Source: Lingula anatina
Lineage: Eukaryota > Animalia > Brachiopoda
DNA: 64,000 nt
Assembly: GCA_051362555.1 (NCBI GenBank)
Contig: CM120640.1
Span: forward strand, 55,096,788-55,160,787
Direction: 5' to 3'
Position 1 is the first letter of the stretch; each line of letters opens with the position of its first letter. Shown here piece after piece: positions 1-64,000 of this stretch. A program made the position numbers and the translations under genes. The notes beneath the pieces were generated by a model, which searched no databases, was not told the DNA's origin, and saw only the letters and a list, made by a program, of their open reading frames with translations.

Positions 1-2759
1 TGTCTATGAAGATGGCAGAATATTTCAGTCATGTGTTTAGGGAATACACATATTAGTAGCAGGTATTCTGTGTTTGTGAAAAAAGAGCGTGAGCACAGAA
101 ACGTTTTAGACTATGGTATACTGTTAACTGAATTAATGGTAGTTAACATCAGGCAGAAATCGCACTGTAATAACTCAGAAAGAAATTGAGGTGCTATTTA
201 AGTTGTATCAAGTTGTATTAAGTTGTCAAGAATGTATTACCATGTATGTAATACATTGTTGGTTATATATGGTATGTATATGTGTGTGTTCTACAAAATG
301 GTCAAGTCAAATATGCATGTATTTCCTCACCAAACAGTCTTGGAAGCCAGTGATATTACCAGTAATTCTGGTCAGCATATTCCAAATGATAACCTCCCCC
401 ATAATTAACAGCTTCCTTTGCTTTGTGACATTTTCAGTATCAGTTTATGTATTGTTATTATGTAAATTAGATTTGGTACTTCTTCCCTGAGGTCTCTCTG
501 AGGGGGGAACTCACAAGGTGCCAGAACTGGACACCAAAAGTTATATAATCCACTCTCAGCTCTTTATTAGTCCTGCCTCTAAGGTAATCTGAGTTAACCT
601 TCGGTATTATGTAATATTAGAACATTTAGTATGGTTGTGGATTATTCTGGCTTCCTTGTGAATGAAACTTAAGGCTGTTTGTTGTACAGTAACAGCAAGG
701 AAATGGGTTTTAGCATCACGTCTCATTTTTTTCCAGGAACAAAAGAGTGTTTAAGATTTTATGAAGTTGTTTGTTTACATTTTTTTATTCTGATGGCATA
801 TAGGGATACATACCGTGTGCATTGTTACCTTCATGTTGATGTCACAGGCATAAAAATAGCAGTATCACATACTCTAAGTTTGATCCTACAGGTCAGAGGT
901 AATGAAAATAGATTAAAATTTGCACCTGGCCTCATCTTCTTTGTGCTTTTTAGAGTTACTGGTGGCTATAGAAATGCACAAGTTCAGATATATTGACCAT
1001 TTGCCTAGATAGATTTATACAATACTTCAAAAGTGGTTGTGTAATTTCCTAACTCATTGATTTTTATGATGGACAGACAAAGAAATGTGCATGTCACTTC
1101 CAAAAATGTATATATCATTGTTCAGTGCATTAATTTTGTAATCTGTGGTATGAAACATGGCCTTTTTAAAATTCAAAATATCCTCTTTGTAATCTGAGCT
1201 CTTTGTAATTAGTGTGGAGTGAGCGTATCATATAGAACTGATTCAACATGATAATATGTAGGTCTGAGAGATGTTATGTATGTACCTTTGATGTTGTATG
1301 GAAATTACACCTTAATGTTGCCACCTCAGTTTTGTCCTGCTGTGCACAATATGTGCACCTCTATAGTATTTCAAAACAACATTGACCAATATTTATTTGG
1401 CATAGCTTGTGTGCACAGTTAATTTCAATTTTGCATTGCCTATCAGTTTTGCTTTTCATAGTGTGATATCAACATACCTTTTGTGCCCTTCCTTTAAAAT
1501 ATTCTTTATTTGGTTAAGTAAGGTTATATGCACCGAGTGGTATATGTACCTCAAGGTTATCACGTATCATTGTGTGTACTTACATTGGTTGTTTATGAAC
1601 TAGTTCTGAGAAAAAGTCAATGATCTGATTTCCATACAGCTTTGTGTTAGCATTGACAGTAGTGCATATACTGTATATGGAAGTTTGTTTGTGTTTTCAC
1701 CGGGATATTGTTATACTAATTATTTAATGGTAATAATGTTGGATGTGGAGAGTTGCCAACATTCATTGCCCTTATATTGTTTGAGTGTGACAATATATAT
1801 TACAAAATCATATGATAAAAATTTTCATGGAATGTGTCAGCTTAGATCTTTGTGAGTGAGGCATTGTGGACTTTGAACTTTCCTTATTTTCACATACAGG
1901 CAGCAGAACTGTTTATTTTGAAATTTGATTCCTTTGTGCTCCCTAGCCTTAATTTATTCAATGACTGAAGTCTGAAGTATCTAGAGTTGCTCTTAGTGCA
2001 TGCTCCTTACATATTTTGCTTAGCTGTATACTTCAAGTCTGAATTTAATTGCACTTGTTCAGATGTCAGCCAAAGATGCTATTCTTATCTAACATGTGTT
2101 TGTTATGTGGAAGTCAAAAATCCCCTTTGTATATGAGTGTATGTCATTTTTACATGAAAAAAAATGTATATATGCTGTAGATTTATGATTTACAGTTTGC
2201 ATTGTTACATCGAGTGATTTTGTCTTTATTAACTATTTTGAGATTAATACATGTTGTTATGGGTAAAATTAAAACTAATACTGGTTATGGTTGGGTTTCT
2301 GTCTTTACTATCTTGGTGGTGATAGTGAGTGGGTGCATTAACGTCATTATTTTCCGTGGAAATTTAAAGAGGTGGTTGTGGTTCACCAGCATGGTGAACC
2401 AGAGGTCAAAGACTGGCCAGACATTCTTTGCAGCACACGAGAAATGTGTTGCCACAGTTGATTAATTCTTTGTTGACTTTAACGGTTCATCACACTGGAC
2501 ATCTTGGTATGCATTATATACCTAACCAATTGTTTTGGTAAAGCTACATTTTGTATGTTCATGGCATAAGGGTTGTGGTTGATATTAGTATGGTCAGAGA
2601 TTATTATTGAGCCCAGTGTAATGTCTGTGTAATAATTTTTAAATTTTTCTAAAAAAATTTGTATATAATATTATATACATTTATTTGTGTTTTATCATTT
2701 AGGTGTTATAGAGTAAAATGTTACCTTCTTTTCATAATTACAGAAGACCAAGACGCATT

Positions 2760-2987
2760 ATGTTCAATTTCCATCGTCCCAAAACTTACCGCAGCCTCAC
2801 GGGTTGCTGCATTTGTGGTGCAAAATCATCTAGTTCAAGATTCACAGACAGTAAACGCTATGAAGCAGACTTCCAGAAATGTTTCCGCATGCATGAAAGG
2901 AGAACAGGAGATATATGCAATGCTTGTGTGCTACTCGTAAAAAGGTGGAAGAAACTTCCTGCCGGTACAAACAGACATTGGAATCAT
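2760..2987 (+). CDS. SINHCAF: SIN3-HDAC complex-associated factor (FAM60A), coding exon 1
   Basis: Encodes MFNFHRPKTYRSLTGCCICGAKSSSSRFTDSKRYE...GDICNACVLLVKRWKKLPAG..HWNH, the FAM60A N-terminal Cys domain. Acceptors at 2701-2702 and 2742-2743, donor gtaagt at 2988 (phase 0). Confidence 0.95.
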
Positions 2988-4070
2988 GTAAGTAGGGCAT
3001 TGAGTTAGTTATTTTTAAAAAATGTGCACTCTAAAAGATTACTTGAGAAAAGAATAAGACTTAAGTATTCTGTTGACTAGCACAAAGCAAAATAGTTTTG
3101 ATGTGAGAAGCTCTTAAGAAAACCATTATAGTAGGTTTCAGTATAAAAACATTTAAACACTATTTAACCTTGAACATTGGGAGTTGGATTGTTTTGTTCA
3201 TATGTTACTAGTGCCATTATTAGTGTATTGGTTCCCAGATGGTTCATAGCATGCCCTTACCATATCATAATGCAATTGTTTAAGATCTTTATCTCCATAA
3301 CACTTTAAAACCTTTACTTTCCTGATGTGGTGCTGTGAAACGGCTCCCACCTGCACCTTATCATTGTTATGATTGCTCTTAAATGTTAATTAAGTTGCAG
3401 TCTCCCCTATGTTGGTAAGATAAAAATATGGCCTATATCATGCAACAAAGACAATGGTTAAGTTATTAAACGCCCTATTGTCACTAAGCTCTGAAAGATG
3501 TAATACCACAGACTATATTGTTTTCCAAATTGCATACTTGTGTAACTTGCTTATGCAGAATAAATACATAAGATGCTAAAATAAGAGGTATAGTCTCTTG
3601 TTTGATCATAAATGACACCACATCATTTTGTACCAATTTGGAATGGTCTGTTTGGCAACATGGGTAATCGTGAATAATGCTGTATGATGAAATTTTTCCT
3701 TTATTTCATAAATGTGTTTGTATTTAATTTTACATTCATGGCTGTAAAAGTAAAAAGGCATTAACATCAACTTCCCTGCTGAAGGATTCTAGCGAATTGG
3801 AATAATTATCTCCAATATATTTATTATGGTATCAACAATTAATTCAAAAGCTATAGAACTTTTTTCCAAGAAACAAATGCATGACTTATATAAGATTTTT
3901 AAAATACTGGCTTTGACTAACGCAATGTATTGGCATCAGTACTTAAGTTCTCAATGACAGAAACAGTTTTGATACACTCTCAGTCAACAAAAAACTTAAA
4001 CAACAACATTTTACACATTTAAAGTAACTCTTTCTTCTCCTCTCTAATGCCAATGACTTTTTTGCTGCAG

Positions 4071-4245
4071 GTTGTAGATGCACGTGCTGGCCCAGGTTCA
4101 CGTGCACTCATGCTTCGAAACAAGCAACAAGGTCCAGTATCTTCCCCAAAAAAGAAAAAATCTCACAGTAAAGATACATCAAGGAATAAGCACAAACACA
4201 AAAAGAAGCGAAGACCAAGAATTGATTCTGGAAGTAACTCTGAAG
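4071..4245 (+). CDS. SINHCAF: SINHCAF/FAM60A coding exon 2
   Basis: ctgcag|GTT gives VVDARAGP (continues the conserved motif), then a basic NLS-like stretch. Donor gtaag at 4246 (phase 1). Confidence 0.92.
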
Positions 4246-6945
4246 GTAAGCAAAAAAAAAAGAGAATAAGGAAATTGTCAGGAAACATGGAAATCAGAAA
4301 ATGAATATCTGTTGTATATGAACTCACTCTTAGGATAACATGTATAAACAAACATGCTATTAATAACAGTAAGCTAGTACCCTTGCTTCATTTAATTTGA
4401 AAGAATACTTTACTGATACAATAAATATTATGGATATATCATGCTTGAAGTGCATACAAAAAATTCCATCAAAACAGGATGACATTCAACAAATATCATC
4501 AATATTTTTTAGGCCATGTCCTCAAAGAAGTAACAGTTATTTGCGGTAAACAGATGTTTTTCCCTGGCACGTATAATCTTAAAGTACAAATGTCTTGTCC
4601 TTTCAAAATGACTCCTTCAGGTAAAGAGGTATCCTGCTGTGGCTTGTATAATCTATGCCCCCATCCACATACCATGTCCCTGCAGTAGTTAAGTAATACC
4701 TCTCTAGAGAGCAATGCTGTATTTCCTTAGACAGTAAAAAAAACCACAAGTGATAAATAAAGCCCCATTGACCTCATTTTATCCCTCACAACTCAATACC
4801 TAAACTACATACATTGCTTCACCTCAGATGCCCAGCCATCTATAGTTAGTTCATAGCATAAGGCTATAGCAGGCTGTGTCCTCAGATGAGGCACAGAAGT
4901 GAATTAATACAGTACAAGTTATTGACCCAGTCCAGCATAAGAAGTCTAGTATGCAACACTGAGCATTTATCACTAATATTGTTACTTTATGCCACTGATG
5001 CCATTTTTGTGGTTTACTAAAAGTCAAACTACTGCATATACCCAAGTAGGTTGAATTGTGTTATGTGGAGTACATGCAGATAGTTTAACTTTTTGTTGTT
5101 ATTTGTATCTTTTATTTAATTTTTTTATTTTCCAATGTGTACAAAAATATTCTGCCTACAATTAGTTTCAAATCATTTGAGTTGTCTTACATTAATAACT
5201 CACACAGTGATATAAACCATAGCACAGCTGGGGCAAGAACATATTTTTATGACAATATCATTTTGTTCTTATAATTAAGTTGGCATGCCATTTGCATATT
5301 AGCCTCCTGGTAATTACTCTGAATGCAAGTTATGGCTGTACATTGCTATTTCCGCAGGGCCTAGTGGTTAAAAACCTGTTATGTTACCTGTACAAGACAG
5401 GTGTCACATCATGGCATTCATGTTTTGAATGCAAAAAGTGGAAATGCATAAAATATACTGTCAGTGTTATATATCAATGTAGGAATGCATTGTTTGGTAC
5501 AATTAATAATAAGTAAAGAATAGGTCAAACATAAATATATGAAAAGAAATAAAATATTTAATTGCTTATATACTTCCCTTTGATAACTTAAGAAATTGCA
5601 AGTAGGCTCAAGCACTTTTTAGCTTTTTATAATCAAAAAATTTTATTTCTAGACAAAGTCAACTTCAAGGGTTAAAAGAGAAAGCCCCAGTCAGTCATTG
5701 CGGGTTTGTTCATTGTCTCATATGAAAGAAGTCTAGACTGCTATGCAGTGCCTGCAAACAAGCACATGTGAGAAACCCAGACACAGAAGCCCCTGCAAGT
5801 AAAATCAATACTTAAGTGTCTGCTGGAGTAGCATTGCCCTACACTGGGTCATCTCAATAGCAGGCTTTGTGAGGTGACAACCAGCTTGCTTGACCTTACC
5901 CTGGCCTGTCTATATTAGATGAGATAAATCCTGCACCTTGCATCAAAGTAAACTGACAGTTGGAATTTTAAGTGTATGCTCAGCAACGTAATTGCTTCCC
6001 TGAACTTTTGTTGACCTAACATCAAGAATCTTGGCTTCACCACCATCATAGCAAAAGGGTTATGAAGTTCTAAAGGTATAACAATACAGATAGTGTATGT
6101 ATTCTGAATATGTACCATGTAATATATATGTCCTTAGGGGAGTGAGGGTTAATGAGAGTAATAAAGGTAAATGTAAAGTGCATTTTGAGATCCCCAGATA
6201 CGTTTGATGCAAGTGTAATTTTGGAATATAAAGTATTTAGTGTATGTCCTTCAGAGACAGGCTGACCCAAGATCACAAGTTACCAAATGTGACTTCAAAA
6301 GTAGCACCTTGAATTGTACCAATATGAATAAGTAAAAATGCTAACTTCCGTGGCTTCATTGACAATTATACAGTATATGGTCTTACCAATTACTGACTGC
6401 ATAAGGTCTCATGTCAAATTCATTTTGACTAATATTCCATATTGAATTTTTTTAATTGCCCATATATTTGACAAATCTCCAAACATCATCCTAACACAAA
6501 CATACATTTGTTTTGAGTCTGTTTTGTTAACAGAGTTAATGTCTATACATTTATTTTTTTTACAGTTGAAAATAAGTACTTAACATGATTGTGCTAGTTG
6601 TCCCTCACTGATTATCATGTCTCAAAAAACGCAGTTGAGTAAATTTCCTGTCATAGGTCTCCACTTGAAAATGTGTATGACGACTTTCCTTGATAAATGA
6701 AAGTGGGCTTTTTGATCACCTTGAAATATTACCAATGTAGCAGACGTATCAATGTCATCAAGAACCCGTTATCATGATGGATAAGAATCAAATTTCTCAT
6801 AACATGATGGCCTGGTGCACATTTTCATCTGAGACAGATTATCTCTGGTGTTTTTCCATTGAAATAGACATTTTTCAGGATGGTTTAAAATGTATATGGG
6901 TTTGACACACGAAGGTTTAATCATTCTCATTTCTGTTGCCATCAG

Positions 6946-7108
6946 GTGTAGATGAAGGCTACAGTGAGACATCAGGACCTCCCTCTGTGAATCGACAAAG
7001 TCCAGAATTGAGTGAATCTGAAGATGAAAACAGCAGAGATTCAACATCGAAGTACAGACAATTGGTGTCAAAGCTCAGTCCATTCCTTGACCTTAAATAT
7101 TGGAAGAT
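6946..7108 (+). CDS. SINHCAF: SINHCAF/FAM60A coding exon 3
   Basis: catcag| phase-1 entry, open frame ending SPFLDLKYWK (FAM60A FLDLxYWK motif). Donor gtaagt at 7109 (phase 2). Not in the ORF track. Confidence 0.9.
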
Positions 7109-7406
7109 GTAAGTTAATGGGGAGAGAAAATTGTTTGATAAATAATTAACTTAGCCATTTATAATCTATATATATATGTAATCTCACTGTTCTCAACCTC
7201 TTACCCTTAAAAACTGTAGTTTATTTGGTAGAGGTGAGTTTCCAGTGGAATTTAATTATTTGATTATCATTGTTTTTCAATTAGGTAATTTTTTTTCTCC
7301 CTTGAGATTATGTAGTGGACATTATTAATCTTCAAGATCATTATTTTGCAGTACTATAGGCATGTATTATGTCATTGATAAATCATTTATTTTATCATTA
7401 TTTCAG

Positions 7407-7752
7407 GACTCAAGTTTGCTGTGGTATCATATTCAAGGGCTTAAATGGAGAAGTAATGATTGATCCATCACTTCTTAAACCATGTGCTGGATGCAGAGCT
7501 TCCAAGACAAAGAAACAGACAAAAGAAAAGGGAGTGGAACAAACAGAAAGCATGAAAACAAAAGAACCTCAGAAAATGGAACAAGACGATGATGAAGAAG
7601 ATGTTGTTGATGATGAAATGCCTCATTTAGAGGCAGAAGTGCCATACACTAATCACCAAAAATCCAAATTTGAGTTGCCGCTAGATCTGACTTACAAAAG
7701 TACCCCTGCTTTTCTCCAGTCAGGCCCTGTGCCTTTGGAAGCAGAAATCTAA
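7407..7752 (+). CDS. SINHCAF: SINHCAF/FAM60A coding exon 4 (terminal)
   Basis: tttcag| then TQVCCGIIFKGLNGEVMIDPSLLKPC (conserved FAM60A C-terminal motif), an acidic extension, and TAA at 7750-7752. Confidence 0.92.
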
Positions 7753-9712
7753 GTTAATGTGAATGTATGGATCTCTTTTTTTAAAATTGTAAACTATTTT
7801 ATTTCTAGAAGCTGAGCAAATGAAAGATAAGTGATGGAATAATTTTGATTTGAGCTACATCATTTGTACCTCTGCTCATTTAGATCTCATTTGCTGCAGA
7901 TGACATTGAAAAATATCTATTTCTCACACATGGAACTGTGTGATAATGTTGTCATTGAACTGTGCTCAATACAATCAGTCCATTTCCTTATTATTTCGTT
8001 TTAATGTTTTATGTGTATTTTTGTCCATCAGTGTGATGGTTGACTGTATTGTAGGCATTGTTCAAGGTGTATTGTGATTGCTCACCAATTGGTGACAGTG
8101 TGCCAGGGCATTACGGACCTCACTTTGTGATCAAAATAGAACAATTATAGTTGACTACCTCTGTTTCTGTGAGCGAGAGGAATTTGTTTTAATGGAAAGA
8201 AAGTGTTTGATGGTGTAAGTTATGTGGAGATGTTGACTCAACACATCTTTGGACTGAATGTCAGTATGTGAGTTATTTTTTAACAATAATATGATGATTA
8301 AGGAGCTTGCCTAGAAATTTTAAGCAACTTTGTGTACATTATCACTTTCACAGAAGAATTAGAAATGATTTTTCTATTAATTTGTAAATGAAGTAAAAGT
8401 AACACACCTCATGCAAATGGTTTTAACATCGTCTCCAGTTATATTTGTCATATTATTTGTGGAGAGGAATACAGCAGCACTGTGTAAAACTGAAGCATGC
8501 CAAAGATATCTAAAATTATTCATTTTAATTTTCCAACAATGACATAACACATTTGATTGTGATGAACAGTAAGCAGATGTTTATATTCAAAATTTTAGAA
8601 ATAGAAAATGGTCAATTAAGTTTTTTTTTTCTTCCATATCAGATCCATGTTGGTTTTATTATTTTTTCTTAAATTTCAAACTATTGTTTTGGTGTGTGAT
8701 ATTTTAATGTGTAGAATATACTTTTGAATATCTATGGTGCTGCAGCTGCCTCTGCTGAAATTTTATCAGCCATTTTTCTACTTTGTATAAATGCTTGTTT
8801 TAAAACTGAACTGCTGTTGCTTAAAAAAAAAAGAGCACAATTTTATCTCCACCTTGATTCTATGAATCTGAGGGATTTTTATATCAGTGTTTATAGAAAA
8901 GTATTATTTATAGTATATCATGCAAATACTCCAACTGAAATTGCTAAACAATTGACACTCGGTTATGAAACGACACAACTTGATTTTGCTGTGAAGAGAG
9001 CGGCTGCTTACACAAATGTAAGGTATAAGTGCAGAGGTAAAATGAGAACTTTAAACTGAGATATATGTACAATACTATTTAATATCTGTCATTTTATAAT
9101 GACATTTTAATTTAAATGGTAATCTTGATATTTTATGTAATTGTCTATAGCAGAATGTGTGAACTGATTGATATTTGGACAAGTGCAATAATCGCAAGTG
9201 ATTGTGTGAATATTTCAGCTAGAGCTACATTACACAGGTGATAACAACTTCTTGATGATCTCAACATGTCCTTTAGAATCAAAAAGAGTTACAGCAATAC
9301 AATTCAGAATGTTTTCATTTTATATTGAAAAGGAGGTAGCTCTGTTGCACAATTTTGTGACTGTGGCCAAGAAAAAGCTTGGGTTTGGAAGAAGTGAACC
9401 TTGCACTGATATATATATATATATTATAATTATGACAGATTTTGAATTAATGCTGCATATGTGAAAATTACCTAAATGGGCTCAGGGATTTGAATAAGAC
9501 AAAAAAGATGTTTTAATCAGCAAAAGGGAGAGTGTCATGCTCCTAATAATCACTGCAGGGTTAATTTTGCACCAACACAGGTCATTATTTGATATGTAAA
9601 TATGTCATTATCATTCCTTAGTATTTCTATATATTGTAACATAGAGATCATAGATAAAACTATTTATGAATTAAAAGTAGATTTGTATGTTATATGTCGT
9701 GATTTAATGTAA

Positions 9713-9718
9713 AATAAA
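9713..9718 (+). terminator. Candidate polyadenylation signal ending a ~2 kb SINHCAF 3' UTR
   Basis: AATAAA at the end of a U-rich, CpG-poor stretch, just before the composition changes. Confidence 0.4.
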
Positions 9719-10674
9719 TAAATTTTATCTTCATCATGAGTTGTCATTTCTAATTTCATGAATGAAATATGATCTTTTCATGACATCAGAACTTGCTAAT
9801 AGAATGAGTGACAAATGGTGATCTAGTTTTCAGTCACGAGATATTTCATTAAAGTTCGTTTTGATTCACTTCTTTTAAGTGAAAAAAATCAGACATAACA
9901 ATTTATATAAATCGGAAAATTTTTCATGTGTTCTTGTTTTAGCTGAACGTGATAGAACATGCAAGCATTCCATATCGGTCCTGATTGCGGTAGAGGAGAT
10001 TTTATGGAAAACCCGGAAGGAATTCTGTATGTGATGTATTGATAAAATTGGGTCAATCTCAATAAACAGCTTTTCTTGTGATTGCCTACTTTCAAGCGCT
10101 TCTCTTGTTATAAATAGTAAATCGTTAGCGGCTAGGGTCCGTTGGGGGAGAGTAACAAGTAAGTCATATTTGTTTTGTAGCTTTATATCATTCTCAGGTC
10201 TATAACGGGTTAAATTTTGGTTTGCCATAAATACAGTAATTATACCACAGTGGTCCGCGTTCTACATGTAGATCTAAATCATATTTTTATGTCTCAGTAT
10301 CCTGCAAAAATTATTATCTTTTTCAATCAGACTTTAAAAACAAAATATTATCATATTAATATACCTTAATGTTTCTTTGTGGAATGTCGGGGACACGTGG
10401 CGGTATACAGGTAAAATGTACATGTTGATTTGTATTCGAATCTTCTATTTGTTAAAAAAATTCAACGAAATCATTTCTTTGGTTACCACTATATAATAAC
10501 AGGATAGTAATTATGGTACAAACCACCAAGTCCAAGTGCAGGTCCGGCAATGATTCTTGAGTAGGAGAAAATTGTTCTCTTTTTTATTCTTTTTATTGAG
10601 AAAATTTTGATTTTTATGCTAAAATCCTTGTAAGTGTACAATGTGTGTTTGTGTGTGTGTGTTTGTGCCGGCCA

Positions 10675-10710
10675 GGGGGGGGGGGGAGGGGGGGAGGGGG
10701 GGGGGGGGAG
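10675..10710 (+). repeat. Poly-G tract (G-quadruplex-capable) next to a (GT)n repeat
   Basis: G runs interrupted by single A residues. Confidence 0.8.
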
Positions 10711-13700
10711 CATACTGCATATATAAGTACCCATCATTATATTGCATACATGTACAATGTACCATTAACACTCACATATCATGCTGCAGTACTAGTAAGT
10801 TTATTTATCCTCCAGTTATGCAGATTACTGTAGTTTAATTTCAAAACCCACTTCCCTGTTAATTTGTATAAAATAATCTTGGTACCTTATAGTGCAGCCA
10901 CTGGCCTGACCAAATAACATCACAAGCAAAAATTATCCAACTTGATTTATCTGCATCATTACTGAACATTATACAGTAAAACAAGACATTCATGTCATTG
11001 TTTGAATGCTTACATGCTTATCAGCGTGAGATATCTGGCTAGCTGCTCCAGATAATATATATATACAATTAAATTGATTCAAATCTGCTGCAAAAATACC
11101 TTTATGACCAGGATTTACAACTTCAATATAATTTCATATAGAGTTAGTAAAATTGCTTTTTGGATTATTTCTCCACATCACTTTTAGGTACAAAACTTTT
11201 TTCCTTGCATACTTATAATTAGCCATCCCTCTTTATATATCCTAGATAATACAATGTACATGCATGTCATATGCATTTTATTATTAGCATATTATATTGA
11301 CATATCAACTTTTTTCTTTTATGGATAATATAAGATGCAGTACAAGAATACATATATATGAAGCTTGCACAAATTGTTACTAGTAAGCCTCACTGTTGTA
11401 TTTAGTTCACCTCATAAGTCATTCTTTTCCCTAGGGTCAGCTGCATATACTCAAGGTTCTAATATCTTACCATCAGATTCAATTATGTGAATCATTCTTT
11501 AAGCAATACAGTGCCATAAAACATTGCAGATAGACATAGGGATGAAACCACAAGAGGCTTTCTAAAATGCCAAGTAATCTTTTTCAATCCAGTAATCTAC
11601 CCAGGTATGTTAGAAAGATATGTTGGGTTTTCATCGTTTTAGGGCATGAAAGTCTCAAATATGGATTTTGATTTCATGCTTATGTTATTTCACTGGTATA
11701 CAGTTTTCAGAGAATTTTTATCCAAATTATGCATTTGTTATCATATGACATTGAATTAAGAGGATAGTTGATATTAGAATTTAAAGTTGAGAACAGCCAT
11801 AGCTGCATGACCCCATGCCCAGTTTATTGAAAGGTTGTCTTGTAAATTTTTAGAAAATTTATTTTATGTTGGAAAGAAAAGACAAGTCATTCCTATTTTC
11901 CATAACTCTCAACATCCTGGTCACCTGAGGCCTTGGTCATTTGGTCATGCAATGCTATTGTGAACACCTTGACCTACCAGGGAAGTTAAATGAGCTCAAG
12001 TAATTCAACTATCAGTTCCGCATTTCTTTATTTATTAGTCTGCCATGATAAGAATTGTTTGCATTTCTTACTGCTTGACATTATACATTAACCTAGACTA
12101 GAATTAGCCATAGTTTACTACAAGTTCAAGGCTCATAGGATGAAATATTTCATGAATTGGCATAGGTTGCAGTTTTAAATTGTTGATGGGAAGTTTGTTT
12201 GAGATCACATTTCTTCACAAACCAACCATTTGTTCAGGTACTGTATTCAGTTTGATAGCTTTAGATATATATACAAAGTAATGTAAAGTACAAATATCTA
12301 TTATCTTTATTAACTTGGATCTTTTTTTTTTTTTAGTACATCGGAAAGAAGGTTCATTTTGAGTAGATCCAAAAAATACCTTTACAGCCTGATGGCTGTG
12401 GTAGTACATGTACTTGTAGCAGGCTTGATTATATCATAACACCTGAACCTGAGATGTGATCAGGTCAGTAGAGAAACCTAGACAAAGCAGTCATCAAACA
12501 ACTGAAGGTGGTCCATGGATTTTTTCAAAGTGAAACTTTTTTCAGTTTTAGGTATATCACTCCTTATCTCTATGGTATGTTTGCTTATTTATTAGGGTTA
12601 CATGTATATATCAATCTGTAGTGAGCCATGTATCCTTGGTAAACTTTCTTTATGGATATAATACTAGTAACCAACTGATGCCACGTACCTTAGGATTTCA
12701 TATACTGAGTAGACTCAGTCAGTGCCAAATACTTTTCAACTTAAAGGCCATCCAAGTCACCTGGGTTCAAGAATCTACTGGCCCATACTTTAATTCACTG
12801 GCCAATTGTCAAAATAATTTTACTTTTACAAATAAGAAAAAAAAAACATGGTCTTTTCAAAGGTTGTAAAAAAAGGATTCAACCGTTAACCCTAACACAA
12901 AAAAAAGAAATGGAGTACATGTTACAGCTGAAAAAATCCACTAGTAACTGAAAGTTTTTCAGAAATTTCACCAGCCCCAATTTTTACTGGCAATGGCAAG
13001 TGGGGCAGTGGTTAACATAGCAGACTGTAGACATGTAGAAAGATATGATTACTTGTTGAGGAAATCACACCTTTTTTCCATACTTAATATAGTTGTTAAA
13101 ACAAGTACAACACTTGTGCATCTCATGTTCCTGTAGTGGTTACTTACTGGTACTTGAGTTTGGTGTCCAGGATGCAAACAGGATACTGATCAATCTTCCT
13201 ACACTTCCTTTAAGTTCTTTCTCAATCATGTTATCATTGTTGTAGTTTCTCATCCAGGAAGTTGTAAATTAATGCTGTCTTAGTTGAATTCAACATGTTT
13301 TAAGCTGAATGGATTTCTAAATAAAGACGCCCCATTGTCTTAAGAGTTTAAACTTGACTTTGCACCAGCCTCAAAATCCTGCATTACTCCTGTGAACATA
13401 TATGCATAGTATTCCTTACAAAGAAAATTTGTTTTTTAACTTGAAAAGTTATCCATTACCTGAGATCTCAAGATGACGTTTGTGTTAAGAAATGGGAGGT
13501 CGTTTCTGTACAAATTCAGAATAATGTATTCCTTTATGGAGTAACTCAACCTCTGGGTTTTAGCGAAAAGATTTGACTTTATCCACACAAGCGTAAGTGT
13601 TCATTGTTGGAATGAAATGTACAAGGAAGGTAAATAGTATAACTTTGTGATGCATACCAGAGTTTTGGGAGGAAGATACAGGCTCATATGGCACAGACAC

Positions 13701-13947
13701 TACCTAAATCCAGGGGTTAAGTGCATTGGATAAACACACTGTAAAACTTTTTTCGTTAAAAACTGAATTTGACCAAATGAGCACCAGAAGACAAAGGCAT
13801 TTTAGATTCTTTGTTTCCAAAACGGGGACCTTGAGGAGGTAGGTTATCAGTTGACAGCCTGGATCCCAAAAAGCATTTTGATTTAATAGCTGTATTCTGC
13901 TCCGAATCAGTTTAAATTTGTCTACATTTTAAAAATAGTTGCTCTAC

Positions 13948-13954
<7 letters not shown>

Positions 13955-14017
<63 letters not shown>
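13955..14017. repeat. (TA)n microsatellite
   Basis: Perfect dinucleotide run. Further (TA)n runs at ~14211-14247 and ~16407-16475. Confidence 0.95.
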
Positions 14018-14022
<5 letters not shown>

Positions 14023-14207
14023 CAAAGGCCCCGACCAAATCTAGTCCTATGCATAAAAAGCCCAGACCCCATGTTGATTACGCCCTGGCTGGGCCCATTC
14101 TTTAAGGTGTCTCTGCATTGTTAACAGCATAATGGGCAAGTTAATTGACCAAGTTAATTGGCCAAGCTTTCAGTTTGTTTGTATGGCATGTACAAGGGAT
14201 GTCTCAG

Positions 14208-14250
<43 letters not shown>

Positions 14251-14342
14251 AGCACTGGGTTGGAGCTTTACTGTGTCCCTCCTCCTTTCATACCTTATAT
14301 AATCTTAGGAATGGAAGGGGCAGCATGTATAACAGGGACTAA

Positions 14343-14590
14343 GGGACCATTCCCACAGATATTTGGATCGATCTATCTCCCTTGAGAGTCTCACTAAATT
14401 GCTGTCAACTTGGCCAGCTTGAATGTCTGTCACGCCTAGTAAAGCTATTAGGGGGTAATTATCTTTCCCCCCTAGCTGACTTGGTAGGCGTGACAGACAT
14501 ATAAGATGGTTAGTTGATAACAATTAAGTGAGACTCCCCAGGGAGTTAGATCAATCCAAAATGGATCAATCTGTGTATGGGAATCCAGTC
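14343..14590. mobile_element. Degenerate hairpin MITE, PIF/Harbinger (Tourist)-like
   Basis: Flanked by TAA on both sides. Inverted arms gtctcactaaattgctgtcaact / agttgataacaattaagtgagac and atgtctgtcacgccta / taggcgtgacagacat. Confidence 0.65.
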
Positions 14591-14593
14591 TAA

Positions 14594-14808
14594 GGCCCCA
14601 TTCCCATGGACACCATTGGTCTACGTACAGAGTACATCAATCCAATTCTGCAATGACTCCTGCTGAATAAAATCAGATTAACACACCTCCTGGCATTAAG
14701 TAGAATACAGAAAGGCTGGTGATTATATGATTACATTCAAAACAAGAGGGAATCCCCACAGGGTTGGATCGATCTACTTAGACCCATGGTGCCTATATGA
14801 ATGGAGTC
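14594..14808. mobile_element. Second, related MITE abutting the first
   Basis: TAA-ggccccattccca...atgaatggagtc-TAA, with imperfect inverted arms (gacaccattggtcta / tagacccatggtgcc). Confidence 0.5.
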
Positions 14809-14949
14809 TAAAAGATATATAAAAATAAACAGGGACTAACTTTGAATGTTGTCATTAAAGCAATAATAACTCTTCCTTTGAGATTCAAAATTCTGCAAGA
14901 AATACATTGTAAACAAAGCATGGAAATATATTCTATTGCATTTTACCAC

Positions 14950-15480
14950 TAAAACGGCCGTTATTGTAGTAAAACTAAAATCTGTGCTTGTCAATAGGGC
15001 TTTCGATGCCTTTCTTCTCGGTCGTCAAGGCATCTGTTGCCAATGATGTTGGGATGTCACGCGGATTCTCGCGTTGATTCGAGACCAAAATAACTTCTGG
15101 CACGAAAAGCCTGATGCAATACGCAGACGTAAGTTGCGAGTTTTTGTACAGTGCGCTGGATAACGAAAAGCCCAGAATAGCACACATTGTAGATATAAAT
15201 GCATTTTGAGCAATAAGACGTATATATTTTATGAATCTTGTATTATTGTTATGTAGTGTTGTTGTTGTCTGCTTTTCCTGCAGTTTTAAGTAGGTCACAA
15301 GAAACTATCGCTCGATATCACGTGACTATGCAATGTCAGAGTGGGCTCCGTCAGTTAAAATCTCTTAAGAGATTTTAACAAAAAACCAAACGTTTAGGAA
15401 AAAACCCTGGACTAACTTTGAATGCAGGAATGGGGTCACTGACCATTGGTAAGTACGGGAAAATTGCCGTTTACTCCAGG
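14950..15480. promoter_or_regulatory. CpG-retaining promoter-like island with a probable non-coding first exon (~15351-15448) of the PX-SH3-SH2 gene
   Basis: CpG-rich island within CpG-poor flanks. E-box TCACGTGAC at ~15318, initiator-like TCAGTT at 15351, strong donor G|gtaagt at 15449. Confidence 0.45.
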
Positions 15481-16405
15481 AAAATCCAATTTTTTGGTAA
15501 AAATGAACAGTTGTTATCCTTTTAAAAAAAGCTATATATCTCACCAGGCCTTCTTATGGCAATTTCTAGCCATTTTTTCATACTTTTGAAGAAGTCAATC
15601 TGTTGCCTTGTTGTGTTTTAAAAAGTTACCTGCTATTTGGTTGGCTCTTTTTAGTTAAAATCATAATCAGATGGCCTGCTGAGATACCTGTAGTACAGGT
15701 TGTATGTACTAGATTTGGTTTAGCCATTTCCATTGGAAAATGGCCTTTATTTGATTTATATGGTTGACATTTTTTATCTAAATGAAGAGAGGGCAAGCAA
15801 TAGGAAGTGATGCATACTGGTCTGGTGTAAAGAGCTAGTTATGTAATATATAGAAATGTCCCTCTCCTCTTTCACTATAGTCACTTATTCTGTTATCTCA
15901 TCCATGTAGTTACATATGTGTACCTCCCATTTTAACATGTGTGGGACAGTATTTTGGAAATAAAGACTGTTTGTTGCAATTGTTTTCCTTCTGCTTTTTT
16001 GTGCATGCATGTGTTTTATTCTAAGGAAGGTTCAAGCTCATATTCTTGTAATAAATCTTTGCTACAAAGTCTTATAACAAATTTTGGTCACACACAGATT
16101 TTCTACCTTGAGCTTCTATTTTTATGAGCACCAGTTTCTTCATTTTCAAATTTAAATGTCAAAATGAAGAAGGTGGTCCTTATCATTTTTAAGCCTGGGT
16201 TATAATATTTTTATCAGTTGTTAAAGAATGTATTTTGTGTTTATTTTAATTATAAAAATGTTTTGTAATTTATAGCTTTGCTTGTTTTTGACAATGTGCC
16301 AAGACCAAAGCGTACTGATTAATATGTGTCACAGTTTACTGCTATGGCCCCAACTCTTGTCTGATTTTTTGTGTCACAGCCTGCCACTAGGGGAGCCACA
16401 GTCAC

Positions 16406-16479
<74 letters not shown>

Positions 16480-18993
16480 GTAAGAGAGAGTAACTAAGAA
16501 AATTCTTCTAGAAGATTTTTTTACGTCAAATGGGATTTTTGAATTTTTACAAAGTAAATGCAAGGGTTGTGCTTATAAACTCAGTGCTTCAAGAATATCA
16601 GTTTTCTGCTCGCGCCATCCAGGTATATTCATCTGTTTACTATTTTTAGTGACTCAGAACTTTTCTGATTTTTTGTAAAAGTTTTGCACTTTTTACCAAA
16701 TTAAAATATGTTGGTTTCTTCTACCACCTAGGCTCACTGCAATGCAACTCAAATTTTGCTAAAATGTTAAAAAAAAGTTCAAGAGGCAATTTATAGGAGT
16801 TTTATATTAAAGCCTTAATTTTTTCTTTATTCTTTCAGATAACCCTAAACAATGTGTAAAGTTTCTGATATCATTTCAAGTTTTATTATTACTAAACCTG
16901 CCTATGAACTGTTTTTCAATGGATTTCAAACTACAAGGAATGCATTATAAGAACATTTCTTTGTTTGAGCCAAATAAGAGCTGCATTTAATCTGGACTCT
17001 ATGATACTTTTTTTTACATGGGCTAATTTTTTTATGTCGGAAATATAACTGAAGTCTATAACCAAATGTTATATGCATGCATATGATGCATTGTATGAAG
17101 TACAGTTATGATTATATAGGAAATTGATTCCCAATTATCCTGCAAATATTTTGACAACAGCAACTAATATATCTGGCAATTTTGATATACATGTGTGTTT
17201 TTCATACACTTCATGTATGTGACTGCTTATATTGGAATGTTAGAGAAATTTTGATTTCAATTTAACTTCACTCTTAATGACCTAGATGAAATAAATGATT
17301 TGATTTTCCTTTGAGTTTACCTTGCTCCTGAAACTTCCAGGGCTAGGAAAAATGAAAAGCAGTCCCCATTACACCTGTTATTAACAGGCAGTAGATGAGC
17401 AAGACCTGGAAGTTAGTCATAGTTATACAGAACTTGAAGTCAACAAGTTGTGATTAAAAAGGCACATGTTACCACATGGGTTGATCTAGGAGGTCAAACT
17501 TTATTTCATTTGTCTGTTTATTTTCACAGGGGCTATTATAATTCCAGACAGTTGCCATTTGCATTTGAGGAGAAGTCCTACCATTTGATTGTAGAGTTAT
17601 CTCGTCTTGATCATAAAATTATATACTATGGGTTATTTAGGAGCATAGGAAAAAAGCAAAAATGCAATACAAGTTTTTTATGTATAAAAAGTGATATCTA
17701 ATTATTTTTTCTTTTTACAATATCACTATAATACAGCTGGTAAGTTAATTTTGATAAAAAAATGGGAGAAGTGTTTATTTTCAAGGTTTTATTTTAATTC
17801 AGTGAATATTTAGATATATATGCATACCTTATATTTAGATATCATACTTGCATGACAAAATGAAAAGATCAATCCACTGTTGAAACAAATTGAATGATTC
17901 ACTTGTGTACAAATAATTTTTTTTTCTGGATTATATATGCTATACAGAAACTTGGATGAAACTTTCATGCTACTACTTTATTTTAACAGCTGCCAATACC
18001 TATCTTTAATGACAAACTTATTCTTTGAAATAACATCTAAGCTGTGTCAAGAGTTCAAAACTTAACTGCAGTTACCATGTCTGTGGACTTCAGTTGGCCT
18101 AAATTATCTGCCATAAACTTTGAGCAATTTTTCAGTTCAAGTCCAGTTGAGATATGCTTCTGAAATTGTGATAATAATGGCAGGTGAGAACTTCATCACC
18201 GTTAAAGTTATATGGTTATTTGGTCAACAAGTTGAAAGATATGTCTATCCGGACTGCCTGTTGATCAAATAACTAATAAACAAGTGCGAGGTCAAGGGGT
18301 TCCCTCTGGCAGACTCACTGTGAAGGAATTTCATGTAAACAAGTTAATTTTGGATATTTTTAGAGTTTCCAGTCTACATCATAGTAAACAGGAATAGTGT
18401 TTTGTTTGGACTAATATCTGTGTTACATTACAGTGATTGTGTACAGAAAGCTCTGGGCTCATTATCTCATTTGATGCAGTAGAGTGAGATTAGTCACTCC
18501 AGCATAGCTTAAATGGTCATGCTGTTAGGCTTGGTTAAGTCAGTCAGAGTCAGCAAGGGCTATGGGCAAGCCAATAAGGATAGGGGCTCTTAATCCTGTA
18601 TTAAACACTGAATATTGGGATTATTGGAAAGGACTTATAAGGTTGATAGCATAATATCACTAATCATTTTAGGTGCTACTTTACTGTACTGATGATATCA
18701 CTTGTATCACTTGCTGTCATGTTAAGATTTGAATAATGATTATTATCAGTTGGTGTGTAAATATACAAGGATAAATGTATGTATGTAATTCACTGGTTTA
18801 TAATACAGGAGGCATATTTTGGAAGTTAATATTGAGAATATATAAAAAAAAGGGACTCTGATTCCTAAGTTAATGATATAAGATGATTTTTAAATCAGTT
18901 TGTAACATCTCTGATGATACATGTATGTATCATTGGATGTCAGTTGTAGATTGTTTATTTTTAGACATACACCAGTGCCAGTTAGTTCAGGCC

Positions 18994-18995
18994 AA

Positions 18996-19077
<82 letters not shown>
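18994..19077. repeat. Compound (CT)n(AT)n(AG)n self-complementary microsatellite
   Basis: Seen directly. The CT and AG arms are reverse complements around an AT core. Confidence 0.9.
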
Positions 19078-19079
<2 letters not shown>

Positions 19080-19148
19080 ATTATTATTTAAAGCAATCTA
19101 CAGATTTTCTTCATTTTCCTTAGGAAACCCCATGCGAGTCTGAGCATA

Positions 19149-19226
19149 ATGCCTACAGATGGGAGACGGATAGACCGAATTGAGTGTATACAAGTAGAAA
19201 AGAGAAGCTACCCACAAAAACATCAC
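19149..19226 (+). CDS. PX-SH3-SH2 adaptor exon 1 (PX start)
   Basis: MPTDGRRIDRIECIQVEKRSYPQKHH, compare Tks5 VEKRRNPSKHY. Acceptor 19122-19123, donor gtaagt at 19227. Tiny uORF (MRV*) at 19132-19143. Confidence 0.88.
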
Positions 19227-20955
19227 GTAAGTTGACTTTTTTGATTTGCAGATTTCTTTGAAATGTATTGCTAATTTATTTTGTTGAAATACTTCAACAT
19301 AGGCTTGATAGAGTATTGGAAATGGCTTTATTATAGATTAAAAGTTCTCCAGATATTTAGAATTCAGTGTCTGTTATGCACTGTTAAATGTACCCTTTTA
19401 AGGACACGGGTCCTGTTGGTCATAGGTGGGATGGTCTGTATGGTCTGTGTTGGAGAAGTCGTGCTGTCATTTCATACTCCCTTATCAACTCGTTTTATGA
19501 CCATATCACATAAGGCTGTCACATAAACCACAGGAGTCAAACTTGATGATACTGACTTCTAGTGGTGTTCTTATAAGTTTATTGGCCTAAATTCATCCAG
19601 TGTTCAATTGATATATCATAATTTTTGAAAATGAAAAAAACTGTTTGTTTTATTTGTTCAATTTAGTTGAAACTTAATTTTTATTAATAAGTAAGGATTG
19701 CATATTGTGGTAATAAGCAAATTTCTTATACATGCATGTGCCCCAGCATCACCAGGAAGTATCATTTACTCTGTGATAATTTGTTTATATCTACAGGCAC
19801 TGTAGTTGGTTCAGTGCTCTTACAGAAATAAAAGGGTGAAGTGATGACTATGACGCACTTTGGCGTTTCTTGTGACATATGGCCCACCTATTCAGTTGTC
19901 AACATGTTTTATTGAAAAAAAAATTTAAATAAATAAGCAAAGCAAACCTCAGCATGTACTTACAAACAGAGGCTGGGTCCTTTGTGACAAATGATTTATG
20001 TCATGTTGATTTACACATACGTAAATCTTTCCATTTCAATCTTCCTTATTTTCAACTCACAACACAGAAAATATGTAGATCTACCATACAATATTTTCTG
20101 TTTGATTTTTCTTAAAGTATGCCTATCCATGTTTATATTCACAGTGGAATTTCAGATCCATGTTGTTTAGAAATCTGAATATAAACCAGCATCATAGGTA
20201 TCAAAGTTTATTAATTATAGAACAAATTATATATTCAATTCATTGGGTGCATACATATTGTAGACAATCTTAAAGTAATGATTTAAAAGAAGACACATCT
20301 TCTGGACTCCAGTCTCAGATTGGAACATCTGATGTTGAACTTGATAATTTTTGCACATATCTCCCTGAAGGTGGGCCCAGCTCAGGTCATGCTCCTGCAT
20401 ACCAGGTAGTGTGTCACAATGGCAGTGTATTTACCTGTATCACTGTCCTACCACTACCAGTCTGAAATGAATTCAAAAGAGCAAAAAAATAGATTAATGA
20501 AAGAGGTGGATACGTTGTGTAAGTATGAACTAGGTACCTTTAATTTCTTTTTCCAAAACAGGGAATGAGTAGGCCTGTAGAAAAAAACATCTAGTTCTGC
20601 GTCACTTCTGGTGACAGCGACACAATAGGTGTATACTTTAAAACAGCCATAACTGATCTAAATTTAGCTGCTCTACTATTACATCAACAGTTATTACACG
20701 AATATCAGATAAGTTTGCCAACTGATGTCCGTGAATAGAAAACAGTTATGCTATAAATAGCAAAGGGTTAGAAAAAGTCAAAAATGAATAAGAGTCACAC
20801 AATTGTCATTTGATGATAATCTGAAATGGATATTCAGAGTAGTCAGAGTTAATTGTATTATGGCAACACTCCTTCAATAATATGAAGTTAACATCCTTGT
20901 CAGACTTTTCATACCTGTCTTTTACAAAACAGGAATTAACATACTATTGACTGTG

Positions 20956-20957
<2 letters not shown>

Positions 20958-21026
<69 letters not shown>

Positions 21027-21031
21027 TTTTT
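20958..21031. repeat. (TA)n microsatellite plus T23 (LINE poly-A tail on the minus strand)
   Basis: Seen directly. Confidence 0.9.
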
Positions 21032-21125
21032 ATTGTCAATAATATCAGAAATATCAATCATCATACAGCATTTCGTTAACATACATAAAATATATACAGT
21101 GGGAAATAAGCACAATGTGAGGAGG

Positions 21126-23579
21126 TCACTGAAACACGTTACCCAACAAATTCCATCGTTCAGTATATTCTACATATTTTCCATTACTTATATATATGTA
21201 TTTTTCCATTTCGAAATAGTTTTTTAGTTTATTTTGTAGACCTTGAAAATCTAATCTTTTTTCATTCATTCTTTTTCCATATATATAATACTTCGTTACC
21301 AGTATGAGTATATTAATGGCTGCACATTTTATATCGTTTTTCAAAAACAATATATCTGCTAAAGAAAAATTAATATTCAAGAGTGCTTTCTCATTTATCA
21401 AGTTTTTTAAATCTTCCCATAACGGTTGAACCAAATCACAATAAAAGAACAAATGTTCAATGCTTTCATTTTCCTTTTCACAGAAAGAACACAATGAGCT
21501 ATCTTTAACCTTAATTCTTTTAAGAAATTCATTTGTTGCAATAATTCTATGTACTATTCTATATTGAAACCATCTTAAAGTCGTATCTTTCGTAAAGTAG
21601 AATATATTTTTATTTATCATAGTCCAGTCTAAGTTTTCATCAATATTTATTTTCATCTCCCATTTAGCCTCAGTTGCCGGTTTACAATACGCATTACTAA
21701 TCAATATGTCATATATTGACCGCGATCCCTTAGATTCTTTACAGATTATTTCTATAAATTTAGGTCTGTAGGGTAGCGCCAATTTGACGTTTTCTTCCCT
21801 TAGCTGTGGCCACCGTTGTGTAATTGCAGTCTTAACTCCGAGAAATAATGTAAACGGGCATTTAATGTCATACTGGGAACTAAATGATTCGAAAGAATGC
21901 GGTTTTCCACTATTTTCAAACAGGTCATTTACTATATTTACACCCCTGTCATTCCAAGACTTAAAATAAATATCATTATTATCTACCCTCACCTCTGAAC
22001 TATTCCATATAGGCTTTTTCAAAATATCTTTCAGATTATCTGAACTTGAGATATCTCTTTTAAACTCCGCGAGATAAAGAACGATTTCTTTCCAAAAATA
22101 ATTGGTCATGTTTTCCGCGCACCTAACCAAGTATAAGTCTCCCCGATCAATAAGTCGATTTATATTAATATTTTGTGTATCTATCATAAGTCTAACCCAA
22201 TCTGTGTCATTTTTTGTCATAAGTTTCCTTATCCAAGTTAATTTTAAGCTTTTTATAAACGTTTCTATGTCAATCATTCGACAGCCTCCACATTCTATTG
22301 GTTGAATAAGCACCTTCCTAGCTATCCTATCCCTTTTATTTTTCCAAACAAATTTAAAAAGCGCGTTTTCCAATCTCTTTATCGTTTCATCTTTTGGTTT
22401 AGGTAAGGAAATAAATAAGTGAGTAAATTTGGATAAAAGTAAAGTTTTCGTTACTGTAATTTTTCCCAAAGGGGTTAAATTTCTCCTATTCCAACACGTT
22501 ATTTCCTTTTCAACTTCCAATAATCTATCCGAGTAATTTAAGTCTTCAATATTTTCCAAATTTGCATTAAGTGTTATGCCTAAGGCCACAAAATTGCTAT
22601 TTGTCCACTGCAAATTATATTCGGGGCAAAGAACCTCGTCTGAACCGCGTTTAAGTCCGACCCAAATTGCTTTTGTTTTTTCTATGTTAGGTTTTAAGCC
22701 TGAAAATTTGAAATATTGTTCTAATAGATCGAGGGTGCTTTTCAAGCTATTTTCCGTGCCATCAAGGTATATCACCGTGTCGTCTGCGTACTGAGACAAG
22801 AGATATTCTTTTTCTCTGATACGAATTCCTTTAATGTTTCTATTATTTCTTAACAAAATGGCCATAATTTCTGCACATAGATTAAATAAATATGGTGAGA
22901 CGGGATCTCCTTGCCTGCATCCGCGCCCTATCTTAAAGAAGGTAGAAAAAATGCCGTTCTGAATAACGCAAAGGTTAACATTTTGATTCATTGTTTTTAC
23001 CCATCGTATGAGATCATGGCCAAAATTGAAATACTTTAGAACTTGATAAATAAACCTCCAAGAAATCGAATCGAATGCTTTTTCAAAATCAATGAGAAGA
23101 ATCATTCCAGGTATATTATAATTTTTACAGGCCTCAATTATGTCGTAAGTTATTCTTGTATTCTCCCCGATAAATCTACCTGACAAAAATCCTTTTTGGT
23201 TCTCATGCAATATTTCTGGGAGGATCGGTTTTATTCTATTTGCTATACAACTGGATATGATCTTATAGGTTACATTTAGTAGCGTGATTGGTCTCCAGTT
23301 TTTTAGATAATCTCGTGGTTTGTTTGGTTTAGGAAGTATATTTACAATTCCCTGTCTTTGTGTAATAGAGAATTCGCCCCTGTAAAATCCATAATTAATT
23401 GATCGTACAAAATAAGCTCCTAAATTTGTCCAAAAGAATTTGAAAAACTCAATCGTGAATCCATCTGGACCGGGAGTTTTATCATTTTTCATAGCCCGAA
23501 GGGCAGCACTAGCTATATTATATGTAATCTCTCCTTCCAGTCTTTGTGAAATAGTTTTGTTAATTTTATTGACCTTCAA
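21126..23579 (-). CDS. LINE ORF2 C-terminal part: reverse transcriptase plus zinc-binding domain
   Basis: 817-aa ORF with all RT motifs. The frame stays open upstream to ~23697 (IVTDQAEILSEIQNYYKQLY). Confidence 0.9.
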   Translation of the reverse strand: MKVNKINKTISQRLEGEITYNIASAALRAMKNDKTPGPDGFTIEFFKFFWTNLGAYFVRSINYGFYRGEFSITQRQGIVNILPKPNKPRDYLKNWRPITLLNVTYKIISSCIANRIKPILPEILHENQKGFLSGRFIGENTRITYDIIEACKNYNIPGMILLIDFEKAFDSISWRFIYQVLKYFNFGHDLIRWVKTMNQNVNLCVIQNGIFSTFFKIGRGCRQGDPVSPYLFNLCAEIMAILLRNNRNIKGIRIREKEYLLSQYADDTVIYLDGTENSLKSTLDLLEQYFKFSGLKPNIEKTKAIWVGLKRGSDEVLCPEYNLQWTNSNFVALGITLNANLENIEDLNYSDRLLEVEKEITCWNRRNLTPLGKITVTKTLLLSKFTHLFISLPKPKDETIKRLENALFKFVWKNKRDRIARKVLIQPIECGGCRMIDIETFIKSLKLTWIRKLMTKNDTDWVRLMIDTQNININRLIDRGDLYLVRCAENMTNYFWKEIVLYLAEFKRDISSSDNLKDILKKPIWNSSEVRVDNNDIYFKSWNDRGVNIVNDLFENSGKPHSFESFSSQYDIKCPFTLFLGVKTAITQRWPQLREENVKLALPYRPKFIEIICKESKGSRSIYDILISNAYCKPATEAKWEMKINIDENLDWTMINKNIFYFTKDTTLRWFQYRIVHRIIATNEFLKRIKVKDSSLCSFCEKENESIEHLFFYCDLVQPLWEDLKNLINEKALLNINFSLADILFLKNDIKCAAINILILVTKYYIYGKRMNEKRLDFQGLQNKLKNYFEMEKYIYISNGKYVEYTERWNLLGNVFQ

Positions 23580-23694
23580 GTCTTCTAAAGTAACTTCAAG
23601 ATCTACCTTTTCGAGAATGTCATCTTTAGATGCATATAGCTGTTTATAGTAATTTTGAATTTCAGAAAGAATCTCTGCCTGGTCTGTTACTATT

Positions 23695-24810
23695 TTATTT
23701 TTCGTTATTCCGCAACTTTGTTACTGTTTTATTAATATAGTTCCTTTTTTCCAAGGCACAAAAGTATTTACTAGGTTTTTCGCCATATTCGACCCACCTA
23801 ACGCGGGAGCGTACTATATTTCCCTTTAGTTTTTCTTTTCTAAGTTCCTCTAAGTCTCTTTTATATTGCGCTAATTCATCAATATTTTCATTATTTTGAT
23901 TTTCCAGTTTACTAATTTTTTCTATTAAATCATCCTCAGCCTTCTCCCTCTCTCTTTTCTTTGCCGATGCATAGGATATAGAATGTCCCCTTATATTTAA
24001 AAGAAGTTGCTCAAAAAAACGCTGGTCGTCAATAATAAACGATAGTATCTCATCGTCAATATTTGGCACAGCTTCTCTTAAAAAGGGAGTGGCCGCATAT
24101 TGCATTTTTGTTTCATTAATTACTTTACATACTAGATCTCTATACTCTTTATCTTTAAGAAGTAGGTTATTATGTTTCCAAAAGCCTTTACCGCGTTTAA
24201 AAGAAGTGAATTTCACAGTCATTTCTACTATAGCATGGTCTGTTCTATATCCTGGCTTGATTGCAATGTTTTCAATCATATTGAGTAATTCAGATGAAAT
24301 TAAAAAGAAGTCGAGTCTAGCTTTTTTAACTGGATTGCTAGCCCTCCATGTATACCTTTTCGCTTTACCATGTTTTAATCTCCAGGGATCATTTAAGTTG
24401 TGTTTAGCTTTTATCCCAAGTACCTTCTCTCTGGCTCTAGGATTATTCACAAACCTATAATTATAACAATCTAATTCTGGCTCCTGTACAAGGTTCCAAT
24501 CACCTGTAATCAACAAAAAATCATAATCTGAGTTAATTATACACTGATCAATATACTCATAAAATTCTGGCGTGTCCTTATTTGGACCATATATATTAAT
24601 TAGCAGCAAATTAAATTTCTCAAATAGTAAAATTTCTAAAATAAGAATATTTCCAATAGCATCGCATTTACTTGTTAACACTTTATACTCAAAAGTATTA
24701 CTAAACAATATCGCCACGCCTCGAGCATTTGATCTGCCTGGGCTTAAATAAATCTCAAAACCCCAACAACTTCTTATTGTATTTTTCTGGCTTTCCGTGA
24801 AATGCGTATC
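23695..24810 (-). pseudogene. LINE ORF2 N-terminal part: APE endonuclease (5'-truncated, separated from RT by a 1-nt frameshift)
   Basis: Frame reads DTHFTESQKNTIRSCWG...RGVAILF to LRNNEK*. Removing one base from the T5 run at 23698-23702 fuses it to the RT frame. Confidence 0.85.
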
Positions 24811-24899
24811 TGTGTAATATTTTGATATGATCCTTGCATGTTTGATCTATAAAAATATCATCATTCAAGTCAACCTCAAACTTTTTATTTTCATATCAG

Positions 24900-24980
24900 G
24901 TTTATGTTTTACAAGTTATATGGTCAGATGGAGAGAAGTATCCAATCTACAGAAAATACAGCCAGTTCTTCGACTTGAGG
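24900..24980 (+). CDS. PX-SH3-SH2 adaptor exon 2 (PX)
   Basis: VYVLQVIWSDGEKYPIYRKYSQFFDLR, compare Tks5 VYIINVTWSD..IYRRYSKFFDLQ. Phase 0-0. Confidence 0.92.
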
Positions 24981-25401
24981 GTAAGCTTTATTAGGAATTA
25001 AATTTGATGGATATTATTTAGTTTTTTGCATCCATCAGCCCCTGTGAAATTTGGTTGTGTCTATGTTTTCAACAAATTATACAACAGGTTTTTATTTTCA
25101 TTTGTCCAAAGCAAATAAACTTTAACAATCACTGAATACTTTTTCATGAGTTATATATTTGAATTCGCCTGTATTTTTTTTTTTTTTTTGGGGGGGGGGG
25201 CATGGCAAAACCTATGTCATTGTGGTAATCCTCTATCATCACTCATGGTGGTGGATGACCACAGAAATAATGCACTGTCAGAACTGTCAGACCAGTAAAC
25301 CAGCAACCTGTACTGATGTGTTCTGCAGGTAGATTACAGCGAAATACTGTTGAAAATAATCGTCTCAACTTACAATATATTTCCAATAAAAAGTAATTTT
25401 A

Positions 25402-25542
25402 GGCTGTGCTCAGATTAAAAATTATTGGTCCAGCAGGATCGATCTATCCAGCAGGAGTTTTCACTACAGCACAGTCAGTGTAATTAGCTAAATTGTCTGG
25501 CATGCCCCTGCTTGACCAATAACTTTTAATCTGAACACAACC
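25402..25542. mobile_element. Small Tourist-like MITE with TTA TSD
   Basis: ggctgtgctcagattaaaaattattggtccagcagg ... cctgcttgaccaataacttttaatctgaacacaacc, with TTA on both sides. Confidence 0.7.
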
Positions 25543-25849
25543 TTAAACACTAGAATACACATTTAATAAATGCAGTACAGTTTTCATTCTTTGTTTTTAA
25601 CTATGCTGCTAGTGCCATACAGTCTTGTTTTCACTATGTAAAATGTTAAGGATCTGTTACTTGTTTAACTCAGAATAACAGCATGGTAACAATTTGTAGC
25701 TGTCGGGTATGCATCTGTTTGAATTTTCTGTCAAATTCATTTGCCATGTATATATATCTCCTTTTGATTTAAGTTGTAGCCCGAAGCTATATACATGAGA
25801 TTAATTTATAATAGATTGATGTTTGCTTTATTCTCACTGTGTTTTTCAG

Positions 25850-25898
25850 GCTCAAATGAAGGAAGAACATGCTGATGCAGACATTCCAGAATTACCGG
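25850..25898 (+). CDS. PX-SH3-SH2 adaptor exon 3 (PX proline loop)
   Basis: AQMKEEHADADIPELP+G, compare IPFLPGK. Phase 0-1. Confidence 0.88.
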
Positions 25899-26104
25899 GT
25901 AAGAGAATAAAATCTGTGAACTTCCCTTGATCAGCATGTGTGATGCTCCTTACCAAGAATTTCCATTTTATTTCAAGATGGACTGAGATAATGTATAAGT
26001 GCATGGGGCATCTTCTTGAAGTACTTTCTCAGTGCAATTACTAAGTTAAAATTACTAATATTTCTTCACATTGCATGTAATTTAAATTTATTGCCTTTTT
26101 CCAG

Positions 26105-26187
26105 GTATATCTCTGTTTTTACGAGGAGGCCTTTTTCATGATCATGTCATAGAGAAGAAAAGAAAGTCAATAGAAGACTTTTGCCAG
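26105..26187 (+). CDS. PX-SH3-SH2 adaptor exon 4 (PX)
   Basis: ISLFLRGGLFHDHVIEKKRKSIEDFCQ. Phase 1-0. Confidence 0.88.
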
Positions 26188-26480
26188 GTTTGTATGTGCT
26201 CTTGTAGAATAATGAATGTCAAAATGGCTACGTACCTTAAGTGTCACTGTGAAAAATTGTGATTAGCTCTGATTTCCCCACACCTACAAGTAATCAGTGA
26301 ATAAAGGTTATTTGATATTTTCAAAGATACAAACAAAGTTGGTAATAATGTGGCATTGCGCTCCTTGATATAAAATGCCTTTCATCCAGTATGTTAATTT
26401 CTTAAATATTGCAACATTTTTGGACCATGCATCCATTGCAGTGAATCTCCCTCTCATAGTTCATGCTCTATTCCATCTAG

Positions 26481-26596
26481 AAAATTCTCCAGCTACCTCA
26501 AAACTTGGTGAAAAGTAGTGAATTTATTTCATTCTTTGAACCATGGAGTACAGATTTGCCTCAGCCAGACACAAAAGTATGCAAGGCATCAGAAAG
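26481..26596 (+). CDS. PX-SH3-SH2 adaptor exon 5 (PX end)
   Basis: KILQLPQNLVKSSEFISFFEPWSTDLPQP, compare ALVRLPPHISQCDEVFRFFE. Phase 0-2. Confidence 0.87.
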
Positions 26597-26645
26597 GTAA
26601 GGATTTGCAATGAAAACATGATGAATGATTGGGTTTTTCACTTCT

Positions 26646-26649
<4 letters not shown>

Positions 26650-26697
<48 letters not shown>
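26650..26697. repeat. (CT)n microsatellite
   Basis: Seen directly. Confidence 0.95.
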
Positions 26698-26700
<3 letters not shown>

Positions 26701-27971
26701 ATTTGACTTAAGTCATTTTAAGGAAAATATTAAATGTGAGCATTGTGAAATTTCATTATTTTCTTACTACATTTGATGTCTGAAGAAATGTAAACATCTG
26801 CACGTCCACGATACTAGGTAACTGCAATGGGACATGGGCATCAAAATTTCAACATGGGGCAGATGTTGTGAGCATGCTTTCCGCTTAGAATATGCATCAT
26901 ATTGTGCTTTATATTAATAAATTTTGGAAAATGTAAACTCATGTAAAAGTTATCAGGGAAGAGTACACTTAACTTCACAGAGTTGGGCAAGCGTGCTGCA
27001 ATCCTGATTTGGTGGTTAAACAGCAATGGTATGAAATGGCTTTTTATGCATTGCATGATGAAAAGTGGGAACTGGATGTAGCTAATTTATTAAGTCTCAT
27101 TTAATAGTCATGTGACCAGGTCATTAAATCATCATTGTAAATTTCCACTATGTACACTAGGTCCCTGGGTCAAATCTGAATGGGGAAATGAAACCACACG
27201 TACCCTAGCTGTGGTTTCATTGGTCGGCATCATTTCCATTTTCAACCATCGTTTCCATTTTCAACTTCAGTACAAAGTATTATCTCCCATGCTCATGAAC
27301 TATACAAATCATCCAATTTTGGGATTTAAATGCCTGAAATACACTCTTCTTTTCATAAAACAACACGGCTTAAAAAATCCAGTCATCTCACCATGTATCA
27401 TGACCCACTCCTGTTTTCTTTACCCATCAAAACTTGTGAATTTTTTGTATTTCTTTGTATTTGTGCAATAAATGATCCCTGAGATGACCAAAAAAACATG
27501 ACAATACTTTTCTGAGAGCTTTCTTTATCATAATGTATAGCTGCAAAATAGGTATGTCTGTGTCCCACATTTAAGCTCTGTTTGAGTCTTATTTTTGGCT
27601 ACGAATTAAAAAGTTTAAATACACAGCAATATTTGGAAACATAAAATTGTTTGCTATAACAAGACAAATCCATCCCCTTTCATATGAAAGCACCCCCATT
27701 GTAATCCAACACATAGGAATCCTTTGTGACAGACTTTCAAAGATGATAACCCATTGTTGTTACTCAGTATCATGGACGTGCATATATATATATATATAAT
27801 GACATATGTGAAAATGTTTTTTGGCAAAGGGTAACAATATCCTTAATACAAGTAGCACATTCATTATAATTAACTTATATGCGTGTATATAGTACTACCA
27901 AAAAAAAGAAAAATGAAAAATGAACACTTCAGATCTTAATGTGTAATTTTTAGTTCCTATTTTCTCCATAG

Positions 27972-28225
27972 AACATCTCAGTACTCACCATCCAAAAGAA
28001 ATTCTGATCATGAAGACCACAAGGAGCGTGCCTCTCTCCCCCCTGTTTCAACTGATTTTCACAGCCATGTAAATGACCGTCCAGTCACAGTTATGTCCCC
28101 ATCATCACATGACCAAGGGGACACTCAACTGTACAAGGCAGTGATGGTGTATAACAAGAGGAAAGCAGGGGAAGTAAACCTCACAGATGGAGATGTGGTC
28201 ACAGTCTTAGAAAAATGTCCTTCAG
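27972..28225 (+). CDS. PX-SH3-SH2 adaptor exon 6 (linker plus SH3-1 N-half)
   Basis: ...QLYKAVMVYNKRKAGEVNLTDGDVVTVLEKCPS. Phase 2-1. Confidence 0.9.
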
Positions 28226-28875
28226 GTGTGTATAAAGTGGATCTGTTAAACAAGCTTATGCAGGTAGCATCACTTGTCATATCATGTCACAGTTTGAAAC
28301 TTTCCCTTCTTCAGTTTTGACTCAAAGATCAATTTCAAATAACTTTTTTTTGTGATCTGTTGTTAAAATATTTTATGAGCTTATGTCTTACACCATGGGG
28401 AAAATATTTGAGGAAAGCATTGCATTTTCAAGATTACAGTATTCTGTATATATATTTGAAAATGTCCCAAAGGCATATACTGCATTTCTATGTTTAAATA
28501 TCCTGAAATAATCTCCCAGTTTATCTTTCCCAATTCAGACCTTTAAAAAATGATAATTCCCTTAAAATAAAAGCAGCTGATATTGATGTAATTACCTTCT
28601 GAAATGGCAAGGAGATGGCTGACCTCATTATTCATTTAGAATCAAGTTATTTGATTAGAAATTGTACAAAACATCAAATCCAAGTGCAGGGACAGGTTGA
28701 GCAGTGATTCATGAATGGGGAAAAATGCTTTTTTCTTGAGAAAAATTAGATTGAAGACAAACTTCAATTTCCCAGCACCACTCCAGGGCAAGGAAGAAGA
28801 ACCTCATGGATAGAGTAGGGTGGTTTTCTTCATTTATGTATACGTATGTTTCAAGTTTTTTTGTGTCCATCACAG

Positions 28876-28986
28876 GTTGGTGGTTTGTCCACTTGGAGAG
28901 AAGTGACCAGGAAGGCTGGGCTCCCGGAGCTTTCCTAGAACCACTCCAGGGCAAGGAAGAGGAACCTCAAGCAGAAGACAAACCAA
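28876..28986 (+). CDS. PX-SH3-SH2 adaptor exon 7 (SH3-1 C-half)
   Basis: GWWFVHLERSDQEGWAPGAFLEPL, compare p47phox GWWFC..RGWIPASFLEPL. Phase 1-1. Confidence 0.92.
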
Positions 28987-29183
28987 GTATGTGGCTGTTA
29001 AGATGATGTGCTTGCTTGTAAAATAAAGACAATTTGCTTTCATTTAATTTAAAAGAAGATAGAAATGATCTACTTTTACTATAATTGTAAAGCATTCAAG
29101 TTGAAAGAGGAATATGCATAAATCTTTGTTTGAAAATGTAAGCCATTATATGTAATATATATACCACATACTTTGAATTTTAG

Positions 29184-29301
29184 TTGGGAGATGTGTAACC
29201 CTGTGTGATTATATTGGAGATGGAGAAGATGAAGTGTCTTACAAGAAAGGAGAGATAGTGGAAGTGATAGAAACCAGTATGGATGGATGGTGGAAAGTCA
29301 G
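29184..29301 (+). CDS. PX-SH3-SH2 adaptor exon 8 (SH3-2 N-part)
   Basis: CVTLCDYIGDGEDEVSYKKGEIVEVIETSMDGWWKV. Phase 1-2. Confidence 0.92.
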
Positions 29302-29507
29302 GTAGATTGAAATATAATATCATACATTCATTTGGGAAATTACTAGAATTTTAAAATAAATACTGAATAAATAATGTATAAAAATGATTGTAAAAGGATC
29401 TTCTTGTTGTAATTCAGTCCCAAACCAATGTCTGCTTTTGTATTAAATTCATTTCAAAACCTTGGAGACAACAATATCTTAAAAAGATAAAAAAAAACAT
29501 CCACATG

Positions 29508-29509
<2 letters not shown>

Positions 29510-29558
<49 letters not shown>

Positions 29559-29561
29559 TGC
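29510..29561. repeat. (GT)n(GCGT)n microsatellite
   Basis: Seen directly. Confidence 0.9.
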
Positions 29562-29647
29562 ATGTTCAGATTCAAACTGAATTACATCAAAATATCATAC
29601 TGGCAACACCAGATGACCACTCAACATTGAATTTAGATTTAGAGTTA

Positions 29648-30194
29648 GAGCGCATTCTCAACGAATTAAGCCAGGCTTTACAAAGCCGGTGACCTAAAAA
29701 TGGCGGACGTACATGAAAGAAAAACCGCCTAATCTTTTAATAGTCTCTCCGCCTCTCACACGCCTCCCCACACGTCGTCCCTGCGGGGTACAGTAATTAA
29801 ATCTCGGCTCCGAACATTAATATTTCCGTGAATATCTCTGGTGATATTATCTCCTTAGATAGTCGATTCATTGCTGCTCTACGGGCCAAATTATTCCTTT
29901 TTCGTCTCTGTTTTCAAAGATAATAGAACAGAAGAGCTTTTTTTTTTTCGATCGCCTTCAGCCGCTATGCCTTCTTCACCACGAGTTTAACTGATGAGCA
30001 TGCGCACTTAATATTTCTCAGGTAGCTTCCGCATGGCGAACGGAGCCGAGATTTAATTACTGTACCCCGCAGGGACGACGTGTGGGGAGGCGGAGAGACT
30101 ATTAAAAGATTAGGCGGTTTTTCTTTCATGTACGTCCGCCATTTTTAGGTCACCGGCTTTGTAAAGCCTGGCTTAATTCGTTGAGAATGCGCTC
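29648..30194. mobile_element. Young MITE with ~155-bp near-perfect terminal inverted repeats and TTA TSD (PIF/Harbinger-type)
   Basis: Arms 29648-29812 and 30041-30194 are reverse complements apart from an 11-nt insertion in the left arm. TTA at 29645-29647 and 30195-30197. Confidence 0.9.
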
Positions 30195-31380
30195 TTACAG
30201 TGGTACCCCTAGTGACACCTTGACTCATCTTATTATCCATAGATATGAGTAGGGTCATTTTCTTTATATTCTGTTTTCAATGTTTCTTAAATCTGTCTAT
30301 GTGAGTATCTCTCTGTGCATTCTCTCTAGGAGGCGTGTGTTGCCTTCCTGTCCTCGTACAGGCAGGCAATGTGGGTAAGAACACTGGTGCATGTGTTGTT
30401 TGGGCATGAGGTTTAAGTGTATGGCATTTTGTATTACTAGTACACACATACAACAGAGCATGCCATTCTCTTTAAGAAAATTATGTTAAATCACAGAGAC
30501 CTGTCTTGGTAATTGGGTGGTTCATTAGACTGTTGTCACTGTGTCAGAATAATTCAGTATCATAGGAGAGCATTTATTCTGTGGTGTGTATGATAAGTGA
30601 TAATTATTACAAATAGCCTGATTAATGCTTGTTGTACTTCTTGGAAGCTACTGAGTTCTCACTTTTGTCTGTCACATTCTTGATGAATGAAATAGAAAGT
30701 TTCTCTTTCCCTTGTGCTTTCAAATTTGTCATGTTTACTCACAACACTTTTTAATGTGTAAGAAGACAGTGTGAAGCATTTTTGCTATCACTTTTTGTCA
30801 CCAGAATTTTAAGGGGTTGAGGCTGACATAGGACAGTTAATATAAAAATAGAAGGAAAATTTAGAGCACAAAGAGAAGCAAAACAGAGCATGACTTTCTG
30901 TGTATGCCCTCCCCACTCTCCCCCTGCCCTTAAGTTGAGTATTTTGCAGTCTTTTGACTACCAGTGACAGTAGGAGACTCAAGTAAAAATACATGAGAAG
31001 TCTCAGTTAGCTGTGCCATTAAATTGCACAGTTAATTTTATTTTTGTATAATTTTGTACGTAGTAATTGCATACAAAATCCAAATGCTACTAACATGTTT
31101 ACTAAGTTGTTCATGCAAATTTTGCATGCATTATAAACTTATGGTAAAAACTTGAAAATTTTGTCTTAATTTATAAATATTTTAAATTGTGTGAACCTGA
31201 CAAATTTTTGAAAATAATGTTTCCCTGATTCCTGGGTATGACACAGTTTTGTCCTTAGCGGCTTTTATCCTTGTTCCTTGTATATTGTGGGATATTTATC
31301 ACTCCTTCCAATATCACTTTCATGTGGTGAATAATAATCTATTTATAAGTGCATATCAGTTTCATTATATTAACTTACAA

Positions 31381-31585
31381 CCTCGTCTCACTTGCATTGC
31401 AAACGATCTCCCGCTGAAGACATGAAAATTTCCTTCTCATCACGCTCAGATCGCAAACAATCTTCCACTGACCATCTTTCATGAACAAAGTCTCTAAATC
31501 CCTTGAAGGAATGGGAAAATTGCCTTCTCATCTCACTTGCATCAGGAATGATCTCCTGCTGAAGATATTAAAAATACCTTCTCGC
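31381..31585. repeat. Degenerate ~50-55 bp tandem repeat (3-4 units)
   Basis: Recurring ccttctcatctcacttgcat...gatctcc.gctgaaga units. Confidence 0.55.
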
Positions 31586-33168
31586 TGTCAGGTGTCATGC
31601 ATATGAAGGTCTTGGAAGTGTCCACTTTCATAATTTGGTGGTGAGTTTGCTCAGACTTCATTTTGGGCCTACACCTGTTTTGTACCAAATGAAGTTCACT
31701 AGGTAATTGAATAGCGCAATGAACATAAATAGAAGTGACGGGTATATTTCCCTTCGAGATAATATCTTGATATTTTCATTGTGTCTTCCTCATTTAGGAC
31801 AGCCATCGATAACAGTGAAAGCGTTACAACTGACAAAGAGTCACAACATGTAACTTCTATTTACCGGCTTGAAAACCCACCTTATGCAAACCATATGTAT
31901 ATAAGCTGGTAGGCCCCTAATAGTAATGACATAAAAGACAAATGGCCAATCTTCCTGCAGTTGATGACCAGAATCCACATTTAAACCATCTATATCATAA
32001 GTAGCCACTCTCAGGGAGAACCATTGTTCCTATCTCCCATTGAGTGTTATTGACAATGATATCCTGATCATTTTATTGTCTTGAATCAACTGACACATTA
32101 CCTTTATGTTTGAGCTGGACAACGCAGTCAAATAAGGTGACAAACTTTTCAAAATTATCAAGAGGCCCATTTACAAGTTCGATGAAATTTTCAAAGTGAA
32201 AAAAATTACGTCAGCAGTAAATGGTCTTCTAGCGAAACTTTTAAGACCGAGGAAATTTTCAAGTTTTTACCGTAGGATTAACTTACAATTCTAATTATTT
32301 TAATTTTTCTTAGCTTTAGGTTAAAAGTAGATAATATGTCATTGTTTTTTATTTGTTTTAATGGCATTTACATTTTTGCTTGAGCCATTCCATTTAAACT
32401 TAAATAAGATGAGACATTTATATAGATAAAGGCTTGCTTTGTTAACTCAAAAATGTTTTGTTTCTTACCAAGGAGAAGAGTAAAAGCTACTTAAAAATAA
32501 TATTGTCTGAAAAATTATTTGTATATCCATACTGTGATTAAGTGCAATTTCTTTCTTTCTACTTGGCAAAGTGTGGTGTCTTGGTATTGATGCATGTGCT
32601 GTTCAATAATTCATTTATGTTATATTCATTTTTTTTTTATGTCAAGCACTCACACACATTATGATAACATTGTTACTGTTGGATAACACTGCATTTCATG
32701 TGCATTTCAGTTATTATCACTTAATACACAGATATATGTACTTATGTGTGTCTGAAATCTATCAAACTCATATCAGTATCATATGATTATTATGGGCAGA
32801 AAGTATTTGCAATCTTATTCTCTGCAAACTTTTTAAAATCAGATTCCTGAATTATTTGGTCTGTGGAATGTATTTTCATGACTAGATGTAGTTCCATTTG
32901 GAGATCTCATATGTACATTTAACTTAAGTAATATTAGGTGTAAAACACCTGAAAACTATTGCTAATAAAATGCACTGACAGCTATAGCATATTTTACGGT
33001 AGAGGAAAAATTGATATGCTCTAAACTGTGAGTGCAATGATAAAGGCTTGCCAGTTGTGTGACCAATATCAGGAGTTTAGTATAAATTGCCCTGGTTCAT
33101 GCTACCTTTTCTCTTCACTTCTGGCATTGTCAGTGTTTTTTTAAGTTTATTTGTCTTCTTCCTCCTAG

Positions 33169-33253
33169 AACTGTTCATGGTGAAGTGGGTGTCACTCCTG
33201 CCATCTATCTCCAAAACTTGGATAAGGAAGAAAAACAAACAGATAAGGAAAAA
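33169..33253 (+). CDS. PX-SH3-SH2 adaptor exon 9 (SH3-2 end)
   Basis: TVHGEVGVTPAIYLQNL completes the SH3 (GxxPxxYL). Phase 2-0. Confidence 0.9.
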
Positions 33254-33626
33254 GTAAGTTGGTCAAACAGTATTAACAAATAAAAAATTTTGCATGCTTG
33301 TACTTATAAAAATATTTGAACATGAACATGAACATGGCAGACTTAACTGCATTTGTATTTCATTTTATTTTTATTTTTCTTGTTATTTTTGATTGTTTAA
33401 TATGCATTTGATTCTAATAAATTAATTTTCTGTATTATTTCATTATTTTTTATTTTTCTCAGTATCTGATAGTAAGTCAAATTAAATATTTCTTTTTGCA
33501 CAGCACACAATATGTTTAAACTGGTTTGTTGTTATAAAGATTATCTTTATATTAGGCTATAAATGACATATCTATGATATTTCATATCATTTATATGTAC
33601 AGCACAATATGGAATTTGCCTTTCAG

Positions 33627-33697
33627 GCTATTTACTCATTGCTGAAAGAAAGTCACCACCAACACTCCATTTATGGTCGTCAGCCACCTCCAAGGCG
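33627..33697 (+). CDS. PX-SH3-SH2 adaptor exon 10 (autoinhibitory-like PPPRR)
   Basis: AIYSLLKESHHQHSIYGRQPPPRR. Phase 0-2. Confidence 0.85.
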
Positions 33698-34188
33698 GTA
33701 AGTTCTACTGAATTATACATCCATATTTCCTGCAAAGTCTGTAGCATACCAGTACCTTATGAATGGTCTGTAACATTATGGTATTTGAAAACCAGTTAAA
33801 ATATAGATTGTAGAACCTGTGACCATTAATATCATGTTACATTTGATATCTGGAAGGTGGAAATGGAAGAGGTGAGTAAGAGTAGTTTTGGGCTTTTAGT
33901 ATTTAGTTATAAACAGTGTGTCTGGTTTTGTAAAAACAATGAGGTGTAGTATATTTTTGAAGTTAACATGAATAATGTATGATCCTGACCAGTCAGTCTG
34001 CCAGCATATTGTAATACAAAAAAAGGAGTCAAATTTTTTGTATTGTCATGGATATATTGTCATGGATACATTTTTGATTACCAAGTGAAAAGTGCATTGT
34101 AAGGTTGTTGTAAAATTCAATTTTTGTTACTAATGAATCAAACAATAAGGTAAATTACTTTAAATTGTTGCACATTTGAATGTTGTAG

Positions 34189-34413
34189 GACATCATCTAA
34201 GTCAATCCTATCTCAGGCCAGTGTTTCAAGTAAAGATAGTGATTTGTATGCCATTCCTGACAAGTCAAAAAAGACAGACATTAGTGTGAGTCAGAATCCA
34301 CCAGGTGACAGCAGCAGTCCAGAAAAGTCAAGCTCACAAGACAGTATGAACAGAGACGCACTTAATTACACCACCATTAATTTTGATGAAAAGAAAAATA
34401 GCAAAGAACAGGG
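34189..34413 (+). CDS. PX-SH3-SH2 adaptor exon 11
   Basis: TSSKSIL...DLYAIPDK...ALNYTTINF. 225 nt open, phase 2-2. Confidence 0.85.
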
Positions 34414-34918
34414 GTAAGGAGGTATTATTTAAATGTATTGCTTAAGTACAGGGAAGAGGACAAAATAAAAGTTAGCTTATTCTGTAATTTTGTGTAAAAT
34501 TCTATCATCATTTCAATGAAAACCCTTCTACATGTAGTTTTAATTTATATGTTGTTAGAATATTACTTGCTATAATTTTACGGTTCCTTTTTTTTTATAT
34601 TGAAACAATCAATAGTATGTCATGCTTTGTAAATTATCATTATCAAAATCAGATTTTATTTTCAATTCAGTCAAAATTCCAAGGTGCTGCCCTTGGTTTT
34701 TCTAATGTAATGTGCTTGGCAGAAAACACAACAGTTTTTCCCATTCACCTTACTGCATATCCAACTTTTTATATCCAACTCTTGCAACAAGGGGAAGGGA
34801 GAGGTCATTTGGTCACTAACATTGCTAAAACAGCACACTGTTGCCCTGTGATATCATAATATAAATAATGGCATATTGAAAATCCAAGATAAAAGATTGT
34901 ACTTTATTTTTTATTTAG

Positions 34919-35048
34919 GAAGTCAAAGCTAGTCATCATAGGAGAGCCAGGGGTAGCATATGCAGAAATTATTCCAAAAGCGTTACCTCCAAAAAAACAT
35001 GCAAAAGACAAAGGGCCAACTGTTAACTATGAAAACCAAGATATCCAG
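34919..35048 (+). CDS. PX-SH3-SH2 adaptor exon 12
   Basis: KSKLVIIGEPGVAYAEIIPKALPPKK..VNYENQDIQ. Phase 2-0. Confidence 0.83.
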
Positions 35049-35277
35049 GTAGAGAAATGTGTGAATTCGGTTTCTGCTCTGTCATTGTAGTTTATATTAA
35101 CATTTAATTCTGTTCTTGTAGAAGGACATGTCTTTAAATGCATTGTATCAACAAGAAGCATGTAATAACAGAAAAAAGTAGACTTTGTAGATGAATGATG
35201 GCTCATTTATCCCTATGAGCAATATACCCCGGTATACTACAGGAACACATAGCAGAAACTGATATTTATTTTCTCAG

Positions 35278-35478
35278 CCAAAAGCCAGGACTCCCTCTCC
35301 AATAGCAGTGACTTCTCCTCAACCTATTTCCCATGGAGCAGTGAAACAACAAAAGACATCAGAACCAAAGGATCCCAAAAAGCAGGTTTCTGACCACACC
35401 TATATGAACGTTGTGAAAGATGCTGGGAAACATAGCTATGAGAATATTGAGGTATCTTCATTGAGACCAGAGGAAGAG
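35278..35478 (+). CDS. PX-SH3-SH2 adaptor exon 13 (alternative in-frame donor at 35451)
   Basis: PKARTPSP...HTYMNV..HSYENIE. Phase 0-0 with either donor. Confidence 0.8.
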
Positions 35479-35784
35479 GTAAAAATACAAATATTGTTGT
35501 AAGATGAATAAGAGCAGATATTTTTCTCAAACTAGTTCAAAGCAGTAATGAAGAGGTGTCAAATCTTAAATTTTCATAACATTTCTTCATTTTCTAGTGT
35601 TGACTTGGTTTAAAAATCAGAATTTCTTCAAACAGTGAATATTTTCTCATGGACTTGAAATAAACTCTTTTTCAATAAAAGTGTTATAAGTTTTTTTCTC
35701 CTTTTTTTTTGATCATTGTAAAGCATTTTTTCTTTGATTTCTACCAATATATGTGTTGTTTAAATAATTTTGCTTTCATTTTAG

Positions 35785-35877
35785 CTAAGAAAGAAACTCT
35801 GCCATGTAAGTATAGACTATACTCCAGAAATGTCACATCAGCAAGGATTAGCAGTGAAAGCTGGAGATACAGTGCAG
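35785..35877 (+). CDS. PX-SH3-SH2 adaptor exon 14 (divergent SH3-3 N-half)
   Basis: LRKKLCHVSIDYTPEMSHQQGLAVKAGDTVQ. Phase 0-0. Confidence 0.8.
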
Positions 35878-36167
35878 GTAACAAATATATCTGTCTCAGA
35901 TTTTTAAATAAGAAATTTAGTTGCTCAGTTTTTAATGAGAAATTAAGTAGCCATTTCTACTGAAATTTATGTAGGAGCAAAGGCTGGCTATAGTGTTATC
36001 TTAATATTAATAATTTATTCAGTAAAACTGCAACCAGTTTGTTGAAGTTTTACAATGTTAATAGAAAAATAAAACTAAATCTTATACATACTTGAGGTAG
36101 TAAAGTTATTTATGGTTTATTGGTAGAATACAAAGATCACAGATCTCTATGTCTCTCTGTATTGCAG

Positions 36168-36279
36168 GTTGAAAGACAGGAATCTTCCTTCAGTTACTGC
36201 CTGTTACAAGACAAGGAAAAGGGATGTATAGTTGCAGAGGGATGGTTGCCCTCTGATATACTTGACTGGAGAGAAGCAG
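36168..36279 (+). CDS. PX-SH3-SH2 adaptor exon 15 (divergent SH3-3 C-half)
   Basis: VERQESSFSYCLL...AEGWLPSDIL. Phase 0-1. Confidence 0.82.
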
Positions 36280-36651
36280 GTAATAATATATGAGAACATC
36301 TGACAAATCTAGGCTGAAAGAGAAATGGCTTTAGTATTTTACTAACAGAGGCTTCAGTGTTGTGCTATTGGTGTCAGGTTGACATATGTTCACAATATTC
36401 GATAAGAATTTGTTGTAATGTGCTCTTTCCTGTATCATGACCTGCTGTGACCTGCTATCATGGTGATAGGAGTTCAGATGAATGTTCAGATAAGTTTATG
36501 AAATCCTTTTTTGTTGCTTTTTTAGTTTATAAAGAGTTATCAGACATTTCCTTTCATGTTTTTATTGCTCTTCATTTAAGTTGCAACTATTTATTGCCTG
36601 TTGATGTAAGTTATTAATTCTCCCACATGTATATATTTTTTGCCAAAATAG

Positions 36652-36777
36652 GTGCTTCTCCTTTACCCACTACCCCAGTATCCCCCATTGTTCCTTCCAT
36701 CCGAGAGCCTGTAGGGTCACCACCAGTAAGGAAAGGGTTACTGGCTAGGGGAACAGGCAGCTCAGATGACGAGAGAG
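36652..36777 (+). CDS. PX-SH3-SH2 adaptor exon 16 (Pro-rich)
   Basis: ASPLPTTPVSPIVPSIREPVGSPPVRK. Phase 1-1. Confidence 0.8.
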
Positions 36778-37123
36778 GTTGGTTTGTCATGGTCAACAGT
36801 CTTGTGGCATTGTTGAAAAGAATATAATTGGTCAGATAAACATGTGGCTTTTCGCTGTTAAATGAACACAGGGCATGATCAGCTAACAATTAGTAATATT
36901 CCTAGGCAGAATTTTTACATGTTATGAGATAAGAGCAATTTTTAAATTCAAGCATAAGAGATATTGCCTATTATTTGTATACAATTAGTTAAAATATAAG
37001 TGTATTTATCATCATGTTGTATTATAGGTTAACTTAAAGATTATTTTGTCTCTTGCATTTTGAACCAAATTTTTGAACTGAGAAGATTTCTCATTCATAT
37101 TTTAAGTATCTTTTTGCTTTCAG

Positions 37124-37239
37124 ACCTTATACCCAAACCAGAACTTCTCGAGAAGAGAAGGTCTTCAGCCAACCCCCCTCCCATGCCCCTCCACCCCTCC
37201 CCTAAACTATTGTCTGTGGACCAACCACAAATTGAAAAG
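37124..37239 (+). CDS. PX-SH3-SH2 adaptor exon 17 (Pro-rich)
   Basis: LIPKPELLEKRRSSANPPPMPLHPSPK. Phase 1-0. Confidence 0.82.
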
Positions 37240-37925
37240 GTGAGAAAAGAATTGCAGAAAATTAAAAAATTGTTATACCTTATATTTTTCAGCTCTTACA
37301 GGAGATACGGTAATTTATTTTTCGTGAAGTGCATGTCTTCTCATCTATAATAAGATATTTGGTGGAATATTTTTTGTTGTGTACCTTGTCTTTGTTGTTG
37401 CTTTATTATTAATCTTCTAAAATCTACTACATATGTAATGTTAAGAACTAACACATTCTTGTTGTCTTGCTTTTTAATGTATTTATTTATTTAAAAAGAC
37501 AATGTTCTTATTTGCTGTTGAAGCATTTCTTGTAACTAAATCTCTTTGGTATCTTAAATCTCTTCTGTTTATCTGTACATTGCAGTCTTAAGCATTTTCG
37601 ATTGTATTTGGTTTGAGTGAAATGGCTGTCTCAACAGCTGCAATGCTTGAACTAAGTCATCTACATTTACTAAACATAAACACTAATCTCCTCTGTGAAT
37701 GTGGTTGCTGTAATAACATTGGTTGGTTGTGTTCAACAGGACCATTTTGGTAACATTAACTGGATTAACTCAAAAAAATTATCCTCACAATATTACTTAT
37801 CTTTGTAATTTTTATTAGATAAATAAGGGTACAATTAACGTGATATAAAATTTTTCTATAATTTGGACTTGAATATTTCACAAAGCTTTATATGACATAA
37901 ACTCACAACATTCCTCTACTTCCAG

Positions 37926-38114
37926 TCTGAGCCTGCCTTTACTTACACCTCTCTAGTAGCCCTAGCTGACTATGACAGCAGACATGAAAGTGTCCTGTCT
38001 TTTCATGCAGGCGACTATGCTCTTCTGCTTGGCAAAGATCCTAAAGGCTGGTGGCATGTTAACTTGGGGGGGCTGGATGGATGGGTTCCTGGGGACTATT
38101 GGAGAGAGGCTCCG
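37926..38114 (+). CDS. PX-SH3-SH2 adaptor exon 18 (SH3-4)
   Basis: VALADYDSRHESVLSFHAGDYALLLGKDPKGWWHVNLGGLDGWVPGDY, a complete canonical SH3. Phase 0-0. Confidence 0.9.
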
Positions 38115-38404
38115 GTAATTAGCGAATGGATGGATATCACATTTTGTTTTTCATTTATTAACTTTTATTTAGATATTTATTTTACATGTTTTTCTTTTAT
38201 TCAGCATAGAATTATTTGGTGATGGCTATGATAGTTCTTTTTTTTTTTCTTTTGGAAGTTTGTCGCTTTCTATGTAACTTTTTATGTATCACAAAACAAA
38301 AGCTACTTTGCTAAAACATTTTTTGTTTAGGAACAAAAAAATGTTTGGGCTGATGTAGAGTTTTACTTTTCCCATATCTTAAACATAAACAATTCCATCT
38401 TCAG

Positions 38405-38605
38405 CAAGCAGAAAAGACAACTTCACCAAAGCCATCTCCCAGGTTGGCAAGGAAACATAAACCAAAGTCTCCAGAGTTAAAAACCAAAGCAGGTAAAACA
38501 GCCATGGAATGGGATTATGGAAAAATGAGTCGCCATGAAAGTGAGTCCCTTCTTTTGAGGAATGGCGATGATAGAGACTTTCTAGTCAGAGAGAGTATGA
38601 ACAGG
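38405..38605 (+). CDS. PX-SH3-SH2 adaptor exon 19 (SH2 N-half)
   Basis: EWDYGKMSRHESESLLLRNGDDRDFLVRES (FLVRES signature). Phase 0-0. Confidence 0.92.
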
Positions 38606-38786
38606 GTAAGTTATATCATAAAATAAACATAGATTGCTAACAAAATAATTTTCTTGAAATAATTTTTTTTATGCATGGTCTTCTGAAATTAGTGCACAAG
38701 TCTTTTTTTTTTTTTTTCCACACAGGCACATTAAATACTCAAAAATATTAATAACCACAGTTCACAACTTTCTTCTGGTGTTGCAG

Positions 38787-38996
38787 GTTGGTGACTACAC
38801 TATCTCAGTGCGGTACAGTGAGAGGGTGCGCCACTTTCCAGTAGAGACCACAAGTGATGGAAAATACTACATAGGAAAGCATAACTTCAGTACCCTGACC
38901 AAAATTGTAGACTACTATCAGCATCACCCATTATTTTTTGATGACAAACATGAAGCAATAAGCTTGGGAAAGCCACTAAAAGTAACCAAGTCCTGA
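38787..38996 (+). CDS. PX-SH3-SH2 adaptor exon 20 (SH2 C-half, stop)
   Basis: GDYTISVR..VRHFPVE...YYIGKHNFSTLTKIVDYYQHHPLF...ISLGKPL, an Nck-like SH2 C-terminus. Confidence 0.92.
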   Translation, partial: VGDYTISVRYSERVRHFPVETTSDGKYYIGKHNFSTLTKIVDYYQHHPLFFDDKHEAISLGKPLKVTKS

Positions 38997-39753
38997 ATAG
39001 AATTGTTATACTGCTGTCATGTATAGTGCACTGTTGTAATCAGGGTCTATTACACCTGTCTGCTGAATAAAATCTTGATGGATATACATGTTTAGGTGGG
39101 GAATTCTGTAAAGTAAAGAAGATGAGCTCATCAGTAATCATTGATCTGATTGAGCTTTAAAACCAAGTTCTCTTGTTATATTGTAATTATATAAATTTCA
39201 TAAGGATTGTGTCATACTAAAAGCTCTATATTCCATACAGGATTTGGTGTTGGCAACAAAAAAGAAATGCTGCACAAGATGTAAAAATATTTAAAAGAGT
39301 AAGTGTATTTATTTTATTTGTAACCCATTTTCAATAACATATTCATAGAAAGATGGGCATTGGGCTACAAAAAAGGCAGCAATACTAATAACATGTTCAC
39401 CAGTGGTCTTCCTATGCATACAGGTACCTTCAGAAATTACAGCTGAAAGTAATGCACACTCCTGTGAAAAATATTCAATTTTTGCATATATTTTACACTG
39501 GTACTACTTGCTGAAAATTTATAATTTTTTACAAATCCATCAGTTGTCGATCTGCCAACAACATATAAAAGACCTCTTAGAGAGGGTGAGAGATACCCAA
39601 ATTTATATTGTGACAGTCATACTATTGCAATATCTACACTTGTAATGATAAGATAGACAAAGTGCAATCCTAGAAGAATATTATTTAAGCACCAAATTAA
39701 TTTTTTTATTTACAGAGATATGATATTGAACAATTATGAAAACTGCTAGTTGA

Positions 39754-39759
39754 AATAAA
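39754..39759 (+). terminator. Candidate polyadenylation signal of the PX-SH3-SH2 gene
   Basis: AATAAA followed ~25 nt later by a GT-rich element. The CpG-poor domain ends shortly after. Confidence 0.45.
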
Positions 39760-40293
39760 GGCTGAAGAATACCAAACAGTTTCAGGTTTGTGTGTGTGTG
39801 TAGGGGGGGGGGTTAAATTCTTATTTGTGATCTTTTTTGCTGATATTTGACTAAAAGGTAAGATGCTATTCCTGTTATTGTATGGAATGATATATTAGAT
39901 AAAAGATTATATATAAAAATAAATAATATCAATATTTTTAAGGGAAGTGCAGAGTTTGAATTCATTGAAATTTTGAAAATTCCACCTGGAGCTAGCTGCT
40001 ATAATGTTTCTGCTGGTACGCATCTTGCTACTTTTGATTTACTAGGTTTTAGGTTTAGCTTCTATGTCGTGTATAGACTGGTAAACCTCTAGGTGACCAA
40101 GGAAGCATGGGCTATCGACTTTTCTTAAATTCTTTCTATCTGGACACACTCCGTACTAAGGATTTCTAACCAATCACCTGCTACTGGAAGTTATTTAAAA
40201 TTAGATTGACTTATGAGATGGTTGTTATTACGTGAGACCTTTACAATTTGGCTGGAATTGTGTCCCTTTCGTAAAAAAATTAGCACACTCAGT

Positions 40294-40328
<35 letters not shown>

Positions 40329-41837
40329 TTTTGAGGGTAGAGCCCCAATTGCTACGGAAACGTTCAGTATTCAATATTTTAGAGTTCTGTAGACGCGAAG
40401 TTAAAATGAATTAACTTCTCTCTTTGTGTCACACATTGAGAACGTTCCAGAGGTGCCTTTTCTTAAAAATTAGTTTTGAAAATGAATCGCCCCTTTTAAA
40501 TATTGCTAGGGAGACTATATATATGGAAATATCTTCCAGAGGCGCGTCCCATCTCTTTAAGAGCAGATTCTCTCTGCTTTGCTTCAAGCGTATTAGACAG
40601 GCGTTAACGAAAAATAGAGAACCACGTACATGTACCTGTGCATGCAAACTCGAGGAAAAAATGTATGTATAACTATTTTGCAGGTCATGTTCTGAGTATT
40701 TATCATTTCTATTTACTGATCACTAATTAATTTTGATGGGCGCTAGATCGTTAGAAAAGGAAATGATCAAATTTTTATATCCAAAAATCACAACATTTTC
40801 AAAAGTTCCTCATTAGAGCAAACGAATCGCAGATGGACGGGCCTCGTGGCAAGAGGCAATCGAGTCTTGCGTTGCAAATGTGTAAGTTTCTGTCAAATGA
40901 AAACGTGCAATGTTTAATTAGAGAGATGCGTATAATACATTTTCAATTGACGCTTGTATGTTCGTTGTTAGAGCACAGGTGATACGTTGCCCCCTTGACC
41001 CTTTCTCGTGTGTGGAATCAAATACAGTATCAAACGTCTAATTGTCGTTTACCTAAATCTTAATGTACTTCTTTATCCTGTATCAAAATTATTAAACGAT
41101 GAGAAATGTTTGACATCCCCCACCTAATAAAATTGAATATATTATTGCGTAACAGTCCACATTAGTGTAATTTGTTAGAGTAATTAGTGTAATTTGTTAG
41201 TGTTAATCCTGCGCTTCAATCGGAAATTTTTAAAGTTGTGAACAATACCGTTCATCACCGTCAATTTAACTCTCGGACCTTAGATACACGACATCCTTAT
41301 CAATCCTTATTATGCTTATGAAGATTGCAGCATTTGGTTACCTTTGGGTTCATTTAGTTCATTTGATGGGTTCTTCTTGAGAGTTATAATGGATAATTAT
41401 TTCCTTAATTGAAAATGATATCCAATGTTATTTCACCACTTTGCATTGGCTACTCCCGACGTTGGAATCTTCACATTGCTGAAATAGCGAACACATTGTT
41501 ATCATAGTTTCTTCCGAATTTAACGCTCAAACAGTATTCTCTTTATCCAGATGCATCCATTTTGGAATTCCCAAGAATATCAGTAGAAAAACGAACAATT
41601 AAGGCTGCATTAATCATTCATTTGACTTGGACAATCATTTATGATTGAACCTCACACGGCCCAGAACACCACGTGCCGTAGGTTGCAGAACACTGGCAGG
41701 GTATGGTTTTATAGGGAATGACTACTTTCAGTAATTTTGGCATCATTAGTTTGTATGTAATGCAAAGTTATCAAAAAGAGTCTTCAGTTTAAACTGTCTC
41801 ATTATAGTGCATAAATATCCCATTGCCACAAAAAAAG

Positions 41838-42311
41838 TAATTTTACACAATGTGACTCTCTGAGTCACATCAGTGAGGCGCACATTTTGTGTAATACTTC
41901 CATAACTATTTTATATCACTTTCCACTTGTTTTTGATTATAGCTGATTTTGTTTCAGCATTGGAGGATAATATATCCTGACAGTCAATGAAAACGCCCCA
42001 TTTATTTATCAAATAATATTTTCAGTTCCTTTGGCACATTAAGAAAATAACAGTTTTCGTGTGAAATATGACCCATTATTCAGTCACACTTTTCACTCTC
42101 TTATGACCAAACAAGTGCATTTGTACTCGTTTATATGGTTGGAATCGATTCTGGGTAAAAAAGTACAAGAAAGTTTTCTGATGCGTTTTCATTGACTGTC
42201 AGTATAGTATATAGCAGCAAAAATAGTGGGGCAAGTTAGAATTATGCAATTATTACACAAAATCTGAGCGTCATTGAGGTGGCTGACAGAGTCACATTTG
42301 TGTAAAACGAC
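41838..42311. mobile_element. Degenerate inverted-repeat element with a nested small TIR element (41977-42202)
   Basis: Diverged outer arms (~41838-41907 / ~42240-42311). Perfect inner 20-bp IR ctgacagtcaatgaaaacgc / gcgttttcattgactgtcag. Confidence 0.65.
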
Positions 42312-42874
42312 CTTGCCCATTTTTCTTGTGGACTTAGCCTTTTCAAATGGCTCAAAATTGACAAAAAAAGCCTTGGTGTCAGGTGGGAAAACTTCCTTTT
42401 TGGCGGCGCAAGTAGGCCCCAGGATCGAGGGAAGTTGACACCATATACTTTAATAATGTAGCATTCCTTGTAAACACCATAAATGTATTTTTACGCATTT
42501 TATCATATTTAATTGATTTTGAGAGTCTTTGCTCGATTTGTAATGCATATGAGGTAGATAAATTGATGTTTCGATATGTTTGCTTCAAAAATCGAGCCAA
42601 GTGTTCCAACAAACCCCAGGTGCACATTTTTTAAAGCATTGCAGCCATTTTGGTGCTAGAATGAACTGCGAAAGTCAAATCACTTAACTTAAGTTTGATG
42701 CCCTGCACACATCTTTCATACTATCACAAGGCTATGAAAATAGATTTTAATCCTCTTCAACAAAGTAACTTTCAGATGCAGAAAACTCTCATTTGAACTC
42801 GCTGCTCAAGTAAAAGTATTTTACGACTGACGCTTTCTTGGCACTGTCGGATATGGTCGCTTTACAAGCTTATG

Positions 42875-42877
<3 letters not shown>

Positions 42878-42922
<45 letters not shown>
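42878..42922. repeat. Poly-T tract
   Basis: Homopolymer of about 45 nt. Confidence 0.9.
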
Positions 42923-42925
<3 letters not shown>

Positions 42926-45900
42926 TCGTAGGTACTTTTTCATAAATTATCGAGGGGCAACTTACCCCGGGGTCCATCTAGCCCCAGTCCCCCCTATTCT
43001 ATTCATCTCCTTTCACTTTGAGGCAATTTTTCAGACTCTCCAACTCTCTCCTGGTCGTATGGTCGCATTCCAATTTGACAGAAAAAGTGGTGGAAAAAAT
43101 GAAAAATAATTTATATTCCTGGTCTAGTTGTTAAATTAAGCAAAAATCCTGAAAATGATATTCCTAAGATTGTACGCCCAAGAACAATTATTTTTGTAGC
43201 ATTTTCCAGAATAATTTTGGAATCAGTCCCTAATGACAGTAACAGTAACTCAGCTCTATTTCCCGCCATTAAGAACACCCGTGCGTGATTTTGAATTTCG
43301 AACTTCCTTTAATTTAAGAAATTAAGATTGAACACCAATTACAATACGAGGATTACTGTGATACCCCAAGCTAATTGCAAATTTATTGCAAACAATCATT
43401 ATTATCATTTGTAGTTGTTTAGCATATATTTAAATAAAACAATTTACCATCCCATTAATGATCATGTTAAGCGTAATATCCTCGTACTTCTTTACACATT
43501 TTTTTCTTGTCCTTGACTACTATTTGCCTTTCATTGCTTTTAAAAAGTAAATATATCAGGATTCATTTTTTAACCCTAAATTCTGATTTGACATATATGG
43601 TCCTAGAAATGGTTAAAACGAATATTGATCGCTATTAGAAAAATATTTTTCTGATCGATTCAGCCGTCTTGATCCGTTTGAATTAAAATGTATATATCTG
43701 TGTAGCATTTTGGACAATTATCGTTAAGATAAAAAAATCTAATCCATTCCTAATTATTATTATTGTAGTTGTTATTATCATTAAAATGATCACAGTAACA
43801 ATACCTATTTATTATTTTTTATATTCAATTTTTCAAAACATAAATATGATGCTGATTTTATTTAGCAGTGATCATCTCTGCTTATACGTATTAGGTAAAT
43901 GCAAATTATTCTGCACCTCGAGAGATGGCGGGGGTGACAAAGTACAAGACAAGTGCGGGAAACGCCGTGACAGAACTCAATTTCTATCCTTTTCACACGT
44001 ACCGGTTGTTGTGATTCACTTCGGGGAATCAACAAAGCCCATCGCCTCTGTTTAAGGCCATGCAGCATTCTTATCCAGAAAACAGCAACATGAGAAATGC
44101 ACCGAATAACCCCGGAGTTGGTATGCGCGGGGATGGATGCGTGTACTTTCCTGCCAGGCATCTGTACCTAATTTCGTCAACATTGTTTTTATGGGTAACT
44201 CAAAGTCAGTGGAGCTGTGTGCCTGACATTGTTCAAGGTTTGATGCTTTTAGATCCTATCACAAAAACATTTTCCATCGAGTTGGTTTCACTCTACAGAG
44301 TAGGTCAATACCTTGTGCAGGTGTTCTCAGCGCGCGATTCTCTCACCAGAGAGCGCACACTCTGTGGATGGAGGAGTGGTGAAGCCAGACTCATGTGGGG
44401 GCGTGGCTTTTGTCAAGTATCAACCGCATTTTGCTGATGCAAGAGTCAAAGATTTATTTTTTAAAATGTATGTGAAGGAGTGAATGTGTTGATCACAAAT
44501 AAATCACTAATAAAAAACAGTCGTCAATCATTTTAGACTTACCGAATGATGCTATACTTTTCTTTTCCCGTTTTTATTACTATTTTTAACAAGATTAAAG
44601 CACATTATTGAGGTAACGAAGTGTGTACATCCTCCAATTTCGAGATTTTTCACGCAGTGAAACGTTTTTTTTTTTTTAAACGTACATTGAGATGCCAGAG
44701 GAATATCATATTGGCATGGCGCCATTTTAATTTTATCTTATTCAATTTTTCCCTTTTTTTTCTTTTTCTTTCCTTTGGAGCGAGTGTAAGCTGCGCTGCA
44801 ATTGAAATAATGATGAAGGTGCTAGAAATAATCTTTTATGTATCTTTTTCCCTCCATATTCAAGTATTCCTTTGATTTCATATTGCCCTTTTTACTACAT
44901 TTCGATCTATATCGTTCTATTAATTTTATTTTATTTCATTCCATGTGTTTGCATATTTATTCCTTTCCTTAATGATTTATTCTTTTGTTTATTTATTATT
45001 TCAATGTTTTTCATATGTTCATTTCATATCTAATTTTCGAATTTATTCATTTATTAGTTTAATTTTCATTTTACTGATTGAATTTTTTTTCGTTCTTGGA
45101 GTATATCTGTCGGATATTTTTAATATTCTATATAGTTTCAAATTCAAAAAGGTGCGTAAATAAACAATTCAAATGTTCTCTTGATGCTGAGTTGATCTTT
45201 ACTTTAGTTTTTCTTGCCCTCATTTGCCCCGTCCGTTTTTAGGTGGTTTGGTTGTATTTCTTTTAATTTTCATATTATTTCAATCACGTTATAGTTTGCA
45301 TATTATGTTTGTTTTAAAAGTTGCTCTTACAACCTGGCACAATTTTCCTTTTGACTTACTGGAAATATAAGCAGAACTTGACACAAGTAAAATAACTCGC
45401 ATCAAAGAACTCGTTCACCATACACAATAAGTTGACTTTTTACGGTAAATTGACATTTTGTGCTTTTTTAGAGTAGTAACTATCGTCTCAAATTTCTTTT
45501 TTTGGCGTTTCCTCTTTTGACCAAAATAATCCATTACTCAGCGTCATATATAATCCAGGTGAGCAGAAAGTTTTGTGAAAACAAACCCCGGTTCAATCAG
45601 AGTGCTGTTTTTACGGGATCGTGCTCTCTTGAAGATACGCACGTACGGGTGCAATGGCTCTAAAATGCCCGTCAGGGGTTATTCGGTGCAGGGGATGCAG
45701 ACTTCTAAACACGACTGAAAAGTATTTGGGGTCGGAATAATGGGCTATTGGTCGGAATAAGTCATGGTTAAGGTGTGGGGATAATGCACTGTTTGTATTG
45801 CCCGGGCGAAAGGGACTGGGAATCACAACCGCCTTTACAAAAAGAGAGTTGACTTTTACTGGCAACTCGGTGCACGCTCGCCGTGCGTATTACGGCTATT

Positions 45901-46287
45901 CAACTGCTGTATAGGACAAAACCAACAGAACAAGGAATTTGACCGCTCGCTTTTAATTGCCGTGTGGGACTTAGAAGAATGCGCCCAGCGCAACTTGTCA
46001 AAAGCCACTTAGCCGAAGCGTACGATTGAAAAGCAAACTATCAATAGCTCTACTGTACCGTAAGTCGAGGCAAGGCCCCCAGTTTTGTTATAAATCTTTC
46101 TATCGCGTCGAGTGATTTCATCTTTGATTAATTACCGATCATTTTTTGACAAATTTAATCGTTTCATTTTCGGTGTGACGATTAAAGTATTTTAATAGTC
46201 TTTCAGGCAAACTTATTCTAAAACTGTAGTGGCGAAATTTTCTGTCTTTCGACCAACCTACGTAATACGTCAGGTTCAGTTTAGTTC

Positions 46288-46319
<32 letters not shown>

Positions 46320-49300
46320 ATACGTGTATAGACATAAAAGCAATGTTCTAGGGTATGACTGACCATTTCTCTATGAACGGCTTTTCATGCTTAAAATTGC
46401 ACTGAAAGTGCTTTTTGACATCTATGAATGCAACCGGTTTCACCAACCGTGTCCAAAAACCGAGTTGGTTTCGAGATGCGACAAAGACAACAAATCTTTG
46501 TTTGTTGAATATGTCCCTATGCGATCATTCTCAATTACTTGAATATATACATACTTATAATATATATTTATGAAAAATAATTGTATACGAAGGGTTACAT
46601 ATATATTTATTTAATGCAAATTTTCATTCTGGTTATGAGCGAACATAATATTTTTCGATGGTGGTGGTCAATTTCACAATGATTTTAAAGCATAATTTTG
46701 AATGATTACGCCAAGCATACAATTACTCAGCATATGTATTTCAAATGCATAAAGTCACAACTTTGTTCATTTCATTTTATGTTAAATTCAAGCCTAATAA
46801 ATGATAAAAAAAAACGTTTCTGATTTTTTCTGATTTTTAGAATAATTACACCTTAACTCATGGTAGCATCTGTTTCATTATGACATGGCCGACAGAGAAA
46901 ATTTTCTTTCAAGCAATTCACGACGTCAGTTCAAAGAAAGGCGAAAAAAAATCCTCATTATATCTTGCAGGTGGCAGTGTCACCTCAAGGGGACGAGTTA
47001 ATCTGATCAAGTAAAAAATCGGATAATCTCCCATAGCAACTGCTTCCTCTTATACACAGAGTCAAGTCGGGGGAGTCCTGTGACTTCGCTTGCGTGGGTC
47101 TGGCACTGTGTGGTGTGCGACATGCGAGTTGCCTGAAGTGATTGCAGTATATCTGTTGTGGCCTGTCATGAATTGGACATTATTTTCAAAAATTAGGGGT
47201 ATTTTGTTCATCCTGACTAATTCGTATGGACACATAAATTAATGGTTGCAGCAAGATAGTAACACACCCCAGGAAGACCTGCAGTTATCTGTCAAAGGAG
47301 AGACTAATTGAAGTATCGATTTGTGAAACAAACCTCAAATTGTCTCCAAATGGATCCATACCTATCCCCCATTTCAAGCCCCAGTGTGAAGTTGTTATAT
47401 TTCTTATATTATATTGATAAGATTATGTTGCATTAATACGACACTATTTGACAACGCGCAAAGGCGAACCTATTTCAATTCCAAGTTGCCGGTCATGTCT
47501 TTAATATCATGCCTCATTCTCTTTTTTCCCTTTTCAATTCGACTACTAGATCCTTTATTGGCAGAACAAGAAAAATAGGTTTTCTGACTGGTAAACAACT
47601 TTGCTAGGCTTGCTCCCCACCTGTGTTGACAGAGAGCAGAAATTAATTAAGCCCGTCTCATATGCTTTTTTTAAGTATGAGGATATCTACTTCAACGAGC
47701 GGACCTTTTGTACTGACTTTTGATTCAGGGAGGTAACACTGCGGTGCAAATATCTCTGGAAACGCTGGAGAGGTGCAAATGCGGTTAAAGGTGCGATAAT
47801 TCATGTGAGACTTTCAATGGCTTCAAAGAGCGATCTAATTTGGAAAAATAGCTCGAGGAGATTATTGTGTTTAAAATGTTTTAATTTCTATAATCACGGA
47901 CAGCTGAAACTGATCGACAGTTTGGGAGTCTATCCGGCTCTATAGTTCTTTACTTTCGTTCGCGAACCAAATTATGGATGCCCCTCATAAGTGGGACAAT
48001 CGCAGGAACCTTTTCTTTAATTAAGCGAGAGATATGTGCTAATTATTTTGAACAAAAAGTAAAGTAATAAAATAAAGACCATATCTGTCTAAGAGATTCT
48101 TCATGGTGCGCACTTAGACGTGAGAATAATTAAATTTACAGGATACATATATATGTATGTATGTAATTACTCTTTAGATCTCAGATAAAACGATATAGCA
48201 CCAGCAGGGCGTCACCGACTAGGTTTTGGTAACCCGATACATGGTTGGACACCTGCGAGGAGTAGGATGATACAACGCGCAAGCCGGAAAAGTCAAAGCG
48301 TTATGCCAAAAATAATTTGATACCTTTACTTTGAAACAGGACACCAACGGAAACGACTTGTCATGGCTAAGAAGAAACAAAGAAAAATTGATATGAGCCT
48401 TCCTAGTATTTTGACATGCGTGTGGAACATTTATTGATTGATTTTGTAGGTAAAGTGAAAAGGACATATCGTGGGATTTGAAACAGAAAATCTTTGAAAC
48501 GTATTTTTCGAAGGCCCTCAGTAACTTTCAACCTTTTTGGCGGTTACTTGCTTGCGTTTAATTTGGTTTCCAATAAAAATTCATTTTTAGAGGAGGCAAT
48601 TTTGATTCCATTACTGAACAGGCGTACAGCATACATTTGAGACATAAGTGCAGGGTATTCAGAATAACAATGGAAAGATTAAAAACTAAGGAAATTCTAT
48701 GGTCCGTTTTTTAACTTTGATCTTCGGTTATTACAAATATTCGTTAGTTTAAGTTAAAATATACTGCTGAAAATTAGCACATGTACTTTGAAATAGGACG
48801 CAGTCAGTTGTGGATGACTTGCTGTAAAAAGATATTCATAAGGATTTAGATGAGAATCAAGTTACAGGCACATGGCATAGGTATAAAGTGTATTTCTTCT
48901 TCGTCTTGAAAATCCGCGACAGTAGAATCTTTATGTCACTCCTTAATCCTAGTTAACTCGACCCACCTGTCAAGTTTGGAGTTAAATGTCTCAATTAAGC
49001 TGGATTTCATTGCCTGCTCCCCGCCTCTACGATTAGCGCGCCTTGTCAATTACTCGCAATTGAATTTCCCTTCCGAGAGCGTGATTTACTGGCCAAATCC
49101 GCAGAAGAGCCCCAACAAATCGGTTCAAATGACAAGTGAGGAAAGTTAATGAGGTGTCGACGCAAAATTGTGGTTTTTTGGAAGATGGGTAGAAGGTTCG
49201 TCAGATATTGATTGTATCAATAAGTAAAGGGGAACATCCATTTTCAGGGAGGTTAGTATCTTTTTTTTAAATTTTTTTTTATTATTATTATGTTATTATG

Positions 49301-52300
49301 AATATGCGTGGATGGTAGAGCGAACCAACCACAGTTTCCTTAATATTTTGATTGATATAGTAATGAGCCAGCATTGCACGCATCTGTCCCTCAAAGTCAT
49401 TTGTGGCTAATAATACAAGATATTTTACACCACCACTCCTGAGATGCCGGTCGGGACCCCCACCCCGTCACCGCACAGGTGCAAGGCCGCCCGGGAAACC
49501 CGATGATTCATGTTTTCACTATACTATTTACAATACAGTCTTGTGGTGTAAAATGTCGTGTAAAAAGTTGTCAATCAGTTGAAGGATCAACATTTTCAAT
49601 GCTTTGATCTGTCAATGACTGAAGGCCTCATGGCGATTTTGTCACATCAGCCTGGTCAAATATTTAAGCAAGGAAATTGCACTTGGTATAAACGCCAAGT
49701 GTCGTGACTATTTCCTCCCTATCCCAATGAACGTCGGTCGTCGTTTAGAGCGATTTGCACTTTATATATCTGGAATTGTTATTGATATAATTTTTCAACC
49801 ATAAATTAAATGATAAAACAAACTTATACAAACAATATTTTTCAATAAAAGGGTTGTCATAGCAATTAAAAATCTAAAGCACTTTAATTTATTTTCAATA
49901 TCCATTTGATGATATTGTGATTGCTATTTACTGTACGAACATCATATTCCTAACTATTTTACGTTCTTTGTTAACACAATGACACACCTCTCACTTGCCC
50001 TTTCAAGCTGGAATACAATATGACTTACACTGCAATATTTCGTCAAGTACGAACGATGCAACTCGTAAGGTAACATCCGTCCCGGGGGACCCGATATCAT
50101 ATTTCCTGTGCATTAACATTTATTGACATAACAAAATAAAGGCATAATTGTTCCATGCTGTCATTTTTTTCTTTTTGACTCTAAAGGCGCCCTTTTCCTG
50201 CGCAGCCATTGTATTTAATACTATAATATTGCACGACCGCTGCAGTCTTCTAAATTGCTGAGGTAAATGCATTAAAAGAACAAGAGCCGAATCAGAGGTG
50301 AATTATTTACTCTTTTTTCTTCTCCACCTGTGCCGTCATTGTTCCGTAAAAAGTCAAGCGAGAATGTATTTGTCAAACTGAAAAAGCTACATAACAAAAT
50401 TTATTACATGAAGAAAAGTCAATTCCCCGATAGTAAAGGCGAAATGAAGTGGGCTCTCGTGTTGCTCCTGCCACCATGTTGATACAATCGAATTTTCATA
50501 TACGGTTTCGCACTTTTGTTGTGTCACGTATCTCTTCAAATAACTCACATTAACTTTTCAGTCTTTTCCCCGCAGGTGTGGTGTAAACTTCCCTTAAAGT
50601 TGGATACTCCTTTCACCGGGAATTGTTTGTTGCGCGATGTTATTCATCAATTTGTATTTATTAAAGGCGAACCTGATGCTGATGAAGCTATCTGGGGTGA
50701 AAGTCATCTAAGAAAAAATGTCACTCGGTATCGAACGCTGTGTATCAAATGAGACAAAGGTTAACTTGGAAATCGGTGCTCGTGACCATCAATTTGAAAT
50801 GCTCGCCTAACCAAGAACGCCTGATACAACGAAAAAAAGGCAATCGAAATTAATTAAGGCTTTTTAATGATTCATATGTAAATGCCACTTGAAGCTATTT
50901 AGCATTGTAGTCAAATAAATCGAGCTGTGTCTGTACGTAGGCCTATTATTTTTTACCAGATCCCTTTTACATGTTCGTCTCTGTTTCGTCCCTCCATGAA
51001 GTCTCGTGAACTTTTACACTGTTATGTTTTAAAGGAATGATGTATTTCTCAATTGTGCAAACTAACATCCCTTTCTAATTGGCCAAACAAAGAAAATGTC
51101 AACTTTCGAGAATTGCTGCAGTAAAAGGCGTTTTTGCAAGGGCCCTTCTCTTTCCTCTAACATTCTATACTATTTGATTATTGTGATTCCTGTGTTTGTC
51201 CCTTTTTAATTTCACATTATCAAAATACATCTTAAAGAATTTGCTCAAATTATATTTATATTTGCATAACCGCACTTCCCCATATTTACCTCAAATAATC
51301 ATTTTCTTATACTTACGTACTTGCATTTCCCATCTAGAGACACTTTTTTTCATTTATTAATACTACAAATGATCTGTCATTTTCCCTTTTCCTGTGCATT
51401 TTTTTCGAGAAACTTTTTCATAAAGATTTTTTTCAATTTAACGTCGCGCATCATTTTGTGGCGCATTATTTCCTGTAATTTTATTAATATTGCATGGTTT
51501 TCATTTACTTCCAGTGCAAAGTGCGAGGACGAAGGATATTTCCGAGCATTATTGATATTTCGTTTTGTTTATTCATACAGGTGTTAAAAGGAACAGCAAC
51601 ATTGAGAGGGACTTCACACCTATGTAAGTGAGCCGACTCAATGATAGGTCAGTAAATTGCAATCAACAACATGTTGCAATGAACGCCAGCTTTTCTCTCC
51701 GAGGGCCGACCCAACCATTAACAGGGGATAAGTGCTTGTAGTTGTACTTAACTCGTAGAAAATGGGTTGGAGTGTTAAGTTATGTGTGGGCCCATCAAGT
51801 CACCTATTACTTGATCGTCGACACCGTAATTACTGAGGTTTAGTGTTTGCTGAGGTATTGACTTCACTCTAAATCGCTGTAATCAGTGCTAACGAGCTTT
51901 AATCTCCCACTATACCGCGCTTATACGTAGAAAGTCAAAGACCAGAGAGGCCTAAATCAACAGGCCAATAGAATGTCCAGTGGTTCAAGAGAGGCTCATC
52001 GATATGATTGGTCAATAGGGGTTTTAGCGTCGGGGTCGTTCGGTGCATTTTCCCGAGAAGGCTAATACATTAGTTTGTCCTGTCATCCATTCTTACGCCA
52101 ACCAGGGCTATTCTATAAATAATTAAACCATGATGATTTTACGGAAGGTTGGATAGAACCATTCCCTCAGCATTTAGAAATTAAATTCCAAATGAGGATG
52201 TTGACACATAAATCAGAAGGCCATCTTGCTTTTTTTTTTTACAATGATCATTAGTTTATTTATAATTCAAAAAGGTGCCTTTTGTTTCATTGGAAATAAT

Positions 52301-52679
52301 TATCAGATTTTATGGTTTTGGCATATATATAATAGTTATTATATGAAATAGAAATTAAGTCACTGTGACCAGATGCAGCTGTAGAACCGGTGCAATTCAG
52401 TCAACAGTGCACACAATTTCCACGTGTTTTTTTCAACGTCAAAACAAACTAAACCGTGTTGTTTATTTAATCCAAACAGAAAACGACGAAATCAGCAAAT
52501 GAAACCAACGAGTAATAACAACTTGATTAGTCAGAATTGATGATGGCTGGTGAGGCCAGGTGTGCCAGAGGTGTGTTTCTCTTAATCAGGCTATGAGCGT
52601 TCCCTTTCCCTCTTCAGTTTTAAACTACTGCATATTCATGCCACTGTCAACATTTCCCTGTCACTCACAGGTAAACCAG

Positions 52680-53140
52680 TGCAGTTTAAAGTCAACCTTA
52701 AACAATCGCGAGTGGCGTTCGACCCCGCATTTTATATAGTTGGTGGGGTGGGAAAAACTTTTGTCCAACGCTTTTACAATTGACAAGACTTCAATCTGCA
52801 AAGATGCGATAAACACACATAAGTAGGGAACGTTCTGTGTGTGTGTATTATGTTTGTGCCTTGGGCATAGAATGCGATCCGAAGCAGCGACCAATCAGCC
52901 GCTCGCTATCAATAAAGTCGCTTGCTTGTATTGTGTTGTATTCCACACAGTGGGTGCACAAGTCACCGGGATGATGTAGAAAGCTCACTGCCCCCGAGCA
53001 CTTTGAGTTTTCCACCCTACTGCGCCAAACTCGAGTTAAGCCCAAGCGGACAACTCGGACAGTTTCAAGCCAACAGGGCAAGAGGACGGACGTGTCGGAA
53101 GAGGCTCCTATCGGAATAGTGTTCATCGTCCACAAGAACC
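52680..53140 (+). promoter_or_regulatory. tailless/NR2E1 proximal promoter and 5' UTR
   Basis: CCAAT box (gaccaatcagc, ~52889) and AAAGTCA at 52688, CpG-rich, directly upstream of the coding start. Confidence 0.55.
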
Positions 53141-53165
53141 ATGAACAAGCTCGCTGGAGCTTCAA
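53141..53165 (+). CDS. NR2E1: tailless/TLX nuclear receptor, coding exon 1
   Basis: accATG AAC AAG CTC GCT GGA GCT TCA A|gtaagt joins exon 2 to give [17 protein letters not shown], compare vertebrate TLX MSKPAGSTSRILDIPC. Confidence 0.85.
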
Positions 53166-55916
53166 GTAAGTGGACAAGGACGTTTATTTAGTACTTTATT
53201 GATCAATTGATTTACTTTTGGTTGTCTCAATGGACTTTGGGCCTATAGTGAAAACTCAAAGCAGGTGTGGCAGACTGCGTGGAGCCGTTACTATTTATAG
53301 ATTAGATATAGAAGGTAATGCTGAAATAAAATAAGGAAAAATAGGGAAAAGTTTGCATTAATGTACGTTAAAATATACTTGGATTTAGATATTTCAAATC
53401 AAGCTGCATTTATTATGCATTTATTATTTCTTAAACAACATTTTTGGTTTTAAAATTGCTAACTTGTTTTGAGAATTGAGAAAGGTCGTGCACATATTCA
53501 GTCAGTAATTTTAGACAATTAAAAAATATTCATCTACATATAAAAATGAAATAGATACGATTATGTTTTATTTACAAATAAATAAACGTCAATATTGATC
53601 GGAAAAATAGTTTTTGTTGACTGATAAAATGCTACCTCTCTGTCTCTCTCTCTCTCTCTCTCTCATTTTTAAATGTCTATTTAAAACACATTTTCTTTGA
53701 TATTTTTTGCTTTAAATACCTCTTCATATATATCTATATAACTTTATAGCGTTGGGATTTATTTTTTAAAAGTAGATTTCTGTAAACGCAAACTATTCAA
53801 CCTTTATTTCTGTTTGTAGATAATTCAAAATTTCATTTATTTAAATGATAAAGGATATCTTCTATTTTATTAGATGATTTAGATTATACAACTGACATTT
53901 ATCTATTGTTGTAATTTCCAAAGTTAATAACCGGCTTACTTCCTCCTTTTGCATGTTATTCCGAATATGACATTCTGACTGCGGATTTTTCAATATCTTA
54001 AGTTCTAAACGCAGGTGAAACGGATATGTTTAATAAAAGAGTCAGTATCTAATCGATCAGCTTATTTTAGTCACCTAGCCCTTTCCTTTTGAACACACTT
54101 TATTAGTCGTTAGTGTATTATTTGAAATGATGAATTAATAATGAACATCGATGATGGAGTAAGAAGCGATGCGTTAGAGATTTCCGAGCGCTCATTCGGG
54201 CATTCAAAGTCGATTTCCTGAGGAAAATAAGAGATTTATGAAGTCGAGAAGATTTGATGAGATTGAGAAATTATTGTTTTCTACAGGTTTTATTCTCTAA
54301 GATAAAGGATTTCCTGTGAAATTATTTGATAACTTACAATTGCTTTATATGAGTTTTATTTGATGAGTTTAAGAAATCTATGTTTATACGTATGGCAGTG
54401 CCTTATACGATCGCGTGGCTACTGCTGAAACACATGTCCCAAATTTCCTGTTACATACAATCAATTGCAGAAATATAATTGTTTCTATTTCCCCAGTCGA
54501 CGAAATTAGTCTGGAGGACGAGGCATTTTCTTATGACAGGTTTTCCTGAATTTCCAGCCGGTCAATTGATATGAATCTGAGAATAAAACTGAAATTTCCT
54601 GTAAAATCTTATTAAACATTTTGAGCAAATCCGACTCTTTTTCTTTGCTTTATTAGGGGTTGATCGAAAAAGATACGAATAAATCGTTAATGCAGTGGAC
54701 GGAATAGAGTTTCATAGGGTTAGACGTATAAAATATTAAAAATTAAAATTCGACTAGATACAAGACCGCAGAAATGTTGCTTATGATAAAATTGCTTTGT
54801 TTGTCGTATTTTGACCATATTTGGTTTGCCTGATTAATTCAAAAATATACCATATTAATCCTTAGCCGGCAGATATTTATATTAGCAAAAGTATGTGCGA
54901 GCTAGCTGACTAGTCAACACCACTCCCAACGGCAACGGTGCGTTTTTTAAAAATATTAGTGGATATTATGTAAAAAAAAAATAATATCATGATGCTGACG
55001 TTTTGCTTATACATTTCTACATGTAATTAGGGTTAATAGACGTCATGAGCTTTGTTTCATTAACATCTGAACATAATATGCACACTTTTTTGTGTGATAT
55101 TTTATGTCAACGTTCTTAGCTTTTATTGTAAACGTTTATTATTTTCGCTTGTGTGACAATGACTTTTCATGTCATCTCAAAAGTTAATCCCGTTACAAAT
55201 ACTGCCAACTTGTCATCTAGTGAAAGAGAAGAAAAATTTAACCTCAATTACGATTATTACAATCCCGTCAAAACGGCTTTTGAAAAAGAAGAGGGTCTGT
55301 CAGCAAACTAAGAAGGTGTTATCGGAAATGTGTGCTAATTTTCTACCTTTTGACACATTCTTGATGGGTTAAGTTGAAACATTCGTGAGTCAAGTGGCCC
55401 AACTTGTCAGTTTCAACAACTGTGACACGGAAAGAATTTAACAGCCTTGTAATATGCCACAATTTACGCGACATTTGGGGCTAACCCACCAGCGGGAGAG
55501 CTTTTGTTAGAAGTGACCTTTTTGACGCAGTGTTTATCTAACCTCCTCAATTTTTGGCAATTTGGATCAACTTAATCTTTAAATGATACTGAAATGAGCG
55601 CTGATTAATATCCAGAGGAATCTATATATTCTTTCCAAACATTTTGTAAAAAATAGGGCACATGAGTTTCAAAACTCTTAAAATAAGGTATATTTTTTCC
55701 ATCTCCAAGTTGATCGTGGAATGCAGTTATCTAAGCCCGATAAATCAGTACCTTTAACCTATATGTTTTGACTAACTATCAATATGAAGATGAAGATTAA
55801 GATTTTTGCGTCAAAAATTTCTTTGACTTTTAGAATATCCCTAATATATACTTATATATACATACAATATATAATTATAAGATTATTTCCATTCTGATTT
55901 TTTTCCCAATTTTCAG

Positions 55917-55998
55917 GCCGTATTCTTATGGATATCCCGTGTAAGGTGTGTCAGGACCACTCTTCGGGGAAACATTATGGAATTTATGCTTGCGATGG
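55917..55998 (+). CDS. NR2E1: tailless/NR2E1 exon 2 (zinc finger 1)
   Basis: [27 protein letters not shown]. Phase 1-2. Confidence 0.96.
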
Positions 55999-56235
55999 GT
56001 AAGTTTTGATTTTTTTTTTTCTAGATTAACTTCAGGGTTTTATTAAGTTTTGTCCCATTATTCATCTGATTTATTACTTGTTTGTGTATAGATTATACCC
56101 TGTAACTATTTAAAACCGTACACAATTTATGATTAAATGTTAAAAAGACTTCTTAAGAGGCTTCGGTGTTAATAGATTTTTAAAGGTTTCTTTATTAGCA
56201 CAGTTACTAATATTTTGTCATTTCTTTCTTTGCAG

Positions 56236-56254
56236 ATGTGCAGGGTTCTTCAAG
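56236..56254 (+). CDS. NR2E1: tailless/NR2E1 exon 3 (19-nt micro-exon, P-box)
   Basis: ttgcag|A TGT GCA GGG TTC TTC AAG|gtgagt = (G)CAGFFK, required to complete the DBD. Confidence 0.93.
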
Positions 56255-56445
56255 GTGAGTAGAGAAAATGATTACGGAGTGAGACATCTTGGATTTTCTA
56301 CAAGGTTTTCTACATAAAAATAAAGTTTTGTTCGTTTCGGGCTCAAATTGTAATTTATCGAAAATGTATTTCAATTGAAATATAGTCGGTATATTTCTTG
56401 GTTACTGTGCTTTTATATTGATGCTTTAATTGGAATATTTTTCAG

Positions 56446-56584
56446 CGCTCCATTCGCCGAAATCGCCAGTATATCTGTAAGTCACGCGGGCAGACTGGGG
56501 GATGTCCAGTAGATAAAACCCACAGGAACCAATGCCGAGCCTGTAGGCTCAAGAAATGTATGGACGCTGGTATGAACAAAGATG
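56446..56584 (+). CDS. NR2E1: tailless/NR2E1 exon 4 (zinc finger 2)
   Basis: [46 protein letters not shown]. Phase 0-1. Confidence 0.96.
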
Positions 56585-59500
56585 GTACGTTGATAATATC
56601 TTTTCTTTTTCTCTCCCTATGATTTCAAAGATTTTTGTTTGGTTTTTTATTTATGCTTTTATTAAAAATGTTATGACATTTTGTTTTTTCCCAACTGTTG
56701 TTGCACCCATATAAAAAGCAACAGTATTTTGTATTTTCTTGCTTTCTTCATCATTCAGCCAGATAACTTTTTTACACAACTAGTTGTTGTTGTACAACTC
56801 GATTTACGAAACTTCTGAAGAAGTTTGGTCGTGTCTTAAAAATAAATGTAACAAAAGAAATAGGGATGACCCTTTGGTACAGTTGAACAAATAGGCCCTG
56901 GACACCTGTGCCAACTTTGGTTGCATAGGGGAGCGCCTCGGCGTTCAAGGGTCGAGAGCTCCGGGCCAAGAAACTTTTCTACAAAGTCCACGACTTGCAG
57001 TTACGTCATTAATCAATGAGTGAAGCAGTTGAATAGCAGGGCCGATGCCGTATTTGTATATCTGTTCTTCGAGCCGCAAAGCAGTGTATTCAGTATTTTC
57101 TTATGACTTCGTCATTCCTGTACAATGCACTGCGGGGGCACTCGGTGCAGTTTGTTCACCCTTGAGTCAGGGGCAAGATAAATAAGACTTTCTAAGACTG
57201 TCGCACCTTAACTAAAACAGTCACCAACTTGAAGGCAAAATAATTAAAACAACTCCTTATTGTTATTGGCCTTTATCCACGATAGTGATGTTAATTGAAG
57301 TTCATCACCAGATACTTGGTCTCAATGCCTTATAAGGCAATGTAGTGAGTCAGAGTTATTTTCTTTTACGGATAAATGAAGCAGATTTTCGGAATACTCG
57401 TTTTGCAGAGTATGCGAACTGAAACCACTTAAAACATGTTTTGTGTAGATATAATGAACAATTTTGACACATTTATATCGAATAAATAAACAATAAAATA
57501 AAGTAATAAATAAATTCCGAAATATATTTTTATCGTTTTCTTAAACTGCGGATAGTCATTTTATAATTTCACCAAGGATCTTCTAATGGTAATTTTTTGT
57601 CTGGTGTGAACCAATATTTGTTGCTATTCCATTTTGCATTCTTATCGAAGCAATTAAAATTTTTCAAAATTTTTTCTATAATATTCTATAATTTGGTTGC
57701 AATTTAGGATATAAAATTAAAAAGGGCGATTACTAAAAACACAATACACGTGCCACAAGGAAGCGCAATTACTTCTTTAATAAGTATTTAAAGTATAATA
57801 CCCCGAGGGAAGGGTGAAGAAATAAGAAAAGCTTTTTGCGTTTTTCCCTTCTGTGAAAAATTTCAAGTGTTTGGCGTCCGTTTTCACTTACCTCTTTGGT
57901 CGCTCCAATTGCAGCTGCGCAAATAAGTGGGCATTGTAAATGTATTTATTAAGTAGTGGCTTTTGGTATAAGACCAAATCACACAGGCGCAAGTAACACT
58001 GAGGTTTAAAGCACCTAAGTCCGATGGGCTTTAACATAATTCCCTTTTACTGATACAGAATTAATGAAAACCTAATTGCTGTTAACATCGCATTGACACA
58101 GTAAACCGACATTCCAACATGGCTTGGCTTTTACCTTTGTCAGGTATCTATTCAAATTGCATTCAATTAGCCTTATTCATTTCATTTCTGATTAATTCTT
58201 GCCAATCATATAATTTATGAAAATATTATCCCAGATATCAGAAATCAAACCAAGTCAGTGTAAGCGAAACAAAAGTGTGCATTGCAGGCGCAAAAGGGAA
58301 ATTCAACAGCGCGCAAGGACAATATGAAAATATTTGATCGCACTTAAGGGTAGCAAGTGCATTGGGGACAGCGCCGCCGGTCAAGGGGGGTTTAAAGCTA
58401 CTTGACCATGTGACAAAAGGTGGACACATTAATTTTGGTAAATGTCTGACTCTTTTCCTGGGAAGTAAAACCCATCTTTTGCGGTAAAATTTCATAACAT
58501 TATCAAAAGAAGCATCTTTTGTGAGATTTAGTTTACAAATACACTCGATATGTGGTAAAAGGATACTTCAGTGAAATCGAATTAGGAGCGAACAAGGTCA
58601 AGTGAATATCCTACGCTGTTTGAAGTTTAAAACGAAGGGAAATAACTATTACGCCACAGTTTAAAGCCCACACCAAATAGTCGTAAATGACCAAATTTTT
58701 CCCAGTGAATTTTGCCAAATCGCTAATATAATAAGACAGAAAATTGTAGAGGCGAAAAATGAGTTGACTCAACATTTTTGATAAGACCAGGTGGTTTTGC
58801 TATCTCTTATGTATTATCTTTGATGACTGTTCGATATAATACATTGGTATTAGATTTCCAAGCCACGTCTTTCACGAAGGTGGGTGCGCACAATTTTAAA
58901 TTTGATTAAATCTGGAAATACCGCTATTAGAGAAAAGGAAAATAAGACTATTAGATATCTTTAGGCTGTGCTGTTAGCCTTCCAGTAAACTATCCCACTA
59001 CAGATGAGAGTGGTCAGGCACGCCAGGTTGAAGTAGAAAAGAAGCTTAGCCAAAGTAATCTCTTTGCTTACAGTTCAGGTTAGGTTAGGACGTAAATTGA
59101 ACTCGACTTAATCGATTTAATTGATTTTTACCCTCAATAGCTTTTAACTCTTTTTCAAGCGCAGGTCTCTATTGACTTTTGTTCTTTCGCTGAAAGAAGC
59201 CAAGTGTTTTTTCTTTTAACTTTTTGCATTATGCATTGCTTAAGAAATCCGAGTTTGTTGATTTTTCCTTTTGAGAATTAGTTTTATCGCCCGGCCTGTC
59301 ATTAGATAAACAAAAAAGTGTTAAGAAAATGGACGAACCATGTTCTTCGCTCACTTTAAGAATGATTTTAAGAGTTTGAAATTACACTACTCACTCCTTA
59401 TACTATATAAGATCACCCTTCCGGAAAATCGACGGATCAGAAAAATCAGTGCCTCGGGCTAGGGCTCAAATTTTCAATCCATCCATCAAATATTATCACA

Positions 59501-62258
59501 GTTTTTGGAGTTTGACATTTCCATTTGCTTCGAGAGATACAAACAATTATAGATTATTTCTGTTTTTGAATCAGTTTTCGTGAAAGTTGATAAATGTCAG
59601 GTAGTTTTGACTTCAAGTCTTCCTTCATTCTGAGTTGGTGGTGCATGTGATGAGCGAAAGTCACATTTCTCTTCAAATCACAATAGTATCACGTTTGGAA
59701 TTCAATTTAGTTATCGAAATAAACTGTGCCAATTTCGACTTCCCCTTTCCATATGTGCCGATGGTTTGACGGATCGGATACGATAATGGTTCATAATTTA
59801 CCTTGAATTTTATCCAGTTATACCCAGCGTTTTTGTTTCATGAAATGCTTTAAAAGCGTGAAGATCTATTTGTGGGAAGATATGTAAATGCTGAGCTGGG
59901 AGCTTATCCGCGGCCCAAAATACTCCACCAAAACGGATTTTGATCACAACATATAAGCACTTTTTTATTTACTGTTAAAGTACAGCCTTCCCATTAAATC
60001 AAAAACAATGTGTCGAAGCGTTTTTTTAATTTTTATTTTAGTTTTGAATGACATTCGATCAAAATGAAGTTCGTTGTCATCTGTCACCATTAAGTCTCGA
60101 TGCGTGGTCTCAGATTTTAGTGTTGTTTTAAAGCAAATTATGTTAAAACGCATTTAACATGGCATGTTTAAATCTCATTAAGCTAATTATTTACAAAACT
60201 CGCATCATTTAGATACTTCTTTGGTCTCTTTTTTTTAAATTCATCTTTTATCATTTTATTTCGTAAAATCAATTTATTTGAAAATACAATTTAGAAAAAT
60301 TATTCCAAAGGTTTTAGTCTTAATTTAATTTCAGCACAGAACCAAAGACATCTGTTTGTTTTAAGCCAATTAACTTCTTTATTTATTCAGTAAAGGCAGC
60401 CTTATAAAACATGTTTATATATAAGAAAATGTATATTCAAATAGACAAACATGTGATTCTGTGCAAGCCACGGTCCTTCCATTCATAGTTGAGCATGGAC
60501 GCAATAACCTCCGAAATTTGATCCATTTCTCACTCACACAAGCTCGATTGGTTTTACATAAATGTTTGTGTTTAGCTTCTGATATTACGGGTGACAAAAT
60601 TGCCAGCTTCTATGACTTTGTTAACCGAAGGAAATACATTAGAGCATGCTTTGGCGGTGATGGACGTGAGGGGGAGAAAGGAAATATTCACAGTGAAATA
60701 AAATAAAGATTTTTTCACAATGTGAAGGTGCAAAGGAAATGTTACAAATAGGATTTTCAATTAGATATAAAATAAAGCGATTTTTGAGCACTATTAGAAA
60801 GTGCCGTAGATGTTTTTTAATTAAGAAAAAAGAACTCACTGTGTATTTATTTGGGAGAACAGAAAGTATATTAAAGCAGCGACTTTGCCAGTTGAACCGA
60901 AAAAGTTGTCGTTTCAAAATGTCGAGTTATGACCCTAAACAAAACAAATCAAAACCGCGCGATTCCAATTTTCTTCGAGCTCTCCCCGATCTCGTCAGGG
61001 TGCACCACGGGTTCAAACCTACCGTTGACCGCACACGGTTTAACACTTTGTTGACTTTCAAAGTCATCCTAATGAATCGCGCAGTCAACCACGGTTTTAT
61101 TACACAAGAAGTGCCATTTCCACCCAAACAGAAAAGTGAAAATTTTACAAAGCTCCACTGTTTATAATTGGAACCGTGAATGAAAACCTCCTACTAGATG
61201 TTGGCAGAATTCGACAAAGCCCGCAATGAAGTAAAACATGTCGTTTGAGATTATTTATGTTACACCCCTGTGCAAATGTGCATTCGGATAAAGCCGATGG
61301 ATGGGTGCATTGTGGGACAGATCAAATGGCAGGGAGATTCTATGCGGGATATGTTTGCTTTTTGCTAATAAAAACGCGGTGACAGCTTCTAGTTCGCGTT
61401 GCGAAAAGTGACTGGAGCGCCTCTCATTATGGCCTTCAATATTTGTTCTCGGGATGGAATTCAAGCGGCGTTTGTATTATATACATAACTTGAAATTTTA
61501 TCAAAATAATCAATTTTGGTCAAACGCACTCGTTCCGCCCCTGCCCCGCCGTTTCTTGTTAAGTGGTGCTAGAACTGAAAGGGGAGAAGTGACGGTTTTG
61601 TGGCCATTACAAACGCCTGCAAGGTACGGAAACGAAATTGTCACCCAAGAGAAAACATTTGACCCCTTTTTCAAAATGGACGTGACATTAAGACTAGGGA
61701 AAAGAATATGTCCAAAAAAGCATACGGTGAAACAGTCAACCTATGCTATGTCGCACTGAGGGTCTCTATGGATTCCCCATAGTACCGGTTGCTAGCAATT
61801 TACGCTCTGGTAGTTACAAATGAAAGTATATTTCTGCCCTTTGGCATTTGGGCACATGCCCTATTAGCGTTTTTTAAATCTGTGTTTTGATGTGAATATT
61901 GAAAAGTCGCCAAGAGTCATCAATTGAATTAACGAAAAATCAAAGGTTACTTATACCTGGGAAATTTTCGCCTATCAAATTCAGGTTTGTTTGTTGGTGT
62001 AGTCAGTGAAGAGAAAAATGATTGTCTATGACACCATTTCAGAAACGAATTACCCGATTTAACACAATGAAAGCATGCATGACAATTTGAAATATAACCC
62101 TCGATTTGCAACATTTTACTTCTTGTGATATAAAAATATATCATGACGTGATCGTGTGACATAAGCGTACTAAATAAGAATCTGCAGCAATGATAAAGAA
62201 CAATCCTCTCATCTTTAATAGAGCTCTTTTTACATTATGTAATATTTCCCCATTCTAG

Positions 62259-62518
62259 CCGTGCAACACGAAAGAGGGCCGAGGAATTCTACAATCAGAC
62301 GTCAAGTTGCAATGTACCTCAAAGAACAAAGTGAACTGGGCATGCTTGCGAGCAATCCATTTCGGCCACCGTACATTAATGCCGTGATGGGCCTCTCGCC
62401 ATCTGAAATGCCTGTGGAAGGAATCTCCATCAGTACCGGATCCTCACCATTTGAAGCCTCACATCCGGGTCTCTTACCTTCTCTCACAAGTAGGATGATC
62501 TGCCATCCGATACCAAAG
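62259..62518 (+). CDS. NR2E1: tailless/NR2E1 exon 5 (T/A box plus hinge)
   Basis: AVQHERGPRNSTIRRQVAMYLKE...PIPK. Phase 1-0. Confidence 0.94.
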
Positions 62519-62861
62519 GTACTTTTGAAAGAGATTACAGGAAATTGAACAAGATTACAGGTCATAAGGAAAATTTTACATGAGTGAAAATACAAAACGA
62601 TAATTTGAATGATGAAATAGAGCTGTCGGTTTCATACATTGATAATTCGAGAAAGGTTATTGCACAAGTAAGGTTTGGTCTTTTCTGGTAAAATTTTCTA
62701 AAATTTTAATCAAGGATGACTGAAAATATTTTTTACATTTAAGACATCAAAAACATATTTACATCTCGCTCAATTTAAAACTGAATATTTCTTTAGTCAC
62801 TGAGAATATAATATTTTTAATGAAAAGAATTACGAATAACATGTATCGATCAACATTTCAG

Positions 62862-63093
62862 TACCCCCACGAAATTGCTCAAGCTTACTTTAACAGTCCC
62901 GAGGCAGTGTGTGAGGCGGCTGCAAGGTTACTCTTTATGAGTGTAAAGTGGGTGAAGAGCGTCCCCGCCTTCAATAGCCTCTCGTACAGAGATCAGATTC
63001 TCTTGCTGGAGGAATCGTGGAGAGAGCTGTTTGTGTTGGGAGCCTGTCAGTTTCAAATACCTATCGAACCTGCTTCCCTCATGGCTGCTGCCG
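62862..63093 (+). CDS. NR2E1: tailless/NR2E1 exon 6 (LBD)
   Basis: YPHE...EAVCEAAARLLFMSVKWVKSVPAFNSLSYRDQILLLEESWRELFVLG. Phase 0-1. Confidence 0.95.
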
Positions 63094-63318
63094 GTAAGTA
63101 TACTTCAGTCGAAATTCAGCATTTCTTTTTCTGTAGAATTTCTTTCAGAAGTACATTTAAGAAATTTCCATTCTTGTTTGCTTTGTGGAAACCATTTCTG
63201 TATGTGTATTACAAAAAAATATGTGAAAATTAAACATATATTAAATTCAATTATATTTACTTATACACAAAAGTTAGACATCTAACTAGAATAAAGTTAT
63301 AATTGTCATATTTTATAG

Positions 63319-63468
63319 GCATTACCTCAGAAACGTCGCCACCAGAAAAAGTAGTATCTTTTATGGCAGACATAAGGCTACTTCAAGAATTGGTTGTCAA
63401 ATTCAAGGCCATGCAGATTGATCCAACAGAATATGCCTGTCTGAAAGGGATAGTTCTTTTTAAAACAG
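63319..63468 (+). CDS. NR2E1: tailless/NR2E1 exon 7 (LBD); gene continues beyond the window
   Basis: ...LQELVVKFKAMQIDPTEYACLKGIVLFKT|gtaagt. Phase 1-1. The remaining LBD exons are absent from the window. Confidence 0.94.
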
Positions 63469-64000
63469 GTAAGTTGTTAACAAATACTTTAAAATAGGTC
63501 ACTTCTGTCAAGGTAGCATTAAAAATATTGAAAATCTCTGATATATTCTTGCTTGACGCGGTTTTGAATGTACAAAAAGGCGAGTAGGGTGTCTTCATTA
63601 TGCATATGCTGTAAAAATATGAACGCGACAAAAATAAAAATAGACTAAAACATTAATTTCTTTAGACTTTATGAACGTCGAAAATGCTTATAACCACCAT
63701 CACGACGTTTTTTTAAAAATTATTTTTATTCACATTTTAATTTGTTCTCACTCACCCATTTAAATGTGATTGAGCAGAGAGAAAAAAAGGGCAATATTCC
63801 TTTTATAAGATTGTTGTTATACATAACCTGACAAGACAGCTTGCCAATTTGATATTTAAGGAGTCTTTTTAACAGAAAGATAGTATGTAAATAAATAATC
63901 GTCCGGTCATTGTTAATGTCATGTCAACATAAGCTGTGCACCGAATGACCCCTCTGCAGGCATACTTTGAAATAAATCAGTGAAATATGCTTACAGGTCT

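Follow-up and report, generated by a model that had tools for sequence, protein, structure and literature searches.

The gene analyzed here, LOC106178930 of the brachiopod Lingula anatina, lies within a 64,000-nucleotide stretch of contig CM120640.1 (the window, to which all coordinates refer) and is listed in databases under the automatic name SH3PXD2A. Its exon model, at 19149-38996 on the + strand, comprises 20 exons and 2649 nt, which encode 882 aa and a stop codon (Table 1). All introns are of the GT..AG type and phase-compatible (19/19 for each). This agrees with the single 20-exon frame of ~880 aa proposed by a first-pass annotation made from the sequence alone, and the FLVRES motif (residues 805-810) and the C-terminus quoted there are present.

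Table 1. Features of LOC106178930 in the window and the evidence for each.
Feature	Position	Strand	Evidence and remarks
Alternative upstream first exons	about 11567, 11947, 13777, 18562	+	RefSeq models (proteins) alone
Exon 1, PX start	19124..19226	+	Acceptor at 19124, ATG of the first-pass annotation at 19149; loose read ends to exon 2
Exons 2-5, PX	24900-24980, 25850-25898, 26105-26187, 26481-26596	+	Reads, Pfam, alignment
Exons 6-7, linker and SH3-A	27972-28225, 28876-28986	+	Reads, alignment; GWW 221-223
Exons 8-9, SH3-B, second half of bis-SH3	29184-29301, 33169-33253	+	Reads, fold match
Cassette exon 8a, 45 nt, in-frame	30330..30374	+	Lengthens the distal loop of SH3-B by 15 aa (basic, two Cys)
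Exon 10, AIR-like core	33627..33697	+	Y341, then PPPRRTSSK 345-353
Exons 11-13, disordered linker	34189-34413, 34919-35048, 35278-35478	+	Tyr motifs, AlphaFold, reads
Exons 14-15, degenerate SH3-C	35785-35877, 36168-36279	+	AlphaFold, profiles; without Pfam match
Exons 16-17, proline-rich linker, alternatively spliced	36652-36777, 37124-37239	+	Reads
Micro-exon 17b, 17 nt	37293..37309	+	Replaces exon 17; joins 15 or 16 to 18 or 19, all in frame
Exon 18, entire SH3-D, phase 0, skippable	37926..38114	+	Domain match and reads
Exons 19-20, SH2 and stop	38405-38605, 38787-38996	+	Reads, Pfam; R789, FLVRES 805-810, H829-F830-P831

Transcripts and splice forms

LOC106178930 is expressed, and RNA reads from seven runs with the same species label back 19/19 introns. 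Read mapping recovered 18/19 introns as joints, and the remaining one, between exons 1 and 2, was represented in 4/4 runs by loose read ends carrying exon-1 sequence (33, 88, 73, and 50 reads). RefSeq isoform X5 (P0009) equals the 20-exon model with 35 extra N-terminal amino acids, and full-length homologues, which are known from several phyla, were found on single assembled contigs of 2.5-3.7 kb. The claim of a single transcript rests on this chain of short-read joints together with the RefSeq models and the full-length homologues, and on the same grounds the first-pass annotation was right to treat the locus as one gene rather than as separate PX-SH3-SH3 and SH3-SH2 halves. The observation that could suggest a pair of neighboring genes, or exons joined in error, is the scarcity, in data consisting of short reads only, of the joint between exons 8 and 9 in two runs. 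This scarcity arises because exon 8a is inserted between them: in four runs the 8a-9 joint was covered by 92 (run X4), 6, 11, and 11 reads, and the 8-9 joint by 7, 6, 72, and 45 reads. With every intron read-supported and homologues running full-length on single contigs, the two-gene reading is effectively refuted.

Two alternative exons, 8a and 17b, were found beyond the 20-exon model, and the exact 20-exon form was a minority in run X4. Exon 8a adds 15 aa to SH3-B and its inclusion differs between samples; in the structural model, the insert is predicted to bulge from the domain without disturbing the SH3 strands. Exon 18 was skipped in some reads, as judged from loose ends linking exons 17 and 19 (8 in run X6 and 20 in run X9). 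A direct joint between exons 15 and 18 (7 reads, run X4 only) shifts the frame and was taken as noise or a decay product.

Domain architecture of the Lingula protein

The domains of the Lingula protein are arranged in the order PX-SH3-SH3-AIR-like segment-Tyr-rich linker-SH3 (degenerate)-SH3-SH2. Pfam matched PX (1.9e-14), SH2 (1.4e-19), and SH3 in three stretches of the full protein. The third SH3 (SH3-C) had no Pfam match on the full protein or in the per-exon search, which misses PX as well, and in the AlphaFold model it has a five-strand SH3-like pattern with a block pLDDT of 78-94. The N-terminal PX, the bis-SH3, and the PPPRR core uphold the earlier assignment to the p47phox/Tks superfamily. 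Human NCF1 was the top PDB match of the protein, the bis-SH3 model fitted the bis-SH3 of p47phox (7yxw_A) with an rmsd of 2.1 over 130 columns, and W222, in the GWW of SH3-A, aligns with p47phox W193. A fold search with the whole model was dominated by generic SH3-SH2 matches and was uninformative on the origin of the SH2.

An AIR-like PPRR-S/T core is present after SH3-B (PPPRRTSSK in Lingula, compared with the supplementary alignment of PMC2121648). This core motif, PPPRRTSS, is all that the protein has of the AIR named in the first-pass annotation: Pfam NCF1_PBR_AIR and p47_phox_C, the latter for the C-terminal part that binds p67phox, gave no match in it, and both matched a p47phox control (P0138). 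Lingula retains both GWW motifs and also the Tyr of SH3-B, which would be compatible with p22phox binding.

An SH2-bearing family and its diverged domains

Relatives with the PX…SH2 arrangement (the family, below) were found in the sponge Sycon, many cnidarians, Priapulus, annelids, and nemerteans; PX and SH2 were both present on 16 among the 150 matches listed, and both were precomputed on 21/42 SH2-profile matches. In the PX + bis-SH3 tree, supports for the family clade were 68/89 (LG+G4) and 86/92 (C20), and for its eumetazoan core 99/86; monophyly of the whole family was unstarred, and P0075 (PX-3xSH3-SH2) fell outside the clade. Placement of Lingula within Tks was rejected in this tree (p-AU 3.7e-7), and so was orthology between deuterostome p47phox and the protostome members (p-AU 0.007). 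As sister of the family, neither p47phox (AU p 0.49) nor Tks (p 0.09) was rejected, and the C20 tree has p47phox on the family's side of an 83/80 split. Nematostella possesses an SH2-bearing family gene and a separate, canonical SH2-less paralog. These phylogenies indicate that the family members group as a single clade separate from Tks and p47phox, and that LOC106178930 is part of a third p47phox/Tks branch, one that bears an SH2 and spans animals as distant as a calcareous sponge, protostome worms, and brachiopods. To our knowledge, the p47phox/NOXO1/Tks family has been described as having PX and SH3 domains only, and our literature search, whose reach stopped short of key subscription surveys, found no description of a PX…SH2 family. 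An evolutionary survey (PMC2121648) never mentions SH2, and its Nematostella pick is the other, SH2-less paralog.

The PX and the second SH3 have diverged within the family. The PX loop motif F/Y-P-x-E-x-G was found in 0/16 SH2-bearing rows versus 57/67 others; it is absent in Lingula, whose K45, I71, and K88 occupy 3/4 canonical PtdIns3P positions. By the rules of PMC6449406, the PPK-loop Lys was present in 0/14 and the α2 Arg in 5/14 family rows, versus 16/16 Tks rows for each. The PX argument is not decisive, however, because rows of the p47phox clade are also without the PPK Lys (0/5 matched), yet p47phox binds lipids (PMC6449406). In SH3-B, the PxxY residue is Asn in 9/14 family rows, with PxxY/F kept in 14/16 Tks rows, and the GxxP aromatic is lost in 11/14 family rows. 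Overall, the alignments indicate that the family PX has lost PtdIns3P-binding residues and that SH3-B is often degenerate.

The family SH2 profile scored Nck-type SH2s highest (median 85.9 bits versus 49.4 for other SH2s), and Nck1 was the top single-SH2 PDB chain for the Lingula SH2. In a quick SH2 tree (99 columns, supports of 81-88, 9/81 branches starred), the family SH2s were not nested in Nck. The βB5 Arg and βD4 His are invariant in the family (14/14 rows), and Lingula has both (R808, in FLVRES, and H829) together with the αA2 Arg (R789). The βD6 residue, which usually helps to bind pTyr, is Pro in 23/28 family SH2s and Arg/Lys in 20/29 Nck-type SH2s; because Pro removes this contact, the family SH2 may bind weakly or atypically. 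The distal SH3s (SH3-C and SH3-D) scored best on Tks-type, not Nck, profiles in 22/22 domains, and this scoring found no Nck-type SH3-SH3-SH3 module. Since the distal SH3s are Tks-type, the SH2 is un-nested in the quick tree, and βD6 is mostly Pro, it is likely that a Tks-like chassis gained a lone SH2 and that no Nck half-protein was fused.

The first-pass annotation had envisaged a Rosetta-stone fusion of a p47phox/Tks-type organizer to an Nck-like SH2 that could couple tyrosine-kinase or immune-receptor signaling directly to NOX assembly or podosome actin. Of that interpretation, the single gene, the superfamily, and the Nck-like SH2 stand, the last by profile and solved chains. The lineage-specific fusion gives way to an ancient family spanning sponge to protostomes, the Nck half is contradicted by the distal SH3s and the SH2 itself, and the NOX coupling, as framed there, is weakened by the degenerate PX and SH3-B and by the SH2-less paralog of Nematostella.

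Tyrosine motifs and candidate functions

Tyrosine density in the linker was 2.68 versus 1.01 per 100 aa. In 15 family linkers, YxN occurred 27 times versus 6.3 when shuffled and ITIM-like motifs 29 times versus 7.3 (0/500 shuffles for each), and Yxx[ILV] pairs 15-45 aa apart were present in 12/15 linkers versus 1.7 shuffled, although the rows are related, and Fisher and shuffle counts overstate independence. YxN was also enriched in SH2-less relatives, less strongly than in the family (31 versus 14.3), and ITIM-like motifs in 67 SH2-less linkers were not enriched (15 versus 11.9 shuffled). Nck-type Y[DE]x[PV] sites were enriched in the SH2-less relatives (25 versus 4.4) and weakly in the family (7 versus 2.8; 15/500 shuffles). 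No enrichment was found in family linkers for PI3K-type YxxM (3 versus 2.0) or Crk-type YxxP (13 versus 13.3). A Tyr stands ≤12 aa before the AIR core in 11/14 family rows versus 6/39. In the Lingula linker itself, Y409 and Y438 form a hydrophobic pair separated by 29 aa, and Y461, Y509, and Y521 are YxN sites. YxN is a Grb2-binding motif and [ILVST]xYxx[ILV] an SHP2-binding motif, and such motifs are promiscuous. The family linker motifs point to docking of the Grb2/SHP2 type, which the first reading had missed. Gab activates SHP2 through two sites, according to PMC2747914.

We lean towards the view that this third, SH2-bearing p47phox/Tks branch likely represents a multisite, Gab/FRS2-like docking scaffold for tyrosine-kinase signaling. 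A Tks-like PX-4xSH3 ancestor would have duplicated early in animals, with one copy acquiring a lone Nck-like SH2. Targeting would pass from a PX without canonical PtdIns3P residues to the SH2, which would recruit the protein to a phosphorylated receptor or Src substrate. Phosphorylation of the disordered linker by kinases would follow, creating docking sites for Grb2 at YxN and, at the paired Yxx[ILV] motifs, for the tandem SH2s of SHP2, by analogy with Gab/FRS2. The AIR-like PPPRR segment may mask the bis-SH3, the Tyr that immediately precedes this segment could place it under tyrosine-kinase control as well, and splicing of exons 8a, 17/17b, and 18 may tune the SH3 outputs.

Roles in NOX assembly or podosomes appear less likely than tyrosine-kinase docking. 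An NADPH-oxidase organizer with phosphotyrosine input would use its SH2 at an immune receptor, place its bis-SH3 on the p22phox tail upon AIR release, and offer its distal SH3s to a p67phox-like activator. Such a role is suggested by the retained PX-bisSH3-AIR order, the NCF1 match and bis-SH3 fit, the two GWW motifs, the match of R349-x-S351-x-K353 to the PKC consensus in the PMC2121648 supplement, p22phox-like genes in Lottia and Nematostella, and the position of p47phox in the C20 tree. We nevertheless consider it unlikely, given the SH3-B substitutions at PxxY, which most Tks rows keep, and at the GxxP aromatic, the absence of Pfam p47_phox_C and a full AIR, the separate canonical paralog in Nematostella, and the rejected orthology of p47phox to the protostome members. 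That the family, rather than Tks, is the nearest relative of p47phox, the vertebrate phagocyte-oxidase organizer, and still organizes NOX seems improbable to us.

We also give little credence to a podosome or invadosome actin scaffold performing in cis what Tks5 and Nck do in trans, which is the Rosetta-stone reading of the first-pass annotation. Nck is bound by Tks5 pY557 (PMC7663256), the family SH2 is closest to Nck by profile and PDB chain, and the Nck-type linker sites are enriched in the SH2-less relatives and weakly in the family itself; however, Nck supplies Tks5 with SH3s for N-WASP recruitment and no Nck-type SH3 was found here, the SH2 lies outside the Nck group in the quick tree, and the PX lipid site is degenerate in the family and kept in Tks rows. 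Very unlikely as the chief role of the SH2 is a clamp in cis on the protein's own pTyr (e.g., before the AIR core) that would switch the bis-SH3, as in Crk/Src. The Tyr before PPPRR does co-occur with the SH2, and the long disordered linker, as modeled, could permit looping back, but residues downstream of this Tyr are variable and it is missing in 3/14 family rows. Such a clamp could coexist with the docking scaffold.

The history of this family, whose SH2-bearing genes are mislabeled in databases as SH3PXD2A/B, is revised by a third branch that has an SH2 together with a putative phosphotyrosine docking linker and predates the sponge/cnidarian split. The FGFR docking partner in cnidarians is an open question in PMC7260276, and the family provides a candidate receptor-kinase docking protein there, for which Nematostella and Hydra allow direct tests. 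Were the family instead a NOX-organizing sister of p47phox, early animals would have wired receptor phosphotyrosine straight to superoxide via one protein, and the same scaffold would dock Grb2 and SHP2, uniting the oxidase with a redox-sensitive phosphatase target.

Among known systems, Tks4/Tks5 (SH3PXD2B/A) and the SH2-less invertebrate "p47phox-like" proteins described by Kawahara and Lambeth in 2007 (PMC2121648) share with the family the PX, bis-SH3, PPPRR core, and two Tks-type SH3s. The family differs from them in its C-terminal SH2 and separate clade, its PX without the F/Y-P-x-E-x-G loop and PPK Lys, its often degenerate SH3-B, and a linker in which YxN and Yxx[ILV], instead of Y[DE]x[PV], are abundant. 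p47phox/NCF1 and NOXO1 share the PX-bisSH3-AIR order, GWW residues, and PKC-type serines, whereas the Lingula protein is without p47_phox_C and the full PBR/AIR and the family adds SH3s and an SH2; p47phox, possibly its sister branch from the AU test and the 83/80 split, retains the ancestral PX loop and is rejected as orthologue of the protostome members. The SH2 of Nck/Dock (SH3-SH3-SH3-SH2) is the nearest by profile, its C-terminal PLF/PIF segment included, but the family SH2s form their own group (with weak support) with βD6 Pro versus Arg/Lys, and the SH3s are not Nck-type. The family differs from Gab/DOS, FRS2, and IRS, which are non-homologous, in having a PX and not a PH or PTB domain (Pfam found neither in the Lingula protein), its own SH2, and four SH3s. 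It would resemble them in function only, through an N-terminal membrane-type domain followed by a disordered multi-Tyr linker with, judging from its motifs, an SHP2-type pair.

Gene model, transcripts and alternative splicing

The gene LOC106178930, automatically named SH3PXD2A, is real and expressed. Its 20 exons, separated by GT..AG introns, give an 882-aa frame without an internal stop, in agreement with the first-pass annotation, which had claimed 20 phase-compatible exons and one frame of ~880 aa. RNA evidence came from seven RNA-seq runs in two sets (X1, X4, X7 and X8, then X4, X6, X3 and X9). In the first set, the joints of exons 2-3 through 13-14, 15-16, 18-19 and 19-20 were observed among the 15 of 35 listed, the exon 6-7 joint in only two of the four runs, and exon-1 sequence was carried by loose read ends 5' of exon 2; the second set supplied joints 14-15, 16-17 and 17-18. 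Across both sets each joint from exon 9 to exon 20 was seen, the transcript support being short reads only, with no long read in the data. In the stranded runs almost all first mates mapped to the minus strand, the pattern that plus-strand RNA should give. Runs X7-X9 had many letter differences from the window and hence may represent a different population or a close relative. A search that used exon 20 as query recovered the RefSeq product of the gene itself, from Lingula anatina, plus its 12-member isoform cluster.

Features of the window
Feature	Position	Strand	Remarks
FAM60A/SINHCAF gene, upstream neighbour	2712-7752	+	Pfam FAM60A
Four alternative first coding exons	~11567, 11947, 13777, 18562 (region 11567-18642)	+	RefSeq models only; spliced to 19124 acceptor
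LOC106178930	19149-38996	+	20 exons
LINE-type retroelement, near-complete	21126-24846 (intron 1)	-	RVT_1, zf-RVT; 864-aa frame
MITE-like element	29644-30198		112-nt terminal inverted repeats, 99% complementary
Exon 8a	30330-30374		45-nt cassette
Exon 17b	37293-37309		17-nt micro-exon
Nuclear hormone receptor ligand-binding-domain exons	62243-63233	+	presumably NR2E/tailless-PNR type (by eye)

The frame of the earlier 20-exon model holds, but that model had missed the cassette exon 8a and the micro-exon 17b. Exon 8a adds 15 residues, basic and with two Cys, to the distal loop of the second SH3 domain (SH3-B), and no similar insert was present in the other aligned family rows; in the predicted structure it loops out and the SH3 strands are retained. 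Its inclusion varied between runs from about 10% to >90% (included versus skipped reads: X4, 92 vs 6; X3, 11 vs 12; X6, 6 vs 13; X9, 11 vs 58, with skipping counted from joints or loose ends). Exon 17b takes the place of exon 17, and in-frame skipping is possible for exon 16 and for exon 18, which encodes SH3-D. Forms with the micro-exon (42 + 27 reads) outnumbered the exon 17-18 joint (6 reads) in X4.

Two repeats lie within the gene. The MITE-like element ends ~130 nt upstream of exon 8a, and RNA reads of related copies stack on both strands. A poly(T)/(TA)n tract near 21000 marks the end of the LINE-type element; its 864-aa frame is preceded by an overlapping 383-aa frame, so its two parts lie in different frames, and the latter resembles the endonuclease end by eye, with no Pfam match.

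Domain order and predicted structure

Pfam matched PX, SH3 in three stretches, and SH2, and AlphaFold (15-row alignment) predicted a five-strand SH3-like fold for exons 14-15, with disordered linkers (mean pLDDT 62.9, pTM 0.41). The modeled bis-SH3 resembled p47phox chain 7yxw_A (rmsd 2.1), a structure that may have been in the predictor's training set. The PX, SH3 and SH2 order proposed earlier thus stands, but its AIR is reduced to an AIR-like core C-terminal of SH3-B, with Y341 just ahead of it. The Pfam models for the complete p47phox AIR and for its C-terminal region both matched the p47phox control protein, P0138, whereas neither matched the Lingula protein.

Position, origin and distribution of the SH2-bearing family

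Sequence comparison places the gene in a third branch of the p47phox/Tks family, an ancient one whose members carry an SH2. From a first quick tree with 83 PX+bis-SH3 rows, 51 were kept after removal of P0099, a long branch, and of near-redundant rows. Group labels were our own: the p47 label was anchored on P0138, the choanoflagellate label on one named row (Salpingoeca), and the Tks label on clade, architecture, two named echinoderms and likeness to vertebrate Tks. The 14 SH2-bearing rows formed one clade (68/89 under LG+G4, 86/92 under C20), with a eumetazoan core at 99/86. Placement of Lingula within Tks (p 3.7e-7) and orthology of p47phox to the protostome members (p 0.007) were rejected, and as sister of the SH2-bearing branch p47phox (p 0.49) and Tks (p 0.09) were both retained, these p values being lenient because the groups were named after the first tree had been seen. 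The superfamily assignment of the first-pass annotation is upheld, with the SH2 proteins as a separate clade. A PX loop motif common to Tks, p47phox and choanoflagellate rows occurred in 57 of 67 other rows, in contrast to 0 of 16 SH2-bearing rows; P0070, a family member ending at the SH2 start, was kept among the SH2-less rows in motif counts, which works against the contrast between SH2-bearing and SH2-less rows. The Nematostella "p47phox" in the supplement of PMC2121648 is a canonical gene distinct from the SH2-bearing P0022, and since Nematostella has both, the duplication is older than the cnidarian-bilaterian split.

Several other proteins were noted in these trees. P0075, a 515-aa metagenome protein (PX-SH3-SH3-SH3-SH2, lacking the Tyr-rich linker), fell outside the SH2-bearing clade in both trees and is possibly an independent, second PX+SH2 fusion. 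P0073, of the p47phox clade, has PX-SH3-SH3, then a long tail that is rich in Tyr and holds three YxN sites, with no SH2, and is a possible link between that clade and docking-type linkers. The echinoderm "p47phox-like" P0025, P0191 and P0192 grouped with Tks, apart from vertebrate p47phox (P0025 being, by eye, the sea-urchin sequence of the PMC2121648 supplement), and an amphioxus six-SH3 protein grouped with p47phox (99/95).

The C-terminus had been described as resembling Nck, the whole being a p47phox/Tks-type organizer fused to an Nck-like SH2. In a PDB search with the family SH2 profile, several-SH2 chains led by summed score, the best single SH2 was indeed Nck1 (88 bits), and among the best 60 of 89 rows only Nck1 spanned profile positions 2-98. 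Nck-type SH2s (n=29) had a median of 85.9 bits versus 49.4 for other SH2s (n=27), in a search-biased sample without Grb2. In a quick tree with weak support, the SH2s of the family were not nested in Nck, and βD6 was Pro in 23 of 28. The distal SH3s, SH3-D (15/15) and SH3-C (7/7 tested), scored best on Tks SH3 profiles, which counts against a Tks+Nck fusion. A Tks-like protein with four SH3s therefore probably acquired a single SH2.

Phmmer against 1.84 billion representatives gave 2399 matches, and PX and SH2 occurred together in 16 of the best 150 (local domain profiles); an SH2-profile search gave 42, 21 with precomputed PX + SH2. Named members, from this search and 20 phmmer matches looked up, were a sponge (Sycon ciliatum), cnidarians (Nematostella, Hydra, Rhopilema, Montipora, Porites, Stylophora) and worms (Priapulus, Capitella, Lineus, Tubulanus); Owenia, Ridgeia and Clytia contributed partial models. 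With relatives in sponge, cnidarians, Priapulus, annelids and nemerteans, the gene belongs to an ancient family and is no lineage-specific fusion. Among the matches listed, deuterostomes, molluscs, arthropods, nematodes and choanoflagellates had no named member; this hints at loss there but does not demonstrate it, because many matches carry no species name and those listed are the best only. We know of no human PX+SH2 protein. Public databases list family proteins as "uncharacterized" or give them automatic SH3PXD2 names. The first-pass annotation knew of no characterized protein with this architecture, and it was not described in the open literature searched, available in part and including PMC2121648, PMC7663256, PMC4342544 (text passages), PMC7260276, PMC2747914, PMC12293349, PMC6449406 and PMC2193021, and a term search of 11 supplements of PMC2121648 gave an "SH2" count of 0.

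Lipid-site residues and candidate phosphotyrosine motifs

The Lingula PX departs at three positions from the four-residue rule for the PX lipid site given in PMC6449406. The PPK Lys was absent in 14/14 family rows and present in 16/16 Tks rows; it was also absent in p47phox-clade rows. The PxxY of SH3-B, which Lingula keeps, was lost from 11 of the 14 family rows.

Tyr density in family linkers was 2.7x that of SH2-less relatives, YxN and ITIM-like motifs were ~4x over shuffles, YxxM and YxxP showed no excess over chance, and spaced Yxx[ILV] pairs occurred in 12 of 15. We read YxN as Grb2 sites and the Yxx[ILV] pairs as SHP2 sites: the former would recruit Grb2 and the latter engage SHP2, each step from motif to partner being inferred. 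The most likely reading, at slightly better than even odds, is that the gene encodes a tyrosine-kinase docking scaffold. Gab activates SHP2 through two sites (PMC2747914). In SH2-less relatives it is Nck-type Y[DE]x[PV] sites that are enriched, which fits the binding of Nck in trans by Tks5 (PMC7663256).
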